Shown here one piece after another: positions 1 to 64,000 of a stretch of 64,000 nt of DNA. The notes beneath the pieces are model-generated. The model did no database searches. It was given only the letters and a program-made list of their open reading frames with translations, and had not been told where the DNA came from. A program made the position numbers and the translations under genes. Positions within the stretch are counted from its first letter, which is position 1; the number at the start of each line of letters is the position of its first letter. The stretch spans positions 2,895-66,894 of the forward strand of contig JAPLXG010000006.1 of the NCBI GenBank assembly GCA_026396175.1, in the 5' to 3' direction. This stretch comes from Candidatus Moraniibacteriota bacterium. GTDB taxonomy: Bacteria > Patescibacteriota > Minisyncoccia > Moranbacterales > UBA2206.

Positions 1-934
1 CTATCCTTTCACGACCCTTCAACTGCTTAAAAAATTCCAAATATTCTCCTTCCATATCAACGTCTTCGTCTCCCACGGACTGAATGCCGACTATTCTCAT
101 CTGTTCCGGAAAATCTGCGTTCGACATTTTTTTCAATTTAGCTCCGGATTTAATGGCACTTTCAACTACTTCCTCTGGATCCATATTTTTAAAATAGCCC
201 GCCTCGGCTTCATTTTTAAAATAATCCAGGAAAGGTTTTAAATTTTCTTCTCTTGTCTCCAGCCAAGCTCCGATCAAAATTAAATTATCAATTTTTCTAG
301 CAATCTCTTTAGCTACTTCGCTAGAGCCAGATTCCTGGTTGATGTCATTAATTGAAAGCAAAGATATCCGACCTCCCCATGAATGTCCAATTATATCAAT
401 TTTTTCTATCGCGGAATTGAGTGCTTTTAAGGCTGTCAAAACTTCCCTATTGGCACTATCGAAACTAAAATTTCCCTTACCCAAATATTTATCACTTTCT
501 TTTTTATTCAACTCAGATCTTTCCGGACAATGAACATAATTTTTTGCGCCTTCCCCTTCCACTTTTAAGGCGTTATGCCTCAAAACCAATACCGCCCTGC
601 CATTTTCTGCAAAATCATTTGCATATTTTGATTCTTGTAAAACAAAATCGCCCTTATAGCCCGGGCTAATTATCAGTACTTTTTTAACATCTCCTTCTTT
701 CGGACGATATAATTTCCCCTCCACAGTTTCTCCTGTTTCGGGATTTTTTAATTCCGTCCAAAATATTTCGCGATTTCCTATTTCGACTTCATTGTTGTCT
801 TGATCTATATCTTTTTCAAGTCGAAAAGATCTTTCCGGATTGAAATTCTCACAAAACAAATCCCTTAGGGGTTTGTCTTTTTTTGTTTCTACTTTTGTTT
901 CGGTAAAAGCTGGTTGTGTTGGTATATGTTCCAT
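1..934 (-). CDS. alpha/beta-fold serine hydrolase (esterase/lipase-like), C-terminus cut by window edge
   Basis: Minus-strand ORF from ATG at ~934 running off position 1 (not in the ORF track because it has no stop in the window); translation contains GHSWGG nucleophile elbow (GxSxG). Confidence 0.55.
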   Translation of the reverse strand, partial: MEHIPTQPAFTETKVETKKDKPLRDLFCENFNPERSFRLEKDIDQDNNEVEIGNREIFWTELKNPETGETVEGKLYRPKEGDVKKVLIISPGYKGDFVLQESKYANDFAENGRAVLVLRHNALKVEGEGAKNYVHCPERSELNKKESDKYLGKGNFSFDSANREVLTALKALNSAIEKIDIIGHSWGGRISLLSINDINQESGSSEVAKEIARKIDNLILIGAWLETREENLKPFLDYFKNEAEAGYFKNMDPEEVVESAIKSGAKLKKMSNADFPEQMRIVGIQSVGDEDVDMEGEYLEFFKQLKGRERI

Positions 935-1016
935 GGGTATGAGTTTAATAATAAATACGCAATATGCCGTTAACCACAATACTTATAAAAAACAGATAAT
1001 TTAAATTTATTTATTT

Positions 1017-2138
1017 CTATGGCGTCGTTGTTGTGTCAGTCGTACTTGTTGTGCCAAGCGAGGTGTTTAGCAGAGAATTTAACTCATCTGAGCTTTTCGG
1101 TGCGTCAATGCCGAAACTTTTTAGTTTATTTTGCATTGTTTCATCATATGTCAGGCCATATTCGGAAATTTTACTTCCGGCTTCGGTGGCAAAATCGGAA
1201 AAGGCAGTCATAAATCCTTCGATCTTCGAAAGATTGGCAATAGCACCCAGCGGGTCAGAGGGGTCGGACTGAAACAGGTTTCCTATACTTCCGGAATAAA
1301 GGGCAAAGCGCAAAGCTTTAAGGTGAATGTCAATTAAATCTTCCGGCACTTCCACGGCCTTCAATTGTTCGACTATTTTCTTTTGACTGGTCATTAGCTC
1401 TTGCAAGCCGGAAGAGCTTTGAGTGGAGATGGCGGTGGTGATTAGGTTGGTAAAGGTAGAAAGCATCTTGGTTGCATCGGGAATCTTTGTAATCGGTTCG
1501 GGGGAATTGCTGGTAAAAATATATGTTACGGCGGCCAAATAATCAATGCAGTCCTCCTTTCTCTTGGCAGTGGCTTTTTCTGCGCTGAGACTTCCGTAGT
1601 TTTGTTTTTTTATTTTGAAGTCACTTTTACTAACTTGAGGCATATCATCGACGGAAACTGTCTCGGGAGTTAGGGATTGGTCAACTAGCGCCCGAACATC
1701 ATCCATAGTAACCTGTTTGTTTTCAGCGGCGGCTTTGTCATTAAGATCGCTTACTTTTTGAGCAATATCTTCCGTGATATTTTTTTTTGATGAGTCGCCA
1801 AGCACGGCACTAGTCGGATCGACGGGATTGGTTGTGTCGGGAGTTGCAGCTCTTGTTCCATTGAATCCTGCAAGTTTATCTCCCGGTGCTTTTTTCAGCG
1901 GGTTATAACCGCTGCGCACTTCCGCGCCGTCAGAATAGCCGTCGCCGTCCGAGTCGGGATTGTGTGGATCGGTGCCGTAGATTTTTTCTTCGGAATCTGA
2001 AAGACCGTCCTGGTCGCTGTCAAGAAAAACACTTTTGGTGCCGTTGGAATTATTTTGGGCGCCAACATAGAAAGCAAAACTGGAAATAATCAGCAGTGCG
2101 AGAACGAAAAAAGAAAGGCTAATATTTTTTAGTTTCAT
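1017..2138 (-). CDS. secreted/anchored hypothetical protein with Asp-rich calcium-binding-like repeats
   Basis: 373 aa; N-terminal hydrophobic signal/anchor; DSDQDGLSDSEE and DPHNPDSDGDGYSDGAE motifs resemble thrombospondin type-3/Ca-binding repeats. Confidence 0.5.
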   Translation of the reverse strand: MKLKNISLSFFVLALLIISSFAFYVGAQNNSNGTKSVFLDSDQDGLSDSEEKIYGTDPHNPDSDGDGYSDGAEVRSGYNPLKKAPGDKLAGFNGTRAATPDTTNPVDPTSAVLGDSSKKNITEDIAQKVSDLNDKAAAENKQVTMDDVRALVDQSLTPETVSVDDMPQVSKSDFKIKKQNYGSLSAEKATAKRKEDCIDYLAAVTYIFTSNSPEPITKIPDATKMLSTFTNLITTAISTQSSSGLQELMTSQKKIVEQLKAVEVPEDLIDIHLKALRFALYSGSIGNLFQSDPSDPLGAIANLSKIEGFMTAFSDFATEAGSKISEYGLTYDETMQNKLKSFGIDAPKSSDELNSLLNTSLGTTSTTDTTTTP

Positions 2139-2222
2139 ATGTCGAAATTATACCATAATACTTGTTAATCTGTGAAGGGCTGGCAGCTTTATTTTTTTTG
2201 CTCGTTTTGGTATGATTAGGCT

Positions 2223-3839
2223 ATGAAAAAATTAGCGGAATTTATCGAGACTATTTTGGAAAAAAAGGTGGAGCCGATCTTTTGGTGCTTGACCTTTTTT
2301 GGGATTATTGAGGTACGGCTATACCTGGATAAATTCATCGCAAAATCCAGTTCCCCTTTGTTTGATTTGGTAGTGGACATCCACAATTTGCTCTTCTTTT
2401 TTCTCACAATCGCGCTAGTTTGGCTCATTTTGTGTGGCGTGCTCAAGAAAAATCCGTTTGAGCTGGCGAGTTTTATGCTTTGGGTGGCGCTGGCTATCAT
2501 CTTCCCGCCCATTTTTGATCTCCTGAAAACCGGCAGCGAAGTTTTTTGGAGCTTCTATCTGATCAGTGCGCCAAGTGATTTGATTTGGCAATACGGCACT
2601 ATTTTTGGTCATTTGCCTTCTGGGGTGGTTTATTTCGGCACTAAGATAGTTTTTGTCATCGGCGTGATATTACTCACCGGTCTGGTATACATAAAAACCA
2701 AAAAGTTTTCAAAAACTATTTTTACTGCTATCGGAACATATTCCGCGTTGTTTTTGATGGCGGCGTTTCCTTCGCTGTTTTATTATTTTGTCAGAGTCAT
2801 TTTGGGAAAGGCGGTTTTTTCCGTCTATGCCTTTGAGGTGATTCAATTTTTCGCCAAGTCAAGAATTTTTGGCATCGAGCTGGCGCCCGTTTTTGCTTTG
2901 CCCTATAACTTAAATTTAATTTATTTCCCGCTTTGCCTTGTCATCCTGGGCTATTTTTTCTGGAAGTCAGAGCCGAAAATGTTTCGAGCGGCCGTTCATA
3001 ATTTTCGTTATCCGCAAGTCATTTTTCACACAGGGCTCTTGTTTTTAGGCCTAGGCGTTGGTTTTTGGGAATATCAGGAAAATTTTGAGCTGAATTTGTT
3101 TTCCCTCTCGGCGGTTTTTTGTGTTCTTCTCAGCGTTCTTTTGGCTTGGGAAGCGTCAGTGGTAGTGAACGATATTCTTGATTATCAGGTGGACGCCGTT
3201 TCCAATCCGGAGCGGCCACTACAAAAAGGCATTTTTACGACTAGTCAATACGCGCAGTTTGGGGCGATTATGTTTTTTCTTTCAATCGTTGGCGCCGGAA
3301 TGGTAAATTACAAATTTGGTATTTTGCTTTTCATATATCAAGTTTTAGCTTGGTTCTACTCAGCCGAGCCTTTTCGCCTGAAGCGTTTTGTGCCAATCGC
3401 GTCAATCCTCAGCGCGGTGACGCTGCTCACGGTCTTTTTTTCCGGCTTCATTTTTTTCTCGCCCGAACAAAATCTGGAACGTCTTTCCTGGCGAATCATT
3501 TTTCTCCTGCTGATTACCTACACAGTTTCTTTGCCCATCAAAGATTTCAAAGACATTGAAGGCGACAAAAAAGACGGCGTGCGCACGATCCCGGTAATTT
3601 TTGGCGAAGAAAAAGGCCACCTCATAGTGGCTTCCGGCATTTTTCTGTCCTACGTGCTCAGCGTTTTTTTTATCAATGAATTTAGACTTTTTTGGTGGGC
3701 GATTCTTTTTGGCTCACTTTCTTTTTTGGTAGTGACCAACAAAAAAATCCACCCCAGACGTGTCTTTTGGTGGATTCTTCCACTAGTCACAATCTACGGC
3801 CTCATCGCGGTGAAGGTGGTTTTTGAGTTGACTTTTTAG
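2223..3839 (+). CDS. UbiA-family prenyltransferase fused to an N-terminal polytopic membrane domain
   Basis: 538 aa, very hydrophobic; C-terminal half carries NDILDYQVDAVSNPERP (NDxxDxxxD) and DIEGDKKDGVRT (DxxxD) UbiA Asp-rich motifs. Confidence 0.65.
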   Translation: MKKLAEFIETILEKKVEPIFWCLTFFGIIEVRLYLDKFIAKSSSPLFDLVVDIHNLLFFFLTIALVWLILCGVLKKNPFELASFMLWVALAIIFPPIFDLLKTGSEVFWSFYLISAPSDLIWQYGTIFGHLPSGVVYFGTKIVFVIGVILLTGLVYIKTKKFSKTIFTAIGTYSALFLMAAFPSLFYYFVRVILGKAVFSVYAFEVIQFFAKSRIFGIELAPVFALPYNLNLIYFPLCLVILGYFFWKSEPKMFRAAVHNFRYPQVIFHTGLLFLGLGVGFWEYQENFELNLFSLSAVFCVLLSVLLAWEASVVVNDILDYQVDAVSNPERPLQKGIFTTSQYAQFGAIMFFLSIVGAGMVNYKFGILLFIYQVLAWFYSAEPFRLKRFVPIASILSAVTLLTVFFSGFIFFSPEQNLERLSWRIIFLLLITYTVSLPIKDFKDIEGDKKDGVRTIPVIFGEEKGHLIVASGIFLSYVLSVFFINEFRLFWWAILFGSLSFLVVTNKKIHPRRVFWWILPLVTIYGLIAVKVVFELTF

Positions 3840-3920
3840 GGGATTTGTGCGAGGATGGAAAGTCGAAAGAGGCTAAGATAAATAATTAAACTTGTAACTT
3901 AAAAATTTGGGAGGTGAAAT

Positions 3921-4250
3921 ATGGCAGATGATGATGGAATTGGTGAACTTATTGCCTTGGGACTTATTGTTCTTATCGGAGCTGGCATATATGCGGTTCT
4001 TTGTGCCTTTGGATCACACGAATGTGGTGACGAGGTGACGAAAGAAGAGCTAACTAGGGCCAACTCAGAGGTGTCGGATGACGACAATAATGATGAAAAA
4101 TCTTTGTGTCAAGAAGCGGAAGAAAGAGGCGAGGATGTTTGCTGGAAGTGTCTTACAGTAGAGCCACAACGCTGTGGCGGTTGTGGCGGGTGTATTAAGT
4201 GCAATGGGGATGATGACGGAAGCGGTACTTGCTGTAGCTGGTGTGGATAG
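3921..4250 (+). CDS. small Cys-rich protein with N-terminal TM helix
   Basis: 109 aa; strong RBS GGGAGGTGAAAT before ATG; TM helix ~aa 8-30, acidic linker, 11 Cys in the last 45 aa (CGGCGGCIKC...CCSWCG). Confidence 0.5.
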   Translation: MADDDGIGELIALGLIVLIGAGIYAVLCAFGSHECGDEVTKEELTRANSEVSDDDNNDEKSLCQEAEERGEDVCWKCLTVEPQRCGGCGGCIKCNGDDDGSGTCCSWCG

Positions 4251-4429
4251 CTATTAGTTTAAGTCTCCATCTTGTGAACTATCTCACTGTTGGCTCATAT
4301 CTCCGATATGAAGCATTCACTTCTAACGCACCTTATAGCAAAAGGGCAACTTATAAATTAAGTTGCCCTTTTCCATTTGTCTCGAACTATGATTTTTATG
4401 ATTGAATGATTAGCGGGATTAAAAACAAA

Positions 4430-4470
4430 TGTCATCCTGAGCGCAGCGCAGCGGAGTCGAAGGATCTGCT
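4430..4470. repeat. Family A MITE-like palindromic element (TGTCATCCTGAGCG...CGCTCAGGATGACA), half copy
   Basis: Left arm only, fused to a family B element. Confidence 0.6.
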
Positions 4471-4495
4471 TTGTATTATTCAGAGCTTTATTTAT

Positions 4496-4660
4496 ATCTC
4501 CTTCGCCCTTCGGGAGAAGGTGGCCGAAGGCCGGATGAGGGCAAGGGTAATATAAAATAGAGATTAATATAAATAAGAATGATTAGTGGAGTATCAACAC
4601 CCTTGCCCTCACCTGTCACGTGCTCGTGACATCCTCTCCCGGAGGGCGAGGAAGGATGCT
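4496..4660. repeat. Family B composite palindromic repeat (CTTCGCCCTTCGGGAGAAGGTGGCC .. CCGGATGAGGGCAAGGG // CCCTTGCCCTCACCTGTCACG .. GACATCCTCTCCCGGAGGGCGAGG)
   Basis: Two half-elements in inverted orientation around an AT-rich spacer. Confidence 0.7.
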
Positions 4661-4665
4661 TTATT

Positions 4666-5511
4666 TTATATCAATTCCACCAACTTTTTCCAATCCTCCA
4701 AACTCAATTCTTGCGCTCGTTGATTTTGGGAAATCTCAATTTGTTTCAACTTTTCTTCAACAACAGCTTTTTCTAATTTCAAACTACTTGAAAGATTATT
4801 AACCAGTGTTTTTCTTTTAGCCGAAAACCCAGCTTTTACAATCCGAAAAAACTTTTTCATTCCTTCTTTGTTTCTTGTTTCTTGTTTCTTGTTTCTTGCT
4901 ATCCTGATAACTGCACTATCCACCTCCGGCACAGGAAAAAAAGCCTTTGCCGGAACAGTGAAAAGCAACTCTGGAGTAGCATAATATTGCACAGACAAAG
5001 CCAAAATACTCATCTTTCCGGCTTTGGCACAAATCCGCTCCGCCACTTCTTTTTGTACCATCAAAATCATTTCTGTCGGTGGATATTTTGTTTCCAAAAA
5101 TAAGCGAATAATTGGTGAAGTGATGTAATAGGGAATATTAGCAACCACTTTGTATTTAGTATCTGGTATCTGGTATTTGGTATTTTGTAAAATCAATTCG
5201 GGCAAATTTATTTCTAAGATATCGCCAAGCACTATTGTGGTGTTACTTTTGGAATTTAAAATTTTATCATTTGGATTTGATTTCAAATTTAAAATTTCAA
5301 ATTTCAAATTGCGAGCTGTCTTTTTCGCCAATTCCTCATCCGTTTCTATGGCAATCACTTTTCCCGCAAGCCTTGCTAGTTCTTTCGTCAGCACTCCTTC
5401 CCCCGGCCCCACCTCAATCACCAAATCATCCGCACTCAAATTAGCAGCTTGGATAATTTTGTCTAAAACGGTTTTATCTCGCAAAAAATTTTGACCTAAT
5501 TTTGTCGGCAT
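4666..5511 (-). CDS. rsmA: 16S rRNA (adenine1518/1519-N6)-dimethyltransferase
   Basis: GQNFL and VIEVGPGEG SAM-binding motifs; carries in-frame inserts from the AAATTTCAAAT repeat and the GGTATTTGGTAT repeat (QNTKYQIPDTKYK). Confidence 0.85.
   Translation of the reverse strand: MPTKLGQNFLRDKTVLDKIIQAANLSADDLVIEVGPGEGVLTKELARLAGKVIAIETDEELAKKTARNLKFEILNLKSNPNDKILNSKSNTTIVLGDILEINLPELILQNTKYQIPDTKYKVVANIPYYITSPIIRLFLETKYPPTEMILMVQKEVAERICAKAGKMSILALSVQYYATPELLFTVPAKAFFPVPEVDSAVIRIARNKKQETRNKEGMKKFFRIVKAGFSAKRKTLVNNLSSSLKLEKAVVEEKLKQIEISQNQRAQELSLEDWKKLVELI
5155..5190. repeat. Family F GGTATTTGGTAT / ATACCAAATACC repeat (also 5551-5585, 40188-40222, 62101-62137)
   Basis: AGTATCTGGTATCTGGTATTTGGTATT and inverted partner flank rsmA; copies lie inside rsmA and nfo and upstream of ORF 40225. 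Confidence 0.65.
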
Positions 5512-5580
5512 ATACTTTGGGTAAGAGGTAGTTAAGATTTTAGTACGCGATACTAAATACTAGATACCAAATACCAAATA

Positions 5581-6522
5581 CTAATTAAGTACTTCTTCCA
5601 CTTTCACGCCAATCACCCCTGCACCAATCGAAGCGATTTTTTGGAAAGCGACTTTGTCGAGATCGATGATGCGGCCTTTGCCTTGGGGGCCGTAGTCGTT
5701 GATTTGAACAATGACCGATTTGCCATTGGCAGTATTGGTTACTCTAGCATAATTTCCTCTGGCAATGGTAGTGCTGGCGGCAAATAGTCCGCCTTTGAAG
5801 GCGTACCAGGTGCCGATGCCCTTTTGGGCATTGCCGGTTTTAACATAGGTGCCCTGAGTGATCACTTCGGTCACTGGATCCTTGGTGATATTTTTTTCCA
5901 GCACAACGCGAGAAATTTCTTTGCCGTCACGATATGTAATTTTATATTTCACCTCGCGGATACCCGTTTCTCCTTCAGTTTGGGTGCTTTTTTCCCGCCA
6001 ACCCATTTTGTTATCCAGCTTGGTGATAGTTTTGTAGGCGATATCTTCCGGGATGACTTTTTCTTCCACATTGATGCGCGTGACAATGATTTGGGTATTA
6101 TTTTCCAAAAAACCGTTTACATCCGGCGTGGTTTTGTCCAAGCGTCCCAGCGTGACATTATTTTCGCCCAAAACTGTCACAATGTTTTTTGCGATAGTGT
6201 AATTTTCAATCTTTTTTCCATCCACTAGAATTTTTATGTTAACTGCTCGACGAATTCGGATATTCTCTCCTGGTAACAGGAGGCTAGCTTTATCCGGTAG
6301 GACTTCGTCGTGTTCAGAAAGGGTGATTTTTTGTTCAGCTAGAAAGTTATCCACAGTCTGCGCACTCGAATTTAGGCTTGAAGTAAGCCCATTATCGGAA
6401 AGGGTGACTAATCTTGGTTGCTCAGAAAAAAGTAATTCTCTTTTTTGCGAATGAAAAAAAGTCCTCCATAGGATGAAGATTATGAGTGTGAAAAATAGTA
6501 ATTTAATGAATTTTTTGGGCAT
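5581..6522 (-). CDS. cell-wall binding protein with DUF348-G5-3D architecture (YabE-like)
   Basis: G5 and C-terminal 3D domain recognisable; sits next to rsmA as yabE-ksgA does in Bacillus. Confidence 0.65.
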   Translation of the reverse strand: MPKKFIKLLFFTLIIFILWRTFFHSQKRELLFSEQPRLVTLSDNGLTSSLNSSAQTVDNFLAEQKITLSEHDEVLPDKASLLLPGENIRIRRAVNIKILVDGKKIENYTIAKNIVTVLGENNVTLGRLDKTTPDVNGFLENNTQIIVTRINVEEKVIPEDIAYKTITKLDNKMGWREKSTQTEGETGIREVKYKITYRDGKEISRVVLEKNITKDPVTEVITQGTYVKTGNAQKGIGTWYAFKGGLFAASTTIARGNYARVTNTANGKSVIVQINDYGPQGKGRIIDLDKVAFQKIASIGAGVIGVKVEEVLN

Positions 6523-6529
6523 CTATATT

Positions 6530-6700
6530 TATATCCCCTTCGCCCTTCGGGAGAAGGTGGCCCGCCGCGGCGGGCCGGATGAGGGCAAGGGCTTTATATT
6601 AAGAAAATACTAAATTAGCAAAGTTTATTCTTAGTTTATGACCCTTGCCCTCACCTGTCACGTGCTCGTGACATCCTCTCCCGGAGGGCGAGGAGGAATC
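6530..6700. repeat. Family B composite palindromic repeat
   Basis: Near-identical arms to the 4496-4660 copy. Confidence 0.7.
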
Positions 6701-6706
6701 CGACTT

Positions 6707-8233
6707 CTACTCACTCTTAAACCTGTACTGAATCGCCTCGGCGATGTGATTTGGTTTGATGCTTTCTGATTCTTCGAGGTCGGCAATCGTTCTTGCAACT
6801 TTGATAATCCGGAAATAGGCGCGCGCGCTGAGATAGAAGCTCGATAGCGCGTTTTTCATCAGCTCTGCTCCGGCGGTGTCCAGTTGGCAATATTTTTTGA
6901 TTTGCTCGCTTTCCATTTCACTGTTTGCGACTATTTTTGAGTCCAAAAAGCGCTTCTTTTGAATTTCGCGGGCTTTTTCTACGCGCAGTCGGATACTTTC
7001 GGAACCTTCTTGGGGGCTGGTTTCTGCTAATTTTTCGAATTTCAAACGCGGAACTTCAATGTGCAGATCAATGCGATCTAGAATCGGCCCGGAAATCTTG
7101 GCTTGGTAGCGAATAATATTTCCCGGACTGCAAGAGCAAGCCTTTTCCGGGTCAGTGGCGTTGCCGCAAGGACAAGGATTCATCGCGGCGACGAGGGTAA
7201 AACGAGCGGGAAATTCCAGCGTGCCTTGAGCGCGGGAAATGGTAATAAGGCCGTTTTCCAGTGGTTGACGTAGATTCTCCAAAACGGAACGAGAGAACTC
7301 AGAAAACTCGTCCAAAAACAGTATACCACGATGCGCGAGACTTATCTCGCCGGGTTTTGGGAATGTGCCACCACCGACGAGCGATGCGGCGCTCGCTGAG
7401 TGATGAGGAGAGCGGAATTGTCTTTTGGTGATGAGGCTATTTTCTTTGGGCAGGTAACCGGCGACGGAAAATATTTTTGTCACTTCCAATGCTTCGGGCA
7501 CGGTGAGGCGGGGCAAAATCGAAGTCATCGTTTTAGCAAGCAAGGTTTTTCCTGATCCGGGCGGGCCGTTGAGCAAAATATTATGCGCTCCGGCTGAAGC
7601 AATTTCCAAAGCTCGCTTGGCGTGTTCTTGCCCGCGGATATTTTTCATGTCATAGAGGTGCTCCTCTTGCTGAAAAAGTTTTTCCAGATCAGTTTTGGGA
7701 AAAAAATCGAGTGTCGCAATGTTTTCCAAGTGATTAAGCAACTCTTTGAGAGTAGAAACGGCAATGATATTGATTCCGTCAATAATTGAAGCTTCCTTGG
7801 CATTTTCCCGGGGAACAAAAAGCGTGTTGATGCCTTTTTCTTTAGCAAAAATAGTAACAAGTAGGACTCCCTTCACGGGCCTGATTCTGCCGTCTAGCGA
7901 TAGTTCCCCGATAAAAAGCTTATTAGTGTGGTTAAAGGTAATTTGCTTGGTGGCGAGGAGAAATCCCAGAGCAATTGGTAAGTCATAGAGCGGACCGACT
8001 TTTGGTAAATCAGCCGGAGCAAGATTCACTGTGATGCGACCACAGCGGTGTGGAGCGATAAGCCCACTATTTTTGATGGCCGAGCTGACGCGATCTTGCG
8101 ATTCTTTGATGGCAGTGTCAGGCAAACCGACAATATTGAAATGATGCATCCCAGCCGAAAGTGTGTCGACTTCCACTTCAACCAGCGCGCTTTTGAGACC
8201 AATAACAGCAGCAGAAAAAACTTTTGCGGACAT
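6707..8233 (-). CDS. comM: YifB/ComM-family Mg-chelatase-like AAA+ ATPase
   Basis: 508 aa; Walker A GPPGSGKT; SPHHSASAASLVGGG signature; C-terminal Mg-chelatase domain. Confidence 0.85.
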   Translation of the reverse strand: MSAKVFSAAVIGLKSALVEVEVDTLSAGMHHFNIVGLPDTAIKESQDRVSSAIKNSGLIAPHRCGRITVNLAPADLPKVGPLYDLPIALGFLLATKQITFNHTNKLFIGELSLDGRIRPVKGVLLVTIFAKEKGINTLFVPRENAKEASIIDGINIIAVSTLKELLNHLENIATLDFFPKTDLEKLFQQEEHLYDMKNIRGQEHAKRALEIASAGAHNILLNGPPGSGKTLLAKTMTSILPRLTVPEALEVTKIFSVAGYLPKENSLITKRQFRSPHHSASAASLVGGGTFPKPGEISLAHRGILFLDEFSEFSRSVLENLRQPLENGLITISRAQGTLEFPARFTLVAAMNPCPCGNATDPEKACSCSPGNIIRYQAKISGPILDRIDLHIEVPRLKFEKLAETSPQEGSESIRLRVEKAREIQKKRFLDSKIVANSEMESEQIKKYCQLDTAGAELMKNALSSFYLSARAYFRIIKVARTIADLEESESIKPNHIAEAIQYRFKSE

Positions 8234-8253
8234 AGTTTATTTTTTTAAATTTT

Positions 8254-8739
8254 TTATTTATACCCTCTTCTCCCGAGGGGAGAAGAGGATTTGATTATTA
8301 AAAGAAAAACTCCCAAGCAGATAAATATATCAGCCAAATTGAAAATTGGCCAGACCTTGAAATCAATAAAGTCTATTACGCAACCATAATGTAGTCTATC
8401 AAAAAGATTAGAAAGTGCGCCAGCAAGGATAAGAATCAAAGAATAATTTGAAATTTTAAATTTAAAATTTGAATTCAAATTAAAATTTTTAAATTTGAAA
8501 TTAAATAATTCATTTCTAATTTCAAACTTCAAATTCAAAATTAAAAAACTGACAAAAACAACAATGGCTATAATAAATCCTAGTATTGCCCAATTCGGCA
8601 GGCTTATCCCAAATGCTACGCCCTTGTTGCAAATATAAAATCCGCCAAAAGAGCGGATGATATATTTCGCTAACTGATCAATAAAAATCAGCAAGATTAT
8701 CAGTAGAAATGAGTTTTTATTCGTAGATTCGCATTTCAT
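8254..8739 (-). CDS. lspA: lipoprotein signal peptidase II
   Basis: LspA blocks ([27 protein letters not shown]); start placed at internal ATG ~8739 because the longer ORF overlaps the downstream dksA-like gene; in-frame low-complexity insert [17 protein letters not shown] from the AAATTTGAAAT repeat. Confidence 0.75.
8440..8545. repeat. Family C low-complexity AAATTTGAAAT / TTTCAAATTT repeat tract (inside lspA)
   Basis: Tandem and degenerate GAAATTTTAAATTTAAAATTTGAATTCAAATT units; further tracts at 5270-5310, 46850-46975, 57665-57790, 62370-62525, 63485-63640 and 63985-64000. Confidence 0.65.
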
Positions 8740-8758
8740 TCGTAGTTTCGAATCGGGT

Positions 8759-9106
8759 TTAACATTTAATACAAGTCTTGGCACTCGGATTGGCGCGCAG
8801 CCGTTCGATATCGATTTCTTTTTGGCAGTTTTCACAAAGCCCATAGGTGCCTTTTTCCATCCGTTCCAGCGCGCTGATTATATCTTGCAGCTTTTTTTCC
8901 AAAGTGACTTCCACAGGCAAATTGTCCGTGTACTCTTCGACCTCAGTTGTGTTGTCTTCGCGGTCAGTTCCGACTTCGCCAAAAGTGGTTTCATAGTCCC
9001 CTTTTTCCTTGTCCACGGGTCGTGCAATGCGGGCTAGATTTTCCTCTAGATCAGTCCTTTCTTTTAATAAAAGAGCCTTCAGCTCGTCGAGTACTTGTTT
9101 ATCCAT
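8759..9106 (-). CDS. DksA/TraR-family C4 zinc-finger protein
   Basis: 115 aa; C-terminal CxxC...CxxC (CENCQKE...CIKC). Confidence 0.7.
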
Positions 9107-9232
9107 AGTTGTTAGTTTAGTTGGTTAGTTTCCTTGCTGCTCTATTTTAGCAAAAATGCAGGAGGTTGTCTATTTTTAATTTTTTAGGCAGGCTCGTGTT
9201 TGTGATGGAAAAGTCCCTATTATGTCATTCTG

Positions 9233-9399
9233 AGCGAAGCGGAGCGAAGTCGAAGAATCTGCCATGGGTTATCATAAGCTTTACTATATTACATAAAACT
9301 TTCGGTAGTGGATAGTAGATCCTTGTGCCACCGCTAAAGCTACGGCGACACGCGATCGACTGCGTCCGTCCGCCAGCTGGCGGATCGCTCAGGATGATA
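9233..9399. repeat. Family A MITE-like palindromic element
   Basis: Terminal inverted repeats TGTCATTCTGAGCGAAGCGGAGCGAAGTCGAAGAATCTGC / GATCGCTCAGGATGATA; long imperfect hairpin. Confidence 0.7.
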
Positions 9400-9405
9400 A
9401 TCAAA

Positions 9406-9792
9406 TTAAATTGCCTTAATATGTTTTATCTTAGCTCTTCGAGCGCTCTCATTGATCCAAACAGCAATCACATCAAAGCGATAAGCGCAGTCCGTTAAAT
9501 TATTCTGCTTGAGATAAAAATAGGCGATTTTGTTCAGCCTTTGCAGTTTGTGATAGTTAACATTTTCTTCCGGGTTAGTGTTGCCAAATTTGTGCATTTC
9601 CCTGGCTTTGACTTCGACAAAAACTAACTCATCTTTTTCCAAATCTTTGGCAATAATGTCAATTTCTCCCAAGCGGCGGCCGCTCGGGTTAGCATAGTTC
9701 ATAGCAATGATTTCATAACCCTTGCTTTTGAGATAGTTAGCGGAAATGGTTTCGCCTAAGTTCCCGAAAGATTTTTTTAGTGTAATTGGCAT
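9406..9792 (-). CDS. YraN/UPF0102-family endonuclease
   Basis: IDIIAKD...ELVFVEVK nuclease-like core; start at internal ATG ~9792 (MPITLKK). Confidence 0.6.
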   Translation of the reverse strand: MPITLKKSFGNLGETISANYLKSKGYEIIAMNYANPSGRRLGEIDIIAKDLEKDELVFVEVKAREMHKFGNTNPEENVNYHKLQRLNKIAYFYLKQNNLTDCAYRFDVIAVWINESARRAKIKHIKAI

Positions 9793-10517
9793 GTGCTTAT
9801 TATAGCAAGCAATTTTTGAGAAAACAAAAAACACCCTTTCTTTGGTGCTTCTTTGCGCTTATTGACTATTATTATTTACCCTAGTTTCTCATAAAGGTAT
9901 GGAAACCAGGGCGTTCAAACGCCCGGATTAATAAATAATTTGAACGAGAACGCCCCAGTGTTTGTCATGTATCAACATGCAACATGGAAACATTTTTCGA
10001 GGGTGAGTTCGATTGTGTTAAATAATGTACATGTATTTTGACTACATAACAGAAAGATTATCCCCGTTCTAACGGTTCGGGAATGTTGTTTTACCATTCT
10101 CTGGCACGATGGCCTTTAAATGGGAAGGTACTATGCTAGATGATACTAGCTATTTTTATTTTTTGTTTTTATATTTTTAACAAAAAAGTTTTTGTTTTTA
10201 TTTTAGGGTCTCTGATGTTAGAGATCAGAGCGGCTCGGGCGCGTTGGCCCAAACACTTGAACAGTAAAACAGTTTTCAATCGCAGATAGGGGGAAATTGC
10301 GATTGAAAACTGCTTTACCGTTCGTAACTGTGAGTTTTTAATGTTCAATATATTTATTATAGCAGGAAAAGGATGTCAGGTCAATGAGGAAATGTATTTG
10401 GCTTAAACAGCCAGTGTCTTGCTGGGATAAAAATATTAATGAACCGAATTAACTGCTTTTGAAAATGCGGTTTTAAAAAGTAATTTACTTTTTAGCGCCG
10501 CAAGTAAGCCATTATTT

Positions 10518-11735
10518 TTAGTTGCTGGAGTTTTCTGTCGGCTTTTCTATCGTCGGTAGTGGTGGTGTGGGTGGAGTGGTTGTTGCTGGCGCTGGAGTGA
10601 TCGTTACTGGCGCGACTTCGGTTTTTGCACCGCTGAGTTTGTCAATAATTGAGCGCAATGTTAGTTTTGTCGTGCCAATGAGCAATTTATTTTTATAGAC
10701 CGAATAATCAACGGAAAGTTTGTCCGGCGAGATGATATTTTGATAGCGGATATTTGCGTCGAGATAGGCGCTGCTGGCGAAGAGTTTGTCAGTTTTATAT
10801 TCGGAAGTGAAAAAGAGCGGGCTGATTTCATTGGCGAGATTTTTTTCTTCTGACAGAAGTACTTTTGTCAGATTGATGTCATCTCTTGATTCGATGGCGA
10901 TACCTGTTCTTGGACCGGCTATATCGTTATAGACGAATAGGCTAAAATTATTTCCCATAAGGGCAAAAACTGCAGGAGAGAGTTTCAGCCCCAGGAGACC
11001 GGAAAAATCTTTGAAACTAAGCGGTGTATTTTGCGCATCGGTTATGACGAATTCGACGGGTGAGGCGTAGCCTTCTTGCGAAACTTGTCCCAGGGTTGTT
11101 TTTATTTTTTCTGTGATTACGCTGCCTTCTTCCAGGTGAAGATAGTTAGGATTTTCTTGCGAGTAGGAAAGCGTCGGCTTTGCAGGAGGAACTTCCACGG
11201 GAGTTTCCGCGGGCGCTGTGAAGAGCGGTTGTTTTTGTAGCTCAGAGTTGGTTTTTAAATATGAATATCCGGCCCAGCCCAAGGAGATTATCAGGAGAAA
11301 AGAAACGATAGAGAGGGTAATTAGGCGCAATTTGGGGTTGGGAGTGGCGGAGTTTTTTAGTAGCGGCTGTGTATTTTTTTGATCAAAGGGGCTTGCAGTT
11401 GGCGTTTTCTTTTCTGCTTGCGAAAAGGTCAAAGTATTTTCATCGTTCATTTTCGGATCATTTTTCGTCATGCCATTGATTTTCAAGGAATCATCACCGC
11501 CTAGGTTCAAAAAGGGACTGCTCTTTTGCTTTTGGGATAAATTGAGTGGAGCGGGATTATTTTGTGGCACGATTACGCCATGTTGCATGCTCGGGTTTTC
11601 CAGGTTTTCTAAATCTTCGCGCATCGTGTGAATCGGCGTGTCTTCAATATTGAAATTTTTTTGCTGACTTAAATTCAAAGGACTGTTTTTATTTTCTTCT
11701 TGAGTTTGAGAAGTTTTTTTTGTGAAGCCAAACAT
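10518..11735 (-). CDS. hypothetical membrane-anchored protein with Pro/Thr-rich C-terminus
   Basis: 405 aa; one TM helix (LITLSIVSFLLIISLGWAGY); no catalytic motif recognised. Confidence 0.45.
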   Translation of the reverse strand: MFGFTKKTSQTQEENKNSPLNLSQQKNFNIEDTPIHTMREDLENLENPSMQHGVIVPQNNPAPLNLSQKQKSSPFLNLGGDDSLKINGMTKNDPKMNDENTLTFSQAEKKTPTASPFDQKNTQPLLKNSATPNPKLRLITLSIVSFLLIISLGWAGYSYLKTNSELQKQPLFTAPAETPVEVPPAKPTLSYSQENPNYLHLEEGSVITEKIKTTLGQVSQEGYASPVEFVITDAQNTPLSFKDFSGLLGLKLSPAVFALMGNNFSLFVYNDIAGPRTGIAIESRDDINLTKVLLSEEKNLANEISPLFFTSEYKTDKLFASSAYLDANIRYQNIISPDKLSVDYSVYKNKLLIGTTKLTLRSIIDKLSGAKTEVAPVTITPAPATTTPPTPPLPTIEKPTENSSN

Positions 11736-11932
11736 TTTTTTATTTATCCCCCACCACTTTTTCGCTCGCGTTTGCGATGTGGCTGAGGAATGTTTTTTAT
11801 TAAGCTATTTATAGAACATCAAAGCAGGTTTATCAAATAAAATTCAAAAGCGAAAAAGTGGTGGGGGATAAAAAAATAGAAGCGGATTTTCTCCGCTTCT
11901 ATTATAAAACACAATTCGATTTTTGACCAATT

Positions 11933-14080
11933 TTAAATTTCCGCCTGTTGCGCGAGTCTTGCCGAAAGGTTGATTCGGCCTTGAGAATCGATTTCTTTAA
12001 CCTTGACTTTGACGATATCGCCAACGCTCAGGACATCTTCCACTTTTTCAATCCGGCGTTCTGCGATTTCGGAAATGTGAATGAGACCTTCTTGTCCTGG
12101 GAGGATTTCGGCAAAGGCGCCGAAAGCCATAATGCGAGTTACTTTCGCATTAAAAATTTCTCCCGCTTTCACTTCGTGGGTAAGATTGTCAATCCATTCT
12201 TTGGCCTTGGCAGCAGAAACTTGATCGGGAGATGTGATAAAAATCATACCGCTATCCTCAATGTCAATTTGCACGCCAGTTTGGTCGATAATTTCATTGA
12301 TGATCTTGCCACCAGAGCCGATGACATTTCTGATTTTTTCCGGATTAATTTGCATCGTGATGATTCTTGGTGCGTATTGGGACATTTCAACTCGAGGAGC
12401 TGGCAAAACATCGGTGATTTTTTTCAAAATTTCCAAACGATTTTGATGGGATTGAGCAAGCACGGCAGAAAGCATTTCCAGCGTTACTCCGTCGACTTTC
12501 ACATCCATTTGCATCGCTGTGATGCCTTTTTCTGTTCCCGCCACTTTAAAGTCCATATCACCATAATGATCTTCCAAGCCTTGGATGTCAGTGAGAATTT
12601 TGAACTGATTGTCTTTTCCGACAATAATTCCCATTGCAATGCCAGAAACTGGTCGCTTGATCGGTACGCCGGCATCCATTAGTGATAGGGTTGAGCCACA
12701 AGTAGCAGCCATTGAAGACGAGCCGTTGGAAGAAAGAATTTCGGAAACCAAAAGAATGGTGTAGGGAAAATCTTCTTTGGAAGGCAAAACTGGAACGAGC
12801 GCTTTTTCAGCGAGAGCACCGTGACCGATTTCGCGTCTTCCGGGGCCTCTCATCGGCTTAACTTCTCCAACTGAAAAAGGTGGGAAATTATAGTGGTGGA
12901 TATAGCGTTTCTTCATATCCACTTCCATTGTATCGATAATTTGTTGATCGCCAGGTGAGCCAAGCGTGGTTACTGTAAGTGCTTGGGTTTCTCCACGAGT
13001 GAAAAGACTAGTGCCGTGTGTGCGGGGCAAAATTCCGGTGCGACATTCAATGTGACGGATTTCATCTAGCTTTCTTGAATCCGGGCGTAATTCTTTCTCC
13101 AAGATATTTTTGTGCACGATTTCATCGGACACTTCTTCAAATACGATTTCGGCCACTTCTTTCAATTTATCTGCTTCTTCGGGAAAAGTGGTTTTGATGT
13201 ATTCCTTGACTTTGTCTTGGATAGCGCTCATTTTCTCTTCAATCACCTTTTTATCCTTGTCATAAAGCGCTTCAGCCAAATTTTCTGAGAGCAAAATTTC
13301 TTTTACCTTAGACTCAAACTCCGATGTTCCGGCCACAAGTGTCGGCACATTTTTCTCTTTTCCGACTTCTTTTTGTATTTCCAGAATAAAAGTCACGATT
13401 TTCTTGATTGCTTCTTGTCCAAAGGTAAAAGCGCGGAGCATTTCTTCTTCGGAAACTTCCATCGCACCGCTTTCAATCATATTAACTTTGTCGAGACTGC
13501 CGGAAATCAAAAGGTCTAATTCGCCCTCAGTCATTTCGCCATTAGTGACGGGATTCAAGACAAATTCTCCCCCGCCTGCATCGCTATGCGAAGCATTGCG
13601 GGCAGGTTGAGCTTTGCCAACACGAACTGCGGCAACTGGTCCATTCCAAGGAATATTGGAAATAGCCAGCGCGGTTGAAGCGGCAATAATGGCTAGGGTA
13701 TCCGGGTCATTTTCTCCATCATAGGAAAGTACGGTCACAATCACTTGCACGTCATTTCTCATTCTATGGTTAAAAAGTGGGCGGATTGTGCGATCAACCG
13801 CTCGTCCAGAGAGGACAGCGTCGTCAGATGGACGACCTTCGCGCTTGATGAAACGTGAGCCCTTGATTTTTCCCGCGGCATAATAGCGCTCTTCGAAATC
13901 CACCATCAGGGGAAAATAGCCACTAACGCGCGATGCGCCTTTGCTCATAACGGCCGTGGCAAGCACAACTGTGTCGCCATAGCGCACGGTAACGGCGCCA
14001 TTAGCCTGTCCGGCGAGAAGGCCGGTCTCAATCTCCAAAATTCGTCCTCCGATTTGGAGAGACCATTTCTTTTGCTCCAT
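11933..14080 (-). CDS. pnp: polyribonucleotide nucleotidyltransferase
   Basis: 715 aa; two RNase PH domains plus KH and S1; carries the 36-bp palindrome-derived insert PARNASHSDAGGGE at 13570-13606. Confidence 0.9.
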   Translation of the reverse strand: MEQKKWSLQIGGRILEIETGLLAGQANGAVTVRYGDTVVLATAVMSKGASRVSGYFPLMVDFEERYYAAGKIKGSRFIKREGRPSDDAVLSGRAVDRTIRPLFNHRMRNDVQVIVTVLSYDGENDPDTLAIIAASTALAISNIPWNGPVAAVRVGKAQPARNASHSDAGGGEFVLNPVTNGEMTEGELDLLISGSLDKVNMIESGAMEVSEEEMLRAFTFGQEAIKKIVTFILEIQKEVGKEKNVPTLVAGTSEFESKVKEILLSENLAEALYDKDKKVIEEKMSAIQDKVKEYIKTTFPEEADKLKEVAEIVFEEVSDEIVHKNILEKELRPDSRKLDEIRHIECRTGILPRTHGTSLFTRGETQALTVTTLGSPGDQQIIDTMEVDMKKRYIHHYNFPPFSVGEVKPMRGPGRREIGHGALAEKALVPVLPSKEDFPYTILLVSEILSSNGSSSMAATCGSTLSLMDAGVPIKRPVSGIAMGIIVGKDNQFKILTDIQGLEDHYGDMDFKVAGTEKGITAMQMDVKVDGVTLEMLSAVLAQSHQNRLEILKKITDVLPAPRVEMSQYAPRIITMQINPEKIRNVIGSGGKIINEIIDQTGVQIDIEDSGMIFITSPDQVSAAKAKEWIDNLTHEVKAGEIFNAKVTRIMAFGAFAEILPGQEGLIHISEIAERRIEKVEDVLSVGDIVKVKVKEIDSQGRINLSARLAQQAEI
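13570..13606. repeat. Family E 36-bp palindrome CCCGCCTGCAACGCTATGCGTAGCATTGCGGGCAGG inside pnp (also ftsH 25546-25572 and rpsA 29220-29254)
   Basis: Three copies with 1-3 substitutions, all inside essential genes and all read as ARNA(T/S)HS(V/D)AGGGE. Confidence 0.75.
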
Positions 14081-14323
14081 TCAATTGTTGCGAAGCCTCA
14101 GTTGGCCCTAAATTGAGCCAGAAAGCAAGATGTATGACGATGATTTACGAATTGAGATTTACAAGCCTTATAAACCTTAATTCATAAATCCTCACACTTT
14201 TTGCTTTAAAAAGGGACTTCTTAATAAATATTTAACAAACTAACTCTAGCTTAGTTTTGCGGTTTTGGCAAGTTTTTAGCAGTTTATGAGGACCGTCCTC
14301 AGCAGAGGACGGTCATTGATCAA

Positions 14324-14749
14324 TCAAAGCGAAACGTTGACAATTTGCATTCGTGGCTTGTCAGAGATGACTGCGGTTTTAGAAAAAGCCAAATAACCCG
14401 GAATGAGCAGATTAAGCGGAGAGATGATCATTAGAATTCCCAACCATTCCGCTTTTTGCAAAATTTTGCAGATTCCCATCCAAACGAGGATATAAACAAT
14501 AAGATTAGCCAGGGGAATGAAAAACCACACAATCCACCAAGTTGGTTTTTTGGCAATTTGGAGTGCGAGAAGCATATCCAGAATGGGAATCCAAGCAAAC
14601 CAAGCATTCTGGGTGTTGGTTTTTTTGGCAATCTTCATTAAGCACACGGACATATAGATGTAATAGGCCAAAAGAAAGAGAACTATGAAAGTAATAATCC
14701 CTACAGCAATTGGCAACACGGCTTCGGTTGGGATGTTTGTTTGGTTCAT
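14324..14749 (-). CDS. small polytopic membrane protein, unknown function
   Basis: 141 aa, about 4 TM helices. Confidence 0.45.
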   Translation of the reverse strand: MNQTNIPTEAVLPIAVGIITFIVLFLLAYYIYMSVCLMKIAKKTNTQNAWFAWIPILDMLLALQIAKKPTWWIVWFFIPLANLIVYILVWMGICKILQKAEWLGILMIISPLNLLIPGYLAFSKTAVISDKPRMQIVNVSL

Positions 14750-14902
14750 GATATTTTAGGCAGGAGCGGGTTTGTAACCCGGTCCTTTTGTTTTACGGAT
14801 TTTAATATTTTTGCTGACTTAGGCTTGCAATGCTATTTTTGAGTTTATGCAAGTTAGTAAACCATGCGAAGCCCCGCCTAGGCGGGACTCCTGCGAAGGA
14901 AA

Positions 14903-15442
14903 CTAAATTAAAAACTTTTTTTTATTCTCGCTCAAATTAATAAAATCATCTAATTCTTCAACTAATTTATTACTAGTCGATTCCATAAAAGCGATACCTT
15001 CCATGCGGCAACCGGTGGTTGACTGGATATATTTGACTAAAGGAATGTAATCGCCGTCACCGGAAACGAGGACAATAGCGTCAAGTGTTTTTGACATCTT
15101 GATGGCGTCCACTGCGATTCCCACATCCCAATCCCCTTTTTTCGCTCCACCGGGAAAGATTTGCAGGTCTTTAGTTTTGACTTCATAGCCGACTTTTTCC
15201 AGCGCGTCAAAAAATTTTTCTTCCTGACCCTCTAGTGTTTTAATCCCATAGGCAATGGCGCGGATCAGTTTGCGATCGCCCACAGCTGCTTTCAGAACTT
15301 GGTCAAAGTTGACTTTTTTTTGGTACAGCACCTTGGCGCTGTAGTAGAGGTTTTGAATATCCACCAAAACACCGATGCGTTGTTCTTTGTATATGCTCAC
15401 ATATTTTATACAAATTTGGACATATTTTACACAAAAACACAA
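14903..15442 (-). CDS. NYN-domain (LabA/DUF88-like) protein
   Basis: VLVDIQNLYY ... LVSGDGDYIPLV; listed ORF opens at TTG 15442, true start probably GTG ~15400. Confidence 0.6.
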   Translation of the reverse strand: MCFCVKYVQICIKYVSIYKEQRIGVLVDIQNLYYSAKVLYQKKVNFDQVLKAAVGDRKLIRAIAYGIKTLEGQEEKFFDALEKVGYEVKTKDLQIFPGGAKKGDWDVGIAVDAIKMSKTLDAIVLVSGDGDYIPLVKYIQSTTGCRMEGIAFMESTSNKLVEELDDFINLSENKKKFLI

Positions 15443-15498
15443 ATTAAATTTGTGTCTCTGTGTCTAATTTGTTCCAAATTTGCGTTTAATTTGTTTTA

Positions 15499-15768
15499 CT
15501 AGCCCTTGAGTTCTAATTTCTTAATCAAGGCCTTATAATTTTTCTCGTTAGTTTTTTTCAAGTAGTCAAGCAGTCTCTTGCGTTTTGAGACCATCTTGAG
15601 AAGTCCGCGGCGGGAATGGAAATCTTTAGCGTTTTTCTTGAGGTGAGCGGTCAGTTTCTTGATTTGTTCTGTGAAAAGAGCGACTTGGTATTCTGGCGAA
15701 CCAGTGTCCTTTTCGTGTCTTTTGACATCGCCGGTTACTTTCGCTTTTTGCTTGCCTGTGAGAGCCAT
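15499..15768 (-). CDS. rpsO: 30S ribosomal protein S15
   Basis: 89 aa, canonical S15. Confidence 0.9.
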   Translation of the reverse strand: MALTGKQKAKVTGDVKRHEKDTGSPEYQVALFTEQIKKLTAHLKKNAKDFHSRRGLLKMVSKRKRLLDYLKKTNEKNYKALIKKLELKG

Positions 15769-15887
15769 AGCGTTTTTGAGGCAAAACAGAGGTTGCGACT
15801 ATGCGTCAACTGCTGTTTGCTAATAAATGATTATAGTTAAACGATATACTAGAATCGGAGTTTTGGCAAGCTTTTCACAAAAAAAGA

Positions 15888-16060
15888 TGTTATCCTGAGC
15901 GAAGTCTGTTTCGTTAAGCCGGCGAACGGACGCAGTCGAAGCCTGTCTGCCGGTAGGCAGGGATCTGCCAACCACTATCACAAACTTTCTGTGATATAGC
16001 AAGACTTACGATAACCCATAGCAGATTCTTCGACTCCACTGCGTTACGCTCAGAATGACA
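15888..16060. repeat. Family A MITE-like palindromic element with nested CTGCCGGTAGGCAGG palindrome
   Basis: TGTTATCCTGAGCGAAG ... CGCTCAGAATGACA; internal TATCACA/TGTGATA and CTGCCGGTAGGCAG palindromes. Confidence 0.7.
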
Positions 16061-16104
16061 ATATTTTTTTATCTCAAATTCTCCTCTTATGCTACAATAC
16101 TTTT

Positions 16105-18315
16105 ATGGCAAATATCTTAGAAAATTTAAATCAATCGCAACGCGAGGCGGTGGAAACGACGGAAGGCGCGGTTTTAGTGATTGCTGGCGCCGGATCGGGA
16201 AAAACGCGAGCGTTGACTTTTCGCACTGCCTATTTGATTTGCGAAAAAGGCGTGCGGCCCGGGCAAATTTTGGCGGTAACTTTCACCAATAAGGCGGCCA
16301 AGGAAATGCAAGAGCGGATTGCGCAGCTATTGGCGGACAGTGGTTTCAAAGGAAAGCTACCATTGGTTGGTACATTTCATTCTATTTGTGCTAGAATTCT
16401 CCGCTCAGAGATTGGCAAGTTGGGTTTTGAAAGCAATTTTAACATCTTCGATGCGCAGGATCAGCAGAGTTTGGTGAAAAAAACGATGAAAGAATTGGGC
16501 GTTGATCCGACGCAATTTCGTCCACAAAGTATTCTCGGTGCCATTTCTAAGGCCAAAAATGAACTAATTGATGCAAAAATGTTTCAAGAAAGAGTCGGTG
16601 GCTATTGGGAAGAAATTGTCTCGAAAGTCTACGTCGCCTATCAGGAACGGCTCAAAAAGAATAACGCGCTGGATTTTGATGACATCTTAATGTTACTCGT
16701 TCAAATTTTCCGCACTTTTCCAGAAGTGCTCGAGAAATATCAAAACATCTTTCGCTATATTATGGTGGACGAATATCAAGATACCAATCATGCGCAGTAT
16801 ATGCTCATTAAGATGCTAGCTGATAAGCACAAAAACATTTGCGTCGTCGGGGACGACTGGCAAGGGATTTATTCTTGGCGCGGAGCCAATATCCAAAACA
16901 TTTTGGATTTTGAAAAAGACTATCCAGCCGCGAAGGTTGTGAAATTGGAACAAAATTATCGCTCCACTCAGCAAATCTTGGACGCGGCTTATGGTGTGAT
17001 TTCCAAAAATATCAATCGCAAAGATAAGAAAATATGGACGGAGAATAAAACGGGACATCTCTTGGCTTCCTATGAAGCCGATGATGAGAGCGATGAAGCG
17101 CAGTTTATTGTTTCGGAGGTAATTAGTTTAAGAAATAAGGGTGTAAAACTCAATAACATCGTTGTGCTTTATAGGACCAATGCCCAGTCGCGGATCATTG
17201 AAGAAGCGCTACTTGGCGATTCCATCCCATATCGGATTATTGGTGGATTGAAATTCTACCAAAGAAAAGAAATCAAAGATATTATTGCCTATTTGCGTTT
17301 GATTGAGAATTTTAATGACGAAATTTCTTTGGAGCGGATCATAAACGAACCGAAGAGGGGGATTGGTGATAAGACGGTGGAAAAGTGGGTTATGGCTGCC
17401 AAAGAGGCTAGCTTGAGCCTGATTGATGCCGGCTCTAAAATTTCCAATTTCCAATTTCCAACCTTGCCTACCGGCAGGCAGGTTTCCAATCAAATTCAAA
17501 TTTCAAATGACAAGATTAGTAAATTAAGAGCGGAGAGCATTATAAAGTTTTGCGATTTTATTAAGCGGATGAGTGAGGTGAGAAATAAGCTGACATTGGC
17601 GGATTTTGTTCAGAAAGTTTTTTCCGAAAGTGGCTACGAGCGGCAGTTGCTTGATGGAACAGATGAGGGGCAGATGCGGCAAGAAAATGTGCGGGAACTC
17701 GTCACTGTTGCCAAAAAATACGACGCTTTTAAGGATGGTGAGGGTTTGCGACTGTTCCTGGAAGAAGTGGCGCTTGTGGCGGACACGGACAACATCGATC
17801 AGTCCAGCGAAGCCGTGCATCTAATGACACTGCACAGTGCTAAGGGTTTAGAATTTCAATATGTGTTTATTATCGGTCTAGAAGAAGGCATCTTGCCGCA
17901 TTCGCGCAGTATGCTTAGTGAAACTGAAATGGAAGAAGAGCGGCGGCTGATGTATGTGGGAATCACGCGTGCCAAGCAAAAAGTTTATCTGCTTTTCACC
18001 AAGATGCGCACAATTTTTGGTTCGACCCAAATTAATGCGCCTTCAAGATTTCTTGATGATATTCCCGCGGAGTTGATTGAAAATGCTGAAAACTCAATCA
18101 TAAATGCTTGCGTGGAAAAGTATGCTACCGCCAGAAAAAAAACTATTCTGACGGAAATGAAAACAAGCTACAAAGGCGGAGAAAGAATTAGTCACGAAAA
18201 ATTTGGCGAAGGACTGGTAATTTCTTCGCAAGGCGATATTATTACTGTGGCTTTTAAGAAAGTGGGTCTGAAAAAACTTTCCAGCTCTTTGGCGCCGATT
18301 CGGAAAATAGAATAA
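16105..18315 (+). CDS. pcrA: ATP-dependent DNA helicase PcrA/UvrD
   Basis: Walker A AGAGSGKTR and UvrD helicase motifs; in-frame insertion (..FQFPTLPTGRQVSNQIQISNDKI..) built from the CTACCGGCAGGCAGG palindrome flanked by AAATTTCAAAT-type repeats at ~17440-17525. Confidence 0.9.
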   Translation: MANILENLNQSQREAVETTEGAVLVIAGAGSGKTRALTFRTAYLICEKGVRPGQILAVTFTNKAAKEMQERIAQLLADSGFKGKLPLVGTFHSICARILRSEIGKLGFESNFNIFDAQDQQSLVKKTMKELGVDPTQFRPQSILGAISKAKNELIDAKMFQERVGGYWEEIVSKVYVAYQERLKKNNALDFDDILMLLVQIFRTFPEVLEKYQNIFRYIMVDEYQDTNHAQYMLIKMLADKHKNICVVGDDWQGIYSWRGANIQNILDFEKDYPAAKVVKLEQNYRSTQQILDAAYGVISKNINRKDKKIWTENKTGHLLASYEADDESDEAQFIVSEVISLRNKGVKLNNIVVLYRTNAQSRIIEEALLGDSIPYRIIGGLKFYQRKEIKDIIAYLRLIENFNDEISLERIINEPKRGIGDKTVEKWVMAAKEASLSLIDAGSKISNFQFPTLPTGRQVSNQIQISNDKISKLRAESIIKFCDFIKRMSEVRNKLTLADFVQKVFSESGYERQLLDGTDEGQMRQENVRELVTVAKKYDAFKDGEGLRLFLEEVALVADTDNIDQSSEAVHLMTLHSAKGLEFQYVFIIGLEEGILPHSRSMLSETEMEEERRLMYVGITRAKQKVYLLFTKMRTIFGSTQINAPSRFLDDIPAELIENAENSIINACVEKYATARKKTILTEMKTSYKGGERISHEKFGEGLVISSQGDIITVAFKKVGLKKLSSSLAPIRKIE
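17464..17482. repeat. Family D 20-bp palindrome CCTGCCTGCCGGTAGGCAGG inside pcrA (also at 15944-15963, 29049-29068, 30894-30913, 38871-38892, 62257-62276)
   Basis: Exact or near-exact copies; the in-CDS copies (pcrA, cca, nfo) are all read in the LP(A/T)GRQ frame. Confidence 0.75.
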
Positions 18316-18478
18316 TTTTTTTCTTCGCAGGTTCAGGCGTCCTCGCCTGAACCATCTATTTCTGGTAAAACTAACTAACCAGCCTGTGTTATGAATTTTT
18401 TCATTTATTCTTATTATCTGGCCCAACCAGAAATATGAGATTCAATCGAGACGATTGAACCTGCATCTCTATACAAAA

Positions 18479-18517
18479 CAAAAAACGTCCTATAGTTCAC
18501 GCCGGACGTTTTTTGTA
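18479..18517. terminator. bidirectional rho-independent terminator between pcrA and the LysM-CHAP gene
   Basis: AAAAAACGTCC-loop-GGACGTTTTTTGT. Confidence 0.75.
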
Positions 18518-18533
18518 TTTATATCAAAAGAGA

Positions 18534-19676
18534 TTATCGAATAAACCCTTTAATCACCCGGCTACTCTTAGCAACCACGCGAGTGGATTTTTTAGCCCAA
18601 CCCTTGTAATTCATTTCGGAAACAGTGAATGAGTCCGCGCTGACGCTTTCTACGAGCGCCACATGCCCCCACCATGATTCCGAGGTAACCATAACTGCTC
18701 CGACAGTGGGAGTTCTGCTTGTGGCATAGCCGGCCGCCTTAGCATGATAGAGCCAGGTTCCGGCGTTTCCACCCCAAGGAATATTTCTTTTTTGGGCGAC
18801 ATACCAGGTGCAATAGCCATAAGGAAAGCCGTGACTTGATTTTCCGCCGCTGAGTGTTTTTCCAGCTGAATCGAATGATTCATAGGGGCGAGGAACAATC
18901 CCCAGTCCAGTCACTCCGGGCGTCGTCGTTGGCTTGGGTGCCGGAATATCTTTTTGCCCATCTGGAATGGTAATGATATCTCCTGCCTTAACTTCACCAT
19001 CAAGGTGGAGAGAATTAAAGGCAATAATCTTATCCTTATCCGCTTTAAATTGTTTGGCAATACTATTAATATCATCGCCACTTTTAACCGTATAGGTCAC
19101 GCCGGAAACAGGCAGAATAAATATTTTATCGCCAGGCATAATGGAATTGACATCATCAATTGCATTAGCCCAAAGGAGTGTATTGATACTAACATGGTTG
19201 GCGGAGGCAATGGAACCCATCGTATCTCCATTTTTAACTTCATAAATCACCACACCACCATCTTCTTCTGGATCTTTGAGCACAGGACTGTTTTCGCAAA
19301 CCAATGAATTTCCTTGCATAAGCACAGGATCTGGTTTGCCGTCATCCGCCTTTAATGTGGGATCAGGAACGGCGGTTGCTTCAAGCAGTGGCGCAAGTGC
19401 CAGAGACGTTTTTTTATTGGAAGTTAAAAACATCTTGTCCTCCAGAGGACTGGCATAATTATCACTATTGCCAGATCCGAGATAGCCAAAAAGGAATCCA
19501 CTGGAATTTTGTCCGGCAGAAAGATTAGTAGCAGAAACAAGTAGCGCGCTGGAAGCTACCACAACAAAAGAGGAATAATTCCTAAAGATGTGTAAAAGCT
19601 TCACCGTCCGGCGCTTTTTGATAAAAACCACGACCTTTTTTTGGAACAAAAAAAGGCTAGTGATAAAGTCCTTCAA
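18534..19676 (-). CDS. peptidoglycan hydrolase: 2x LysM plus C-terminal CHAP domain
   Basis: LysM repeats (YEVKNGDTMGSIA, YTVKSGDDINSIA); CHAP Cys/His (CTWYVA ... GHVALVE). Confidence 0.7.
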   Translation of the reverse strand: MKDFITSLFLFQKKVVVFIKKRRTVKLLHIFRNYSSFVVVASSALLVSATNLSAGQNSSGFLFGYLGSGNSDNYASPLEDKMFLTSNKKTSLALAPLLEATAVPDPTLKADDGKPDPVLMQGNSLVCENSPVLKDPEEDGGVVIYEVKNGDTMGSIASANHVSINTLLWANAIDDVNSIMPGDKIFILPVSGVTYTVKSGDDINSIAKQFKADKDKIIAFNSLHLDGEVKAGDIITIPDGQKDIPAPKPTTTPGVTGLGIVPRPYESFDSAGKTLSGGKSSHGFPYGYCTWYVAQKRNIPWGGNAGTWLYHAKAAGYATSRTPTVGAVMVTSESWWGHVALVESVSADSFTVSEMNYKGWAKKSTRVVAKSSRVIKGFIR

Positions 19677-19883
19677 TTTTTTCTTAGAGGGGATAATTTG
19701 AGAAGTTTTTTGGATTAGATTACTAATACAATTAACCTTTCCTTTAGTTTTAGCAAGAATCTCGCCTGTTCATGGTCTGATTTTCTAGCGAACCTTGGCA
19801 CTAAAACCCTAATTTTTACCTGCTAGACAGTATAGTCTAAGCAGGGATTTTTGTCAATTGAGTTTTTGGTGTAGAATTAGTCT

Positions 19884-20819
19884 ATGGAAATCAAAGAACT
19901 CAAGACCCAATTTCTGGAATATTTGGAAATTGAGAAGGGTCGCTCACAAAAAACAATCGAAAACTACGACCACTACCTCAAGCGCTTTTTAGAGTGGGCA
20001 AAACTCTCAAAACCTGAGCAAATCACAGCGGAAGTGGTGCGTAATTTTCGCATTTATCTTAATCGCTATGAAGATGCGAATGGTCAGAAACTGAAAAAAG
20101 TTACCCAAGGGTTCTATGTGATTGCTATCCGCGGTTTTCTCAAGTTTTTGGCCAAAAGGGACATTCAGACGCTTCAAGCGGAAAAGATTGAGATGGGAAA
20201 GGCGGTAACGCGCGAAGTTGATTTCTTGGAAATGGACGAAGTGGAGCGGATTTTAGCCGCAGCGGATGGAACAGATCTGAAAAGTCTTCGTGATCGAGCG
20301 ATTTTAGAGCTTCTTTTCTCAGCCGGACTGCGGGTTTCCGAGTTGACAGACATCAATCGCGAGAAAATTGACCTCAAAGGGCGAGAACTAAGTGTACGAG
20401 GCAAGGGTGACAAAGTGCGGGTGGTGTTTATCTCCGATTCCGCCTCGCAGGCAATAAGACGTTATTTGGACAAAAGGACAGACGTTGACCCAGCGCTATT
20501 CGTGCGAGATGTTGCCGGACTCAAGAAATTTGAAGGTAAAAATACAAAGAAAGAGGCTAATAACTTAAGGCTAACTCCCAGATCGGTCCAAAGAATCGTC
20601 AAATACTACGCCGTGAAGGCGGGAATAGTCAAAGATGTCCATCCACACACACTCAGGCATTCTTTTGCCACTGATCTTCTCATCAATGGCGCCGATATTC
20701 GCTCAGTGCAAGCCATGCTTGGCCATTCTTCAATCACAACCACGCAGGTTTATACCCATGTTACCAACAAACAGCTCAAAGAAGTCCATCAGGCGTTTCA
20801 TTCGAGGAGGAAGAAATAA
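19884..20819 (+). CDS. xerC: tyrosine site-specific recombinase, XerC/XerD family
   Basis: 311 aa; catalytic box HTLRHSFATDLL ... TQVYTHV. Confidence 0.8.
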   Translation: MEIKELKTQFLEYLEIEKGRSQKTIENYDHYLKRFLEWAKLSKPEQITAEVVRNFRIYLNRYEDANGQKLKKVTQGFYVIAIRGFLKFLAKRDIQTLQAEKIEMGKAVTREVDFLEMDEVERILAAADGTDLKSLRDRAILELLFSAGLRVSELTDINREKIDLKGRELSVRGKGDKVRVVFISDSASQAIRRYLDKRTDVDPALFVRDVAGLKKFEGKNTKKEANNLRLTPRSVQRIVKYYAVKAGIVKDVHPHTLRHSFATDLLINGADIRSVQAMLGHSSITTTQVYTHVTNKQLKEVHQAFHSRRKK

Positions 20820-20903
20820 GACGTCAGGGGCTTGATTTTTTTAATACGACCAATTACAATAGAAAGATAATATTATTGTGAAAAGGGTTGTTGCTCTTTG
20901 ACA

Positions 20904-20933
20904 AAAATCTGTTAGAAAACGACAGATTTTTTT
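20904..20933. terminator. hairpin AAAAATCTGT TAGAAAACG ACAGATTTTTTT after xerC
   Basis: 10-bp stem with flanking A and T runs. Confidence 0.55.
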
Positions 20934-20960
20934 GCTTTTAAATCCAATTAAGGAGGGGTC

Positions 20961-21206
20961 ATGAAAAAATTTACGAATAATCGGCTCAGGACAAAAGGGG
21001 CAATTGACGAGATCATTGTCTTTTTGTCAGATAGCCAAGTGGGATTTTCTGAATTACCACCGGAAGTAAAGCTTGACCTGTCAATGAAGTTTTTTCAATG
21101 TGAGAAGGGAAGGCTTCAAAAGGGCAAAATTTATGTGGATTTTTTTGCACATCTAGTACCTCTCACAGTTTCTCTCGCTGCGATGTTCTTCTCTCTCAAA
21201 AAATAG
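20961..21206 (+). CDS. hypothetical small protein
   Basis: 81 aa; RBS AAGGAGGGGTC before ATG. Confidence 0.4.
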   Translation: MKKFTNNRLRTKGAIDEIIVFLSDSQVGFSELPPEVKLDLSMKFFQCEKGRLQKGKIYVDFFAHLVPLTVSLAAMFFSLKK

Positions 21207-21291
21207 GTTGCAAAAGAGATAATCGGGATGGGCTAAACGTTGCCCATCCCGTTTTATTATAAATAAAAAAAGATGCTTTAGAAAAATTTGA

Positions 21292-22047
21292 TTAATCCGT
21301 TATAATCGCTTTCCACATAAATTCAAAAAGTTCTTTGTGCAGGCGGATGATGTTTTTGTTTTCAATTACCATGGCGATAACCGGTGGGGTGGTTTGGTGG
21401 ATCAGGATTTTATTTGGCGCAATAGTGATGGAAGCTGAGAGCTGCATATCTTTTGGAAAAATCTTGATTTGCATATTATAGATCGCTTCGTTTTGTTTAT
21501 ATTTTCTGGCAATTTCTGAATCCTGGAGCAATAGGCGATTGTTGAGTTTTTTCTGCGCGCGCTTTTCCACGAAATTTTCAAAAAATCTTTGGTCTTCCGA
21601 CATCCATTTGGCGGAATCGCTGATCACCCAATAATCCTCTCCGAATTTCACTTCAGAAAGCAGATCTAAATGGATATTTTTCACCGCTTCCACGCCTTCA
21701 TAGTATTTAATGAGACTACTTCCACCTTCGGCGCTGTAGAGCGCCTTGAAATCAACCAGTGATTCTTGCAGCTCCTTTTTCTTATTATCCATTATTCTTT
21801 CCAATTTTTCCGGATTTTCCGCGGAAAAAAAGGTTTTCCAGCCGATCTGTTCGACTTTCATGAGGCCCAATTGCTTTAATGCTTCAACCGCTGAATAGAC
21901 AGTGGTTCTTTTGACTTCCGAGGATTTGGAAATGGCCAAAATAGTGGTTTTACCCAGAGATAGCGCGTTCAAATAGACTAGCGCTTCATTGTCGCTAAGT
22001 CCCAAATTAAGCAGTACTTTATATAGTTTATTGTCCATATTGGGCAT
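21292..22047 (-). CDS. TrmB-family HTH transcriptional regulator
   Basis: N-terminal wHTH (LSDNEALVYLNALSLG ... KRTTVYSAVEAL) plus TrmB C-terminal domain; paralog at 58294-59040. Confidence 0.7.
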   Translation of the reverse strand: MPNMDNKLYKVLLNLGLSDNEALVYLNALSLGKTTILAISKSSEVKRTTVYSAVEALKQLGLMKVEQIGWKTFFSAENPEKLERIMDNKKKELQESLVDFKALYSAEGGSSLIKYYEGVEAVKNIHLDLLSEVKFGEDYWVISDSAKWMSEDQRFFENFVEKRAQKKLNNRLLLQDSEIARKYKQNEAIYNMQIKIFPKDMQLSASITIAPNKILIHQTTPPVIAMVIENKNIIRLHKELFEFMWKAIITD

Positions 22048-22049
22048 TA

Positions 22050-22066
22050 TGTCCGATAATCGGACA
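22050..22066. promoter_or_regulatory. candidate operator palindrome TGTCCGATAATCGGACA at the start of the TrmB regulator gene
   Basis: Perfect 17-bp palindrome 3 nt downstream of the minus-strand ATG at 22047. Confidence 0.35.
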
Positions 22067-22112
22067 ACTATTATTATCTTATATTAAAGCAATAAATTAG
22101 TCAATATATTTC

Positions 22113-22122
22113 TTTGTCGACA
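22113..22122. promoter_or_regulatory. TTTGTCGACA motif upstream of TrmB paralog 1 (also TTTGTCGACAAA at 59058-59069 upstream of paralog 2)
   Basis: Shared palindromic GTCGAC-centred motif in both TrmB upstream regions. Confidence 0.35.
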
Positions 22123-22282
22123 TATATGACATAAGAGCGGTTTTGATATATACTAAGCAGTTACGATGAAATAACGAGTGAACCTTAAAAACTTAATAAA
22201 AAATCGCAAAGGCCCGGGCTACCAACGCTGGTAGTTGGTCGGGAGCTACACTGGCGATAAAAATTAAAAAAGGAGCAGGAAA

Positions 22283-22798
22283 ATGAAAAAACTCAAAATT
22301 CTAGTAGTCGATGACAATCAGAAACACCTGGATTCAGCCCTGGCTACTCTCAAAGATCACAATGTTACAATTTGTAATAATTATGATGAAGCTGTAAATC
22401 TCTTAGAGGGTCAGTATGTTGATCCCAAAGGAAAGTCTTGCTATTCATTTGAGGAGGGAGCAAAAGCACTTCCTTATTGGGATGCTGTGCTATGCGATCT
22501 TCTTATGCCAGCCGGAGAAAATGAACAAGGCCCACGAGGCATGAGATATGTCGGTCAAGAGATGCCAGTTGGATGGGCGTTAGCGTTATCTGCTGCTTTC
22601 AAGGGGGCAAAATATGTCGCCGTGGTCACTGATATGAACCATCACAATCATCCTGCAAGTGCTCTATTGGATGGATTAAAGGGAAAAGTTATCAAGGTAG
22701 AAGGTGCTAAGGTTTTAATGACCAACAATCCCCGCTTTATTGGTGTCGGTGGAGCAAAAGACTGGGGCATGGTCCTGCAGAAAATTATTGATAAATAA
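22283..22798 (+). CDS. standalone, atypical response-regulator receiver (REC) domain protein
   Basis: KILVVDDN ... LCDLLMP acidic pocket; no output domain. Confidence 0.55.
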   Translation: MKKLKILVVDDNQKHLDSALATLKDHNVTICNNYDEAVNLLEGQYVDPKGKSCYSFEEGAKALPYWDAVLCDLLMPAGENEQGPRGMRYVGQEMPVGWALALSAAFKGAKYVAVVTDMNHHNHPASALLDGLKGKVIKVEGAKVLMTNNPRFIGVGGAKDWGMVLQKIIDK

Positions 22799-23046
22799 TC
22801 CTTGGGGGGTTTCCGTAAATAGTAGGGCAAAAAAATCCAAAATGTATTACGCAGTGGAGATGTCGGAGATCTCCGCTAAACCTGAGCCGAATTTGTTAAC
22901 ACACAAATTCGGCTCCATTTCTGAAATCATTTCAATGGCGAAGTGGTTTCAGAGAATGGAAGAAGTTCATTAAAAACTTAATAAAAAAATCACTGAAAAA
23001 CTGTTCCCCGCTACCGAGGGATATGTCGGAGAAGAAGGAGAGAAAA

Positions 23047-23430
23047 ATGAAAGAAATGACAAAGTTAATTTGTACTCTTAGTTTAACCGGTAAAGTTTGT
23101 GAAGTACGGGAAGTCTCAGTTGACGCAAATCCTTGGAAAATTTTTTCCGAGGTTTGTGATGTCGAGGACAGGGAAAAGAGTTATTTCACGTCGAAGGAGA
23201 TTAATCAATTCATTCGGAAGTATCCCCAATGGATTGGAGAAGAAAAAACTTTTTTTCTCTACAAGGACTGTAGTCCTGATGGAAAAAAGTGTAATTTTCT
23301 CGTAAAGATTGTCTGGATGGAAAAGGAGGAGGTTAGATTGGATACAATCAGATTCCTTGACTATGACGTTTGGAGTATCTTTTCCTATATCGGAGAGGAA
23401 AGAGCGAGGGTCGTAGCAGTAGTTAAATGA
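23047..23430 (+). CDS. hypothetical protein
   Basis: RBS GAAGGAGAG before ATG 23047 (listed ORF starts at 23023); rho-independent terminator follows. Confidence 0.45.
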   Translation: MKEMTKLICTLSLTGKVCEVREVSVDANPWKIFSEVCDVEDREKSYFTSKEINQFIRKYPQWIGEEKTFFLYKDCSPDGKKCNFLVKIVWMEKEEVRLDTIRFLDYDVWSIFSYIGEERARVVAVVK

Positions 23431-23488
23431 CTCTATAAAAAGCGGAATGATATCAGCGCATATCATTCCGCTAACCACAAAAAAACAA

Positions 23489-23531
23489 AGCGGAAAGCTT
23501 ATCATAGCTCTCCGCTTTTTTATTTTTTGAT
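23489..23531 (+). terminator. rho-independent terminator
   Basis: GCGGAAAGCT TATCAT AGCTCTCCGC TTTTTTATTTTTT; preceded by a second 13-bp hairpin at 23441-23470. Confidence 0.7.
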
Positions 23532-23588
23532 TTGAATTGTGGGATCAGTCCCGCCTCGGCGGGACGACCAAGTGAATGGTGAATATAG

Positions 23589-23661
23589 TGGGACCAGCTG
23601 GATTCGAACCAGCGACCAAGAAATTATGAGTTTCCTGCTCTAACCGCTGAGCTATGGTCCC
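23589..23661 (-). tRNA. tRNA with anticodon CAU (Met or lysidine-Ile)
   Basis: Cloverleaf: GGGACCA acceptor, GCTCAGCGGTTAGAGC D-arm, CUCAUAA anticodon loop, GGTTCGAATCC T-arm. Confidence 0.8.
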
Positions 23662-23670
23662 GATTTTTTT

Positions 23671-23738
23671 GTGGGCGTGAGAGGACTCGAACCTCTGAAA
23701 CCTCTACAATGTCAATGTAGCGCTCTAACTTCACCCCA
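23671..23738 (-). pseudogene. tRNA-Val(GAC)-like partial tandem copy, probable pseudogene
   Basis: Shares the 27-nt anticodon arm (AGAGCGCTACATTGACATTGTAGAGG) and T-loop with the neighbouring tRNA-Val, but the D-arm is deleted and the acceptor strands cannot pair canonically. Confidence 0.4.
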
Positions 23739-23757
23739 CACCATTTTTTTAAAACTG

Positions 23758-23831
23758 TGGGTCTGTCCAGACTCGAACTGGAGACCTCTACAATGTCAAT
23801 GTAGCGCTCTAACCAACTGAGCTACAGACCC
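23758..23831 (-). tRNA. tRNA-Val (anticodon GAC)
   Basis: Clean cloverleaf GGGTCTG..CAGACCC, anticodon loop TTGACAT. Confidence 0.85.
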
Positions 23832-23875
23832 AAAAAATGGTGTGGGGCAAGACTGAGCTACACGCCCGATATTAT

Positions 23876-24115
23876 TTATTTCCCCTTCTCCCTCCGGGAG
23901 AAGGTGGCTGAAAGCCGGATGAGGGTTCTTTCAATAGTTGACCATCTACTCATTTATAACAACATTTTCCTTTTTATCAACGTCCCTTCCCTCACCTGTC
24001 ACGAGTACGTGACATCCTCTCCCTAAGGGAGAAGAGGCATTGAAAAAACTGTTCCGTAGCCTCACCTGTCCTTCGGACATCCTCTCCCGAGGGGAGAGGA
24101 GGATATCTCGCGAGA
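23876..24115. repeat. Family B composite palindromic repeat (diverged, with an extra arm)
   Basis: GGGAGAAGGTGGCTGAAAGCCGGATGAGGG ... CCCTCACCTGTCACGAGTACGTGACATCCTCTCCC ... CCTCACCTGTCCTTCGGACATCCTCTCCCGAGGGGAGAGGAGG. Confidence 0.6.
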
Positions 24116-24161
24116 TTATCGAACTTGTTTAGCCTACCGTAAAAAACCATCCCCGTCAAAA

Positions 24162-25163
24162 CTATTTCTCCGTTTCAAGCTCAGTTGTCTTTATCGTTTC
24201 CGTTGCAGGTAAAATTGCCGCTTTTTCTTCTTCAGAAATCTTTTCTTCAACCTTCTCTTTTTCTTTCGGTGTCGCAATGACGTGAAAAAACAAAACCCAG
24301 GCGACTTCGGAAAAAGCACTGAAGATGGAATAGAAAAGAATGGCTGCCGGAATGAAAACTAAAAGTCCCAAAATGATGGCAATAATTGCTCCGGTATTTT
24401 TGAGGGCGAAAAATAAAACTAAACCGATGAGTCCAAAAACAATCAGCACTGCCAGGGCGATTGCGATAAGGACGAGAAAAGAAAGGATGCCAAGCGGAAT
24501 GAAGAGTAGCGACATAATTATGCTGGCCAAAATATTTTTTTTGAAAAGCGCGTAGGCGTTTTCTACGGCAAGCCAAGGCCGTAGATCAGCCAGAACTGCA
24601 TAGAAAGAAGCATAGACTTGCAAGTATTTGCACAAAATGAGCAGTGGAATGAGAATCAAAACTGCCAGAAAGGCTAGGATTCCTCCGATGATGTAGGCTT
24701 TTGCGACAAATAGAATTATGATGGGGATAGCTAGGATGATGATGCAGGCAAATACTGCTAATCCGGAAAAAAAGAGAATAGAAAATAGTTTCCAAAAATA
24801 TTTTTTGCCATCGCGAAAACCGGACATAAAACCAGCCGGTTCATTTTTTAGGATTTTTTGGGTGGATTTAATTAGTGCTCCCCTGCTGATAAAGCCCAGA
24901 ACAAGAAAAACTAAAAAGAGGATTGCTAAGATTCCAATGATGGTAGCGATCAGTGCTGCGTGTTTTGAGATGAAATCTTGCAGATGGACTTTCTCGGCGG
25001 CGGCTTGCCAGCTTTCTTTCGACTGCTTATCGCTAGTGGAAAAATAGTTGGGATTGGAAATTCCTGGCATAAGGAGGAATAATCCAAACCACCACAAAAA
25101 GCGGTTTTTCCAAGTGATTTTCCACGCGTCGCGGAAAATTTTTAGGTAATCGATGTTTGGCAT
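24162..25163 (-). CDS. polytopic membrane protein, unknown function
   Basis: Start at ATG ~25163; the upstream 72 nt of the listed ORF are repeat-derived. Confidence 0.5.
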   Translation of the reverse strand: MPNIDYLKIFRDAWKITWKNRFLWWFGLFLLMPGISNPNYFSTSDKQSKESWQAAAEKVHLQDFISKHAALIATIIGILAILFLVFLVLGFISRGALIKSTQKILKNEPAGFMSGFRDGKKYFWKLFSILFFSGLAVFACIIILAIPIIILFVAKAYIIGGILAFLAVLILIPLLILCKYLQVYASFYAVLADLRPWLAVENAYALFKKNILASIIMSLLFIPLGILSFLVLIAIALAVLIVFGLIGLVLFFALKNTGAIIAIILGLLVFIPAAILFYSIFSAFSEVAWVLFFHVIATPKEKEKVEEKISEEEKAAILPATETIKTTELETEK

Positions 25164-25303
25164 AACGTTATTCGCTTCACTGTTATTCGCTTCGCGAACC
25201 GGCGCTACGAATGCCGGACATACGAATTGAATCAATACTTTTAAATTCTATACAATAGGGATTACTCTTTTGTAAATTTTCTAGCTTGCTTTAAAAAATA
25301 GAT

Positions 25304-25442
25304 GTCATCCTGAGCGTAGCGTAGCGGAGTCGAAGGATCTGCCTTAGGTTATCGTTGGCGTTATTATAAATCGCAAAAATTATGGATTATCGAGAGCAGA
25401 TCCTTCGACTGCGTCCGAGTACGGACTTCGCTCAGGATGACA
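25304..25442. repeat. Family A MITE-like palindromic element
   Basis: TGTCATCCTGAGCGTAGCGTAGCGGAGTCGAAGGATCTGCC ... GCAGATCCTTCGACTGCGTCC...CTTCGCTCAGGATGACA. Confidence 0.75.
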
Positions 25443-25449
25443 ATCTATA

Positions 25450-27405
25450 TTAGCTTGTTTTTACTTCAATTGTCTCGGTTTTTTCTTCTGCAGTTTCTGT
25501 GACTGCTTCAACCGGTTCTACTATAACAGCTTCACCCCCGCCTGCAACGCTATGCGTAGCATTGCGGGCAGGCTCGTTCTTCTTTGCTGGCGCAATCCCC
25601 ATAATTTCATTAAACTCAGCTTGTTCAATTGTTTCTTTTTCTAAAAGGACATTGGAGATTTTATCCAGCAGATCCTTTTTGTCAATAAGAATTTTTTCCG
25701 CCACCTTATAGGCATCAGCGATGAACTTAGTGACTTGATTGTCGATTTCTCTGGCGGTTTCTTCGGAATAATTTTTTTCTTCGTGCATTTCTTTGCCCAA
25801 AAAGACCATTTCTTCTTTATGTCCGAAAGTGCGTGGTCCCAAATCGCTCATACCATAGCGCGTGACCAGGTTTCTGGCAATCGCTGTTGCTCGCTCCAGG
25901 TCATTGGAAGCGCCAGTAGTGATGTCGCCAAAAGTCAACCTTTCACTGAGATATCCGCCCAAAAAGACGGAAAGCTCGTCGATGAAATAATTGCGTGAGT
26001 GGAGCGTCTTATCTTTAGTTGGCGCATTTAAGGTATATCCTCCAGCATTACCACGAGAAATGATCGAGATTTTTTGCACTGGATCGGCGTGTTTCAGGGT
26101 GGATGCGATAAGGGCGTGACCAGCTTCGTGGTAAGCGATGATTTTCTTTTCATCTTCGTCAATACGACGGCTTTTTCTTTCCGGCCCAAGAATAACCTTT
26201 TCGATTGATTCAGCGAGTTCGTTCATTCCGATAGTTTTTTTGCCACGTCTTGCGGAAAGAATCGCGGCTTCATTGAGCAAGTTGGCAAGATCAGCTCCCG
26301 AAAAGCCTGGTGTTCTTTGAGCAATCACGCGCAAATCAACATCTTTGACCAATGGTTTATTTTTGGAATGAATTTTGAGGATTGCTGAGCGTTCTTCGAT
26401 ATCAGGCAAATCCATTACCACTCGGCGATCAAATCGGCCCGGGCGAAGCAGGGCCGGGTCAAGTACATCGGGACGATTGGTTGCGGCAATCACGATTACA
26501 TTAGTATTAGTATCGAAACCATCCATCTCCACTAGAATTTGATTGAGAGTTTGTTCTCGTTCGTCGTGTCCTCCGCCCAGTCCCGCTCCGCGGTGTCGTC
26601 CAACTGCGTCAATCTCATCAATAAAAACAATGGCGGGCGAATTTTTCTTGGCTTGCTTGAAAAGATCACGCACACGCGATGCGCCAACTCCCACGAACAT
26701 TTCCACGAATTCTGAGCCAGAAATATTGAAAAATGGCACATTCGCCTCCCCTGCTACCGCTTTGGCGATTAGAGTCTTACCTGTTCCTGGAGAACCCAAA
26801 AGTAAAACGCCTTTGGGAATTTTTGCGCCAAGACTCAAGAATTTCTTAGGAGTTTTGAGAAATTCCACAATTTCATAGAGTTCTTCCTTGGCTTCCTTGG
26901 CTCCCGCAACATCATTGAAAACGACACGATTTTTTTTATCCTTCGGGTCAGAAACGCGCGCCTTGGACATTCCAAAGGACAACGCTTGATTATTCCCTCT
27001 TTGCGCTTGGCGCAACATAAACCAAATAAATCCGGCAATCAGCAGGAACGGCAAAAGGAAAGGCAAAATTGCTCCCAGCCAAAGACTGCTTGAGCTTTCT
27101 CCTTTAACTACAATGTTAACGCTATCAAGTTTTGCCGGGTCTACGCCGTAATTTTTGAAAGTTTCAGTTAGTCCCGCCTCTTTTTCTTTCAGTGACTTTT
27201 CGATAGTTCCGTCAGTCATAATAACATTCAAATCGCTATCAGTAACATCAATTTCCTTAACCTTTTGGTCATTAATTTGCGCGACCAGTGTGGAAAGGGA
27301 AATATCGGCCGGTTTCTTTTCTGGATTGTTGAGAAGAATCAGAATGCCCGAGAGGAAAACAAAGAAAAATAAGACATAGCTAATATTGCGCAAGAGATTT
27401 TTCAT
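25450..27405 (-). CDS. ftsH: ATP-dependent zinc metalloprotease FtsH
   Basis: Walker A GSPGTGKT; HEAGHA zinc site; C-terminal tail carries the palindrome-derived [13 protein letters not shown]. Confidence 0.9.
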
Positions 27406-27444
27406 AGATTTGTGTTATATATAAATTAATATTATCTACGGTTT

Positions 27445-27490
27445 TTAATTCGTATGTCCCCCGTTCGTAGCGGGGGTCCGAGAAGCGGAT
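27445..27490. repeat. Family H repeat ATGTCCCCCGTTCGTAGCGGGGGTCCGAGAAGCGGATAAC (also 25163-25215 and 29030-29100)
   Basis: The 29030-29100 copy carries a family D palindrome nested in its centre. Confidence 0.6.
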
Positions 27491-28428
27491 AACGTAAGTT
27501 TATCACCTCTTCGCGTCATTTTCAATCCAGCGCCGGAGACGACTTGATTTTTGTTTTTTGTGCTTTTGAGGGCTTTTAGAATTTCTTCAATTTGATTAAA
27601 ATTTTCCTGAATACTCTCTGACTTCTTTTCGGCAAGTGCACGTTGCAAAACTCTTTTTTGAATCGCCACTGGTAGCGCGAGAATTTTTTTAGCACTCAAT
27701 TTTTTATTTTCCAGCCAAGCTTTTTCGGTTGCATCTTCAATCACCGCATAATCTTCCGAAAAAGTTTTCGCACTCTTGGCCAGCACAAGTTTTACGTTTG
27801 GATTGAAATTTTTTTCGAGATATGGAATCAGTTTATTTCGAATCTTATTTCGCAGATAAATCGATTCTCTATTTGTCTTGTCAATTCGATAATTTAATTT
27901 ATTTGATTTTAAATAATCAATAATTTCTTTGCGAGTTGTGTCGAGTAGTGGGCGGATAATTTTTCCATTTTTTGCGTTCATTGCCGAAAGACCCGCAAGG
28001 CCTGTTCCACGAATCAGTCGCATCAAAACCGTTTCCGCTTGATCGTCGCAGTTGTGCGCTACAGCGATGAAATCAAATTTATTTTCTTTGCGGACTTCTT
28101 CAAGAAAAGCATAACGAACATCTCGTAATTTTTCTTCTGATTTATTTCCGCTTTCGATTTTAGCGTCAAGAATATCCAGTGATAGTTTATATTTTTCTGC
28201 TAACTTCTCCACGAAGTGCTCATCTTGATCGCTATCATATCCTCGCAAATGATAATTGACATGAGCGATGGATAATTCTAAGCCGTATTTTTTTTGTAGT
28301 TTGAAAAATACAGAGAGCAAACAAGTTGAATCCGGTCCCCCGGAAACCCCCAAAACAATTTTTGCACCGTGCCCAAAAAGTGAATTGGCAAAAATATAAT
28401 TTTGGATTTTTTTGATTAAGTTAGGCAT
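27445..28428 (-). CDS. tilS: tRNA(Ile)-lysidine synthetase
   Basis: PP-loop SGGPDS; the last ~11 codons are supplied by the ATGTCCCCCGTTCG repeat. Confidence 0.85.
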   Translation of the reverse strand: MPNLIKKIQNYIFANSLFGHGAKIVLGVSGGPDSTCLLSVFFKLQKKYGLELSIAHVNYHLRGYDSDQDEHFVEKLAEKYKLSLDILDAKIESGNKSEEKLRDVRYAFLEEVRKENKFDFIAVAHNCDDQAETVLMRLIRGTGLAGLSAMNAKNGKIIRPLLDTTRKEIIDYLKSNKLNYRIDKTNRESIYLRNKIRNKLIPYLEKNFNPNVKLVLAKSAKTFSEDYAVIEDATEKAWLENKKLSAKKILALPVAIQKRVLQRALAEKKSESIQENFNQIEEILKALKSTKNKNQVVSGAGLKMTRRGDKLTLSASRTPATNGGHTN

Positions 28429-28984
28429 TTACGTTCTTAATAATTTCAGCAACTTTCTGAATTGTTTCTTCCAATTTTCCTTCTTCATTAACCACCTTGT
28501 AATCGTAGATGTTTTCATGTTGCATCCATTCTTTTGTATATTCCATCCTTTCGTCAAGATACTGGTCAGAAACAGATGGATCGCGACGCATGATTCTTCG
28601 ACGCAGAACCTCTAGCGATGGCGGAGCAATGTAAATTGATTTGATTTCAGGAAATTTAGTTTTGGCTGTCATCACGCCTTTGTATTCAATTTTCCATAGT
28701 CCGATTTTCCTAGAGTTTTCTACCCGGGCTAATTCTTCTTTGGTCACGCCATAGAAGTTGTTATTATATTCTTGTGCCCACTCAGCCAATGCATCATTTT
28801 TTATTTTCTCTTCAAACTCTCCTTTGGAAATAAAATAGTAATTAACTCCGTGAACTTCTCCCGGGCGTATTTTTCTTGTTGTGGATGTTACTATTTTTTC
28901 AATGGGCAGAATTTTTTTAAGTCCTTCGATAACACTATCTTCTCCGGCACCAGAAGGGCCGGAAATAATAAAGATATTAGACAT
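28421..28984 (-). CDS. gmk: guanylate kinase
   Basis: P-loop GPSGAGE; 187 aa. Confidence 0.85.
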   Translation of the reverse strand: MSNIFIISGPSGAGEDSVIEGLKKILPIEKIVTSTTRKIRPGEVHGVNYYFISKGEFEEKIKNDALAEWAQEYNNNFYGVTKEELARVENSRKIGLWKIEYKGVMTAKTKFPEIKSIYIAPPSLEVLRRRIMRRDPSVSDQYLDERMEYTKEWMQHENIYDYKVVNEEGKLEETIQKVAEIIKNVNA

Positions 28985-29093
28985 AAGTTTTGAAAAATAA
29001 ATTTATTGTGTAGTTTTCCAAAATATTGATTCGCATGTCCCCCATTCGCCTGCCTGCCGGTAGGCAGGTAGTGGGGGTTCGCGAAGCGAATAA

Positions 29094-30512
29094 CTATTCT
29101 TTCACTTCTGTTTCTTTTTTCTCCTTCTTAGCTTTCTTCACTTTTTTCTCAGCTGGTTTTTCTGATTTTTCTGTGTATTTCTGTTTTTCTTCCGTGTCAT
29201 TCTGTGGTTCAACTTTTTCCCCGCCTGCAACGCTTTGCGTAGCAATGCGGGCAGGTTTCTTGGCTTTCTTTTCCTTCACTTCCTTTGCTGGCTTTTCTTT
29301 GTCAGAAATTAAAGTTAGTCCCATGCGGTGTTCTCTTGGTTCGATAGAAAGAATTTTCCAGCTATAGTCTTCTCCGGTCTTGATCAGATCATTGATATTT
29401 TTCCCCGGATGCGTATCAAGCATTTCGCTGATGTGCGCGAGGCCGTGGATGTCATTATCAAGATAAACAAAAGCACCGAAGTGATTAATTTTGTGCACTT
29501 TTCCAGTCACGACGTCCCCCACTTTATATTTCTTCGTCGCTTCGCTCCAGGGATCAGCTTGCAAGGCGCGAATGGAAAGAGAAATCTTATCATTATCAAT
29601 ACCAATAATTTTTGCTTCCACTTTATCCCCTACTTTCACGATTGTGCGTGGGTTTTCAATCAGTTGCCATGCCAGTTCTGAGATGTGGACAAGTCCTTCC
29701 ACTTTTTCTCTGTCATTTATTTGACCATCTTCATTCAATGGAGAGAATTTCACGAAAGCACCAAAGTCAACCACGCCACTGATTTCTCCGGAGATCACGT
29801 CGCCTACTCTAAAATTAGAAATAGTTTCCTTGTCGCGATCACTCTGTGCGGCTTTTTCGCTGGCAATCAACTTCTCTGCTTCACGGTCAATGTCCAAAAC
29901 ACAAACTTCCAATTCTTTGCCAACCAATTTTTTGAGCAGATTAAGAATCTTATTTTTGTCACCATCTTCCACGCGAGGATAATTCTTGCTAGAAAGTTGT
30001 GACACCGGCAAAAATCCAGCGATACCATTGATTTCAATCAGCAGTCCGCCCTTGTTGGCGCTGATAACTTTTGTCTTGACTTTGTCGCCAGCATCTCGTT
30101 TCTTTTCAATATCCTCCCAAGCTTTTTCATAGGACGCTTCACGAATGGAAAGTTCGATGTAGCCCTCTTCATTTTCCAAATCAGTCACAGTGGCTGAAAC
30201 CTTATCGCCCAATTTTAATTTTCCAGAACCCATACCATCTTTGATTTCTTTGCCCAAAACCAGCCCTGTTCCGAATGGTCCAAGGTCAAGATAGATTTCG
30301 CTAGAAGAAACTTCGAGAACCGTTCCGATAACGGTGTCCCCAACTGAGGGAAATTCAATCGGATTATCCAAAAGCAATTGTTCCATAAAAGAAGGAGCTT
30401 TTTCCTCTGGCACAACTTTGTCGTCAGTTTTTTTGACTGGAGCTGGCGCAGCAGCTTTTTCATCGCTCAACTTGTCCACTTCAGTCGCCAACTTAGAGAG
30501 TATATCGTTCAT
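29094..30512 (-). CDS. rpsA: 30S ribosomal protein S1
   Basis: Four S1 domains; Lys-rich C-terminal tail carries the palindrome-derived ARIATQSVAGGEK. Confidence 0.85.
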   Translation of the reverse strand: MNDILSKLATEVDKLSDEKAAAPAPVKKTDDKVVPEEKAPSFMEQLLLDNPIEFPSVGDTVIGTVLEVSSSEIYLDLGPFGTGLVLGKEIKDGMGSGKLKLGDKVSATVTDLENEEGYIELSIREASYEKAWEDIEKKRDAGDKVKTKVISANKGGLLIEINGIAGFLPVSQLSSKNYPRVEDGDKNKILNLLKKLVGKELEVCVLDIDREAEKLIASEKAAQSDRDKETISNFRVGDVISGEISGVVDFGAFVKFSPLNEDGQINDREKVEGLVHISELAWQLIENPRTIVKVGDKVEAKIIGIDNDKISLSIRALQADPWSEATKKYKVGDVVTGKVHKINHFGAFVYLDNDIHGLAHISEMLDTHPGKNINDLIKTGEDYSWKILSIEPREHRMGLTLISDKEKPAKEVKEKKAKKPARIATQSVAGGEKVEPQNDTEEKQKYTEKSEKPAEKKVKKAKKEKKETEVKE

Positions 30513-30574
30513 GTAATTAAATTTTTGCAGCTGACATCATGGCCGCAAGATAATGATTATGAATGTCTAAATAG

Positions 30575-30735
30575 AAATATCCTCCTCTCCCTTAGGGAGA
30601 GGATGTCCGAAGGACAGGTGAGGGAAAGGGCTTTGTGCTACTGGAGAGCTATATTCTTCGTAGTATGTCCACTCCCTCATCCGGCCTTTGGCCACCTTCT
30701 CCCTAATGGAGAAGGGGAAATAAATTATAAAAAAA
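30575..30735. repeat. Family B composite palindromic repeat
   Basis: CTCTCCCTTAGGGAGAGGATGTCCGAAGGACAGGTGAGGGAAAGGG ... CCCTCATCCGGCCTTTGGCCACCTTCTCCCTAATGGAGAAGGGG. Confidence 0.7.
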
Positions 30736-30930
30736 TTTCCAAACAGTTGTGGAAATTATTAAGAGTGTGCCAATGAAGGCTCGAAAGTCAGGAATTAAAG
30801 CATCCCCTATTCAATTTTTCTTAATAATTAACGTAAATTGAGTATACTCCACCTTTTTTGTTTTGGCAAGTGATTGTGCCCTCAGTAGGAATCCCTGCCT
30901 GCCGGCAGGCAGGGAACCTTCTGGATTGTG

Positions 30931-31002
30931 TGCTCTCGTCAAGAATCGAACTTGAATCTAAGGCTTAGGAGTCCCTTGTTCTATCCGTTGAACTACGAGA
31001 GC
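30931..31002 (-). tRNA. tRNA-Arg (anticodon CCU)
   Basis: Acceptor GCTCTCG/CGAGAGC; T-arm TCAAGTTCGATTCTTGA; loop CTCCTAA (one 31-39 mismatch). Confidence 0.7.
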
Positions 31003-31015
31003 TAATTTATTATTG

Positions 31016-31088
31016 TGGACCTGAGGAGGATCGAACTCCTTGCCTCTTCCATGCCATGGAAGCGCTCTACCAATTGAGCTACAGGCCC
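31016..31088 (-). tRNA. tRNA-Ala (anticodon GGC)
   Basis: GGGCCTG acceptor; D-arm GCTCAATTGGTAGAGC; loop ATGGCAT. Confidence 0.8.
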
Positions 31089-31220
31089 GATTTATTGAAA
31101 GGGAAATAAAAAATATCGCATATCAATCATAACAGTTAATAGGAGTTAGTCAATTTTAACCCCGATTTGCGGTTATAGGTAAAAAATACTACACTATTAG
31201 TAATCATCTGAAATGCTAAT

Positions 31221-33278
31221 ATGGCAAATTTAACTGAAAAATCGCAAGAAATCTGGGAAAAAATCAAAAAACAGCCAAAAGACATTTGGTTTTTCTATTT
31301 GTTTTTATTGACTTTTACGCTTGGGGTAAGAAAAGTAATATTATACTTTCCCTTGAAAGGTGCCTTTAACGAATACACCGGCGCATACGTTTATGCTTCT
31401 GATATATTCTTGTGTCTTACGATCATAGCCTGGGTCGTATCTATATTATACAACAAAATAGCATTATCGTCAAGTAACAGCGAAGCTGTTTCTGAAGTTA
31501 TCCACAGGATGGATGGTGGCGAAAAAGAGGAATTTAAAGTTAGCCATAAGTTATCCACAGGAAAATTTGCTTATTTTAAAGCATTTTTTTCCAGGATGTG
31601 GAAAATGTTCCACGTGGAACAATTTTACAATCAGAATTCAAGAAAATGTTCCACCCTCCTGCGCCAAGGCTTCGGCGGGCAAGCGTGGAACATTTTGAGT
31701 GGATTGGGTACTATTCCCCTGCTTTTGGTCATTTGGTCATTCATATCGGTCTTTTGGTCAGAAAATCAAGTAATTAGTGTTTGTAGATCTATTAAGTTTT
31801 TTGAACTGTATCTTCTGTTTATTTATATATCCATCAGATTCGTGCCATACTGCTTACTCAATTGTTCCACGTGGAACAATCTGCAATCTGGAAATGTTCC
31901 ACCCTCCTGCGCCGAGGCTTCGGCGGGCAGGCGTGGAACATTTTCAAATACAGAGGATGGTGGTGATGCTAAAATGTTCCACGTGGAACAATTTAGCTAC
32001 GTTTTGTCGAAAATGGCTAAATATTTCCGCGCAATCTTGTTGGGGCTGGTAGTAATTGCGCTGTTTGACCACTATTTGTGGGATATTTGGCAAGGTCAGG
32101 TCTTGTTTTGGCTGGTTTGTGGCGTTTTGGCAGGAGTTAGTTTTGGCGAGCAGTTTAATCTGAAAAAATGTTCCACGTGGAACATTTTCGAGAGTACTAT
32201 CAGTGAAATTGTTCCACGTGGAACAATTTATGCGGGGCGTCTGTTTTTCGGCATAATTATGCTTCTTGGTGTGACACAGTCTCTGATCGGAATTGCTCAA
32301 TTTATTGTTCAGCACTCAATCGGGCTATTTTGGCTCAAAGAAAGCCTAATTGGGCAAAGTATTCCCGGAGTGGCAAAGATTATCGCTAATCATCATGTTC
32401 TTATCCGTTCCTATGGCCTCTTTCCTCATCCAAATATCCTGGGGGGATTTTTGTTTTTTTCTATCATGATTACGCTTCTGTATAGAAAAATGTTCCACCC
32501 CGAAGAATCTGAAAATGTTCCACGTGGAACATTTTCAAATCACGGGACAGGCGCGGAACATACCGAGGAGAAAAATAATGTGAATTGTTCCACGTGGAAC
32601 AATTTTAGGCAAGTATGGAAAAATGTTCCACGTGGAACATTTTGGATATTACTAAAAGAAAAAGTGCTTATTATGGGCAATGTTATTAATTTAATATTGC
32701 TGATTCAGATATTTGGAATTCTTCTTTCCTTTTCTAAGTCAGCCGTTCTTACCTTACTCATTGCGCTTACTTATATAAATGTTCCACGTGGAACATTTTG
32801 GGGTAAGCGTGGAAAATCGTTTCACCCCGAAAAATCTGAAATTGTTCCACGTGGAACAATTTCAGATCACGGGGCAGGCGTGGAGCGATTTAGGATATTA
32901 CTTGGTTTGGGATTGGCCGTATTGGCAGGACTGTTTTTTCTTAGAGTCGAATTTTATGCCTTATTTATGAAGTCGCTTGCAGAAAGAGGGTTGTATTTGT
33001 CTATCTCCGAGCGGATAATTACAGATAATCCGATTATTGGGGTTGGCACTGGCCAGTTCATCGTGGCCGCAGAGAGGTTATTCCCAAATCTTGAGATCTG
33101 GCAATATCAGCCAGTGCATAATGTTTTTCTTTTAATTTGGTCAGAATGGGGGATTGTCGGGTTGGTTTTGTTTATTGTGTTTTTGTGGAAATTGTTCCAC
33201 GTGGAACAATTCTGTGAAAAGCCTCTTCTCCCTCAGGGAGAGGACCTGCCCGAAATGCAAATCGTTGCAGGCGGGTGA
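31221..33278 (+). CDS. O-antigen ligase/Wzy_C-like polytopic membrane protein interrupted by at least 14 in-frame 20-24 bp palindromes
   Basis: Wzy_C-like block PVHNVFLLIWSEWGIVGL and GVGTGQF; the ORF stays open through every ATGTTCCACGTGGAACAT copy, read as MFHVEQF / CSTWNNF / NVPRGTF depending on phase. Confidence 0.6.
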   Translation: MANLTEKSQEIWEKIKKQPKDIWFFYLFLLTFTLGVRKVILYFPLKGAFNEYTGAYVYASDIFLCLTIIAWVVSILYNKIALSSSNSEAVSEVIHRMDGGEKEEFKVSHKLSTGKFAYFKAFFSRMWKMFHVEQFYNQNSRKCSTLLRQGFGGQAWNILSGLGTIPLLLVIWSFISVFWSENQVISVCRSIKFFELYLLFIYISIRFVPYCLLNCSTWNNLQSGNVPPSCAEASAGRRGTFSNTEDGGDAKMFHVEQFSYVLSKMAKYFRAILLGLVVIALFDHYLWDIWQGQVLFWLVCGVLAGVSFGEQFNLKKCSTWNIFESTISEIVPRGTIYAGRLFFGIIMLLGVTQSLIGIAQFIVQHSIGLFWLKESLIGQSIPGVAKIIANHHVLIRSYGLFPHPNILGGFLFFSIMITLLYRKMFHPEESENVPRGTFSNHGTGAEHTEEKNNVNCSTWNNFRQVWKNVPRGTFWILLKEKVLIMGNVINLILLIQIFGILLSFSKSAVLTLLIALTYINVPRGTFWGKRGKSFHPEKSEIVPRGTISDHGAGVERFRILLGLGLAVLAGLFFLRVEFYALFMKSLAERGLYLSISERIITDNPIIGVGTGQFIVAAERLFPNLEIWQYQPVHNVFLLIWSEWGIVGLVLFIVFLWKLFHVEQFCEKPLLPQGEDLPEMQIVAGG
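31600..33210. repeat. Family G: at least 14 copies of the perfect palindrome (A)ATGTTCCACGTGGAACAT(T) / ATTGTTCCACGTGGAACAAT, some nested in a larger palindrome TGTTCCACCCCGAA..AATCTGAAA[core]TTTCA..ATCACGGGGCAGGCGTGGA
   Basis: Copies at ~31603, 31640-31695 (split), 31860, 31890-31945 (split), 31973, 32165, 32205, 32490-32570 (nested), 32583, 32615, 32777, 32808-32890 (nested), 33185. Confidence 0.8.
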
Positions 33279-33300
33279 CCGAAGGACAGGTGAGGGATGG
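33215..33300. repeat. Family B half-element at the 3' end of the O-antigen-ligase-like gene
   Basis: CTCTTCTCCCTCAGGGAGAGGACCTGCCCGAAATG...GACCGAAGGACAGGTGAGGGATGGGC. Confidence 0.55.
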
Positions 33301-33456
33301 GCAATAAAATAGGTGCAATTCAGATTAGAATTTAAAATCGCTTGATTTGACAAATGGATTGAATTATTGCTTAATATATTTTGATATGGATACCTTTTTG
33401 TGGTATAGTTTAGGGGGAATAAGAAAGAAAGCCTAATTAATCATTTTTTAACTTAT

Positions 33457-34362
33457 ATGGAAAAATATTCATTTGAAAATGCTCAAGATGAAGCGATGAA
33501 AATGCAGGATAAAATTAAGTCTGGGACAAAGGGCTATAATGAAGCAGAACGACTAGTTGTGAATGAGCAACATCGAAATACCGTAGAAAAAAAATTGAAA
33601 GAGGAAATAACACCCCTAAAAGAAATAATACCTGGAATTAATTTAGAAAAAGAAGATGTTATCATGGAAGATATACACTGCTTTATCACAAGCGATCAAC
33701 CATATATTGATGAGATGAGAGAACGTGACGAAATGCCACACAAAACTTTTATAGAAGAATACAAAAAGTTAAAAGATAATCCTGAAAAGCAACGAGAATT
33801 TGCCGAGGAACACATAAATAACTATGCCCTATCAAAACTCAAAGACCAAGTTCTCATTGATCTTGGTGCATCAAATATTGGTGGATTATATCTTGCGTCC
33901 TTAGCTGAAGCGAAAGGTTATGTTGGCGTTGAAAGAGATAAATTTCTTCTGCCCACTACGGATAAGCGTAACCAAGAAAATTTAACAAAGTTAACCGAAT
34001 GCATGAAATCTAATGATATTGAAGGAATTGAAAATCATCTTCCTTGTGGTATGGAAGTAATTAGAGAAGACAATATCACACCGATTAAATTTAACTATGT
34101 TGAAAGTGATATGCTAAATTTTTTATCTAGATTACCTAATAATTCCGTAAGTGTTCTTTGCTCTGGCCTTGAAACATATGAAAGTTATAATCGAGAATAC
34201 ATGTGGAATCTCGCAAAAGAAGTTGCGAGAGTGCTTCATCCAGATGGTGCCTTAATTCAAAGTGGCGGTGGGACAGATGGCATCAGTAAAGATTATTTAA
34301 AACATAATGGAGTTGTTCGTGATATTGGAAAAGTATTTAAAAAAGATGAAGTAGAAAAATAA
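33457..34362 (+). CDS. hypothetical protein with class-I SAM-methyltransferase-like C-terminal half
   Basis: VLIDLGASNIGG (motif I-like) and LHPDGALI; AT-rich surroundings. Confidence 0.45.
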   Translation: MEKYSFENAQDEAMKMQDKIKSGTKGYNEAERLVVNEQHRNTVEKKLKEEITPLKEIIPGINLEKEDVIMEDIHCFITSDQPYIDEMRERDEMPHKTFIEEYKKLKDNPEKQREFAEEHINNYALSKLKDQVLIDLGASNIGGLYLASLAEAKGYVGVERDKFLLPTTDKRNQENLTKLTECMKSNDIEGIENHLPCGMEVIREDNITPIKFNYVESDMLNFLSRLPNNSVSVLCSGLETYESYNREYMWNLAKEVARVLHPDGALIQSGGGTDGISKDYLKHNGVVRDIGKVFKKDEVEK

Positions 34363-34524
34363 ATTGCAGAAATTAAATACATCAAGGCAGGGGTTTTCCA
34401 AAACAGTGTATAACACGGTATATTCGGTTCTGCATCGCTCCATCCAAATTTATCGCAACTTCGAATATGCCAAATACGTTATGGCAAAATGTCGCCTGCT
34501 TCTCATGATGTGGAATAGATAGAT

Positions 34525-34552
34525 AAAAAAGACACCACACGGTGTCTTTTTT
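34525..34552. terminator. bidirectional terminator between the MTase-like gene and gyrA
   Basis: AAAAAAGACACCACACGGTGTCTTTTTT. Confidence 0.75.
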
Positions 34553-34574
34553 GGTGTCTAAATTGTGGATAAGT

Positions 34575-37019
34575 CTATAAAACTGTGATGGCCGACACTT
34601 TATCCCCAGCTTGTGGCCTCATAACTCTTACTCCTTGCGTGGCGCGGCCGAGGGTGGAGACGCTGGCTAGGGGGATGCGGATGATTTGGCCTTTGTCGGA
34701 AGTGAGGATGAGGTCGGCATCGAGGTTGTCGACGTTGATGACGCTGGCGCCGACTAGTTTTCCGGTTTTAGCTGTGACGGCGGCGGTTTTGATTCCGGAG
34801 CCACCACGTTTTTGGATTTTGTAGTATTTAATATCTGATCTTTTTCCATAACCATTTTCGGTGATGACCAAAAGTTGATTGCCTTTTTGATTTTTGAAAA
34901 AGACATCCATTCCCACTACGAGGTCATCTTTTTTCAGTTTGATGCCGCGGACACCTGTGGCAGAGCGACCCATTGAACGGACGTCGGATTCTTTGTAGTG
35001 AATAGCTTGACCCTGCGCGGTGGTGATGACGATTTCGTCTGTGCCAGTTGTGGCGCTGACCCAACGGAGAGCGTCGCCCTTATCGAGTTTAATGGCGATG
35101 AGTCCGGAGCGACGAACATTTTCAAATTCCTCGAGCGTGGTTTTTTTGACGGTGCCCATTTCTGTTGCCATAAAGAGGAATTTGTAGTTATCGTCTTTAT
35201 TGAAAGCAATGACGGCCGTTACTTTTTCTTCGCCGGACAGTTGGAGGAAGTTTACAATCGATTGACCTTTGGAAATTCTGGATGATTCGGGGATTTCATA
35301 GGCTTTGGTTTGGAAAACTTTTCCGCTGTTGGTAAAGAAAAGGAGATTGTCGTGCGTCATTACGCCCAAAAGTTTTTCAATTTCGTCGCCTTCTTTAGTG
35401 GTGGCGCCGATGACGCCTTTGCCGCCGCGTTTTTGGACTTTGTAGACAGTTGGATTCATCCGTTTGATGTAGCCTTCCTTGGAGATGGTGATGATGGCTT
35501 CTTCGTTGGGAACTAAATCCTCTTGCTTAAATTCGGAAACGCCGGATTTGATGATTTTGGTCATACGTTCATCGCCATATTTTTCTTTCACGCGCTCCAA
35601 TTCACTTTTGACAATGCCCAAAATTTTCTTTTCGCTCTTGAGAATTGCTTCCAGTTCAGCAATCAAGCGCAGTTTTTCGGCTAGTTCGTCTTCGATTTTT
35701 TTGCGTTCGAGACCAGCGAGGGTTTGCAAGCGCATTTCAAGGATAGCGGTAGTTTGGCGGTCAGAGAATTTAAACTTTTTCATCAAATTCGCATGCGCCT
35801 CTTCTTTAGTTTTGGATTTTCGGATAGTTTCGATAACGGCGTCAATGTGATCAAGGGCTTTTTTCAAACCTTCCAAGATGTGAGCGCGATCTTTGGCTTT
35901 TTCCAAATCGAATTTAGTGCGGCGAGTGATGACTTCTTTGCGGTGAAGAATATAATATTCAAAAATAGATTTCAAATTAAGCACGGTTGGTTCGATGCCG
36001 TTGACCAAGGCGAGCATATTGACATTGAAATTCTTTTGGAGATCAGTGAGATCATAGAGTTTATTGAGCACTTTTTGGGGATAGGCGTCTTTTTTAAGCT
36101 CAATAACCAAGCGCACTCCGTCCTTGTCGGATTCATCGCGAATGTCGCGGATGCCCACAATCTTGCCTTCTTTCACGAGATCAGCCATCCGTTCAATCAT
36201 GGTTGATTTATTGGTGGCATAGGTCATTTCCGTCACAATGATTTGAAATGCGCCAGCTTTTGTCTCGTTGATTTCGGCCTTCGCTCTAGTGAGGATTTTT
36301 CCACGGCCGGTTTTATAGGCTTCAACGATGTCTTTTTTGTTATAAATAATTCCACCGGTTGGAAAATCAGGACCTTTCACGAATTCACAAAGATCTTCGA
36401 CGGTTGCGTCGGGGTTGTCAATCAGATGGTCGATTCCTTCAATTAACTCTGTGATATTATGCGGTGGGATGTTGGTCGCCATACCAACGGCGATTCCCAT
36501 TGAGCCATTGAGGAGTAACTGGGGTAAATTAGCTGGTAAAACGGAAGGTTCTTTGTGCTGTCCGTCAAAGTTTGGCACGAAATCGACCGTATTTTTTTCA
36601 ATATCAGTGAGCATTTCTTCCGCGATGGAAGAAAGCTTAGCTTCAGTGTAACGATAAGCCGCCGCACTGTCGCCGTCCATCGAACCAAAGTTTCCCTGGC
36701 CTTTGACGAGGGGATAACGCAGAGAAAAGTCTTGCGCCATACGCACCATGGAATCATAGACCGCCACGTCGCCGTGCGGGTGATATTTACCAAGCACTTC
36801 TCCAACCACAGTGGCGGATTTGCGGAATTTAGCATTAGCGCGCAGTCCCGTGTTCCACATTGAGTAGAGAATTCTCCTGTGGACAGGCTTCATTCCATCG
36901 CGGACATCAGGCAGGGCGCGTGAAACGATGACGCTCATAGCATAATCCAGGTAGGATTGTTGGATTTCTTCGGTTATTTCTCTGGCTTGGATATTTTCCA
37001 GCTCAATTTTCATTTCCAT
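34575..37019 (-). CDS. gyrA: DNA gyrase subunit A
   Basis: 814 aa; [11 protein letters not shown] active-site region. Confidence 0.9.
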
Positions 37020-37100
37020 AGTGGTTTTTTCCGCCGGCTGGCGGATTGATTATTGGGGTAATGGTTTAGTTCTTATATAATGTTGGCTATTATCTGGTGC

Positions 37101-37448
37101 TTAGGGGGTATTGTCGAGTGCTGGTAGGTTACTATTGGAGGTAGGTGGCGTGTTACTGGGTGAGGGCTGGGTGGTGTCCGGGGCGGGTTTTTGCATATTA
37201 GCGTTCAGGTCGTCAAGGGATTTTTTTACGTCAGTTGTGGCGTCCTTGAGGGATTTTTTTTGAGTTTGCAAATCATCAAAAACGTTTTGTTGTTTGGCTA
37301 CGTCAGCTTTTTTGATTGAATCGGAAATGGAAAAAAACCAAAGCAGGAGAATGAAAAGCATCGAAACAACCACAGCTCCGTAGGTGTAGCGCAGGCGGAT
37401 ATGTTCCGGTTTTCGGCGGATTTCTTCAAGTTTTCTTTGGATATTCAT
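37101..37448 (-). CDS. small single-pass membrane protein
   Basis: 115 aa, one TM helix. Confidence 0.4.
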   Translation of the reverse strand: MNIQRKLEEIRRKPEHIRLRYTYGAVVVSMLFILLLWFFSISDSIKKADVAKQQNVFDDLQTQKKSLKDATTDVKKSLDDLNANMQKPAPDTTQPSPSNTPPTSNSNLPALDNTP

Positions 37449-37461
37449 TGGGGTTTTTGCA

Positions 37462-37625
37462 ATATCTCCTCCTCTCCCTTAGGGAGAGGATGTCCGAAGG
37501 ACAGGTGAGGGAAAGGGCTATGAGTTAGCACTAAACTAATTTAAAAATAAGTTTTTTGTAACAGAAAGGCTTCTCCCTCATCCGGCCTTCGGCCACCTTC
37601 TCCCTAATGGAGAAGGGGATTTAAC
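37462..37625. repeat. Family B composite palindromic repeat
   Basis: Near-identical to the 30575-30735 copy. Confidence 0.7.
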
Positions 37626-37658
37626 CTAAATTTGTCAAAATTCTTAGTAGTTTCTTGT

Positions 37659-38318
37659 CTATTCAATACCCATAATCACAATTTCCATATTCTTGCCTTC
37701 CATTTCTTTGCCTTTCAGGTTCAATTTGGATGGTCGTTCTTTCACGCAGTAGCCCATTTCGGCGCAGAATTTGCTTTCATCGGCAATGTCAACAGTAGAA
37801 TTTTTCAGCTTAAAGTGCATTGGGATGACAATATTCGGTTCGATTTTTTTGATCGTTTCAATGGCTTTTTTATAGTCAATGGTATATTTTCCGCCAATCG
37901 GGACAAAAAGGACGTTCACTGTGCCGATTTTTTCCAGCTGTTTTTCGGTTAGATCGGTTCCAAGGTCGCCCAGATGGCATAGTTTAATTTCCTCCCCGTC
38001 AATCAGAAAGATTGTATTTGAGCCTCTTTCTTTTCCTTCAACACTGTCATGGTATGATGGAATGCCGATAACATTGACGCCTTTTACTGAATATTCGCCT
38101 GGCAGGTCAATGACGCGTGGCTCGCCTTTCAGGGCATCAACGTTATTGTGATCATGGTGATTATGCGAAACTAAGACGAAATCAGCTTGTCCTTGCGGTG
38201 GACGCAAGCCGACGGATTTATCAAATGGGTCGATGAATAAAACAACTTCATTTTGGCCTCGGCCGGCCGGTTTTAGGGAAATTTTAAAACAAGAGTGACC
38301 GTAGTATTGGATATTCAT
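37659..38318 (-). CDS. MBL-fold metal-dependent hydrolase
   Basis: HNHHDH metal-binding motif. Confidence 0.7.
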   Translation of the reverse strand: MNIQYYGHSCFKISLKPAGRGQNEVVLFIDPFDKSVGLRPPQGQADFVLVSHNHHDHNNVDALKGEPRVIDLPGEYSVKGVNVIGIPSYHDSVEGKERGSNTIFLIDGEEIKLCHLGDLGTDLTEKQLEKIGTVNVLFVPIGGKYTIDYKKAIETIKKIEPNIVIPMHFKLKNSTVDIADESKFCAEMGYCVKERPSKLNLKGKEMEGKNMEIVIMGIE

Positions 38319-38372
38319 AGGTTTTTGGCTAAAAGTTTATTAACATACATATATTAGCACAGGAGAAAGGGG

Positions 38373-40004
38373 ATGTCGAGGGAAAATTCGCTATTTCAGA
38401 AATTTTTTGCTAGAATGGTGAATATGAAAAAGGAAAAACTGGCTAAATTTGATATTCCTGCCCATATTCTTTTGGTGATGGAAAAGCTGGAAGAGGCGGG
38501 ATTTGAGGCATATGTCGTGGGCGGTTGCGTGCGGGATTTGCTAATGGGGCTCATACCTAAGGATTGGGATATCGCGACGAATGCTAAGCCGGAAGATGTG
38601 CAAAAAATATTTCCTGATTCTGTTTATGAAAATGAATTTGGGACGGTGGGGATCAAGATCAGAAATCAGAAGTCAGTGAACAGCGAACAGGAAACCGAAG
38701 AAAAAGAAATAACAGAAGTGGTTGAGGTGACAACCTATCGCATTGAATCAACATATTCCGATAAAAGGCATCCGGATGCGGTGAAGTTCGCGAAAACTTT
38801 GGAGGAAGATTTGTCTAGGCGTGATTTTACGATCAATGCGTTGGCGCTTGGGGTCAGTGATCAGAAATCCTTGCCTACCGGCAGGCAGGCAGTGAACAGT
38901 AAACAGAAAAAGATTGAAAAAATAGATGGTACTAAGTTTGAGCTAATAGATTTGTTTTCTGGACAGGAGGATTTGGAAAATAAATTAATTCGAGCGGTGG
39001 GGGATGCTAACGAAAGATTCAACGAAGACGCGCTGCGGATGATGCGGGCGATTCGGTTTTCGGTGACGCTGGATTTTGTGATTGAGGAAAAAACATTTGT
39101 GGCGATTCAAAAAAATGCGTCCAATTTAAAATTTATTTCGCCAGAAAGAATTCGAGATGAATTTTCGAAAATTATTTCGTCGCCAAGTCCGGCGAAAGGC
39201 ATTGAACGACTGCAAGAAACAGGAATTTTGAAAATAATTTTGCCAGAAATTGAAAGTGGAATTGGTGTGATGCAAAGTCATCATCATTACCATGGACCAT
39301 ATAATACAGTGTACAAACATTTAGTGGCATCTTTGGAAAAATGTCCGTCGCCAAAATTAGAAGTGCGTTTGGCGTCATTGCTTCACGACGTGGGAAAGCC
39401 AAAATCAAAAAGAGGGGAAGGCGAAAATGCGACATTCTATAACCACGAATATATCGGAGAGCGGATGACGAAAAATATATTGGAACGTCTGCGTTTTTCG
39501 CGGAGCGTGATTGATAAGGTGACGCTTTTGGTGCGAAATCATATGTTCTATTATAACGTTGACGAAGTGGGTGAAGCGGGTGTGCGGCGTGTGGTGCAAA
39601 AAATCGGGCTGGAAAATATCGGTGACCTAATTGACGTGCGGATTGCTGATCGTCTTGGTAGTGGCGTGCCGAAAGCGGTGCCCTATAAACTGCGTCATTT
39701 TCAGTTTATGGTGGAAAAAGTTTCCCACGACGCGATTTCTGTAAAACAGCTAAAACTGAACGGTAATGATTTGATGGAAGAACTCAATGTTGCTCCCGGA
39801 CCAAAAATCGGTGCGATTTTGGCCGTTTTGCTTTCGCAAGTGATTGATGATCCAGCACTTAATGACAAGAAAAAACTATTGGCATTGGCAAAAGAGTTGG
39901 CCAAAAGTAAGGTAGAGGATTTACGCAAGATGGCGGAGGAGAAAATTAAAAAGGAGCAAAAAAAAGAAGAAGAATTGATAAAGAAAAAACATAAGGTCAG
40001 TTAA
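38373..40004 (+). CDS. cca: CCA-adding tRNA nucleotidyltransferase with HD domain
   Basis: GGCVRDLLMG..DWD pol-beta motif, HD domain; in-frame palindrome-derived insert SLPTGRQAVNSKQ; start may be a downstream Met. Confidence 0.8.
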   Translation: MSRENSLFQKFFARMVNMKKEKLAKFDIPAHILLVMEKLEEAGFEAYVVGGCVRDLLMGLIPKDWDIATNAKPEDVQKIFPDSVYENEFGTVGIKIRNQKSVNSEQETEEKEITEVVEVTTYRIESTYSDKRHPDAVKFAKTLEEDLSRRDFTINALALGVSDQKSLPTGRQAVNSKQKKIEKIDGTKFELIDLFSGQEDLENKLIRAVGDANERFNEDALRMMRAIRFSVTLDFVIEEKTFVAIQKNASNLKFISPERIRDEFSKIISSPSPAKGIERLQETGILKIILPEIESGIGVMQSHHHYHGPYNTVYKHLVASLEKCPSPKLEVRLASLLHDVGKPKSKRGEGENATFYNHEYIGERMTKNILERLRFSRSVIDKVTLLVRNHMFYYNVDEVGEAGVRRVVQKIGLENIGDLIDVRIADRLGSGVPKAVPYKLRHFQFMVEKVSHDAISVKQLKLNGNDLMEELNVAPGPKIGAILAVLLSQVIDDPALNDKKKLLALAKELAKSKVEDLRKMAEEKIKKEQKKEEELIKKKHKVS

Positions 40005-40224
40005 TATAAACTGAGCTGTTGCTTTTTTGGAGTTTCGCATTCGTCCGAAAAATTATTCCTAAAAGCGCGGTTTCCGTTTATTGGATAGTAGGCTGCTGGT
40101 TTACCGGACGACTAGGATGCTAAGAAAAAATAACGTGCGGAACAATTTTTCGGGCGAATGCGAAAGTCTTGGTTTATTCAAAAATAAATACTATATACCA
40201 AATACAAAATACCAGATACTAATT

Positions 40225-40887
40225 ATGGCTTCACAAATCGCGCATATTGTTTATGCCAAAAAATATTTTGATCAAATCGAAAACGGAAAAACCAATGATG
40301 ATTTTTTGGATGAAGAAAAAATAAAACATAATCGCAAGATTAATAAAGACGAGTTTATGTTGGGTACGACATTTCCTGATATCAGAAGAATTGAGCCAAG
40401 CATAAAAAGAAAAGACACGCATTTGCAATTTGAACCATTAAATTTGGATTTTTCTGGATTAACTTCTTTCGAGGCTGGTTGGAAATTTCATCTCTATTGT
40501 GATATGCGGCGCGATGAGATTCTTAATGCGCATGGCTTTTTCAAATTAGCGAAAACTGCCGAATTATTTGGGCATCCTGCCAAGTTTATAGAAGACGAAT
40601 TATTATATGACCACTATAATAATTGGGAGAAAGTGGCTAATTATTTCCGCAACCCACCACTGGTAAATTTGGATATTAAAGCAGATCGGCCGACTTTTGT
40701 TTTGTGGTATGCAATTCTGGCTAATTATATGGAAAAAAAACCAGATGAAAAGACGATACGAATTTTTCTTTCTAAAAAATCAAGTCTTTCGCAAAAAACA
40801 GATGAGATAATTGAAATCATTTCGGAGCTTAAGAAAAATAAAAAAGTTGTGGATATTTTAGAGCATGTTTTGGATGAGATTGTGTGA
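40225..40887 (+). CDS. hypothetical protein
   Basis: Start at ATG 40225 (MASQIAH); the upstream part of the listed ORF is the GGTATTTGGTAT repeat. Confidence 0.45.
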   Translation: MASQIAHIVYAKKYFDQIENGKTNDDFLDEEKIKHNRKINKDEFMLGTTFPDIRRIEPSIKRKDTHLQFEPLNLDFSGLTSFEAGWKFHLYCDMRRDEILNAHGFFKLAKTAELFGHPAKFIEDELLYDHYNNWEKVANYFRNPPLVNLDIKADRPTFVLWYAILANYMEKKPDEKTIRIFLSKKSSLSQKTDEIIEIISELKKNKKVVDILEHVLDEIV

Positions 40888-42830
40888 GTATAATTGTTAA
40901 GCTAAAGCTATGGCGCACTGCAACCGCCTTCGCTAAAGCTATGGCGGTCAAAGTGAAAAAGAAGAAGACTAAAAAATTATTAGATGCGGTTAATTTTCCT
41001 TCAGATCTAAGAAAGCTACCAAAGGAAAAATTACCAAAATTTTGCGAGGAGATGCGCAGTTTTTTGATTGAAAGTGTGGCGCAAAGTGGTGGACATTTTG
41101 GATCAAACCTGGGCGTGGTTGAACTTACCGTGGTGCTGCATTATGTTTTTGATACGCCAAGAGATATTTTAGTTTGGGATGTCGGGCATCAGGCTTATGC
41201 GCACAAGATGCTGACCGGACGAAAAGATCAATTACATACGATTCGAAAAAAAGGCGGACTCGCTCCGTTTCCCAGAAGAGATGAAAGCGAATATGACACG
41301 ACGAATACCGGGCACACTAGCACTTCAATCAGCGTGGCGACAGGAATGGCGGTGGCAAATCGGAATAAAAAAAACGCACCCAATGTTGTCGCGGTAATCG
41401 GGGACGGTGCGCTTGGTGGCGGAATGGCGTTTGAGGCACTCAACCACGCGGGAGATATTAAGGCGGATATTTTAGTGGTGCTTAATGATAACAAGATGTC
41501 GATTTCGCCTAATGTTGGCGGAATGGAAAAATATTTGACGCGGCTCATTTCATCACCGGCCTATGTGAATTTGCGTGACAAAGGATTGAAGGCGTTAAAA
41601 GGCATGCCGACTGTGCAAAAGTTAGTGCACAAAGCTGGAATCCAGGTGCGTGGAGTAATTACTCCCGGAACAATGTTTGAAGAGTTGGGTTTCAAATATT
41701 ATGGACCGATTGATGGGCATGATACCGAGATGCTTTTGGAAGTTTTGGAAAATTTGAAAAAATTAAAAGGCCCGCGTTTTTTGCATGTGATTACCAAAAA
41801 AGGCAAAGGATATGCTCCGGCGGAAAAGGACAGTTTTTCATTGCACGCCGTTACGCCCTTTGATCCGGCAACCGGACAAAAAAACGGTTGCGTGAAAAAT
41901 ATTGCCTACACCGATGTTTTTGCCAATTGGATTTGCGAAAAAGCGAAAAGTGATTCAAAATTGCACGCGATTACACCAGCGATGACCGGAGGATCGGGAC
42001 TCATCAAATTTAGTGAGCAATTTCCTAAGCGTTTTTTTGATGTTGGCATTGCAGAACAGCACGCGCTGACTTTTGCGAGTGGCCTCGCTCTTCAGGGAAA
42101 AAAACCGGTCGTGGCGATTTATTCTTCTTTTTTGCAACGCGCTTACGATCAGTTGATTCATGATATTGCTTTGCCAAATTTGGATGTGCTTTTGGCGATT
42201 GATCGAGCAGGGATTGTCGGACCGGATGGGGCGACACACGCCGGCAGTTTTGATTTGTCATTTTTACGCGTTGTGCCGAATATGATTGTGATGGCGCCAT
42301 CGGATGAGCATGAATGTTATTCGATGTTGGAAGTGGGCTATAATTATCCCGGCCCGGCGGCAGTGCGCTATCCAAAAGGTGCTAATCTTTGCAGTTGCGG
42401 CGGAAAAAAAAGTCAGCCGATTGAAATTGGAAAAGCGAAAGTTGTGAGAGAGGGAAAGAATGTAGCGATCTTAGCTTTTGGGACAATGGTAGGTCGAAGT
42501 AACTATGCGGCAGAAAAGATTGATGCAACCTTGGTGGATATGCGCTTCGTGAAACCACTCGACGAAGAACTGCTGAAAAATTTAGCTAAGTCGCATAAGT
42601 ATTTCGTGACAGTTGAGGATAATGTGATTATGGGTGGAGCGGGTAGTGCGGTGAATGAATTTTTTGCGCGCGCCGGCTTGAATGTTAAAATTAAAAACCT
42701 CGGTTTGCCGGATCAGTTTCTTTCTCACGGTTTGCGTGGTGAAATTTTGGCGGAGGTTGGGCTGGGGGAAGGAGGGATTTTTGAGGCGGTGGAGAAGTTT
42801 GTGGTGGGTTCTCTACGAATTACGAATTAG
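40884..42830 (+). CDS. dxs: 1-deoxy-D-xylulose-5-phosphate synthase
   Basis: TPP-binding GDGALGGGMAFEALN; transketolase-like domains; start uncertain (40884 or ~40941); last codons overlap the TACGAAT repeat. Confidence 0.85.
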   Translation: MSIIVKLKLWRTATAFAKAMAVKVKKKKTKKLLDAVNFPSDLRKLPKEKLPKFCEEMRSFLIESVAQSGGHFGSNLGVVELTVVLHYVFDTPRDILVWDVGHQAYAHKMLTGRKDQLHTIRKKGGLAPFPRRDESEYDTTNTGHTSTSISVATGMAVANRNKKNAPNVVAVIGDGALGGGMAFEALNHAGDIKADILVVLNDNKMSISPNVGGMEKYLTRLISSPAYVNLRDKGLKALKGMPTVQKLVHKAGIQVRGVITPGTMFEELGFKYYGPIDGHDTEMLLEVLENLKKLKGPRFLHVITKKGKGYAPAEKDSFSLHAVTPFDPATGQKNGCVKNIAYTDVFANWICEKAKSDSKLHAITPAMTGGSGLIKFSEQFPKRFFDVGIAEQHALTFASGLALQGKKPVVAIYSSFLQRAYDQLIHDIALPNLDVLLAIDRAGIVGPDGATHAGSFDLSFLRVVPNMIVMAPSDEHECYSMLEVGYNYPGPAAVRYPKGANLCSCGGKKSQPIEIGKAKVVREGKNVAILAFGTMVGRSNYAAEKIDATLVDMRFVKPLDEELLKNLAKSHKYFVTVEDNVIMGGAGSAVNEFFARAGLNVKIKNLGLPDQFLSHGLRGEILAEVGLGEGGIFEAVEKFVVGSLRITN

Positions 42831-42874
42831 GTACGAATATACGAATTTAGGGAAAGCGATATAAAAAATATTTA

Positions 42875-43013
42875 TGTCATTCTGAGCGGAGTGTAGCGAA
42901 GTCGAAGAATCTGCCTCAGGTTATTGCAAGTTTTGTAATAAATCGTAAAAACTAGGATTATCACAAGCAGATCCTTCGACTGCGTCCGGGTACGGACTTC
43001 GCTCAGGATGACA
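42875..43013. repeat. Family A MITE-like palindromic element, itself bracketed by TACGAATATACGAAT / ATTCGTATATTCG inverted repeats
   Basis: Same arms as the 25304 copy; outer inverted repeat at 42818-42850 / 43083-43128. Confidence 0.75.
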
Positions 43014-43137
43014 ATTTTTTTATCCAAATGCATTTTACTAAATAATAATTTTTTAATAAGTATGAATGACGTTTTCTCTGTGAATTACGATTTATTATTC
43101 GTATATTCGTAAAGATTCGTAATTCGTAGAGAAACAC

Positions 43138-44808
43138 ATGAAAACAGACATCCAAATTGCCAAAGCTTCGAAAATGGAACCGATTGAAAGTGTGGCGGAG
43201 AAAATTGGGCTCACAAAAAGTGATTTAGAATTATATGGAAACTATAAAGCCAAATTAAAACCAGCGCTTTGGGAGAAAATTAAAAAGCAAAAAGATGGAA
43301 AATTGATTTTAGTAACAGCAATTAGTCCGACGCCGGCGGGGGAAGGCAAAACAACGACATCAATTGGATTGGCGATGGCGATGAATCGCCTTGGCAAAAA
43401 AACTATGCTAGCTCTGCGCGAGCCTTCACTTGGACCGTGTATGGGCGTGAAAGGTGGCGCGGCGGGCGGAGGATATTCCCAGGTGATGCCGATGGAAGAA
43501 ATTAATTTGCATTTCACGGGCGATCTGCACGCCATCACCACTGCCAATAATTTACTCTCGGCGATTATTGATAATCATATTTTTCAGGGGAATGTTTTGC
43601 AAATTGACGCGCGGCAAATTCTTTGGAAACGCGCGATGGATCTCAATGACCGGAATTTGCGAAACACAGTTGTGGGCTTGGGCGGAAAATCACAAGGCGT
43701 GCCACGAGAAGAAAGTTTCAACATTACCGTCGCATCAGAAATTATGGCGATTCTGTGCCTTAGTGAAAATTTAGCTGATCTCAAAAAACGGCTAGGAAAT
43801 ATTTTAGTTGCTTACACTTTTTCCGGCGAGCCGGTTTATGCGCGCTCCCTAAGCATTGTCGGAGCACTCACAGCGATTTTGAAAGATGCATTGAAACCAA
43901 ACCTTGTGCAAACCTTGGAGCACACGCCTGCCATCATTCATGGTGGACCATTTGCCAATATTGCGCACGGTTGCAATAGTATTTTAGCAACGCGCTATGG
44001 ATTGAAATTGGGAGATTATCTGATCACGGAAGCCGGCTTTGGAGCCGATCTTGGTGCGGAGAAATTTTTCAATATCAAGTGTCGCGTCGCAGGACTTCGT
44101 CCTGATGCAGTCGTGATCGTGGCGACAGTGCGCGCGCTCAAATATTCCGGTGGCATGGAAAAAGAAGCGCTAGTGATGCCGAGCCTAATTCATTTGAAAA
44201 AAGGTTTTGCCAATTTGGAAAAACATGTGGAAAATTTGAAAAAATTTGGTGTGCCAGTGGTTGTGGCGGTGAATGTTTTCCCAACGGACACGCAAAAAGA
44301 ATTAAAACTGCTCGAGCAAATGGTGAAAAAAATCGGTGCATCATATGCGCTGTCGCACGTTTGGGAAAAAGGCGGAGCGGGCGGTGAAGATTTGGCGAAA
44401 GTTGTTTTGGAAACTCTGGCCAAGAAAAAAGTGAACTTCAGAGTGCTCTATTCGGAACAATCGCATATCAAAGTGAAAATTGAAACCATCGCCCAAAAAA
44501 TTTATGGTGCGAAAAACGTGGAGTTCAGCTCGAAAGCGCAAAAGCAGATGGAAAAGTTGGAAAAAGAAAAATTAGACAAGTTGCCAATTTGTATTGCCAA
44601 AACGCAATATTCTTTTTCCGATGATCCAAAACTTTTGGGACGACCGAAGGGTTTCACGCTAAATATTCGCGAACTGCGAATTTCCAACGGCGCCGGATTC
44701 ATCGTGGCAATTGCTGGAGAAATTATGACAATGCCGGGATTGCCAAAAGTTCCCGCGGCCCAGATGATTGATGTGACCGAAGATGGGGAGATTGAAGGGT
44801 TGTTTTAG
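43138..44808 (+). CDS. fhs: formate--tetrahydrofolate ligase
   Basis: 556 aa, canonical FTHFS. Confidence 0.9.
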
Positions 44809-44907
44809 TTTTTTAAAAACTTGACATTTAGCGCAATTTAGTTATACTACTTTGATGCTAATTTGGCATTAATTGTATCTAAACCTTTTTGGCATAAGGA
44901 GGTAAAC

Positions 44908-45159
44908 ATGAATTTTTCTGATAGTGAAATTGTTGGCCGTCTCGTTTTTATTGAGCAGTGTAAGGCGGAAGAACATGGCGAGTCTGTTCCGACCTGTGTC
45001 TGCCATCTGGTTGGAAAAAAAGTAACGATCGATAGAAGGCATGATACGCATTCTTTCGAAAATCCCTTATTTGTTACAAAAGGTTGGGGCGGCAGAATCA
45101 TCCAGCTGGACGAAATCGGGGTAATCGCTAAAGAGGAGGAATTTTATCTCAACATGTGA
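44908..45159 (+). CDS. hypothetical small protein
   Basis: RBS AAGGAGGTAAAC before ATG 44908. Confidence 0.45.
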   Translation: MNFSDSEIVGRLVFIEQCKAEEHGESVPTCVCHLVGKKVTIDRRHDTHSFENPLFVTKGWGGRIIQLDEIGVIAKEEEFYLNM

Positions 45160-45190
45160 CTTGTTCGAAACTAAGACGAGGAGGAATTCG

Positions 45191-45394
45191 ATGGCGAAAA
45201 GTTTTATTGGATACAAACTGGCAAGTCTTTATGTCGATGGATTGGATGTCCGCATCGACAAAAGAGACGGAACATCGTTTATTGTTACCGCCGATTCTCT
45301 CAATGTTTTAGAGGATCCGGTAACTGGCAAAACAATTAATGGCGAGGACGTTAGCATCTATGAATCCGAAATGCGAGATGTTGTCTCTGCCTAA
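45191..45394 (+). CDS. hypothetical small protein
   Basis: RBS GAGGAGGAATTCG before ATG 45191; terminator follows. Confidence 0.45.
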   Translation: MAKSFIGYKLASLYVDGLDVRIDKRDGTSFIVTADSLNVLEDPVTGKTINGEDVSIYESEMRDVVSA

Positions 45395-45410
45395 GCGGAA
45401 AGTGCGTGCA

Positions 45411-45448
45411 CCCTCTTGGCTGATTAAATTCGGCCAAGAGGTTTTTTT
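45411..45448 (+). terminator. rho-independent terminator after the small-protein pair
   Basis: CCCTCTTGGC..GCCAAGAGG TTTTTTT. Confidence 0.7.
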
Positions 45449-45455
45449 GTAGATT

Positions 45456-46667
45456 TTACAAATATTTAGAATCCCCCAGTTCTTCCGGCAAATAATTTTG
45501 TTCAGTGCTATCTTCAAGTGGGGTATATTTGTAGCCATTGCCATAACCTAATTCTTTCATCAGTTTTGTTGGCGCGTTGCGCAAATGAAGCGGGACAGGG
45601 AGATTGCCGAATTTTTCCACGTCTTTTTTAGCTTTGCCATAGGCGGCGTAGGCAGTGATGTCTTTTTTGGATTTGGCGAGATAAATAACACATTGGGCGA
45701 GGTGGACATTGCATTCGGGGTAGCCTAGTTTGTGGCAAGCGTCAAAAACTGCGTTGGCCAAAAGGAGGGCAGTGTTGTTGGCGAGGCCGATATCTTCGCT
45801 GGCGAATCGAACCAGACGTCGCGCGATGTAGAGTGGATCTTCTCCGCCTTCAATCATTCGCGCGAGCCAATAGACGGATGCGTCGGTGTTTCCTCCGCGC
45901 ATTGATTTATGCAGGGCTGAGATAATATTATAGTGTTCTTCGCCGGATTTATCATAGAGCAGATGGGATTTTTGCAGAACTTCTTTTATGAGCTCAGGGG
46001 TAATATTATCAGTTTGGTTGACGCAAGCCTCGAGAGTGTTGAGCGCCATGCGCGCATCGCCATTGGAAAGATTGGCGAGCAATTTTATGGTGTCGGAACT
46101 TATCCGTGGAGGCTCAACCTCCATTATGGAGGTTGAGCCTCCACGATGCGCAGTCTTGATTTTTTCCAGTGCTCTTTCGATAATTTTTTCCAAATCAGTC
46201 GGTGTCAATTTTTGCAAAACAAAAACACGGGTGCGAGAAACGAGGGCGGAGTTGACTTCGAAGCTGGGATTTTCCGTTGTCGCGCCGATGAGCGTGATTG
46301 TTCCATTTTCAACATAAGGCAAGAGCGCATCTTGCTGAGCTTTGTTCCAGCGATGGATTTCGTCGATAAAAAGAATCGTTTTTATGCTTCGGAGTTTGTT
46401 CTCTTGTGCTTTGGCAATAATTTCCAAAAGTATTTTTTTGCCAGATGAAACGGCACTGATTTTGAGAAATTCTGATTTAGTGGCGCTCGCAATGATGTGC
46501 GCAAGGGTGGTTTTTCCTGATCCGGGCGGACCCCAAAGAATCATCGAGGGAACATTATCGTTTTCAATGGCGCGAAAAAGATAGGAATTTTTTCCAATCA
46601 GTTTTTCTTGGCCGAAAAAGTCAATGAGATTTTGGGGGCGGATGAGGTCGGGGAGTGGGGTGGGCAT
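45456..46667 (-). CDS. rarA: replication-associated recombination protein A (AAA+ ATPase)
   Basis: Walker A GPPGSGKTT; MgsA C-terminal domain; a 36-bp perfect palindrome at ~46108-46145 is read in frame (GGSTSIMEVEPPR). Confidence 0.85.
   Translation of the reverse strand: MPTPLPDLIRPQNLIDFFGQEKLIGKNSYLFRAIENDNVPSMILWGPPGSGKTTLAHIIASATKSEFLKISAVSSGKKILLEIIAKAQENKLRSIKTILFIDEIHRWNKAQQDALLPYVENGTITLIGATTENPSFEVNSALVSRTRVFVLQKLTPTDLEKIIERALEKIKTAHRGGSTSIMEVEPPRISSDTIKLLANLSNGDARMALNTLEACVNQTDNITPELIKEVLQKSHLLYDKSGEEHYNIISALHKSMRGGNTDASVYWLARMIEGGEDPLYIARRLVRFASEDIGLANNTALLLANAVFDACHKLGYPECNVHLAQCVIYLAKSKKDITAYAAYGKAKKDVEKFGNLPVPLHLRNAPTKLMKELGYGNGYKYTPLEDSTEQNYLPEELGDSKYL
46108..46145. repeat. 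36-bp perfect palindrome TGGAGGCTCAACCTCCAT TATGGAGGTTGAGCCTCCA inside rarA
   Basis: Read directly; translated in frame. Confidence 0.7.
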
Positions 46668-46977
46668 AAGTTTGAGAATTATTCTAAGCTCTAATTAACC
46701 TAATTGTTCTAAATAAATTCAACAGGCATATTCTGAGGATATTATATCACTGATTTTGAGTGGTTGGCAAGTCCTATTTTCAGTGTGTGCTATAATAGTG
46801 AATAAGAAGAATTTTCAATTTATCCTCAAAGGATAAGCTTGAAGCAAAAAATTTTCAAACAATTTCCAATTTTTTAATTTTGAAATTAAAAAGTACCGAG
46901 GGATAAATAATTAGAAATTGGAACATTGAGATTTGTTTAGAAATTGAAAATTAGAAATTAAAAAATTATTATAAGCT

Positions 46978-47826
46978 ATGACAAAAATAATCGACGGGAA
47001 AAAAATTGCGGAAGAAATCAGAGAGGAGTTGAAAAGCGAAGTTTTAGCTTTGGGAGAAAAAGGGATTGTGCCGGGGCTGGTTGTAATTTTGGTTGGGGAG
47101 GATAGTGCTTCACAAGTTTATGTTAGAAATAAAGAGCGTGTGGCAAAGGAGATTGGGATAAATTCTGAAGTTGTGAGATTGCCGGCGGAAACTTCGCAGG
47201 AAGAATTGGAAAAAATAATTTCAAAATATAACGCAGACGAAAAAATTCATGGAATTTTAGTGCAGTTGCCATTGCCGAATAATATCGATGCGAAAAGAAT
47301 TATCAATTTAATCGATCCGAAAAAAGATGTTGATTGTTTTCATCCGGAAAATGTTGGGCGGATGATGATTGGAGACGCGCGCTTTTTGCCTTGCACGCCG
47401 GCGGGAATTTTGGAACTTTTGGAGCGGAGCGAAGTTGCAGTGGAAGGAAAAAATGTAGTGATTGTGGGAAGGAGTAATATTGTGGGAAAACCTTTGGCGG
47501 TGATGCTTATCAATCTTGGAGCGACTGTGACAGTTTGTAATTCTAAAACTAAAAATCTAAAAGAGATTTGCGCGAGTGCAGATATTTTGGTTTCGGCGAC
47601 GGGACGTGCGGGACTAATCTGCGAGGAGATGGTAAAACAAGATTCTGTAGTAGTTGATGTAGGAATTAATCGCGATGCAGAGGGAAAGCTAGTCGGGGAT
47701 GTTGACTATATTCATGTTTGCGACAAAACACATTGCATCACGCCAGTGCCTGGCGGAGTGGGGCCAATGACGATTATGATGCTGATGCGGAATACTATTT
47801 TGGCGGCGAAGAATAGTTTGAGTTAG
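46978..47826 (+). CDS. folD: bifunctional methylene-THF dehydrogenase/cyclohydrolase
   Basis: 282 aa, canonical FolD. Confidence 0.9.
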   Translation: MTKIIDGKKIAEEIREELKSEVLALGEKGIVPGLVVILVGEDSASQVYVRNKERVAKEIGINSEVVRLPAETSQEELEKIISKYNADEKIHGILVQLPLPNNIDAKRIINLIDPKKDVDCFHPENVGRMMIGDARFLPCTPAGILELLERSEVAVEGKNVVIVGRSNIVGKPLAVMLINLGATVTVCNSKTKNLKEICASADILVSATGRAGLICEEMVKQDSVVVDVGINRDAEGKLVGDVDYIHVCDKTHCITPVPGGVGPMTIMMLMRNTILAAKNSLS

Positions 47827-47840
47827 GTTTCTTATTTTTT

Positions 47841-47981
47841 TGTCATTCTGAGCGAAGCGGAGCGAAGTCGAAGAATCTGCTATAGGTTATTGTGAGCTTT
47901 GCAATAAATTGTAAAGATTAGGGTTATTGTAAGCAGATCCTTCGGCTGCGTCCTGAGTACAGGACTTCGCTCAGGATGACA
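47841..47981. repeat. Family A MITE-like palindromic element
   Basis: TGTCATTCTGAGCGAAGCGGAGCGAAGTCGAAGAATCTGC ... CTTCGCTCAGGATGACA. Confidence 0.75.
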
Positions 47982-48008
47982 CAATTTTTTATTATTAATT
48001 TTAAAAAT

Positions 48009-48302
48009 ATGCAAATCGAAGTCAAAAATGTGGAAGGTAATCCGGTGAATAATTTGCGCCGACTCGGGTATACATTTCAAAGGCACGAAGGGGACGAGAT
48101 GAGTTTTGTGCGTCCGATGGCCGCGGCGGGTTATCCGCGGTTTCATATGTATGTCAAAATGAATGGCACGGATATGCTGATTAATATTCATCTGGATGTC
48201 AAAAAAGAGACCTACGGTAATGATACGCGCCATCATGGGGAATATGAAAATAATGGGGCGTTGAAAGAAGAAGTGCGAAGACTTAGGGCGCTTTTGGAGT
48301 AA
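48009..48302 (+). CDS. hypothetical protein
   Basis: ATG 48009 (MQIEVKNVEG); no recognisable domain. Confidence 0.4.
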   Translation: MQIEVKNVEGNPVNNLRRLGYTFQRHEGDEMSFVRPMAAAGYPRFHMYVKMNGTDMLINIHLDVKKETYGNDTRHHGEYENNGALKEEVRRLRALLE

Positions 48303-48350
48303 TGTTTGCCAAAATGGCTATTACGCCGTATGATAAATTGGTGTATATTA

Positions 48351-48434
48351 GGGGGTGTGGTGAAATTGGTATACACGTAGCGTTCAGAACGCTATGATCG
48401 CAAGGTCGTGAGAGTTCAAATCTCTCCATCCCCA
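48351..48434 (+). tRNA. tRNA-Leu (anticodon CAG), type II
   Basis: Long variable arm; loop TTCAGAA. Confidence 0.8.
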
Positions 48435-48482
48435 CGAATCATGTAGCATATAACATGTAACATGAAGCAAAAAAATAAATCT

Positions 48483-48569
48483 GCCGCGGTGGTGAAATTG
48501 GTATACACGCCAGTCTTAGGAACTGGTGGATTTATCTCCGTGCGAGTTCGAGTCTCGCCCGCGGCACCA
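48483..48569 (+). tRNA. tRNA-Leu (anticodon UAG), type II, CCA encoded
   Basis: GCCGCGG acceptor, loop CTTAGGA, ends CACCA. Confidence 0.85.
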
Positions 48570-48764
48570 GTAATAATTGGCTAAGCGTCCCGCCGAGGCG
48601 GGATTCTCGCAATGGATTGGAGGCCTGTCCCGCACCATTTTCAATGGAGACTTATGATTTTAGTTAGAACGTGAGCGAAGCGGCTTCGCCTTTCGTCTAT
48701 TCTGTATATAAAATCTTTCCTAAAAATGGTGCGGGATGAAAGTCCTCTTCTGGGCACAAGTGTT

Positions 48765-49724
48765 ATGCAAAAAATAATCATCACAAAAGACAGTTCGGGA
48801 GAGCGATTGGATAAATTCCTCAGTAGCGGGGATTTTTTTGATGGCAAGATTACTCGGAGTGAAATTTCTCGGCAGATTAAAGCTGGGACAATTTTGGTGA
48901 ACGGGGAGAAAGTGAAATCGGGCTATGTACTTAAAAATAACGATGTGATTACTTTTGATTTCATCTTCACTGAAGAAAAAATAATTTTGCCGAAAGAGAA
49001 AAAAGAACTGCCGATTATTTTTTCCGATGAAAATATTATTGTGATTGATAAACCGGCGGGAATGCAGGTGCATCCGGATGATACGCGAAAGGAAGAAACA
49101 CTAGTGAATTATTTGGTGGCGCAATTTCCAGAAATTGAAACTGTTTGTGATAATACCAAGGAAGGAAAGTTGCGACCGGGAATTGTGCATCGGTTGGATA
49201 AGGATACGAGTGGCGTGATTGTGGTCGCAAGAAATATGGAAACATTCCTAGAACTGAAAAGGCAATTTCAAGACAAAGAAGTGGAAAAAAAATATCAAGC
49301 AATTGTGTACGGCGTGCCAGATCCGGCGGAAGGCGTGATTGAAAAAGCATTGGCGCGCTCGGGGGATTATCGTCGGCAAGTAGTGGCAGGACATAAAACT
49401 CGAACAAAAATTCGCGAAGCAGTCACTGGTTATCGAACGCTAAAAACACTGGGAGATAATTTTGCTCTTTTAGAACTTTCCCCTAAAACCGGACGGATGC
49501 ATCAGATTCGGGTGCATCTGACTTCAATCGGGCATCCGATTGTGGGGGATAAAAAGTATTTCTTGAGAGGCATCGAGCGACTCGATTCGGCCAGAAGGCA
49601 GTTGCTCCACGCACAGTCAATCAAATTTACGCTTTTTGGCAATGGTTATGAATTTAGCTCGCCACCTCCGCAGGATTTTTTGGATTTCGCCCATTTCCTT
49701 GACGAAACGGCTGGAAAGAGATAG
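48765..49724 (+). CDS. rluD: RluA-family pseudouridine synthase (RluD-like, S4 domain)
   Basis: HRLDKDTSGV catalytic motif; start at internal ATG 48765. Confidence 0.8.
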   Translation: MQKIIITKDSSGERLDKFLSSGDFFDGKITRSEISRQIKAGTILVNGEKVKSGYVLKNNDVITFDFIFTEEKIILPKEKKELPIIFSDENIIVIDKPAGMQVHPDDTRKEETLVNYLVAQFPEIETVCDNTKEGKLRPGIVHRLDKDTSGVIVVARNMETFLELKRQFQDKEVEKKYQAIVYGVPDPAEGVIEKALARSGDYRRQVVAGHKTRTKIREAVTGYRTLKTLGDNFALLELSPKTGRMHQIRVHLTSIGHPIVGDKKYFLRGIERLDSARRQLLHAQSIKFTLFGNGYEFSSPPPQDFLDFAHFLDETAGKR

Positions 49725-49884
49725 TATAAAAAAGCGAAAAATTGCACCACATGGTGAGATTTTCAGTGAAGTTTGAAAGGCTTTTGAGGCCTATTTTAGT
49801 TTAAAGTAATAATTTGCTATAATAGTATACGAATGGCGCGCTATTCCGAGAGCTCGGGACGCACATGCGAATATGTGAAAAAGT

Positions 49885-50334
49885 ATGGAAAAGAAAATTA
49901 TCGAATTTAATGCATCGCAGAGAGCTGTCAAAAACGAGCAGGAGTTTCACAGTGGAGATGTAGTGAAGGTATTCCTCCGAATCAAAGAAGGCGCCAAAGA
50001 AAGGACGCAACTTTTTGAAGGTCTCATTATCGCGGTCAAGGGTGGACAAAGTTCTTCTCCGACAATTACTGTGCGAAAAGTGACACATGACGTGGGAGTG
50101 GAAATGATTATTCCCGTTGGCTCTAAAAATGTGGAAAAGATTGAACTCGTGAAACGGGCTAAGGTGCGTCGCGCAAAATTATATTATGTCCGAACGCTGA
50201 CAACTAAACAAAGCCGGATGAAATATAAGGACGTCAAAGATGTGAATAAAAAAAATAAGCCAAAAGTTGAAGCTGTTAAGGCAGAAGTGGCTCCCGAGAA
50301 AATAGAAGAAAAAGTCGACGAAACTAAAGCTTAA
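49885..50334 (+). CDS. rplS: 50S ribosomal protein L19 with Lys-rich C-terminal extension
   Basis: canonical L19 core. Confidence 0.85.
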   Translation: MEKKIIEFNASQRAVKNEQEFHSGDVVKVFLRIKEGAKERTQLFEGLIIAVKGGQSSSPTITVRKVTHDVGVEMIIPVGSKNVEKIELVKRAKVRRAKLYYVRTLTTKQSRMKYKDVKDVNKKNKPKVEAVKAEVAPEKIEEKVDETKA

Positions 50335-50424
50335 ATAGTTTCTTATGGCCTTCGTGGTGCCATGCCTCGTCGGCAGGCCCCACACCATTTCACGTTTGAT
50401 TCCAAGTTATTTTTAAAATATATT

Positions 50425-50507
50425 GGGGGTATGGTGGAATTGGTATACACACATGCTTGAGGTGCATGGCCTTTATCGGCATGAGGGTTCGAGTCCCTCT
50501 ATCCCCA
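50425..50507 (+). tRNA. tRNA-Leu (anticodon GAG), type II
   Basis: Loop TTGAGGT, long variable arm; followed by CCCCACAC/GTGTGGGG hairpin. Confidence 0.8.
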
Positions 50508-50603
50508 CACAGAAATGGTGTGGGGCAAATATTCAACATATAATAAATAGAAGTTTACTTAGTTTTTTGTTACATGTTTTATGCTATATGTTGTATGACC
50601 CAG

Positions 50604-50676
50604 GGATCCTTAGCTCAATGGCTAGAGCACCTCGTTTACACCGAGGGGGTTATAGGTTCGAGTCCTATAGGGTCCA
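50604..50676 (+). tRNA. tRNA-Val (anticodon UAC)
   Basis: D-arm GCTCAATGGCTAGAGC, loop TTTACAC. Confidence 0.85.
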
Positions 50677-50680
50677 CAGT

Positions 50681-51003
50681 GCCGAGTTAGCTCAGTGGTA
50701 GAGCAGAGGACTGGTTTTCGGTCCGTTCCAGAGTAATTTGGAAATGAAAATTGGATGAATTCGAGGAAGCCTAAAACTAATTTTATTAGAAATGGTAATC
50801 TCGAGCTAAGCTTCAAAGGGCTTAAGGTTTTGAAGAAAGTGTAGAGACTAGCAAGTGAGTCCCAACAATAATCTTGCGCTAGCGTCCAATATCCTATTTT
50901 GCTAGTTAGTAAAAGGATAATGAAATAGTCCGATCCTTGGGGAAACTCAAGAAAAATAACAAGGAAAATCCTTGTGTCCCCGGTTCAATCCCGGGACTCG
51001 GCA
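50681..51003 (+). tRNA. tRNA-Phe (anticodon GAA) interrupted by a ~251-nt group I intron between U33 and G34
   Basis: 5' exon 50681-50712 (GCCGAGT acceptor .. GAGGA-CU), 3' exon 50964-51003 (GAAAA-UCCUU .. ACUCGGC-A); the joined sequence matches the canonical tRNA-Phe pattern. Confidence 0.75.
50713..50963 (+). ncRNA. group I intron (tRNA anticodon-loop type)
   Basis: P1: exon GGACU pairs intron GGUCC (50720-50724) with U.G at the splice site; R-like GUAGAGACUAGCAAG (~50841-50855) and S-like AAAUAGUCCGAUC (~50923-50935) give P7 GACUA/UAGUC; terminal G at 50963. Confidence 0.7.
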
Positions 51004-51071
51004 CAAATTGCATAAAATTGAAAGTCCGTTCGCGGGCTTGCCCGCCGTAGTCACGCTTCGGCGGGACGCAG

Positions 51072-51143
51072 GCGGGTGTCGTATAGTGGCTATTATATCA
51101 GCCTTCCAAGCTGAGGAGGGGGGTTCGATTCCCCCTACCCGCT
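51072..51143 (+). tRNA. tRNA-Gly (anticodon UCC)
   Basis: Near-identical architecture to E. coli tRNA-Gly(UCC): GCGGGTG..GTATAGTGGCTATTA..CTTCCAA..GGTTCGATTCC. Confidence 0.85.
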
Positions 51144-51154
51144 CAGATAAAATA

Positions 51155-51187
51155 GAAGTCTCCCTAAAAAGGAGATTTTTATTTTTT
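51155..51187 (+). terminator. rho-independent terminator after the tRNA cluster
   Basis: GTCTCC CTAAAAA GGAGAT TTTTATTTTTT; second terminator at 51344-51381 (CTCAAAAGCCCCGG..GGGGCTTTTGAG). Confidence 0.7.
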
Positions 51188-51318
51188 GTGTAGATTATTG
51201 ATTCAGGGGAATCGAAGGGTATTTCAGAAAAGTGAACTTCTTCACTTTTCTGAAAACCCAGGCTCTGAGGGAGGAGCGAAGCCTGTGCCGTAGGCACGCG
51301 CGTAGCGACGGATGAAGA

Positions 51319-51340
51319 GGATTCCCCCTACCCGCTCCAA
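51319..51340 (+). repeat. duplicated 3' end of tRNA-Gly (T-loop + acceptor + CCA), part of a ~160-bp tandem duplication
   Basis: GGATTCCCCCTACCCGCTCCA repeats tRNA-Gly 51123-51143; each copy is followed by a terminator and the direct repeat GGGGAA(A)TCGAAGGGTATTT (51225 and 51385). Confidence 0.6.
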
Positions 51341-51501
51341 AAAACTCAAAAGCCCCGGGATATTTCTGGGGCTTTTGAGTTTAAGGGGAAATCGAAGGGT
51401 ATTTTTAAAAAGCAAGTTTGAACTGATAACTATGCTTGTTTGGGCAATAGCGGGTATTGTGATAAAATATAGAGCGTTGAGATAAAAGCTAGGATAAAAA
51501 G

Positions 51502-52191
51502 ATGCAGGAAAAAAATAAAATTAGAATTGAAATTATAATTGGGCTAATTGTGGCTATCGCAGTGAGCATAGGCTGGTCCGCTTGGTTTGGTACTAAAAAT
51601 CCCCAGACCGGTTTTCAACGCATCGCATCAATTGTGGGAGGCGGTAAATTAAAACCTGGGGTCACGCCGGAGATTATGTTTTTGGGAGATAGTATCACAG
51701 CGCGTGAAGACTGGAATGTTTTGTTTAAATCTTCGAATATCATGAATGCGGGCATTTCCGGAAATACGACGGACGATGTCATTGCCAGATTGGATTCGGT
51801 GCTCCAGGCTAAACCAAAAAAAATATTTTTAATGATAGGAATCAATGATTTATTGCGCGGAAAGAACATCCTTTATATTTTGGCAAATTACGGGACAATA
51901 TTAAATAAAATCAAATTAGACTCGCCCGGTGCGTTAGTATATATTCAAAGTGTATTGCCGATAAATAATGATATTTCAACCCAGGGGACAGTAGACGGTC
52001 AAAAAATTATCGCATTAAATAATCAGCTCAAAGCATTGGCTGATAAAAATGGAGAAATTTTTATTGAGTTATATCCCTATTTTTGCGGAGCTGATGCTAA
52101 ATTATATTTGAAATATACCAACGACGGGTTGCATCCCAATGCTTATGGATATATGCTTTGGAAAGATTTGATCGGACAGTATTTGAAATAA
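51502..52191 (+). CDS. SGNH/GDSL hydrolase-family protein
   Basis: GDSIT block I and DGLHPN block V; N-terminal TM helix. Confidence 0.7.
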   Translation: MQEKNKIRIEIIIGLIVAIAVSIGWSAWFGTKNPQTGFQRIASIVGGGKLKPGVTPEIMFLGDSITAREDWNVLFKSSNIMNAGISGNTTDDVIARLDSVLQAKPKKIFLMIGINDLLRGKNILYILANYGTILNKIKLDSPGALVYIQSVLPINNDISTQGTVDGQKIIALNNQLKALADKNGEIFIELYPYFCGADAKLYLKYTNDGLHPNAYGYMLWKDLIGQYLK

Positions 52192-52270
52192 TTTTAACTT
52201 AGCATTTTCTGGCGTAGTGAAATAACTAACGTGAATTAAGTGTGGTCGATAGCAGCCACGGAAAAGTTTT

Positions 52271-53359
52271 ATGGACATATCAAAAGCAATAAATCTCATG
52301 AGAATACCGATGGCATTTTGGGTGGTTTGGTTTCACTCATATATTTCCAATGTTCCAGAGCCGATGATGTATACTTTTAGTTTTTTAGTTTTTAATATTC
52401 GATCACTGCCAGCGATTTTTTTTAATGATGCAGCCTTTTTAGGAGTAATTGCCGTGAATATCTTCATTATCATTTCCGGCTTTGGACTAACCTATTCGCA
52501 TTACAGAAAAAAACCAATCTCAAATTATCGATACTTTAAAAAAAGATTTCAAAGAATCATGCCAATCTATTGGATCGCTTTGACTTTCGCAATCCTTTGG
52601 AACATTTATGTGTTTAATTATATTCCATCGTGGTTTTCTATTTTCACGCACATTCTGGGAATTCATGTATTTTTCCCCGCGACGCTTTACGACATCAATG
52701 GTTCTTTGTGGTTCGTGGGGTTGCTTATTCCGTTCTACATAACATTTCCAATTCTGATAAAGATATATGAATCAAAATATGGTTTTTGGAAGTTAATTAT
52801 CCTCGGCGTTCTGGCCAAGATTTTAATCGGACTATTTATTTATCCCAATTTCAGCAATCCTCCTAAGCTTTGGCTTGAATTTTTGGTGGATTTTGCTCTT
52901 GGTATGCATCTGGCGAAAAGATATGTTTTGGATGAAATAAAAACGATTCCCAATGCAATCGCGCTACCGGCAATTTTTCTGTCCATCTGCGCCGTTCTGG
53001 TTAGTCGCAATTCCTACATCGATCTTCATTCACTGCAAGATCCTTACTTGCACAGTGTATATGCCGTGATTATTCTTTTTGGAATGATCGGCCTATTTAA
53101 TCTTTTCCCAAGATTTTCGCAAAAAATTTCCGCTTCGAAAATTCATAAGCTTCTTCTCGCTACTGTTTTGGAAATATATCTTTTTCATTCTCCCCTGGTT
53201 GATTATGTGAAGTATGGTCAAGATATATTGCATGGTGATCCTGTCAGAACATTTTTTTTCGCACTGGGAATTTTCCTGGTCTTGGGATTTGGTATAGCGC
53301 TAATCCAGACGTGCTTCGCGTATGTTTATGGACAGATTACCAAAAGAAAAATAGCTTAG
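52271..53359 (+). CDS. acyltransferase family 3 (AT3) membrane protein
   Basis: 362 aa polytopic; AT3-like. Confidence 0.65.
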   Translation: MDISKAINLMRIPMAFWVVWFHSYISNVPEPMMYTFSFLVFNIRSLPAIFFNDAAFLGVIAVNIFIIISGFGLTYSHYRKKPISNYRYFKKRFQRIMPIYWIALTFAILWNIYVFNYIPSWFSIFTHILGIHVFFPATLYDINGSLWFVGLLIPFYITFPILIKIYESKYGFWKLIILGVLAKILIGLFIYPNFSNPPKLWLEFLVDFALGMHLAKRYVLDEIKTIPNAIALPAIFLSICAVLVSRNSYIDLHSLQDPYLHSVYAVIILFGMIGLFNLFPRFSQKISASKIHKLLLATVLEIYLFHSPLVDYVKYGQDILHGDPVRTFFFALGIFLVLGFGIALIQTCFAYVYGQITKRKIA

Positions 53360-53442
53360 TTTTGACCTTCCTCAAATTTGTGCTATGGTGGAAAAGCAAT
53401 GGGGGTGAATATCTCCAGACTAAGAAATTATCGCCAGGAGAT

Positions 53443-55437
53443 ATGAAAAAACGAACAGGTTGGTACTATTTGAAAGAGGTTATTTTGGGTGTCATTGGCG
53501 CTCTTTTTATGGTCTTGTTGGGAGCAGCTATTGCCACTTTTTTTGTCTATAAGAATCACACGCCGAGTGTGGCGGAGATTTCCAGTTACCGTCCGCCACA
53601 AACTTCTATTATTTATGATCGCACGGGAAAAATTGTGCTCTATAAGATCCACGGCGAAGAAAATCGCAAAGTGCTCGCGCATGATGAAATTCCGAATGTT
53701 GTGCGGATTGCGACCGTGGCGACGGAGGATAAAATTTTTTACAGCCATTTTGGAGTCGATTTCTTTTCCATTCTGCGCGCAATGAAAGTTAATGTCGAAA
53801 ATGGCGATATGTCTCAAGGCGGGTCCACGATAACCCAACAGCTGGCGCGTAACGTATATCTCAATCGCGAAAAAACTTTGCGGAGAAAAATTATGGAGAC
53901 ACTGATTGCTTTCAAGATTGAGAAAAATTTTACCAAAGATCAGATTCTAGATCGCTACCTCAATCAAGTGCCCTATGGGTCCAATGCTTATGGCATCGAA
54001 GCGGCGGCGGAAATATTTTTTGGGAAAAGCGCAAAAGAACTCACGCTCGATGAGGCAGTATTTTTAGCGGCACTGCCGAAAGCCCCGACTTATTATTCGC
54101 CATATGGGGATAACGCAGACAAACTGGTGGATCGTTATCAGGGCATTTTAGATCAAATGGCGCAGTTGAAATTGGCCTCGCCAGATGAAATTCAGTCGGC
54201 TAAAAAAATAAATATTTTAGCCAAAGTCCAGCCGTTTCGCGAACCGATCGTAGCGCCGCATTTTGTTTTCTACGTAACAGAACAACTGGAAGCAAAATAT
54301 GGACGAGACTTTTTGGAGCGCGGGGGACTGAAAATAATTACGACACTTGACTGCGGTTTACAAAAAATTGGAGAAAAAGTTGTGGCAGATGGAGGGGCAA
54401 GAAATGTCGGTTATGGCGCGAATAATGCGGCGCTTGTCGCAACGGATCCTAAAACGGGAGATGTTCTCGCGATGGTGGGCAGTCGGGATTTTTTCAACCC
54501 GGCAATTGATGGACAGGTCAATGTGGCAATTCGACTGCGTCAACCAGGGTCATCGTTCAAACCGATTGTCTATGCGACGGCATTTGAAAAAGGTTATCAG
54601 CCGGAAACCCTAATTGCCGATGAGCCGACTAATTTCGGTCCGGATGGTGGCGGAATCAGTTATATCCCCCAAAACTATGACGGAAAATTTCACGGCGTAC
54701 TTCCAATGCGAAAAACACTCGCGATGTCACTTAATATTCCAGCCATTAAAACGCTAGCACTGGTGGGAATAGATAGCGCGATTGACATGGCGCATCGTCT
54801 GGGAATCACAACACTAAATAATCGGAAGCGCTATGGTTTGTCGATGGCAATCGGTGGCGCGGAAGTAAAACTAATTGATATGGCGAGTGCTTTTGGGGTT
54901 TTTGCTACTGAAGGGAAAAGATTTCAAGCCCATTCTATCTTAGAAATCGTCGACAATAGCGGTCAGTCCTATTTTGACAAAACTCAAGGCGAACAGGTTA
55001 TTGATGTCCAAGTAGCACGGAAAATCAACTCTATTCTTTCTGATAATAATGCTCGTTCGGCAATTTTTGGACCAAATAGTCCACTCTATATTCCTGGCAG
55101 AACAGTCGCGGCGAAAACCGGAACATCCCAAGAATTCCGTGATGCTTGGACGGTTGGCTACACGCCATCAATCGCGGTGGGAGTTTGGGCGGGGAATAAT
55201 GATTCGCGTCCGATGCACGCAGGGTCAGATGGCGTATTTGTCGCCGCTCCAATATGGCGCAGCTTTATGGACGCTGTACTTTCGCGTTATCCCAACGAAG
55301 GTTTTGTGGGGTATCAAGCTGTGGCTGGTGATGAAAAAGTGGCCTTAAGTCAAGATCAGATTGATAAACTCACTCAAGATCAAAAAGACGCGGAGAAAGC
55401 GCAAAAGAAGGCGGATAAAAAGAAGAAGAAGCATTAG
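53443..55437 (+). CDS. mrcA: class A penicillin-binding protein (GT51 glycosyltransferase plus transpeptidase)
   Basis: EDKIFYSHFGVD, GGSTITQQLARN, SSFKP and KTGTS motifs; start at ATG 53443 with AGGAG RBS. Confidence 0.85.
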   Translation: MKKRTGWYYLKEVILGVIGALFMVLLGAAIATFFVYKNHTPSVAEISSYRPPQTSIIYDRTGKIVLYKIHGEENRKVLAHDEIPNVVRIATVATEDKIFYSHFGVDFFSILRAMKVNVENGDMSQGGSTITQQLARNVYLNREKTLRRKIMETLIAFKIEKNFTKDQILDRYLNQVPYGSNAYGIEAAAEIFFGKSAKELTLDEAVFLAALPKAPTYYSPYGDNADKLVDRYQGILDQMAQLKLASPDEIQSAKKINILAKVQPFREPIVAPHFVFYVTEQLEAKYGRDFLERGGLKIITTLDCGLQKIGEKVVADGGARNVGYGANNAALVATDPKTGDVLAMVGSRDFFNPAIDGQVNVAIRLRQPGSSFKPIVYATAFEKGYQPETLIADEPTNFGPDGGGISYIPQNYDGKFHGVLPMRKTLAMSLNIPAIKTLALVGIDSAIDMAHRLGITTLNNRKRYGLSMAIGGAEVKLIDMASAFGVFATEGKRFQAHSILEIVDNSGQSYFDKTQGEQVIDVQVARKINSILSDNNARSAIFGPNSPLYIPGRTVAAKTGTSQEFRDAWTVGYTPSIAVGVWAGNNDSRPMHAGSDGVFVAAPIWRSFMDAVLSRYPNEGFVGYQAVAGDEKVALSQDQIDKLTQDQKDAEKAQKKADKKKKKH

Positions 55438-55446
55438 AAAATTTAC

Positions 55447-55474
55447 GCAGGAGTGGGTTTGTAACCCGCTCCTC
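55447..55474 (+). terminator. terminator hairpin after the PBP gene (GGGTTTGTAACCC family; related copies at 14761-14795 and 55566-55585)
   Basis: GCAGGAGTGGGTTTGTAACCCGCTCCTC; additional AAAGCCCTTAGCGGGCTTTTTT at 55606-55630. Confidence 0.6.
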
Positions 55475-55700
55475 TTATTCTACTAGTCATAAAACAATAC
55501 GATGTTGCCATTTAAACGCTAACGACCAAGCAAATAGTGAGTAAAATGTGCGAAACGGGTTGCAAACCCGTTCCTGCTTTAATTTTTCTTAGCCCAAAGC
55601 CCTTAGCGGGCTTTTTTGATTTTCAGGGCTTATTTAAGCCGAAAGTGGCGAAATGACTAAAATCGAATGGCTTATTTGAGCCAAAATAGAGCTAGAACGC

Positions 55701-55729
55701 TTGACTTCTGGCTGGTTATTTGCTACACT
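55701..55729 (+). promoter_or_regulatory. sigma70-like promoter TTGACT-17-TACACT for the 3D-domain gene, leaving a ~150-nt structured leader
   Basis: TTGACT 55701-55706, TACACT 55724-55729. Confidence 0.5.
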
Positions 55730-55744
55730 ATTTGGTCAATCTGA

Positions 55745-55889
55745 AAAGGGGTCCGAGCCCCCCACTAACCCAATTTTAGGGGTTAGCGTGGAAAATAAAT
55801 GGCCTAAAGAATGGCATATAACCTGGACAAGTCGAGTTTGGGTTAGAAGGGGCAAGCCTTGGTTGACGCTTAACAATTAAAGTTTATGT
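55745..55889 (+). promoter_or_regulatory. structured 5' leader, candidate riboswitch (possibly c-di-AMP/ydaO-like)
   Basis: GGGGUCCGAGCCCCCC, ACUAACCC..GGGGUUAG stem, upstream of a cell-wall hydrolase-type gene. Confidence 0.3.
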
Positions 55890-56441
55890 ATGCGTATTAG
55901 TACGAAATTGGCTGTACTTGCCGGTTTCTCTCTTGCTCTAAGTTTTGGGGTAATGACAGGAACAGCGAGCGCCGACGAGTCTAATCAAACAAAAATAAAC
56001 TTCAATATTGCCGAAAATTTACTCTCTCTGAGCCAAGCAGAAGTTTGCATGGCAGCAGAAATCACTCCTGACGCTCCGGCCGAAGAGGTGAAAAAAGAGG
56101 AAACTCCAACAATCGAAACTAAAAAAGTACTTAAAAATAGCAATCTTCCCGAAGGTAAATTTATCATCAATGCTTCAGCGTACACAGCTTCTGCTGATGA
56201 ATGTGGCAAGAGCGATGGAATTACCGCGTCAGGTGCGAAAGTTCGTGAAAACGAAACAATCGCTTGTCCCAAGAGCTTTGCTTTTGGAACAAAAGTGAAT
56301 ATCGAAGGTTACGGAACCTATATTTGTCAGGATCGCGGAGGTGCGATCAAGGGAAATAAGATCGATATCTATGTGAAAACAAAAACCGAAGCATTTGCTT
56401 TCGGTAGACGAAATTTAGTCGCTCAGATTGTGACTGAATAG
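55890..56441 (+). CDS. secreted 3D-domain (MltA-like) cell-wall protein
   Basis: signal peptide; C-terminal 3D domain. Confidence 0.6.
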   Translation: MRISTKLAVLAGFSLALSFGVMTGTASADESNQTKINFNIAENLLSLSQAEVCMAAEITPDAPAEEVKKEETPTIETKKVLKNSNLPEGKFIINASAYTASADECGKSDGITASGAKVRENETIACPKSFAFGTKVNIEGYGTYICQDRGGAIKGNKIDIYVKTKTEAFAFGRRNLVAQIVTE

Positions 56442-56538
56442 TCAAAAAGAGCACTCCGAGCAATCGGGGTGCTTTTTTGACTTTGATTGACTTTGCGACT
56501 CTAGCTTGGTAGTATTTATCTTGTAGTCGTTTATTGCA

Positions 56539-56571
56539 AATTGGTCCGGTGGCCGAGCAGTTAGGCAAGGG
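56539..56571 (+). pseudogene. 5' fragment of tRNA-Cys (acceptor to anticodon loop), displaced copy
   Basis: 33 nt GGTCCGGTGGCCGAGCAGTTAGGCAAGGGTCTG match positions 1-34 of the complete tRNA-Cys at 56871 with 3 substitutions, then diverge into the GIY-YIG gene. Confidence 0.65.
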
Positions 56572-56615
56572 TCTGTCTGGCTACGCCAGATCTCGCGTAG
56601 CGAGACAAAACTTCT

Positions 56616-56861
56616 ATGGAATATTTCACATATGTGCTAGTAAGCGCAAAAAATGGCGATTTATACGTTGGAAGCACAGCGAACATTGAAAAGCGGCTTG
56701 GCTTGCATAACAAAGGAAAAGTTAGATCTACGAAGCCGAATCGCCCGTGGAAGCTATTGGAAGCTCATTCTTTTAATATAAGGAGTGAAGCATTTAGGTA
56801 CGAGAAATTTTTAAAGACACACCAACAAAAAGAGTTGATAAAAGGGAGACATAATTTATAA
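56616..56861 (+). CDS. GIY-YIG nuclease-family protein
   Basis: YVLVSAKNGDLYVGSTANIEKRLGLHN GIY-YIG core; lies between a 5' tRNA-Cys fragment and the complete tRNA-Cys. Confidence 0.7.
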   Translation: MEYFTYVLVSAKNGDLYVGSTANIEKRLGLHNKGKVRSTKPNRPWKLLEAHSFNIRSEAFRYEKFLKTHQQKELIKGRHNL

Positions 56862-56870
56862 TGGTAAAAT

Positions 56871-56941
56871 GGTCCGATGGCCGAGTGGTTAGGCAAGGGT
56901 CTGCAAAACCCTGTACGGCGGTTCAATTCCGCCTCGGACCT
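56871..56941 (+). tRNA. tRNA-Cys (anticodon GCA)
   Basis: GGTCCGA acceptor, loop CTGCAAA, T-arm GGCGGTTCAATTCCGCC. Confidence 0.85.
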
Positions 56942-56953
56942 CAAATGTATTTT

Positions 56954-57036
56954 GGGCGAGTGGTGGAATGGTATACACTCAACACTTAAAATGTTGCGGA
57001 GCTTGCTCCATGAGGGTTCGAGTCCCTCCTCGCCCA
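56954..57036 (+). tRNA. tRNA-Leu (anticodon UAA), type II
   Basis: Loop CTTAAAA, long variable arm. Confidence 0.8.
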
Positions 57037-57075
57037 CAGTGAATTTAGTATCAAAAAAATCGCCGATGAGGCGAT

Positions 57076-57666
57076 TTAATTTTTCTCTTCTTGCCCAATT
57101 TTTTTTATTATTTTCGGAATCCGTTTGAAATCTTTGATGAGTGTTTCGCGCATTGAGCCATTGTAAAGCGCGGCGGCGGGATGGTAGAGTGTATAAAAAA
57201 CCTGGCGGCCTACGCCTTCGATTTCTCGGCGCATGGCCTTACCGTGAATTTCGGAAATTTTGAAACCAGGCAAAAACCTTTCCATCGAATGTCGGCCGAG
57301 TGTGACGATTAGCTTAGGCTTAATAATTTTAATTTGCTCCAAAAGCCATGGCCAACAAGTGGCGATTTCTTCCGGGAGTGGGTCGCGATTACTGGGTGGG
57401 CGACATTTGCAGACGTTGGCGATGTAAACTTCTTCGCGCTTGAGACTGATTATCCCAAGCATTTCATCTAGAAATTTTCCGGCCGCGCCGACAAAAGGCA
57501 CGCCGGTTGCGTCTTCTTTTTGTCCCGGCGCTTCACCAATAAAAAGAATTTTAGCGTCCTCTGAGCCTGCGCCGGGGACGACTTGGGTGCAACCTTTGCG
57601 CAGAGCGCATTTGGTGCAGGCGAGCATTTCGGCGTTTAGTTTTTCGAGGTGGGATTGGTTAGACAT
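57076..57666 (-). CDS. uracil-DNA glycosylase, family 4
   Basis: GEAPGQKED motif and Fe-S cysteines. Confidence 0.8.
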   Translation of the reverse strand: MSNQSHLEKLNAEMLACTKCALRKGCTQVVPGAGSEDAKILFIGEAPGQKEDATGVPFVGAAGKFLDEMLGIISLKREEVYIANVCKCRPPSNRDPLPEEIATCWPWLLEQIKIIKPKLIVTLGRHSMERFLPGFKISEIHGKAMRREIEGVGRQVFYTLYHPAAALYNGSMRETLIKDFKRIPKIIKKIGQEEKN

Positions 57667-57790
57667 CGGTTTAATTTCTAATTTTCAATTTCTAATTTCT
57701 AAACAATTTTCAATGAAATAATTTCTAAATTTTGAAAATTGTAACATTGGAAATTGTTTGAAAATTGAAAATTGTGAATTGAAAATTATT
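57665..57790. repeat. Family C low-complexity AATTTCTAATTTTCAATTT tract (intergenic)
   Basis: ATTTCTAATTTTCAATTTCTAATTTCTAAA ... TTGAAAATTGTGAATTGAAAATT. Confidence 0.65.
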
Positions 57791-58289
57791 TCAGATCGTG
57801 TACTCTGATTAATTTAAAACCATCATTCTTCGTATTCCATACCGCAAAAGTCGGAGGATAGATTTCCCCGGCGACGTTGCCAGGATTGAGCATTTTGCAA
57901 TTGCCAATTATTTCCTCCCAAGGCTTGTGCGTGTGGCCATAAAAAACAAAAGCATATTTTCCCGTTTCCGCTAATTTTCTCGCTTCTCGAGGAAAATGGA
58001 CGAAGGCAATAAGCTTTCCATCAATCTTAGTCTCGCCAAAATTTTTGAATAAAAAAGTATTGCGATATTTTTCAACCGAATCAAGCTCGCGCAGTTCCGT
58101 GTAATCAGCATTGCCGAAAGTGTAATAAATAACGCCTGCAAAATTATCGTTCATGAGATCCAGAACCTCTCTTGATGCGAGATCGCCACAGCAAATAAGC
58201 GTGGTGATTTTTTGTTCGGCGCAATAACGCAAAACTTTATCCAAATTGACTTCGTTGTTGTGAATGTCTGAGGTGATGGCGATTTGCAT
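57786..58289 (-). CDS. metallophosphoesterase (YfcE/MJ0936 family)
   Basis: ITSDIHNN ... GHTH; start at ATG ~58289. Confidence 0.7.
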   Translation of the reverse strand: MQIAITSDIHNNEVNLDKVLRYCAEQKITTLICCGDLASREVLDLMNDNFAGVIYYTFGNADYTELRELDSVEKYRNTFLFKNFGETKIDGKLIAFVHFPREARKLAETGKYAFVFYGHTHKPWEEIIGNCKMLNPGNVAGEIYPPTFAVWNTKNDGFKLIRVHDLK

Positions 58290-58293
58290 ATGT

Positions 58294-59040
58294 TTATTTT
58301 CTATTATCCAACATTTTCCAGTTAAGTTCAAAGATGGTTTTTAGGGTGGTGTAAATCTTTTCGCTTTCAATGATAAGACCTAGACCTTCTTTGAAGGACA
58401 TAATGCCGATTTTTCTTTTGCCGTAGAGGTTTATCTCGACCTCTAGAAATAATCCAGTTGAATCATATAGGCGAGTTTCACGCAAATATTTCTTGTCCTC
58501 AGCTTGAATTTTCTGGACAACGCCGAGATTTTGTCCGATAGCACGCATCCAAATTTTTTTCTCAATTCTTTTTTTGAGATAATAATCCCACATATAGCCT
58601 TCGTCGAAATATTTGAAAACATCAGTTGTGCCCCACATCAGGATTTCTTGGTTGGGGTAATTCAAGGTGTCTTGGTAGACATTTTTAATTCCCTCGCTAC
58701 CTTCAAAATACTTCACATCCGGTTTTTTGTCGATTCCGCTGGCCATTGAGAGCAGTTGTGGAAGAATTCCTTCAAGCACGGTTTTCTTTTCTTCCAGCTG
58801 ACTTTCGAGTATTCTGGGATCTTCAGCATAATAGAGCGTGCGTTTTTTTCTTTTAGTTGTTCCAATGAGACCTTTAGCTTTCAACGATTCAATTACATCA
58901 TAAACAGTGGTGCGTTTGATCTTGGATTTGCGGGAAATCTGTTCCACTGTTGTTTCGCCCAACTCCAAAAGCTCGACATAAACATCAGCTTCACGCTCTG
59001 AGAGGTTAAGTTTTTCCAATTGTTTTTTTAGAATAGCCAT
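58294..59040 (-). CDS. TrmB-family HTH transcriptional regulator (second paralog)
   Basis: wHTH (EREADVYVELLELG ... KRTTVYDVIESL) plus TrmB C-terminal domain; start at ATG ~59040. Confidence 0.7.
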   Translation of the reverse strand: MAILKKQLEKLNLSEREADVYVELLELGETTVEQISRKSKIKRTTVYDVIESLKAKGLIGTTKRKKRTLYYAEDPRILESQLEEKKTVLEGILPQLLSMASGIDKKPDVKYFEGSEGIKNVYQDTLNYPNQEILMWGTTDVFKYFDEGYMWDYYLKKRIEKKIWMRAIGQNLGVVQKIQAEDKKYLRETRLYDSTGLFLEVEINLYGKRKIGIMSFKEGLGLIIESEKIYTTLKTIFELNWKMLDNRK

Positions 59041-59276
59041 AATAAATAAAAGATAGTTTGTCGACAAAAGGGTCGTTTTGATTAGACTAGCATAGCGTTT
59101 AAATTTTGTCTATACATAGGCCTAAAATAGTTTCATGGATGGTTAATCGGTGTATTTTAGAAAAATATGACATAAAAATATTTAAATAGTATAGTCTGTA
59201 GTTTCACAGATATGGAAGGTTGTTTAACAATTTGATGAACTAAAATGCGCTTAGTGGCGCGAAAGAGAGGTGACGT

Positions 59277-59519
59277 ATGGGCATAAGGGTAAGAGGTAAA
59301 AAAAGACTGGTTGTTTTTAGAAAAATGCTCCGTCGGATTTGTACGCTTGAAAAGCAAATTCTTGCCTCAGCCCCATCTGACAGTTGGGATATTGGCGAGA
59401 GCAGCTTGTCTGATAAAATTCGACAAATGGAAAAGGCAGTTCTGGCGGAAAATCGCTGGGACACTTGGCATGTCGGTGGGGTGCGGGAACATCTTGTTCT
59501 GCCAGCAAGAGGGAAATAA
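59277..59519 (+). CDS. hypothetical small protein (weak call)
   Basis: 80-aa ORF with GAGAGG RBS; no similarity recognised. Confidence 0.25.
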   Translation: MGIRVRGKKRLVVFRKMLRRICTLEKQILASAPSDSWDIGESSLSDKIRQMEKAVLAENRWDTWHVGGVREHLVLPARGK

Positions 59520-59578
59520 TTTCTCTAAAATGAGGCTGTCGGCAAATGTCGGTGGCCTCAAATATTTAAGGAGGGAAG

Positions 59579-60814
59579 ATGAAGCTAATTATTGACGAAC
59601 CATCAATAGTCCAAAATCCAACAATTCCGGTCAGATGGTGTCTTTCTGAAGAAGAAATTGAATTACTGCCAAGACGGAAAGGTGCAGACAACAACTTTGT
59701 TTTGCTAATAACCAAGTATGAAAATGGTAAGGAAGATAGGCGGTTAATCCCTTGCCGCGAAGTGATGACTTTCGTTACCTTTAATTGGCCAGGGAAAAAT
59801 TCACTCCATGCTCAGATCGTAGGAGCGGGAAATGTTCAAGAGATGAAAGAATATTTTTTAAGAAAAAACAATCGTTATCAATATGCAAACTACATATTTT
59901 TCAAGGAAGATGGTGGTCTGGGTGATATTCCATATTCAATTTATTCCATTCGGAGCGTGAGGTATGAAATTATTGTGTCGGCGGAATTCTTTGCCAAAAA
60001 GCCTCCTGCGTGGCTTGAGAGGTGGGTCAATTTCGGTTATGAATATCCTGCAGTTGACCAATGCCAATTGCGCAGAAGAATGATTCTTGCTTTCTCTCTT
60101 AAGCCAATCTTCATCGTCCTATGTTTGTTTGTGCGCTTTTTATGCGCTCTTGGTTGGATCGCGTTACTTATCCTTTTGGGAGTGAGAGAAATAGATTTTT
60201 CTGTTTCGATCCACCCATGGAGAACAGCGCTAAGAGATATTCATAAAAATTGTTCAGCTTATATCCAAGATCGTACTCGAATAAATCTGTGGTGGATCTG
60301 GGATTGTAATCAAAAAAGACGTTCGCGAGCATGGATCTTACTTGCACCGTTTATATTTATGAGTATCACGGTGGCGCTGGAAACCGTCAGGCGATATTTT
60401 GGAGTTACGGTTGATCAATATCCAACTTTTTTGGTCAAAACGAGCTGGGAGATTTTAAGCTTAAAAATGGTAATCGATGCTTTTATACTACTAGGTGTTA
60501 TTTTCGTATCGAGCCTTGCTGTTTTTATGGGCAGAGAGATTTATGAAAAAAATAAACCCAAGCTAAAAACATTAAAAACAATCAAACAAAAAGAAAAACA
60601 AAGAAAAGCAAAACAAAAGATGCTTTCAATGGAAGCGAGAGAACAGCGCCAGAAACAATTAATGGAAAAAGAATTTTTGGCAGCGTATAATCCAATTTCT
60701 TGTTCGGTGGCGCCAGAGAAGGCATCACTTGAAACATTGCCCCCACAATTAAAAACAATTCATTTGCGTTTTTTGGATATCAAAGCAAGGCTATGCAAGC
60801 CATTTGCCGGGTAA
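59579..60814 (+). CDS. hypothetical membrane protein with Lys-rich C-terminal tail
   Basis: RBS TAAGGAGGGAAG before ATG; soluble N-terminal ~150 aa, several TM helices, then coiled/Lys-rich tail. Confidence 0.5.
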   Translation: MKLIIDEPSIVQNPTIPVRWCLSEEEIELLPRRKGADNNFVLLITKYENGKEDRRLIPCREVMTFVTFNWPGKNSLHAQIVGAGNVQEMKEYFLRKNNRYQYANYIFFKEDGGLGDIPYSIYSIRSVRYEIIVSAEFFAKKPPAWLERWVNFGYEYPAVDQCQLRRRMILAFSLKPIFIVLCLFVRFLCALGWIALLILLGVREIDFSVSIHPWRTALRDIHKNCSAYIQDRTRINLWWIWDCNQKRRSRAWILLAPFIFMSITVALETVRRYFGVTVDQYPTFLVKTSWEILSLKMVIDAFILLGVIFVSSLAVFMGREIYEKNKPKLKTLKTIKQKEKQRKAKQKMLSMEAREQRQKQLMEKEFLAAYNPISCSVAPEKASLETLPPQLKTIHLRFLDIKARLCKPFAG

Positions 60815-60851
60815 TTTTTAGTGGATACATTGGTATTGCGTACAGCCTAAT

Positions 60852-60887
60852 AGCAGGAAGCTTTTAATAAGACCTTCCTGCTTTTTT
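60852..60887 (+). terminator. rho-independent terminator of 59579-60814; convergent partner terminator at 60895-60930 on the minus strand
   Basis: AGCAGGAAG..CTTCCTGCTTTTTT and CCAGTC AAAACGG GACTGG. Confidence 0.65.
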
Positions 60888-60929
60888 ATTTACAATAAAA
60901 AAACCAGTCAAAACGGGACTGGCACCGGG

Positions 60930-61430
60930 TTATTTCTCCTTTTTTGAATCACTTGCATAAGGACAGACGACACAAGAAAAAGAAAACTTGTTCTTGCTCG
61001 CAAAGATAATGCAATCTTCTAGAAATACGCAGGATGTATTTCTATGTGCACTTATCTCGCTAGCATATGGTGCGCGAGATAATTTCATCAAGATGTATTC
61101 GTTTCCTGATGCATCAATGCGGGTGTATCTTTTCAATAATTTAAGCACGTCCGCTCGTTGCTCATTTTCCAAATTTCCTACGCTTTTTTTCTGATTTGGA
61201 AATGAGGATGTTTTTTGGGGATTGGATTTTTGCAATTCCCAGTTGGTTATGCTCCAATGTAGCCAGACATTGAGGGTTACTTTGTAGGTTAATTTTATCC
61301 ATAACCTTAGGGCCAGGTCACTCTTTTCAAGTGCTATTCTTTCTGAATCGGTTAGCCAAATGCGTGGATTTCTTGTGTTAACTACCGCAATCTTCTGATT
61401 TTTCAAAAGATGGTTCTTGCTATAATCCAT
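60930..61430 (-). CDS. hypothetical protein
   Basis: 166-aa ORF, convergent with 59579-60814, own terminator. Confidence 0.4.
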   Translation of the reverse strand: MDYSKNHLLKNQKIAVVNTRNPRIWLTDSERIALEKSDLALRLWIKLTYKVTLNVWLHWSITNWELQKSNPQKTSSFPNQKKSVGNLENEQRADVLKLLKRYTRIDASGNEYILMKLSRAPYASEISAHRNTSCVFLEDCIIFASKNKFSFSCVVCPYASDSKKEK

Positions 61431-61461
61431 TTTTCATCACCCCCTTATTTTTTAGGAACTA

Positions 61462-62310
61462 TTATTTATTATCGCGAAAACTTTTTAATAGCTCAATATC
61501 TTTTTCTACCGCGTCATGCTCAGTTTCCAAAATCATATCAATATTATTCTTTTCGGCAAATGCGACAATATTTTGAAATGCAACTTTGCCAATTTTTCCA
61601 TCACCAATATGTTCATGGCGATCTCGCTTGGAATCAAAATCAGTCAAACTGTCGTTGGCGTGGATTAGTTTAATATTTTTTAGTCCCAATTCTTGATCAA
61701 TTCTTGTGATAGTTTTTTTGAAATCTCGCCAGTCATAGCCGGAAGCAAAAGAGTGCTGAGTGTCGAGGCAAATTCCGGCGATAGCGCTGTTGCCTACTCC
61801 ATCGATAATTGTTTTCAAGTCAAGAAGTGAGCTTCCGATGATTTCTCCGGCGCCGGCGCTGTTTTCCAAAAGTAGTTTAGTTTTTCCAGTATAATTTTCC
61901 AAAGTTTTTTGGAGCATCTCGATTACTTTTTGGATTGACTCGTCATGGGTCATGCCTTTGGCGGATCCAAGGTGGGTCATCACATATTTCGCGCCAATGA
62001 GACTTCCTCGTTCCAATTCGTCGCGGACGACACTGACTGAACCGTAGCGGATGCGATTTTCCAGGGAAGCGAAATTAATGTAGTAAGGCGTATGGATGTA
62101 GGTATCTAGTATTTGGTATCTAGTATTTAGTATTTTAAATTCACTGACAATTTCCTTTGTCAGTTCCGGTGCCTTTCCACCACGCGGTGAGCGAGTGAAA
62201 ATCTGCATTATTTCGCAACCTAAAACGCTTGCACGCTCAGGTGCATTTTGGATTCCGTGCCTACCGGCAGGCAAGCCGCCAGCGATTGAGATGTGAGCAC
62301 CGATGTTCAT
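61462..62310 (-). CDS. nfo: endonuclease IV (AP endonuclease family 2)
   Basis: Canonical Nfo; two in-frame repeat inserts (GGLPAGRHGIQ from the CCGGCAGGCA palindrome; NTRYQILDTY from the GGTATTTGGTAT repeat). Confidence 0.85.
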   Translation of the reverse strand: MNIGAHISIAGGLPAGRHGIQNAPERASVLGCEIMQIFTRSPRGGKAPELTKEIVSEFKILNTRYQILDTYIHTPYYINFASLENRIRYGSVSVVRDELERGSLIGAKYVMTHLGSAKGMTHDESIQKVIEMLQKTLENYTGKTKLLLENSAGAGEIIGSSLLDLKTIIDGVGNSAIAGICLDTQHSFASGYDWRDFKKTITRIDQELGLKNIKLIHANDSLTDFDSKRDRHEHIGDGKIGKVAFQNIVAFAEKNNIDMILETEHDAVEKDIELLKSFRDNK

Positions 62311-62369
62311 AATAGTAGGGGGTTACTTTTTGTTGCAGCTTTATTGTAACACAATAAATTAAATGGCGT

Positions 62370-62525
62370 AGCTTATCTGCTCAAATTTTTAATTTTTAAT
62401 TTTGTAATTTTTAAATAATGTTTAATTTTTTAATGACTAAGCGAAGATAACTGTTAATTCGGGTAATTTAAAAATTGAAACATTGAAAATTATTTGAAAA
62501 ATTAAAAATTATAAAATTAAAAATT
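62370..62525. repeat. Family C low-complexity tract (intergenic)
   Basis: TTTTAATTTTTAATTTTGTAATTTTTAAAT ... AAATTAAAAATTATAAAATTAAAAATTC. Confidence 0.6.
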
Positions 62526-63485
62526 CTACTCTATTTTCCACCCACTCTCCGTCTCAACAATCTTGCCTTTGATTTCAAAGCCGCTGGCGAGTTCGTGGCC
62601 GCCTCCGCCAAATTGAGCGGCGAGGGTGGAGACGTTGACGCCTTTGTATTTTTCACTGCGCAGGCTTCCCTTGATGATTCCGTCGCCACGTTCAGAAAGC
62701 ACGAGGGAAAATTTTGTGCCGGGGACGGTGTTGAGAATGGTGGCGACTTGGGCGATGTCTTCGGTGGTGGCGCCGAATTCTGTCATATCGGCCTTGGTGA
62801 TGACTGAAGTAATCATGCCATTTTCTTGATTGATGCGGGCGCGTTCAAAAGCGCGACCCCACAGTTTCAAGGTGGAAATCTTTTTGCTATTAAAGGTAGC
62901 GTTAATGATCTTTGCCATTGGCGCGCCTTTTTTCATCAGCTCGGAAATAATTTCCAAAACATGCGAAGTGGTGTTGGAATGCTGCAGGACGCCCGTGTCG
63001 GCGATGATGCCGAGCATGAGATAGGTGGATATTTCTCTAGTGATTTTAATCTCATTGGCCACAAAAAAATTATAGACCATTTCGCAGACAGAAGAATAGC
63101 TTGAGTCGACAATCATAATATCACACTGGATCGTGATGTCGGGGTGGTGATCAATTATAGCGGTGACCTGGTCTGGGCTTATGCGGGGGAGAATTTTTTC
63201 AAAACCGCGCTCAACACTATCAGTTGCAATAATTAATTTATATTTAGCCAGATCGAGGTTATCAGGATGAATAAAAGTAGCCGAGGAGAGCGTGGCAAGA
63301 TAATCCGGCAGTGAGTCAAAGCAGGCGATGTCAACATTTTTCCCCAGAGAGTCAAGATATTCTTTCAACGCCAAAGCAGAACCGACAGTGTCTCCGTCGG
63401 GTCTTCCGTGCGCGAAAAGCAAAATATCCCGCGAGCCACGGATTGCGTAATTTAGTGTATGAAATTCTTTGGCGAATTTGAGCAT
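62526..63485 (-). CDS. nrnA: DHH-family phosphoesterase, NrnA-like
   Basis: HGRPDGD, DHH and GGGH motifs. Confidence 0.7.
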   Translation of the reverse strand: MLKFAKEFHTLNYAIRGSRDILLFAHGRPDGDTVGSALALKEYLDSLGKNVDIACFDSLPDYLATLSSATFIHPDNLDLAKYKLIIATDSVERGFEKILPRISPDQVTAIIDHHPDITIQCDIMIVDSSYSSVCEMVYNFFVANEIKITREISTYLMLGIIADTGVLQHSNTTSHVLEIISELMKKGAPMAKIINATFNSKKISTLKLWGRAFERARINQENGMITSVITKADMTEFGATTEDIAQVATILNTVPGTKFSLVLSERGDGIIKGSLRSEKYKGVNVSTLAAQFGGGGHELASGFEIKGKIVETESGWKIE

Positions 63486-63640
63486 AAGAAAGCTAATTTT
63501 TAATTTCCAATTTTGTAATTTTATAAATAATTTTCTAATGCTCTAATTTCAAAAAGGTTTCCGTTTCGATTCAGAAAATTAAAAATTTTTGATTTATTTA
63601 AAAATTCAAAAATTACAAAATTATAAAATTTTTGATTAAA
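63485..63640. repeat. Family C low-complexity tract (intergenic)
   Basis: AATTTTTAATTTCCAATTTTGTAATTTTATAAA ... AAAATTCAAAAATTACAAAATTATAAAATT. Confidence 0.6.
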
Positions 63641-63977
63641 GTTCTTTCAGCAGTTTTTCAATTTTGTCGGCTTCTTTTTCCGTGAAGTCGCTGCGGAATT
63701 CAATGCGCGGCAAGGGTTTGATGCGAAGTTTCTTATTAAGACTTAGTTGGATATTATGGCGTTCTTTATCCAAAGTTTTCAATGCATAGGGAAACTCGCT
63801 TTCGGGAAAAACACTGACGAACACTCGAGTATAGCGGACATCAGGAGAAGTGTCAACCTTTGCGATTGTCACAAAAACCCCGCTCTTGAGTGAGAGGTCT
63901 TTGAGGATAATATCGTTGACATATTTTCTGATTAGCTCGTTGATTTTTGGAATACGATTAGCAGGCATATTGGGCAA
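63636..63977 (-). CDS. rbfA: ribosome-binding factor A
   Basis: 113 aa, RbfA-like. Confidence 0.7.
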   Translation of the reverse strand: MPNMPANRIPKINELIRKYVNDIILKDLSLKSGVFVTIAKVDTSPDVRYTRVFVSVFPESEFPYALKTLDKERHNIQLSLNKKLRIKPLPRIEFRSDFTEKEADKIEKLLKEL

Positions 63978-64000
63978 ATTTGAAATTTAAAATTTGAAAT

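Follow-up and report, generated by a model that had tools for sequence, protein, structure and literature searches.

Genes and heptamer arrays in the window

The window, i.e. the whole 64-kb stretch of DNA analysed here, harbors the genes of two housekeeping enzymes, RsmA and Nfo, in and around which short direct repeats of 7-nt units are found. The features concerned are:

4666-5511, minus strand: rsmA, 16S rRNA dimethyladenosine transferase, 281 aa (Pfam RrnaAD, 3e-54)
4867-4899, minus strand: site C in rsmA, (GAAACAA)x4.4 on the sense strand (TRF, 100% match)
5149-5189, minus strand: site B in rsmA, (R)GTATYT array of about 5.4 units (TRF, strict census)
5242-5315, minus strand: site A insert in rsmA, N68-N90, NLKFEILNLKSNPNDKILNSKSN, with the core (AAATTTG)n at 5278-5315
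5512-5580, minus strand: 69-nt spacer between the stop codon of a yabE-like gene and the rsmA ATG (DNA alignment, gene maps)
5550-5584, plus strand: intergenic array upstream of rsmA, 5 units, AAATACY-type on the plus strand
40186-40222, plus strand: untranslated array before the gene starting at 40225, about 5 units, YARATAC
61462-62310, minus strand: nfo, deoxyribonuclease IV, 282 aa (Pfam AP_endonuc_2, 5.8e-37; homolog names)
62098-62136, minus strand: heptamer stretch in nfo, about 5 units
62254-62274, minus strand: GC-rich 20-bp palindrome GTGCCTACCGGCAGGCAAG, a 7-aa LPAGRH(G) insert in Nfo (ortholog alignment)

Four repeat arrays had been noticed in a first-pass annotation of the letters, and pattern matches as well as TRF place them within a few bases of where they had been reported. 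With at most one mismatch, GGTATYTGGTAT matches 13 times in the window compared to 0.26 expected, and none of 100 shuffled sequences reached 13; the matches reside at 5158-5183 (plus), 5557-5582 (minus), 40195-40220 (minus) and 62101-62126 (plus), with one stray at 53284. The corresponding period-7 calls of TRF are 5152-5189 (5.4 copies), 5550-5584 (5.0 copies), 40186-40222 and 62101-62135. At all sites the 7-nt units are arranged head-to-tail in 4.4-5.4 copies, with TRF and a strict lag-7 census in agreement, and the tracts, at about 5 units, are both short and imperfect, showing a unit match of 81-87% in TRF.

These arrays belong to a wider excess of period 7. In the strict census of the window all 10 arrays have period 7, with periods 6 and 8-12 unrepresented, TRF reported 15 period-7 and 4 period-14 arrays versus about 2 and about 0.55 in shuffled sequence, and exact period-7 arrays number 6 versus 0.03 expected. 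Within the range of 6-12, seven is the sole over-represented period in the window and in related Candidatus Moranbacteria contigs alike (relatives contain 6 arrays on 76 kb and 15 on 172 kb), genome-wide enrichment being judged on 64 kb of the source genome together with the contigs of relatives. A window-wide lag autocorrelation revealed the codon period only and no global period-7 signal, which limits this signal to discrete arrays. Long ORFs are overlapped by 7 of the 10 strict arrays, at least five of which are translated according to ortholog alignment, and translated arrays occur in unrelated conserved genes, namely those of RsmA, Nfo, LspA, the ORF 16105-18315 and UvrC of another Moranbacteria genome (L049). 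Three of the 10 strict arrays lie in rsmA, with a fourth array directly upstream of this gene.

The window-wide excess had escaped the first-pass annotation. Heptamer families of the lineage comprise AAATACY, AAATTTG, AATTTTC, GAAACAA, AAATTCC and others. The idea that the GGTATYT unit is specific to this lineage was rejected, as three or more such units are present at at least 119 loci over many phyla (about 17 by chance in a uniform-composition estimate), including longer and perfect arrays in other phyla. No Rfam family overlaps any of the arrays. With a strict threshold, scanning the proteins at lag 7 gave almost nothing because the arrays cover fewer than two peptide periods; a motif-based peptide scan of the 120 best homologs was used instead. 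Literature searches brought up no publication dealing with heptamer arrays of CPR bacteria or Patescibacteria.

Three translated arrays in RsmA

RsmA is 100% identical to an NCBI protein from a Candidatus Moranbacteria MAG and matches KsgA of Bacillus subtilis (6ifs) at 1.2e-42, while exact-protein look-ups with RsmA and the yabE-like protein returned no independent assemblies. The first-pass annotation had attributed two repeat-derived inserts to rsmA and had proposed ortholog alignment as well as structural mapping for their verification. Both inserts, sites A and B, are borne out by the alignment, but a third array at 4867-4899 had been overlooked; the repeat peptides given for RsmA and Nfo, LPAGRH included, are correct translations. 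In the predicted structure, all three RsmA arrays form coil regions of reduced pLDDT, i.e. low-confidence loops.

The site A insert of about 23-24 aa, which includes the peptide NLKFEILNLKSNP (RsmA aa 68-80), is present in the relatives L001 and L002 and absent in more distant orthologs, exceeding B. subtilis KsgA by 15 aa at this position. It is an older insert, common to relatives. Its units read AATTTGA in the window, L001 and L002, and AATTTTC in all four units of L193, whose RsmA shares 81% aa identity and whose array is of equal length. This switch of the unit at fixed length constitutes concerted evolution. Moreover, an in-frame TGA, which a perfect unit would create, is avoided in one unit by TTTTAAAT.

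On the sense strand of rsmA, site B is of the AAATACC type and encodes Q109-Y120 (QNTKYQIPDTKY), with the peptide QNTKYQIPDTKYK spanning RsmA aa 109-121. Compared to L001, L002 and L193, all of which read CAAAATAATTTCACAAA(A/T)TA(C/T)AAAG, the site has a net gain of 15 nt, 13 nt being replaced by 28 nt between the flanks AAAATA and CAAAG. Among the 120 best RsmA homologs, no other carries the site B peptide, whose residues 111-119 are predicted as coil with pLDDT below 50 at 113-116. Site B and the 69-nt upstream spacer are gains particular to this genome.

The third array, site C, encodes A205-K215 (ARNKKQETRNK) in the interdomain linker, with residues 207-214 as coil. Its position is occupied by an ETRNKKQ-type peptide in 14 of 120 homologs and by peptides of GC-rich palindromes, e.g. 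PAYAEASAGE, in other homologs; site C is a loop that has turned heptamer-patterned.

The nfo gene

The array in nfo encodes K59-Y71 (KILNTRYQILDTY), and NTRYQILDTYIH corresponds to Nfo aa 62-73. The region is of equal length in every ortholog, and a KYQI(P/L)NT-type peptide is found at this position in 18 of the 120 best homologs. The DNA array is kept in L006 and L008, while L007 features AAATTTA-type units of the same length, and changes between species are mostly synonymous. Furthermore, the native segment [KR]-Y-x-[IL]-x-[ND]-T-Y is encoded almost exactly by (AAATACY)3. The nfo array is a native segment with a heptamer pattern and not an insert. Hence, the two inserts that the first-pass annotation had counted in nfo reduce to one: LPAGRH (Nfo aa 13-18) belongs to a true 7-aa insert, and the heptamer stretch adds no length. 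Independent contigs, retrieved via exact protein identity and for nfo only, include L004, the one aligned, in which nfo and the repeat-rich 215-nt upstream spacer are identical to the window; in the nfo region of such assemblies, picked by exact protein match, no array length polymorphism was seen.

The GC-rich sequence CCTRCCGGYAGG occurs 6 times in the window compared to 0.13 expected. Dispersed small repeats of the window, i.e. the 20-bp palindrome and an element of about 180 nt, are translated in-frame in relatives.

Arrays upstream of start codons

The array at 40186-40222 stops 2 nt short of the true ATG at 40225, the start of a gene of 220 aa with no assigned function. Homologs set in at this ATG, i.e. 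residue 49 of the long ORF, and thus the array is untranslated, in keeping with the earlier view of the copy at 40188-40222 as a probable 5' UTR. Arrays of 4, 5 or 6-7 units are located at the equivalent position in the orthologous loci L129, L132, L160, L138, L139 and L146 and are absent in the close relatives L128, L130, L131 and L133 (64-77% aa identity). Orthologs down to 55-59% aa identity retain unvarying ATAC cores spaced by 7 nt: none of 16 core columns varies versus 8 of 17 other columns (Fisher p=0.003, a test on four kindred sequences that overstates their independence). Other orthologs of the 40225 gene carry TGnTATAAT 9-18 nt ahead of the ATG, which puts the array at a core-promoter or short-leader position. 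No Shine-Dalgarno sequence is visible ahead of rsmA, nfo or the 40225 gene, and scans for sigma-70-like promoters or terminators found none at either upstream array (rsmA, 40225).

In relatives, the upstream stop codon and the rsmA ATG are 4-10 nt apart, so that the spacer in the window is longer by about 65 nt compared to L001 and L002, and the repeat copy reported just upstream of rsmA indeed lies within this insertion. This array (5550-5584), which is not present in L001 and L002, appears in the rsmA transcript as GGUAUYU and overlaps the TAG stop codon of the yabE-like gene (5581-5583). With the nfo array it shares 30 of 32 nt, including an exact run of 25 nt by eye. Copying of the nfo array into the rsmA leader was considered and set aside, the 25-nt run being suggestive but not significant by a rough estimate.

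Origin and turnover of the arrays

The arrays are probably slippage-driven heptanucleotide microsatellites, with selection for an open reading frame as a filter. The period-7 excess, gains relative to related genomes, concerted unit replacement, avoidance of in-frame stop codons and the location in loops are direct observations. We infer slippage as the generating process, and the neutrality of the arrays likewise.

In such a scheme, GGTATYT/AAATACY would be one among several AT-rich heptamer families made and turned over by the Moranbacteria lineage, with replication slippage or misaligned repair inside an array as the mechanism. Selection would then settle the persistence of an array: intergenic arrays would be free to vary, and a genic array would be retained only if it changes the net length by a multiple of three, contains no unit with an in-frame stop, specifies a tolerable polar peptide on the sense strand, and falls either into a surface loop or into a segment with constraints that the repeat satisfies by chance. 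RsmA would offer three tolerant loops and Nfo one native segment that fits (AAATACY)3, and the arrays would be without dedicated function in their host proteins.

Variation of unit number or unit type among related genomes is indeed found at the 40225 loci, site A and nfo. Stop codons are avoided by C in place of T where TAA or TAG would arise (TAC-CAA in nfo, TAC-CAG in rsmA) and by TTTTA where TTTGA would result in TGA. Moreover, wherever a coding AAATACY array was seen, five in all (in rsmA, in nfo of three genomes taken as one locus, and twice in UvrC of L049), the sense strand is the one that encodes the polar KYQIPNT. On the other side, whole units add multiples of 7 and the gain at site B is 15 nt, which calls for at least one extra event. 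Local copying, as opposed to fully independent births, is hinted at by the presence within 64 kb of four copies of the same family, including two separated by 366 nt, and by the two arrays 424 nt apart in UvrC of L049. The lack of array length polymorphism between independent assemblies of the nfo region, picked by exact protein match, likewise speaks against slippage. The conserved ATAC cores ahead of the 40225 orthologs would also fit a bound cis-element, and slippage offers no reason for the period being 7.

There is a small but appreciable chance that the intergenic copies are functional heptads, whose ATAC/GUAU cores at 7-nt spacing near start codons are read by a DNA- or RNA-binding protein that would control transcription or translation of genes devoid of a Shine-Dalgarno sequence, the intragenic copies being spill-over; a ribosomal S1- or Csp-like factor or an omega-type ribbon-helix-helix repressor would be candidate binders. 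The distance of 2 nt from the ATG, the same placement in at least six orthologous loci down to 55% aa identity and in a core-promoter or short-leader slot, the fixed ATAC cores amid varying columns and the lack of a visible Shine-Dalgarno sequence ahead of all three genes point in this direction, as does the similar placement described for the TAACTGA repeats of Beggiatoaceae (PMC4679880). However, the orientations are opposite (the 40225 leader reads AAAUACC, that of rsmA GGUAUUU), four relatives lack the former array and L001 and L002 the latter, many differing heptamer units exist, and the promoter scans were negative. In addition, unit shuffling inside an array could equally produce invariant cores, and the Fisher test on four related sequences overstates their independence. 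A more far-reaching version appears improbable, namely that (YARATAC)n provides the heptads of a putative dedicated binding protein and thus a start-codon-proximal regulatory code in Shine-Dalgarno-poor CPR, that an RNA duplex between the leader and codons 109-120 additionally controls rsmA, and that translated copies are overflow.

Quite improbable is the view that a small (AAATACY)5 cassette of about 35 nt, mobile or copy-pasted, gave rise to the arrays by spreading into AT-rich targets through a transposition-like process or templated repair. It would account for the similar size of the four copies (about 5 units), for the near-identity of the rsmA-upstream and nfo arrays (30/32 nt) and for the replacement of 13 by 28 nt at site B, which is no simple duplication of local sequence, and the window contains other dispersed small repeats that are in-frame in relatives (the 20-bp palindrome and the ~180-nt element). 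On the contrary, similarity between copies stops at the array edges (28-38 nt; BLAST of the flanks found no larger element), terminal inverted repeats and shared flanks are missing, and DNA alignment reveals no clear target-site duplication at the rsmA-upstream insertion. Given about 6 unit variants and many registers, a shared run of 25 nt is, by rough estimate, not improbable; the nfo copy entails no length change in any ortholog, and concerted unit changes at fixed length suit turnover within the array.

A joint action of the two arrays at rsmA, either as a DNA inversion switch of the 5' region or through pairing of the leader RNA with codons 109-120, by which a duplex around the start codon would modulate translation or stability of rsmA, is very improbable. 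The inverted partner of the rsmA repeat is real: the arms at 5149-5183 and 5550-5584 comprise 35 nt, are 86% complementary and lie 366 nt apart, and both were gained in this genome specifically. MFE and centroid folds of the 471-nt transcript segment pair both arrays (z-score -3.5; none of 100 shuffles folds as well), but such in-silico pairing is expected of any two complementary AU-rich arrays, and translating ribosomes would open a duplex within the coding region. The longest perfect match of the arms is 13 nt, which is too short for efficient homologous exchange by RecA. Near-perfect repeats and a nearby recombinase, as expected of an invertible segment, are not found; the flanking genes are rsmA and the yabE-like gene. 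Inversion would deprive rsmA of its start codon and the first ~107 codons and thereby destroy the gene. The pair is found in no second genome, and relatives are collinear across the region in the DNA alignment. The suggestion that the repeats bracket an invertible segment finds no support. Each arm resembles the nfo array at least as much as it resembles the other arm, and the upstream array is closer to nfo (94%) than to site B (86-88%). If the arrays arose by slippage, two separate arrays produced the inverted layout at the start of rsmA as a by-product, and this layout is no switch.

Finally, contingency loci, in which frameshifts due to changing numbers of heptamers would turn rsmA and nfo on or off, have precedents in coding heptanucleotide tracts that can cause phase variation (neuO of E. 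coli K1, HMW of Haemophilus) but are hardly credible here: the tracts, of about 5 units each and with an 81-87% match, are short and imperfect, that in nfo has persisted across species with mostly synonymous changes, nfo and its 215-nt upstream spacer are identical in L004 (picked by exact protein match), and the hosts are housekeeping enzymes without surface or restriction functions.

Significance and relation to known heptamer repeats

The known heptamer excess extends, in one CPR lineage at least, into the coding sequence of universal enzymes, where heptamer arrays create 7-residue peptide repeats in loops, with RsmA as a hot spot. For annotation and alignment of CPR proteins, this means that odd peptides such as NFQFSIF, NLKFEIL and KYQIPNT and lineage-specific "inserts" are repeat-derived and not domains. 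Moreover, the arrays provide a clean natural system of tandem-repeat turnover under reading-frame constraint.

Contiguous 7-bp heptads with a conserved core, arranged in either orientation over promoters, form the omega-repressor operators of plasmid pSM19035. The arrays described here differ from these in core sequence and in that most copies are genic, while a cognate protein is only putative.

The TAACTGA direct repeats of marine Beggiatoaceae, Cyanobacteria and Bacteroidetes (MacGregor 2015, PMC4679880) consist of 2-6 heptamers located a few nt upstream of start codons without Shine-Dalgarno sequence, some of which, like 5550-5584, extend over the preceding gene's stop codon, and of which occasional copies are translated in the stop-free orientation. 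The start-proximal heptamers at 40186-40222 resemble this type without being members of it: the unit sequence is another one, and no unit or orientation dominates upstream of genes here. In addition, TAACTGA copies within ORFs are peripheral and mostly reside in hypothetical proteins, whereas the present arrays occupy internal loops of RsmA, Nfo, LspA and UvrC. In being repeat DNA that is in-frame in unrelated conserved housekeeping genes at tolerant, fold-compatible sites, the arrays are comparable to Rickettsia palindromic elements (RPEs) and other intragenic MITEs (reviewed in PMC10969869). RPEs, however, are palindromic, about 100-150 bp long and specify a conserved peptide, while the arrays are non-palindromic direct tandem repeats of about 35 nt, with neither terminal inverted repeats nor, at the rsmA-upstream insertion, a clear target-site duplication; closer RPE analogues in the window are the 20-bp palindrome and the ~180-nt element.

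An excess of heptameric SSRs in bacteria is outlined in PMC4692102 (citing Mrazek 2007 and Mazel 1990) for the cyanobacterial STRR of Calothrix and Nostoc and for GGGAATC/GGGGAYT in Xanthomonas and Nostoc. As far as these are described there, the arrays share with them the head-to-tail 7-nt units, the prominence of period 7 over neighbouring periods, the occurrence at many loci, the variation of length and sequence between related genomes, the absence of a known function and the proposed origin by slippage. In contrast to those arrays, which that account presents as predominantly intergenic, the units here are AT-rich and fall into several families, with short and degenerate arrays, the host belongs to the CPR, and placement is not mainly intergenic, most arrays being in-frame in conserved housekeeping enzymes. 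Taken together, the arrays are a local case of the known bacterial heptamer excess and call for no new mechanism.

Heptamer arrays in the window

Matches to GGTATYTGGTAT with at most one mismatch number 13 in the window, against 0.26 expected from dinucleotide shuffles, and 12 of the 13 fall into four clusters, each delimited by TRF as a period-7 array with about five units:

5158-5183, + strand, cluster within rsmA
5557-5582, - strand, cluster upstream of rsmA
40195-40220, - strand, cluster upstream of the gene starting at 40225
62101-62126, + strand, cluster within nfo

The GGTATYT-type repeats are present as described in the first-pass annotation, whose translations of the rsmA and nfo copies are also right. 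Many further period-7 arrays with AT-rich units, overlooked in that annotation, were detected by TRF, among them TTGTTTC, ATTTCAA, AATTTCC, TAATTTC and TTGAAAA. Exact period-7 repeats occur 6 times versus 0.03 expected, TRF reports 15 period-7 arrays where Markov shuffling leaves about 2, and 4 period-14 arrays where it leaves 0.55; a uniform lag test yields 10 period-7 arrays and nothing at period 6 or at periods 8-12. The signal consists of discrete arrays only, without global periodicity; three of the ten lie within rsmA and a fourth directly upstream of it. The pattern is the same in related Moranbacteria contigs (6 arrays in 76 kb, 15 in 172 kb). The analysis covers 64 kb of the genome, and gene context was taken from ORFs and homology, without a gene caller.

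Arrays translated in rsmA

The RsmA protein is 100% identical to that of a Candidatus Moranbacteria MAG. Its three variable sites were defined by an alignment of 27 orthologs and by DNA alignments with the nearest relatives, L001, L002 and L193 (79-81% amino acid identity by BLASTP):

4666-5511, - strand, rsmA ORF (Pfam RrnaAD, 3e-54)
5242-5315, site A, aa 68-90, core (AAATTTG)n
5149-5189, site B, aa 109-120, GGTATYT array
4867-4899, site C, aa 205-215, perfect (GAAACAA)x4.4

The proposal that rsmA carries repeat-derived inserts is upheld at sites A and B. Site A, which is common to close relatives, exceeds its counterpart in more distant orthologs by about 24 aa and that in B. subtilis KsgA by 15 aa, and an NFQFSIF-type peptide, derived from (AATTTTC)n, occupies it in 20 of the 120 best homologs. 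Its units read AATTTTC in four of four cases in L193 and AATTTGA in the window, at identical length, a concerted change that marks turnover inside a tandem array. At site B, relatives carry CAAAATAATTTCACAAA(A/T)TA(C/T)AAAG, which the window exceeds by 15 nt; the array occurs in no other of the 120 best homologs, and in other orthologs of the 27-ortholog alignment the loop holds repeat-derived inserts unrelated to that of the window, such as ISPLPSPVSSTRHPLPKGEE in the relative P0007. A peptide matching site C was found in 14 of the 120 best homologs. Structural mapping onto an AlphaFold model (mean pLDDT 84.6) places all three sites in coil of reduced confidence; pLDDT averaged by block is 72 and 61 across residues 71-90, 61 across 111-120 and 72 across 211-220.

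The junction upstream of rsmA

Between the stop of the upstream yabE-like gene and the rsmA ATG lie 69 nt, versus 4-10 nt in L001/L002, and 35 of the 69 are a heptamer array that overlaps the TAG stop of the yabE-like gene. In L193, the relative encoding P0004, the same junction holds a DUF6922/AbiEii toxin-antitoxin pair (521-1480); the junction is thus a general hot spot for insertion. A scan upstream of rsmA for sigma-70-like promoters and terminators found neither. This upstream array resembles the nfo array (30/32 nt) more than site B.

It had further been suggested that the inverted arms around the rsmA 5' region (5149-5183 and 5550-5584) might mediate inversion, which finds no support: the arms, 35 nt each and 366 nt apart, are 86% complementary with a longest exact run of 13 nt, inversion would sever rsmA from its start codon and first ~107 codons, and relatives are collinear across the region in DNA alignment. 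Transcript folding in silico joins the two arrays in the minimum-free-energy and the centroid structure alike (z = -3.5), as expected for any complementary pair; only this genome has the two together.

Between a UbiA-family gene and rsmA, a 109-aa Cys/Asp-rich ORF (3921-4250) ends in CGGCGGCIKCNGDDDGSGTCCSWCG; a Pfam search of it returned no match, and the interval measures only ~25 nt in L001.

The nfo array

61462-62310, - strand, nfo (deoxyribonuclease IV) ORF

The count of two repeat-derived inserts in nfo does not hold. The LPAGRH peptide is borne out by ortholog alignment as a true 7-aa insert, common to the homologous protein P0122, and RLPAGRQ-like inserts adjoin its position in other Nfo orthologs; the heptamer stretch was ruled out as an insert, all 19 aligned orthologs being of equal length there. 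A KYQI(P/L)NT-type peptide occupies this position in 18 of 120 homologs. At the DNA level the array is kept in L006 and L008 with mostly synonymous changes, and in L007 the position is filled by AAATTTA-type units without change of length. Orthologs without repeats have [KR]-Y-x-[IL]-x-[ND]-T-Y as their native motif, which the (AAATACY)3 product KYQILNTY matches, so that the repeat satisfies Nfo's own sequence constraints.

An assembly artefact was excluded for the arrays, since L004, an independent Logan assembly and the one assembly aligned, agrees base for base with the window over nfo and the 215-nt repeat-rich spacer upstream of it, and the Nfo protein is identical in two more Logan contigs (L003 and L005).

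An untranslated array upstream of the 40225 gene

Residue 49 of the long ORF, the ATG at 40225, is where its homologs start, and the array at 40186-40222 is therefore untranslated, ending 2 nt 5' of the start codon, in agreement with the earlier assignment of the 40188-40222 copy to a probable 5' UTR. Among 40 loci examined of 65 orthologous loci retrieved, NNNATAC arrays occur at the equivalent position in L129, L132 and L160 (79-84% amino acid identity) and in L138, L139 and L146 (55-59%); L128, L130, L131 and L133 are without array. When the window is compared with the three array-bearing relatives closest to it, 0 of 16 ATAC core columns vary versus 8 of 17 other columns, which would fit a bound cis-element as well as reshuffling of units inside the array, the test being indicative only as the sequences are related. 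The regions 5' of rsmA, nfo and the 40225 gene, the three that were inspected, show nothing resembling a Shine-Dalgarno sequence, and several 40225 orthologs (L140, L144, L151, L162, L163) carry TGnTATAAT, an extended -10 box, 9-18 nt 5' of the ATG, a proximity that points to transcripts with no leader, or a very short one, in the lineage.

The spacer 5' of the 40225 gene also contains a 27-nt inverted repeat (92.6%; 40033-40059 / 40139-40165), without Rfam match, whose 3' arm and surroundings are nearly identical in L129, and which may form a structured leader or serve the preceding gene as terminator.

Further repeats and features

A GC-rich element of ~180 nt, internally inverted, occurs five times, complete or in part, at 81-90% identity:

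4480-4660, directly 3' of rsmA
6523-6697, directly 5' of the yabE-like gene
23872-24104
30569-30725
37467-37624

The rsmA and yabE-like unit is thereby flanked by two copies, and the element's translation PLPSPVTCS*HPLPEGEEG matches the P0007 site-B insert. The palindrome CCTRCCGGYAGG, usually ~20 bp when extended, occurs 6 times versus 0.13 expected (15946, 17467, 29053, 30898, 38874 and 62260). It reads LP(A/T)GR(H/Q) in Nfo and in ORF 16105-18315, is flanked on both sides by heptamer arrays at 17433-17510, and its peptide recurs in relatives' LspA and RsmA and upstream of the 40225 ortholog in L138.

The signal peptidase II gene lspA (8254-8844 in the window, compared with the L001/L002 orthologs) contains heptamer-derived peptides (NLKFEI...), and in relatives the equivalent loop holds variable inserts, including LPAGRQG and CLPVGKA. 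In UvrC of Moraniibacteriota UBA12142 (L049 4119-5606), 424 nt separate two in-frame AAATACC arrays, KIQNTKYQIPYTK and EIQDTKYQIPNTR, of which the latter grades from a GGAACAT/GGAGCAT heptamer run (MEHGAWNMEH); the gene further contains an NLNFQFPISN stretch and the insert LDSRLRGNDK, which derives from a GC-rich palindrome. Heptamer-type arrays at 48440-48464 (CATGTAA x3.6) and 50562-50597 (14-nt unit x2.6) fill short spacers between neighbouring tRNA genes. At 50682-51006, a group I intron (Rfam RF00028, 50703-950, 77.7 bits) appears to interrupt a tRNA gene missed by ARAGORN; read by eye, the flanks GCCGAGTTAGCTCAGTGGTAGAGCAGAGGACT and AAAATCCTTGTGTCCCCGGTTCAATCCCGGGACTCGGCA appear to be the halves of a tRNA-Phe(GAA) whose anticodon loop holds the intron.

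Selection on the arrays and comparison with known systems

As read directly from the sequence, variant bases avert the in-frame stops that perfect units would create (TAC-CAA in nfo, TAC-CAG at rsmA site B, ATT-TTA for ATT-TGA at site A), and in the coding AAATACY arrays seen (rsmA, nfo and two in L049 UvrC) the sense strand always encodes polar KYQIPNT, never GIWYLVF. The arrays of the window are best read as heptanucleotide microsatellites of a lineage that produces many; selection would have removed every array that broke a reading frame, leaving the present ones as survivors. Particular to this case is the number of arrays translated within conserved enzymes.

In the literature searched, no description of heptamer arrays of this kind in CPR bacteria was found; (GGTATYT) arrays of at least three units occur at no fewer than 119 loci across many phyla, with long and perfect examples among them. 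TAACTGA heptamer repeats of Beggiatoaceae, Cyanobacteria and Bacteroidetes lie mostly a few nt 5' of starts without Shine-Dalgarno sequence, sometimes extend over the stop codon of the preceding gene, and are translated on occasion (PMC4679880). Rickettsia palindromic elements are small repeats that invade housekeeping genes in frame (PMC10969869). The cyanobacterial STRR heptamers (PMC4692102) are part of the known excess of heptamer repeats in bacteria.

Follow-up and report, generated by a model that had tools for sequence, protein, structure and literature searches.

How has a palindrome of 20-21 nt come to lie in spacers, inside other repeats and within the reading frames of three genes in a single 64,000-nt stretch of a Candidatus Moranbacteria (CPR) genome? 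We refer to this whole stretch as the window and to the palindrome, whose consensus is CCTGCCTGCCGG(C/T)AGGCAGG, as E.

Copies of the palindrome in the window

The window holds six copies of E, compared with zero expected by chance. Scanning with CCTGCCTGCCGGTAGGCAGG at up to three mismatches returned matches at 15942-15961, 17463-17482, 29049-29068, 30894-30913, 38870-38889 and 62256-62275, whereas 100 dinucleotide-preserving shuffles of the window returned none. The count of six given in the original prediction is therefore borne out, with its coordinates 1-3 nt off. The 20-mer quoted there matches exactly only at 29049; the copy at 30894 is a perfect palindrome of the GCCGGC form. The copies and their surroundings are as follows.

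15942..15961, unstranded: 20-nt copy CCTGTCTGCCGGTAGGCAGG with a single mismatch; its host is a MITE-like element of family A, spanning about 15887-16068 and immediately 5' of pcrA
16105-18315, plus strand: UvrD/PcrA helicase gene pcrA
17441..17508, plus strand: pcrA heptamer array, the insertion target (TTTCCAA x3, insert, TTTCCAA TCAAATT CAAATTT...)
17462..17482, plus strand: 21-nt CCTTGCCTACCGGCAGGCAGG in frame in pcrA (TLPTGRQ), exactly between two TTTCCAA heptamers
25186..25227, plus strand: E-less (empty) family H paralogue, arms joined directly (CTA to CGAAT)
29049..29068, unstranded: 20-nt copy, exact match, within the loop of a family H hairpin (29029-29091), gmk-rpsA spacer
30672..30723, plus strand: MITE-like module of family D14, GGCCAC joined to CTTCTCCC, empty in the window
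30894..30913, unstranded: perfect palindrome CCTGCCTGCCGGCAGGCAGG, 16 nt 3' of tRNA-Arg(CCU)
30930-31002, minus strand: tRNA-Arg(CCU)
38373-40004, plus strand: CCA-adding enzyme gene cca
38855..38906, plus strand: cca heptamer array (CAGTGAT CAGAAAT / insert / CAGTGAA CAGTAAA CAG)
38869..38889, plus strand: 21-nt CCTTGCCTACCGGCAGGCAGG in frame in cca (LPTGRQA), between CAGNNNN-type heptamers
61462-62310, minus strand: Nfo-type AP endonuclease gene nfo
62255..62275, minus strand: 21-nt copy in nfo (GLPAGRH), minus-strand CTTGCCTGCCGGTAGGCACGG, in frame in the beta1-alpha1 loop

In its basic form E measures 20 bp, CC-TGCCTGCCGGCAGGCA-GG, and its central GCCGGC is often GCCGGT on one strand. In a 21-nt subfamily, one further base separates the 16-nt core from the outer CC/GG. 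In non-coding hosts (MITE, hairpin repeat, loop of another palindrome) the insert is exactly 20 nt, so the length first proposed holds for these copies but not for the inserts in pcrA, cca and nfo, each exactly 21 nt. Since a 20-bp element cannot keep the frame, the genic copies belong to the 21-nt subfamily; the 21-mer has the same letters in pcrA and cca.

Filled and empty sites in genes, spacers and other repeats

The three host genes had been named correctly, and for each an orthologue without the insert is available. In pcrA, the orthologue L182 (protein 92% identical) has two TTTCCAA heptamers directly abutting, and L183 carries the same 21 nt as the window. In cca, L121 (protein 84% identical) keeps the heptamers and is missing exactly 21 nt, while L123 has neither heptamers nor palindrome. 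In the majority of nfo orthologues the protein has ...SIAGGIQ... and is shorter by 7 residues; L178 provides the empty site. Filled nfo alleles turn up in scattered places on the orthologue tree, and either gain or precise loss fits the pair. A direct repeat of 3 nt, CGG, borders the nfo insert, whose target GCCGGAGG is similar to the centre-right portion of E.

Solved structures and, for Nfo, model pLDDT place all three inserts in surface loops. The pcrA insert region is a 20-residue excess over the solved PcrA 1PJR, solved CCA enzymes have next to nothing that corresponds to residues 160-188 of the window's enzyme, and the nfo insert is a gap in the alignment to solved Endo IV, residues 11-17 being the sole segment of the Nfo model with pLDDT below 50 (mean 93). 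The encoded peptides (TLPTGRQV in pcrA, SLPTGRQA in cca, GLPAGRHG in nfo) share one codon phase. Use of the LP(A/T)GRQ frame by every genic copy thus stands for the window (3/3) but is a tendency rather than a rule in metagenome ORFs: among 47 metagenome 21-mers lying within ORFs no shorter than 600 nt, 25 encode LPxGRQ, 11 CLPxG(R/K), 9 LA(Y/C)RQA and 2 PACRQA (p = 0.009 against uniform use). Chimeric reads or assemblies could in principle account for the genic copies, as the sources are mostly metagenome assemblies. However, the pcrA insert is identical in the independent JGI assembly L183 and the nfo insert recurs in P0122, the inserts keep the frame and sit in loops, and E occurs in at least eight cultured isolates, so that we regard an artefact as next to negligible.

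Outside genes, four family A paralogues (at 9210, 25290, 42862 and 47828) are missing exactly the 20 nt of E between GTCGAAG and GATCTGC. The family H copy likewise has an E-less paralogue, and the orthologous gmk-rpsA spacer in L183 is missing the entire structure of family H plus E, a composite with a folding energy of -18.1 kcal/mol (z = -4.3). In family D14 the window is empty, and the L183 orthologue (position 19621) has a 20-nt copy at the junction of GGCCAC and CTTCTCCC. Both nested copies are therefore real. E was also found inside pseudo-tRNA fragments and in eight self-nested copies, every one of which could have arisen by insertion at the CC^GG centre. These filled and empty sites support dispersal with insertion into spacers, genes and other repeats. 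Because presence and absence differ among close relatives, the hosts predate the insertions and the nesting orders their ages, as had been claimed.

None of the six filled/empty comparisons (pcrA, cca, nfo, D14, family H, and family A against its four E-less paralogues) revealed a target-site duplication, neither the dinucleotide suggested earlier nor any other. This bears on whether E is a minimal MITE, made of two abutted 10-bp terminal inverted repeats and moved by a DDE transposase. E is exactly a 2 x 10 bp inverted repeat with a 16-nt core TG...CA, and a TG start and CA end are common to many DDE transposon ends. Yet duplication was seen in 0/6 comparisons, no transposase lies nearby, and 1.5 Mb of E-containing loci hold no longer element bounded by half-sites, making such an origin very improbable indeed. 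Candidate E half-sites in these loci were decayed full copies.

Alternatively, E could be a selected protein-binding palindrome or terminator, for example a ParB-family or TrmB-family operator. Its sequence is strikingly constant among phyla, the orthologous copy after tRNA-Arg is kept as a perfect palindrome in L183, a ParB-family gene lies within about 350 nt of E in 6/174 loci, and these genomes have many TrmB paralogues. Against this, E lies in frame in housekeeping genes, inside itself, in MITEs and in pseudo-tRNA fragments, its sites vary between close relatives, and its position relative to genes is not fixed. By our estimate the ParB link is lost on correction for the number of gene families, and the TrmB paralogues are ordinary diverged regulators. 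The copy at 30894 had been placed upstream of tRNA-Arg; because this tRNA is on the minus strand, the palindrome in fact lies beyond its 3' end, and no T-run follows the hairpin. We therefore consider a functional palindrome highly improbable.

Distribution, site preference and mode of spread

E is not confined to the window. The 20-mer occurs at 120 or more genome loci in at least nine phyla, and the 21-mer at no fewer than 120 metagenome loci. The matches listed include at least eight cultured Bacteroidota, as well as CPR, Bacteroidota, Ignavibacteriota, Omnitrophota, Planctomycetota, Nitrospirota, Chloroflexota, delta-type and gamma-type proteobacterial MAGs, and viral contigs (54 with the 20-mer, against about 1 expected from a rough guess of collection size). 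The 20-mer was not found in E. coli genomes or cultured phages, plasmids gave only imperfect partial alignments and no full-length match, and cyanobacteria accounted for 0/120 sampled genome loci among the matches listed. Genome loci carry 5.8 E copies per Mb in addition to the copy that recruited each locus. Flanks were unrelated in nearly all of 205 sites compared, and at over 300 sites whose flanks are unrelated, E has the same ends down to the single base.

Apart from avoiding T just 5' and A just 3', E sites have no sequence specificity, but they are strongly biased to DNA able to leave B-form, namely heptamer arrays, hairpin or MITE loops and E centres. At 17.9% of 21-mer sites, a repeat with a period of 7 carries on beyond the insert, against 0.7% for the controls (odds ratio 32, p = 2e-21); periods 3-6 and 8-11 show no enrichment. 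The corresponding shares are 7.9% of 20-mer sites and 0.27% of their controls. Insertions into heptamer arrays fall at a unit junction and keep the register. Flanks pair as a stem of at least 7 bp at 4.2% of sites (controls, 0.5%). This heptamer-array context and the cross-phylum spread are additions to the original prediction.

The two forms of E also differ in where they survive (p = 2e-7). ORFs of 600 nt or longer exclude the 20-mer (20% of sites versus 76% of random positions) but not the 21-mer (59% versus 71%). A 20-nt insert breaks the frame, so this form survives almost solely outside genes, whereas members of the 21-nt subfamily persist in frame in the surface loops of housekeeping proteins, where most of them read LP(A/T)GRQ.

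Overall, these observations are best explained by a mobile micro-repeat that is mobilised in trans, a reading to which we assign a probability of about 0.7. That E is a very small, dispersed, non-autonomous element spreading by copy-and-insert is itself very probable. It enters DNA with exact ends and without target-site duplication, and would be copied from resident sources, as suggested by the identical 21-mers in the window and by variant frequencies that differ between lineages. The commonest variant, GCCGGT (60 of about 190 copies), has a G-U/G-T wobble on one strand; it makes up 27/47 copies in Bacteroidota and Ignavibacteriota and 9/56 in CPR, Omnitrophota, Planctomycetota and Gammaproteobacteria MAGs (p = 2e-5). 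As E encodes nothing and no gene travels along with it, it would be moved in trans; E loci share no recurrent neighbouring gene, and the window has no transposase, HUH protein or reverse transcriptase. Exact ends and absent duplication point to a putative enzyme that would cut and join at a hairpin or cruciform, candidates being HUH/Y1-type single-strand transposition, as for REP/IS200, or another duplication-free recombinase. Either fits better than staggered-cut DDE transposition, and we propose a hairpin-specific, trans-acting DNA enzyme only tentatively. E sites show no conserved flanking tetranucleotide like those HUH transposases use, and asymmetric copies in the window's single replichore show no orientation bias (2 vs 3). 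Nor do compensatory double changes exceed expectation at stem pair 8-13 (2-3 seen against about 5 expected), and they thus give no demonstration of selection for the hairpin.

Spread could also proceed in two other ways. First, there may be no dedicated enzyme, with E moved by short-patch gene conversion or by replication template switching, in which a growing strand is held up by a hairpin or slipped heptamers, copies E elsewhere and returns. E sites are fork-stalling places (hairpin loops, heptamer arrays, palindrome centres), duplication and a linked gene are both lacking, and the CGG repeat and E-like target at nfo would suit this route. However, switching usually leaves ragged ends, which the base-exact ends at unrelated flanks contradict, no microhomology is present where E meets TTTCCAA on both sides in pcrA or CAGAAAT and CAGTGAA in cca, and one 20-mer in so many phyla would still require horizontal transfer or shared specificity. 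We consider this route rather unlikely. Second, a transcribed E hairpin could be reverse-transcribed and then inserted; RNA-mediated propagation was reportedly proposed by Elhai et al. in 2008 for cyanobacterial small dispersed repeats. The wobble retained by the commonest variant, the many copies transcribed as parts of genes and an RVT_1 gene in the relative L123 favour this idea. Yet the orientation of the wobble strand is inconsistent (sense ACCGGC in pcrA and cca, GCCGGT in nfo), the stem lacks a compensatory excess, the window lacks a reverse transcriptase, and L123 itself has 0 E copies in 21 kb, so that an RNA route appears unlikely.

Comparison with known repeats

A mobile micro-repeat of this kind shares features with several known repeats. 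Bacterial heptamer repeats include TAACTGA in Beggiatoaceae, Cyanobacteria and Bacteroidetes and STRR in heterocystous cyanobacteria (PMC4679880). Such arrays, tandem direct repeats where E is a palindrome, are its preferred genomic context, a target or partner rather than the element; their equally patchy distribution suggests horizontal transfer without known mechanism. MITEs such as the cyanobacterial Nezha (PMC3733652) are, like E, non-autonomous and dispersed with inverted-repeat symmetry, and E is also nested in MITE-like elements, but MITEs span 70-300 bp and have terminal inverted repeats and target-site duplications, whereas E lacks both a duplication and any internal sequence. REP/REPIN elements, mobilised by RAYT (HUH Y1) transposases (PMC3116915, PMC3733652), resemble E as non-autonomous palindromes (REP, about 20-40 nt) without target duplication; they reach hundreds of copies and are thought to move as single-strand hairpins. 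REPs are extragenic, with a conserved GTAG/CGTC head outside the stem, and are mostly inverted doublets flanking a RAYT gene; E lies within genes as singletons, with no conserved head and no RAYT seen. Rickettsia palindromic elements (RPE), reportedly described by Ogata et al. in 2000 and 2002 in frame in housekeeping protein and RNA genes, are like E palindromic, in-frame, tolerated in surface loops and without an obvious mobilising gene. RPEs measure 100-150 bp and occur in Rickettsia only, unlike the 20-21 bp E found across phyla.

E appears to behave most like the Nostoc "small dispersed repeats", but in other phyla. These repeats, SDR1-8, were reportedly described by Elhai et al. in 2008 in Nostoc punctiforme and relatives. 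The E sequence was not found in the literature, and it may differ from those of the eight SDRs. The plasmid collection presumably includes Nostoc plasmids, and its lack of a full-length match is a weak argument against identity. SDRs fall in a size class of 21-27 nt versus 20-21 nt for E. SDR5 inserts precisely inside HIP1 (PMC4390886; further SDR features from PMC3116915). Both are hairpin-forming, dispersed, precisely inserted and without an encoded protein, and both are embedded in tandem heptamer arrays and mini-transposons and nested in their own copies. SDRs are reported to be confined to one cyanobacterial subgroup, whereas E extends to nine or more phyla and viral contigs. Among DNA elements that look mobile, this makes E one of the smallest and most widely spread, and no machinery that moves it is known. 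For E, we document here a division into a non-coding form of 20 nt and a coding form of 21 nt.

Copies of E and their empty sites

A search of the window with CCTGCCTGCCGGTAGGCAGG, allowing up to three mismatches, found six copies of E, the 20- to 21-nt palindromic micro-repeat; the same search of 100 dinucleotide-preserving shuffles of the window found none. Host genes of the three genic copies were assigned by Pfam.

15942-15961, in a family A element, a MITE-like host repeat
17463-17482, in pcrA (UvrD/PcrA helicase), encoding TLPTGRQV
29049-29068, in a family H element, a hairpin host repeat
30894-30913, 16 nt past the 3' end of tRNA-Arg, which is on the minus strand
38870-38889, in cca (CCA-adding enzyme), encoding SLPTGRQA
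62256-62275, in nfo (Nfo-type AP endonuclease), encoding GLPAGRHG

The six copies of the original prediction are thus borne out at their loci, although its exact positions were 1-3 nt off and the copy it placed upstream of tRNA-Arg is downstream. A perfect E is predicted to fold, as single-stranded DNA, into a hairpin with a stem of 8 bp and the loop CCGG (-8 kcal/mol). The density is 6 copies per 64 kb in the window and 6 per 20 kb in L183, a contig from a relative.

The window's CCA, Nfo and PcrA proteins match those of a Candidatus Moranbacteria MAG at 100% identity, and their orthologues are found by the hundred in Moranbacteria and other Parcubacteria; the window therefore belongs to the candidate phyla radiation (CPR). 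It holds housekeeping genes, eleven tRNAs, an Xer-like tyrosine recombinase and many further small repeats; no transposase, HUH protein or reverse transcriptase was found in the 64 kb. In a region dense in tRNA genes, a match to Rfam RF00028 (77.7 bits) marks a group I intron at 50703-50952, 26 nt past tRNA-Val(UAC) at 50604-50677. TrmB-family HTH proteins of about 250 residues occur several per 20 kb, in the window (21292-22047, 58294-59067) and on contigs L121, L122, L123, L178, L180 and L182, and some of their genes lie in segments that differ between relatives (upstream of cca in L121 and L123, absent from the window). We considered them as an IS-like gene and rejected this, because the paralogues are just 25-50% identical to one another.

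Filled and empty host sites (with and without E) were compared using syntenic contigs of relatives and paralogues within the window, six comparisons in total. For pcrA, the empty site of L182 (92% identical protein) reads TTTCCAA/TTTCCAA; in the window and in L183, the 21-nt CCTTGCCTACCGGCAGGCAGG separates the two heptamer units exactly at their junction. For cca, L121 (84% identical) has the array CAGTGAA-CAGGAAT/CAGTAAG without the 21 nt found in pcrA; in L123, heptamer array and palindrome are both absent. Most Nfo orthologues are seven residues shorter, reading SIAGGIQ, and the insert is again 21 nt in DNA, with a flanking CGG direct repeat that leaves its junction ambiguous by 3 nt. The genic copies had been taken for a 20-bp element, a length that these three comparisons correct. 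In each non-coding host, E measures exactly 20 nt: four family A paralogues lack it, an E-less family H paralogue at 25186-25227 reads CTA/CGAAT directly, and a MITE-like module at 30672-30723, empty in the window, is filled in its L183 orthologue at GGCCAC/CTTCTCCC. The suggestion of a duplicated target site did not hold, as none of the six comparisons (pcrA, cca, nfo, family A, family H and the MITE-like module) shows one. The insertions of E are precise and recent; the copy at 30894 is older, because it is common to the window and L183. The age order proposed from nesting, host first and palindrome later, was right, because the hosts exist empty in relatives or paralogues and filled by E.

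Several further differences were seen at these hosts. The E-bearing family A element contains one more additional segment, about 21 nt long (approximately 15908-15934), that is missing in four paralogues; it is an imperfect palindrome, again with GCCGGC at its centre (…CGTTAAGCCGGCGAACG…), and may represent a further family of small palindromes. In cca, an in-frame 21-nt block at 38667-38687 consists of three heptamers (CAGAAGT CAGTGAA CAGCGAA) and is absent in two orthologues; heptamer arrays therefore come and go inside genes in multiples of three units. The closest orthologue of the window PcrA, encoded at 7025-10324 of L183, is 93% identical and 1,099 residues long because of an intein (PF14890) that the window gene lacks.

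Reading frame, protein loops and insertion context

A 20-nt insert is out of frame. The pcrA and cca copies are the identical 21-mer, in which a T has been added where the outer CC meets the 16-nt core TGCCTACCGGCAGGCA; the extra base of the nfo copy differs from theirs, and further one-base variants read CCATGCC... and ...CCGGACAGG. Taking as ORFs stop-free stretches of at least 600 nt, unverified as genes, we found 20% of 20-mers (n = 82 exact copies, sampled genomes) in ORFs versus 76% of random positions in the same loci, and 59% of 21-mers (CCTGCCTGCCGGYAGGCAAGG; n = 79, metagenomes) versus 71% of random positions (20-mer versus 21-mer, p = 2e-7). A purifying filter removes 20-mers from genes and admits 21-mers into loops.

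All three genic copies share a codon phase. Among 21-mers in long ORFs, the frames were LPxGRQ (25), CLPxG(R/K) (11), LA(Y/C)RQA (9) and PACRQA (2), versus a uniform expectation of 15.7, 15.7, 7.8 and 7.8 (p = 0.009). Frame use is non-uniform but mixed, and LPxGRQ is thus a preference and no law: the LP(A/T)GRQ frame, said to be used by every genic copy, is the preferred one, but 22 copies use other frames. The preference plausibly arises because cysteine, and the TAG in the T-variant, are selected against. On the viral contig L174 (3915-4124), ten head-to-tail 21-mers CCATGCCTACCGGCAGGCAGG encode (PCLPAGR)x10 within a 627-nt stop-free stretch, so the 21-nt form is also able to expand in tandem.

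The idea that the genic inserts occupy loops was upheld. In an AlphaFold2 model of Nfo (mean pLDDT 93), residues 11-17, the insert, are the sole segment below 50 and lie between strand 3-7 and helix 20-29; inserted residues face alignment gaps in the solved Endo IV, PcrA and CCA-enzyme sequences. The same variable loops of the CCA and PcrA families hold different repeat-encoded peptides in other lineages. In three CCA orthologues (P0003, P0007, P0061), such peptides stand opposite window cca residues ~96-112 and 160-188, examples being …ASAKAIAGKQ…PPSLKLRRTSRRA… and …HAELVSAS…KPACRQA…RQVQND. The two CCA loops are general targets for insertion by several families of palindromic repeats. In Nfo, xLPAGR(Q/H) occurs at the same codon in 6 of ~115 orthologues, the nearest neighbours of each being without the insert, and the inserts are of at least two structural types (GGC TTG CCT... 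in the window, CGC CTG CCT... in the related contigs L179-L181). Such scattered filling could reflect insertion that recurred at a single permissive loop, exact removal of the insert, or exchange of alleles among populations. The native nfo site GCCGGAGG is similar to the centre-right part of E.

With the element removed, a period-7 repeat continues across 17.9% of 21-mer sites versus 0.7% of controls (odds ratio 32, p = 2e-21), with no enrichment of periods 3-6 and 8-11 at these sites; at 20-mer sites the figures are 7.9% and 0.27%. The heptamers vary by genome (TTTCCAA, CAGTGAA, TTGAGAA, TCCGAAA, TTCATAA and others), and E lies at the unit junction, mostly as ...A/E/T..., in both orientations. 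The 21-mer equals three heptamer lengths, and array register and reading frame are therefore both kept. Flanks that pair into a stem of at least 7 bp were found at 4.2% of sites versus 0.5% of controls; at these sites E occupies the loop of a hairpin that was there before it, the copy at 29049 being an example. Self-nesting is seen in eight copies (L023, L030, L036, L068, L074, L215, L217, L288), all compatible with insertion at the CC^GG centre of another E. Base -1 is T in 7% and base +1 is A in 7-10% of copies, versus a 28% background, and 21-mers have A at -1 in 64% and T at +1 in 60%; the pairing of -1 with +1 shows no excess over the marginal frequencies. The flank tables show no conserved GTAG/CGTC-like motif, only this avoidance of T(-1) and A(+1).

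Two further repeats lie in coding sequence of the window. The 16-bp palindrome TGTTCCACGTGGAACA has eleven irregularly spaced copies at 31606-33208, inside an ORF (31221-33278) with a C-terminal Wzy_C (O-antigen ligase-like) domain. It differs by one symmetric base pair from the ParB-binding parS consensus TGTTNCACGTGAAACA. The cluster is kept in the orthologous gene (9 copies in L121, 7 in L123), and in some of the relatives' copies a hairpin insert is nested at the centre, CAC^GTG. A 47-nt palindromic repeat (…CCCGCCTGCAxCGCTxTGCGxAGCAxTGCGGGCAGG) at 13560-13606, 25526-25572 and 29209-29255 looks like a further repeat family within coding sequence, its minus-strand hosts being PNPase, an ORF syntenic with the FtsH gene of L182/L183, and ribosomal protein S1.

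Distribution across phyla and viruses

The search beyond the window, which used the pattern CYTGCCTRCCGGYAGGCARG on one genome per species with taxonomy by record title, matched E in at least 120 loci spanning at least nine non-cyanobacterial phyla. Among the matches listed were 28 from CPR (including Parcubacteria, Saccharibacteria, WWE3, Uhrbacteria, Daviesbacteria, Doudnabacteria and Absconditabacterales), 42 Bacteroidota, 4 Ignavibacteriota, 9 Omnitrophota/PVC, 8 Planctomycetota, 8 "Gammaproteobacteria" MAGs, 10 delta-type, Bdellovibrio-type or Desulfobacterota, 3 Nitrospirota, 2 Chloroflexota and 6 unclassified; no cyanobacterium, firmicute or actinobacterium was among the matches listed for these 120 loci. 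At least eight Bacteroidota carriers are cultured: Winogradskyella echinorum, Olivibacter oleidegradans, Flagellimonas yonaguniensis, Terrimonas sp., Longitalea luteola, Flavivirga sp., Thermobacterium salinum and Flavobacteriaceae R38. The loci range in GC content from 0.26 to 0.72, and their flanks are unrelated. IMG/VR contains 54 stretches with E, versus ~1 expected by our own rough estimate. No full-length E turned up in cultured phages, in PLSDB plasmids or in 5,426 E. coli genomes, which gave only a few short (19-20 nt) or imperfect matches with chance-level E-values.

Besides the copy through which each was found, the loci hold 5.8 additional copies per Mb; carriers are therefore multi-copy. 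In Bacteroidota and Ignavibacteriota, 57% of copies are of the wobble form GCCGGT/ACCGGC, versus 16% in CPR, Omnitrophota, Planctomycetota and the gamma MAGs (p = 2e-5). E thus has a lineage-specific subfamily structure, as would be expected from separate amplification of resident source copies in each lineage.

In the viral contig L159, a 20-mer at 2284-2303 forms an extra long variable arm in a phage tRNA-Met that ARAGORN still calls as a tRNA; related viral contigs (L126, L146, L163) have the palindrome beside decayed remnants of the same tRNA-Met. Candidate D-arm cases in functional tRNAs (L024, L059, L049) were rejected as 5' tRNA fragments beside intact genes, leaving the tRNA-Met of L159 as the only tRNA carrying E.

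Candidate mechanism and known systems

E has exact ends, no target duplication, no coding capacity and no linked gene, and it prefers DNA able to extrude hairpins or slip. Two longer-element explanations were tried and rejected: flanks of 205 sites are nearly all unrelated, against a master copy, and half-sites bound no longer element, against a MITE reduced to a solo terminal repeat. Stem pair 8-13 shows no excess of double changes, in a sample whose search pattern fixed most stem positions. When the 3,576 ORFs of 174 loci were clustered all against all, no shared neighbour gene emerged; the top clusters were phage structural genes, sensor kinases, ABC transporters and ParB. Six loci (L003, L078, L102, L141, L160, L172), which come from different phyla and phages, have a ParB-family gene within about 350 nt of the palindrome, which is upstream or downstream at a variable position. 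This adjacency is suggestive and was judged not significant allowing for the number of gene families examined; a functional binding site is a further rival reading of E.

An enzyme supplied in trans might recognise E as a hairpin or cruciform, then cut and join it without a staggered break, for which HUH/Y1 single-strand transposition of the REP/IS200 type would be the best precedent. We give this hairpin-specific, trans-acting step only a low to modest probability, because the analysis showed neither a guide motif of the GTAG/CGTC kind nor a strand bias, and no RAYT gene was seen. Rivals to such an enzyme are template switching where forks stall and RNA-mediated insertion; that the genic copies are artefacts is a further rival reading, and a very unlikely one. 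More broadly, we give a probability of roughly 0.3 that E is the trace of an undescribed, widespread host- or phage-borne system that, in at least nine phyla, writes fixed 20-21-nt hairpins into arrays of heptamers and the loops of hairpins. If so, E would be the smallest known horizontally spreading mobile element, and heptamer arrays (21 = 3 x 7) would belong to the same process and be no passive target.

Elements of this size probe the lower size limit of mobile DNA. A near-invariant 20-mer across CPR, Bacteroidota, Planctomycetota, Omnitrophota and phages makes phylogenetic profiling for a co-occurring gene feasible, and the cultured Bacteroidota make trap experiments possible. E also equips essential enzymes with seven-residue LPxGRQ loops, can lead gene callers and repeat-based binning astray, and offers a marker by which strain divergence in CPR populations can be followed at fine scale.

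The SDRs of Nostoc punctiforme, reportedly described by Elhai in 2008, are said to be hairpin-forming repeats of 21-27 nt in heptamer arrays and mini-transposons, self-nested and precisely inserted; reportedly they are confined to a coherent cyanobacterial subgroup, and compensatory mutations back the hairpin. That study is said to have raised the question of how so small a hairpin is copied. We found no later answer in the literature, partly because SDRs seemed limited to one clade. SDR5 inserts precisely inside HIP1 (PMC4390886), SDRs are listed among unexplained short palindromic repeats (PMC3116915), and heptamer arrays are equally patchy across Beggiatoaceae, Cyanobacteria and Bacteroidetes, with no mechanism given (PMC4679880). 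Like SDRs, E is very short (20-21 nt), has many copies per genome, inserts precisely, occurs in heptamer arrays and MITE-like hosts, and nests in itself (eight copies). Unlike the cyanobacterial SDRs, with which it was compared by their descriptions, its host here is a moranbacterium and its loci span at least nine non-cyanobacterial phyla.

Other known repeats are less similar. In contrast to REP/REPIN sequences, E is also genic (three window copies; 59% of 21-mers in ORFs of at least 600 nt), has no GTAG or CGTC tetranucleotide beside the stem, and occurs as single, irregularly spaced copies rather than inverted doublets at fixed spacing; no RAYT (Y1 HUH) gene was found in the 64-kb window or in 8-kb neighbourhoods of E. 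It falls outside the definition of MITEs because it has neither target-site duplication nor internal sequence. Like Rickettsia palindromic elements, it inserts in frame into protein genes at surface positions, but it is five to seven times shorter than those elements (100-150 bp, in Rickettsia) and occurs in CPR and other phyla. Full-text searches found no match to the 20-mer or its encoded peptides and no relevant literature on palindromes in coding regions of CPR genomes, and no Rfam family covers E.

The observation that prompted this analysis is therefore confirmed, and its interpretation is largely right apart from the corrections made here. We conclude that E is a new example of a very small mobile palindromic repeat. 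Notable about it are a near-invariant sequence over at least nine phyla and phages, the paired 20- and 21-nt forms, and a quantitatively clear link to heptamer arrays.

Follow-up and report, generated by a model that had tools for sequence, protein, structure and literature searches.

Background

Why should a single membrane-protein gene be studded with copies of one perfect, CACGTG-centred palindrome, and how can its reading frame stay open across all of them? This question is raised by a 64-kb stretch of DNA from a Candidatus Moraniibacteriota bacterium (hereafter the window), for which an initial annotation, prepared without database searches, offered three readings of the array: a hot-spot of a palindrome-inserting activity, a recombination or phase-variation system, or a set of binding sites for a CACGTG-recognising protein. 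To our knowledge, the Candidate Phyla Radiation, to which this organism belongs, has hardly been studied with respect to chromosome segregation and the control of replication.

The palindrome is best viewed against the ParB-binding sites (parS) of well-studied bacteria. In Bacillus subtilis the optimal parS is TGTTTCACGTGAAACA and the site located in the parB gene reads TGTTCCACGTGAAACA (PMC4333373). For Myxococcus xanthus the consensus is TGTTCCACGTGGAACG, to which ParB binds in EMSA (PMC3899335), and in Pseudomonas aeruginosa ParB binds the half-sites GTTCCAC and GTTTCAC in vivo (PMC10419367). Our literature search returned nothing that links parS or ParB to Moranbacteria, Parcubacteria or O-antigen ligase genes.

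Results

Palindromes in a single open reading frame

The palindrome TGTTCCACGTGGAACA is present in one open reading frame (ORF) as 11 intact copies, two split copies, in which a 30-nt GC-rich hairpin interrupts the dyad, and two degenerate outer copies (Table 1); the figure of at least 14 perfect copies given by the initial annotation is reached only if the split and degenerate ones are added. The exact core GTTCCACGTGGAAC occurs 11 times between 31607 and 33207, always within the ORF. Each degenerate copy wraps one intact copy, which yields two nested palindromes of 73 nt, one intact copy in each; the initial annotation had described several copies in a larger palindrome of 80 bp. The spacing of the copies is irregular, from 25 to 350 bp, with one recurrent 41-bp pair. 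The remainder of the 64 kb has no copy, even at up to 2 mismatches (chance expectation 0.1), in line with the earlier observation. Several other early observations were borne out as well: the frame is unbroken over 685 codons, the palindrome with its A/T flanks is read from the sequence as free of stop codons in every frame, and it is translated in three versions according to phase, FHVE (three times), STWN (three times) and VPRGT (five times). An assembly artefact, envisaged at the outset as a collapsed repeat, is excluded by the recurrence of the same architecture in more than 80 independent contigs or assemblies (NCBI, JGI, ENA, Logan), and a protein-level repeat is excluded by the use of three frames and by the codon identity reported below.

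Table 1. Coordinates of the host gene and of the sites and repeats within and beside it (window numbering)
Feature	Coordinates	Strand	Remarks
Host gene	31221..33278	+	685-aa polytopic membrane protein, putative Wzy_C / WaaL-like O-antigen-ligase family (Pfam)
DnaA box, perfect, TTATCCACA	31498..31506	+	frame reads EVIHRM
DnaA box, perfect, TTATCCACA	31551..31559	+	53 bp past the first, other frame (KLSTGK)
DnaA-box-like, TTTTCCACA	31597..31605	-	8/9; abuts parS 1
parS 1, TGTTCCACGTGGAACA	31606..31621		peptide MFHVEQ
Split parS	31644..31696		halves ATGTTCCAC / GTGGAACAT with 30-nt GC-rich hairpin insert (STLLRQGFGGQAWN) between; repeat comparison and fold; DNA fold -14.7 kcal/mol, z -3.0
parS 2	31863..31878		peptide CSTWNN
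Split parS	31892..31944		30-nt GC-rich insert (VPPSCAEASAGRRGT); 96% identical to 31644-31696, different frame
parS 3	31975..31990		peptide MFHVEQ
parS 4	32169..32184		CSTWNI; opens the pair 41 bp apart; parS in 7/12 orthologs
parS 5	32210..32225		IVPRGT; parS in 8/12 orthologs
Nested palindrome, 73 nt	32485..32557		around parS 6; outer halves GTTCCAC ... GCGGAAC degenerate; DNA fold -17.6 kcal/mol, z -4.7
parS 6	32516-32531		intact, inside nested palindrome 32485..32557
parS 7	32586..32601		CSTWNN; parS in 8/12 orthologs
parS 8	32624..32639		NVPRGT; parS in 10/12 orthologs
parS 9	32780..32795		NVPRGT; on a conserved protein position; motif in 74/119 homologs, gaps in only 2
Second nested palindrome, 73 nt	32812..32884		around parS 10; 88% identical to 32485-32557; DNA fold -21.9 kcal/mol, z -5.8
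parS 10	32843-32858		intact, inside nested palindrome 32812..32884
parS 11	33193..33208		KLFHVEQ; on conserved C-terminal LWKLFH motif, without insertion
Larger GC-rich repeat	33220..33300		gives last ~20 codons and stop of the ORF; read from sequence

The host protein is a polytopic membrane protein with a WaaL fold and matches the Pfam family Wzy_C (PF04932) at residues 492-652 with 47.1 bits against a cut-off of 31.7, which agrees with the O-antigen-ligase/Wzy_C-like character first proposed for it; we assign it to the Wzy_C/WaaL-like family, and its putative role is that of a ligase or polymerase acting on a lipid-linked glycan. It evolves under purifying selection (dN/dS ~0.27). The placement of the palindromes in loops, also suggested early on, was corroborated by hydropathy, which predicts 10 TM-like segments and places 60 of the 66 parS-encoded residues outside them, and by an AlphaFold model in which the parS-encoded segments are non-helical with pLDDT <50.

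Copies related to the GC-rich repeat at the end of the gene sit at 30582-30720. A search of the window against Rfam matched two tRNAs only, microRNA-like hairpins scoring far under the threshold, and outside the host gene CACGTG occurs twice against ~5 copies expected, a difference that does not inform on avoidance due to restriction-modification.

The palindrome as parS

Judged by its sequence, the palindrome is the canonical chromosomal parS, the predicted loading site of ParB. TGTTCCACGTGGAACA belongs to the same 16-bp palindrome family as the sites of B. subtilis ParB (Spo0J), being the symmetric form of the parB-gene site, which is one base off; it agrees with the M. xanthus consensus in 15 of 16 bases, and the 16-bp palindromic consensus TGTTNCACGTGNAACA is matched by the 11 exact copies in the window. 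Across 440 sites, T precedes the core at -1 in 99% and A follows it at +1 in 98%, and the variation among orthologs stays inside the parS family, the cores being GTTCCACGTGGAAC (368), GTTTCACGTGGAAC (42), GTTTCACGTGAAAC (21) and GTTCCACGTGAAAC (9). As a control, loci with a close pair of the motif were collected in a genome-wide scan, mostly from other phyla among the matches listed; among the 120 listed loci, from all phyla, a homolog of Spo0J/ParB is encoded in the same 8 kb in 50 cases and one of Soj in 53. The suggestion of a CACGTG-recognising protein was thus essentially right, except that the site had not been recognised as canonical parS.

We consider it probable that the array is a gene-embedded centromere, i.e. 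that chromosomal parS sites are confined, in the DNA examined, to the loop-coding parts of one WaaL/Wzy_C-like gene. A plasmid-type centromere array (sopC or parC iterons) was considered and rejected, given the irregular spacing and the location in coding DNA.

Conservation across related loci

With two peptide patterns independent of parS (Q[YF]QPVHN[VI] and FLL..E.G), 80 related loci were retrieved; 419 of their parS sites lie within the span of the gene and 3 in the 526 kb flanking it, the kinship of the compared loci inflating the number of independent events behind such counts. This agrees with the early view that the palindrome is not an ordinary dispersed MITE. Nearly all sites (363 of 368) fall in the single ORF, in all three frames (180/92/91), and the ORF is intact with all sites inside it in 58 of 63 loci.

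At positions with an unchanged amino acid in the ortholog, 321 of 343 codons (94%) inside parS are identical, as compared with 2074 of 3498 (59%) elsewhere (odds ratio 10, p = 3e-44, a value likewise inflated by kinship). Since parS codons stay identical to this extent despite a synonymous divergence (dS) between orthologs of 0.83-1.06 (~0.9), selection acts on the DNA. Across species, many sites keep both their orthologous position and their reading frame. The initial annotation had asked whether every palindrome coincides with an alignment gap in the orthologs; some do, while others cover conserved residues without any insertion, and the latter, together with the orthologous conservation, indicate selected sites rather than a selfish spreading element. 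The number of sites among homologs ranges from 0 to 13, and in one related locus (L004) a 41+50-bp module is tripled.

DnaA boxes and the question of an origin

The first long loop of the host gene has 2-4 consensus DnaA boxes, found in the same loop across lineages; their density is 0.41 per kb in the ORFs as compared with 0.03 per kb outside (14-fold). Because this loop belongs to the parS-bearing gene, the latter has the look of a common platform for proteins that maintain the chromosome.

Chromosomal parS sites usually lie near the origin, and oriC usually neighbours dnaA. One reading is that the gene contains or adjoins the replication origin, the DnaA boxes and parS forming an oriC-centromere module in coding DNA. 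It would account for the conservation of the boxes in a single loop, with an A/T-rich stretch after them, and for the divergence of genes from the locus (- strand on the left side, + strand on the right); gyrA adjoins the host gene in all loci examined, a sister lineage without parS has the homologous gene beside dnaA-dnaN-dciA, and the dnaA-proximal regions of other Parcubacteria are without a DnaA-box cluster. However, the boxes number only 2-4, neither raw GC skew nor GC3 skew changes sign anywhere in the window (GC3 skew of the + strand is positive on either side of the locus, for almost every gene), and dnaA is absent from the 64 kb according to Pfam searches of the ORFs and tblastn. On these grounds the locus was not classified as oriC, and we regard an origin at this place as unlikely.

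The search for ParB and the possibility of another binder

Pfam searches of 41 ORFs and tblastn revealed neither ParB nor ParA in the window, and neither was found in ~1.6 Mb of related loci by tblastn or by an HMM of 50 ParBs run on all ORFs; the tblastn queries were B. subtilis Spo0J, Soj and DnaA. In the window parAB was not detected within 30 kb of the array, nor, in the 80 related loci, within 10 kb. The DUF4446 family adjoins parB in Firmicutes, and the DUF4446 neighbourhoods of three genomes showed no ParB alongside. The dnaA regions of three other Parcubacteria had no parS, ParB/parAB or perfect DnaA boxes, so ParABS may be patchy within this radiation. We assume that the genomes considered here do encode a ParB.

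Alternatively, the sites could be operators of a different regulator that recognises CACGTG, or remnants of a ParABS system since lost and now retained for another reason, such as organising the nucleoid or controlling this surface-polysaccharide gene. The outcome of the ParB search would suit this explanation, as would the restriction of all sites to a single gene, which is what an operator array would show, and the variant palindromes GTTTCATATGAAAC and GTTTCACATGAAAC of some homologs, which suggest co-evolution with a binder of drifting specificity. On the other hand, the match to parS extends beyond CACGTG to 16 of 16 positions, regulators rarely need 5-13 intragenic sites, and relics without a binder would not hold 94% codon identity at dS ~0.9. 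We attach a low probability to operators or relics and retain the gene-embedded centromere as the preferred interpretation.

Split and nested sites and the GC-rich hairpin

The split copies are not peculiar to the window. Inserts at parS dyads, 21-30 nt long, occur in both orientations, have lengths divisible by 3 in 40 of 43 cases and carry no coding capacity of their own; at orthologous positions intact as well as split forms of parS are seen. The same GC-rich hairpin is also present outside parS, dispersed over these genomes. It has landed repeatedly at the parS dyad, nearly always in multiple-of-three lengths, and each such insertion turns one full parS into two half-sites. As to the hot-spot of palindrome insertion proposed initially, the hairpins entering dyads and the sites at ortholog gaps are consistent with it, and the overall pattern of selected sites is not.

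Such forms invite the view that the palindrome itself is a selfish element of the MITE or RPE (Rickettsia palindromic element) type, whose terminal inverted repeats (TIRs) resemble parS by chance and which colonises tolerant loops, so that a perfect palindrome would be a TIR-TIR copy of minimal size, and the split or nested forms would be larger members of the family. The element is stop-free, in-frame palindromic insertions are known in Rickettsia (PMC10969869), and several sites fall at alignment gaps of most homologs, with two clear lineage-specific insertions (e.g. the nested palindrome at 32485-32557, a gap in 116 of 119 homologs). Yet dispersal is lacking, with 0 copies outside the gene in 62 kb and 3 versus 419 across the 80 loci; orthologous positions and frame are conserved across species at dS ~0.9; two sites cover conserved residues without insertion; sequence variation is confined to the parS family; and by inspection the flanks of the unit, itself a palindrome throughout, have no visible target-site duplication or direct repeat. 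Dispersal, by which the MITE/RPE class is recognised, is displayed only by the separate GC-rich hairpin, and a selfish origin of the parS palindrome seems quite improbable to us.

Finally, a recombination or phase-variation device, in which the repeated palindromes would cause segments to be deleted, duplicated or inverted in frame so that the loops of the enzyme vary, could make use of the many direct and inverted repeats inside 2 kb and would fit the range of 0 to 13 sites and the tripled module of L004, but this early proposal did not hold up and is very unlikely, given that a known protein-binding site is repeated here as exact 16-mers in three frames, that orthologous positions are stable across species, that the ORF is intact with all sites in 58 of 63 loci, and that a conserved XerC/D-like gene 11 kb away is the only linked recombinase.

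Discussion

Under the gene-embedded centromere interpretation, every intact parS would be bound by ParB dimers, which would then clamp the DNA in a CTP-dependent manner and slide outward; with a dozen sites within 1.6 kb, the gene would act as a single zone of strong loading for the partition complex, and probably also for SMC. Such dual use of one DNA stretch is possible because parS with its A/T flanks is stop-free in every frame, and because the linkers between the helices of this polytopic protein tolerate insertions and odd peptides. The 16-mers are held exact by selection at the DNA level, and the protein is kept open and functional by independent selection. Phage lambda, with its ori inside gene O, provides a precedent for a cis-acting replication element in a linker-coding part of a gene, and IS1397 and ISKpn1, which insert into the loops of REP palindromes, provide one for an element entering the centre of another palindrome; lambda, however, is the replicon of a phage, whose iterons serve its own initiator, and IS1397 is a complete insertion sequence that encodes a transposase.

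The initial annotation knew of no described parallel, which is incorrect because the palindrome is canonical parS, and both a parS in the B. subtilis parB gene and an array of 22 sites in M. xanthus are known. In B. subtilis at least one site is likewise in coding sequence, that of parB (PMC4333373), and 8-10 sites are spread over the origin-proximal region, whereas here 11 intact and 4 split or degenerate sites are packed into 1.6 kb of a single ORF and use three reading frames, in a host gene conserved across the related loci examined. M. xanthus has 22 sites in ~3 kb (PMC3899335), with a near-identical consensus and a like density of ~1 site per 140 bp. That array lies ~4 kb upstream of parA, whereas in our window there is no parAB within 30 kb; ours is situated in a coding gene under purifying selection, and the coding status of the M. 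xanthus array is not stated in the text consulted. The split copies are exactly such half-sites as the P. aeruginosa heptamers (PMC10419367), which are scattered genome-wide, whereas here half-sites are produced by a hairpin breaking a full site at the dyad. The GC-rich hairpin resembles RPEs in being in-frame palindromic DNA tolerated by the protein (PMC10969869); RPEs, however, are ~150 bp long and occur in many unrelated genes without a known binding protein, while parS here takes 16-24 bp and one gene.

As to why this gene should be the host, one could speculate that the presence of parS and DnaA boxes in a gene for a membrane protein allows transertion to tether the centromere region to the membrane, a scenario to which we give little credence; in a weaker version of the idea, the gene would harbour a true replication origin. 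If the tether were true, it would mean membrane-anchored segregation or replication control, partly replacing ParA-type positioning, in ultra-small, gene-poor bacteria.

Conclusions

The locus offers a testable cis element, a compact 2-kb gene that apparently carries the parS array of its lineage together with conserved DnaA boxes. It is a natural case of dual coding, with exact 16-bp sites in three frames of a protein that is itself under purifying selection, and it shows how gene-dense genomes can house large cis-acting arrays. The intact, split and nested sites found side by side are a ready substrate for in-vitro work on ParB and CTP, and the repeated in-frame landing of hairpins at parS dyads points to an uncharacterised activity, or to a replication error, that inserts one palindrome into another. 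For the Moranbacteria at large, the array may serve as a simple sequence marker of the putative ParB loading zone in metagenome-assembled genomes.

Identity of the palindrome

The 14-bp core GTTCCACGTGGAAC is present in 11 exact copies, all within the ORF 31221-33278 (+ strand, 685 codons), and every core is bordered by T and A, which gives the 16-mer TGTTCCACGTGGAACA, with A/T runs beyond (AAAWTGTTCCACGTGGAACAWTTT). Another four are not intact: two are split at the dyad and two are nested within larger palindromes (see the table). The count of at least 14 in the initial annotation therefore holds if the split copies are included, and not for the intact ones; the rest of its description of the palindromes in the ORF is accurate, including their absence elsewhere in the 64 kb, as no additional copy was found in the window with up to two mismatches (0.1 expected). 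The intact copies use three frames, which read FHVE (three times), STWN (three times) and VPRGT (five times). Single-strand folding of the split and nested copies far exceeds that of shuffled controls (z from -3.0 to -5.8). Since no frame of the palindromes contains a stop codon, the overlapping ORFs of 61-123 aa found on either strand of the host gene (31944-32315 on the - strand; 31513-31698, 31777-32052 and 32779-32970 on the + strand) are most likely artefacts.

By its sequence, TGTTCCACGTGGAACA is parS in its symmetric form, the chromosomal centromere site at which the segregation protein ParB (Spo0J) is loaded. The optimal parS of B. subtilis is TGTTTCACGTGAAACA and the site within its parB gene is TGTTCCACGTGAAACA (PMC4333373), while the M. 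xanthus consensus, TGTTCCACGTGGAACG, is bound by ParB in gel shifts (PMC3899335). Other members of the parS family are found in orthologous loci, one of which (L002) carries three TGTTTCACGTGAAACA and another (L004) TGTTCCACGTGAAACA plus the symmetric form. A control scan for two parS-like sites 29-59 bp apart, with one genome per species, returned at least 120 loci from Actinomycetota, Bacillota, Bacteroidota, Pseudomonadota and other phyla; among the matches listed, 50 of 120 have a Spo0J/ParB homolog and 53 of 120 a Soj/ParA homolog in the same 8-kb block, so that the motif is a marker of ParABS loci throughout bacteria. Neither ParB nor ParA was found in the 64-kb window or in ~1.6 Mb of related DNA, and three dnaA regions of other Parcubacteria contain neither parAB nor parS. 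Binding of ParB in the host gene is predicted from the exact match to parS and from conservation at the DNA level, not from a demonstrated ParB gene. In Wzy_C homologs without canonical parS, the same gene carries variant palindromes with an altered centre (GTTTCATATGAAAC, GTTTCACATGAAAC), which could be decaying sites or targets of a binder with shifted specificity.

Coordinates of features in the window and in related loci
Feature	Locus	Position	Remark
Split copy	window	31644-31696	half-sites parted by 30-nt GC-rich imperfect hairpin
Split copy	window	31892-31944	half-sites parted by 30-nt GC-rich imperfect hairpin
Nested 73-nt palindrome	window	32485-32557	degenerate outer half-sites around spacer and intact copy
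Nested 73-nt palindrome	window	32812-32884	degenerate outer half-sites around spacer and intact copy
Perfect DnaA box TTATCCACA	window	31498-31506	
Perfect DnaA box TTATCCACA	window	31551-31559	53 bp from the 31498 box, different reading frame
8/9 DnaA box	window	31597-31605	abuts first parS
GC-rich hairpin	window	29049-29078	intergenic
GC-rich hairpin	window	30894-30919	intergenic
GC-rich hairpin	window	17463-17488	within PcrA/UvrD ORF
GC-rich hairpin	window	38870-38895	within CCA-enzyme ORF; reads LPTGRQ
Variant palindromes GTTTCATATGAAAC/GTTTCACATGAAAC	L174	4903, 5449, 5758	
Variant palindromes GTTTCATATGAAAC/GTTTCACATGAAAC	L162	67	
Variant palindromes GTTTCATATGAAAC/GTTTCACATGAAAC	L166	6072, 6366	
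Wzy_C homolog without parS	L210	13419-14669	beside dnaA-dnaN-dciA
Wzy_C homolog without parS	L195	9086-10423	beside dnaA-dnaN-dciA

The host gene and its protein

A Candidatus Moranbacteria MAG (Candidate Phyla Radiation) encodes an 'O-antigen ligase family protein' that is 100% identical to the host protein. The host protein matches Pfam Wzy_C above threshold, has 10 TM-like segments by hydropathy, yields an AlphaFold model with a pTM of 0.76 from a 60-sequence alignment, and shows a dN/dS of 0.25-0.32 against six orthologs with the parS sites left out; it is therefore the product of a real gene under purifying selection. According to hydropathy and the model, the parS peptides, the split and nested elements and the DnaA boxes all lie in, or at the edges of, low-confidence non-helical segments (99-113, 134-151, 217-253, 318-335, 433-471 and 531-551), in good agreement with the earlier placement of the inserts in loops. 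Larger GC-rich repeats (CCTCTCCCTnAGGGAGAGG ... CCGAAGGACAGGTGAGGG) flank the host gene at 30582-30720 and 33220-33300, the latter supplying the last ~20 codons of the ORF and its stop codon.

Distribution and selection

The parS peptides are present in 112 of the 120 best homologs, with up to 13 per protein, in a search seeded by shared words that may favour such proteins. For this reason 80 metagenome loci were fetched by the C-terminal motifs Q[YF]QPVHN[VI] and FLL..E.G alone; they contain 419 full parS sites in the gene span (171 kb) vs three in 526 kb of flanking DNA, each of them directly downstream of the host gene. At least one parS is found in 77 of 83 loci (median 5, maximum 13), and where the ORF is 5'-complete (63 loci), it alone contains 363 of 368 sites, distributed over the frames as 180/92/91. 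In all loci examined the host gene remains syntenic with gyrA and Lactamase_B_3, also where the block is inverted with respect to its surroundings, as is the case for the Wzy_C-gyrA-Lactamase_B block of L004. Start-to-start spacing of neighbouring sites peaks sharply at 41 bp (~four helical turns; 41 pairs, from 32169/32210 in the window and from related loci), a peak that partly reflects one conserved orthologous pair, followed by 50 bp (nine pairs); L004 carries a 41+50-bp module in triplicate.

Selection acts on the parS sites at the DNA level. When the window protein was aligned with 12 orthologs and only positions with an identical amino acid were considered, the window parS sites had the same codon in 321 of 343 cases, compared with 2074 of 3498 at other positions (odds ratio 10; Fisher p = 3e-44, a value that overstates independence as the orthologs are related, although the contrast is still large). 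Synonymous divergence in the remainder of the gene is 0.83-1.06. A single site can be parS in as many as 10 of the 12 orthologs, at a shared alignment position and in a shared frame, and a shared peptide means a shared palindrome; the same peptides encoded by native non-palindromic DNA, which would have spoken against the initial annotation, were not seen in the orthologs. Not every palindrome coincides with an alignment gap, a point that the initial annotation had asked to be checked: site 32780 overlies the conserved residues YINVPRGTF, and the C-terminal site 33193 overlies the conserved LWKLFHVE, which reads LWKLFH.. in homologs without the site. The conserved stretch YLSISERII appears as YLNVSRGTI or YLNVPRGTF in other lineages. 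Given these overlaid residues and the insertions in variable loops, the sites therefore arise by both in-place substitution and insertion and are then maintained.

A dispersed hairpin that splits parS

In the related loci, two half-sites are separated by a GC-rich insert in 43 cases, and both orientations of the insert are found. The insert length is divisible by three in 40 cases (21 nt in 17, 30 nt in 16, 45 nt in three, 33 nt in two, and 39 nt and 9 nt in one each), and the three 23-nt inserts are fragments of nested copies. Some positions intact in the window are split in orthologs, and the converse is also seen. The 21-nt insert is a hairpin, CCTGCCTACCGGACAGGCAGG, relatives of which are scattered in these genomes outside the parS context; the parS dyad, or the DNA beside it, is therefore a recurrent landing site of a dispersed GC-rich palindromic element, with almost exclusively in-frame events seen in the host ORF. 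Each landing converts a full parS into two half-sites, and half-sites of such kind are bound in vivo by P. aeruginosa ParB (PMC10419367). The route could be insertion targeted to hairpin tips or template switching between hairpins. In this low-GC genome the GC-rich hairpin CCTGCCTRCCGGCAGGCAGG is dispersed and includes in-frame copies within unrelated genes (peptide LPTGRQ), in which it resembles the Rickettsia palindromic elements; it is this element, too, that interrupts parS sites at the dyad.

DnaA boxes and the origin

The density of perfect DnaA boxes is 0.41 per kb in the host ORF vs 0.03 per kb outside it (51 vs 20 boxes; 83 loci). Across related loci the boxes share one loop, the first long one, after the second TM segment, where they form tandem, convergent or divergent pairs and groups of up to four in varied frames and orientations; of 63 loci, 25 have a perfect box in this loop and 36 a box with no more than one mismatch. 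The boxes could point to an origin. Genes in the window are oriented away from the locus, mostly on the - strand left of 31.1 kb and on the + strand right of it; GC3 skew (+ strand) is positive for nearly all genes to either side, and it forms a near-zero plateau at 19-34 kb and jumps at gyrA. Because the skew is positive on both sides and dnaA is absent from the 64-kb window, the oriC reading was set aside and the boxes are treated as a conserved putative DnaA-binding cluster. In a sister Parcubacteria lineage without parS, a shorter Wzy_C homolog (416-445 aa) directly adjoins dnaA-dnaN-dciA, a neighbourhood which hints that the family was ancestrally origin-proximal.

Comparison with known parS systems

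The initial annotation knew of no described parallel in this kind of genome; both a dense chromosomal array (22 sites in 3 kb in M. xanthus; PMC3899335) and single parS sites within coding DNA (PMC4333373) are known. Ten parS sites in 8 kb are reached by only three of the 120 control loci listed, two from the Moranbacteria lineage and one from an uncultured Bacilli MAG. The latter (L096, 5923-7965) has a dense array of a second kind, in which TGTTCCACGTGAAACA is repeated in tandem every 44-45 bp; four copies stand next to an SRP-RNA-like sequence (ffs) and three more lie inside a dnaX-like ORF, in frame and with a 45-bp period. We found no description of a gene-embedded array such as that in the host gene in the searchable literature, and we rate it as a variant of known parS systems for which no prior description was found. 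It is unusual in that all parS sites seen in the DNA examined lie within one conserved membrane-protein ORF, that all three reading frames are used, that the array is uncoupled from parAB (in the window and ~1.6 Mb of related DNA), that DnaA boxes share the ORF with it, and that a second palindromic element recurrently interrupts the parS dyads.
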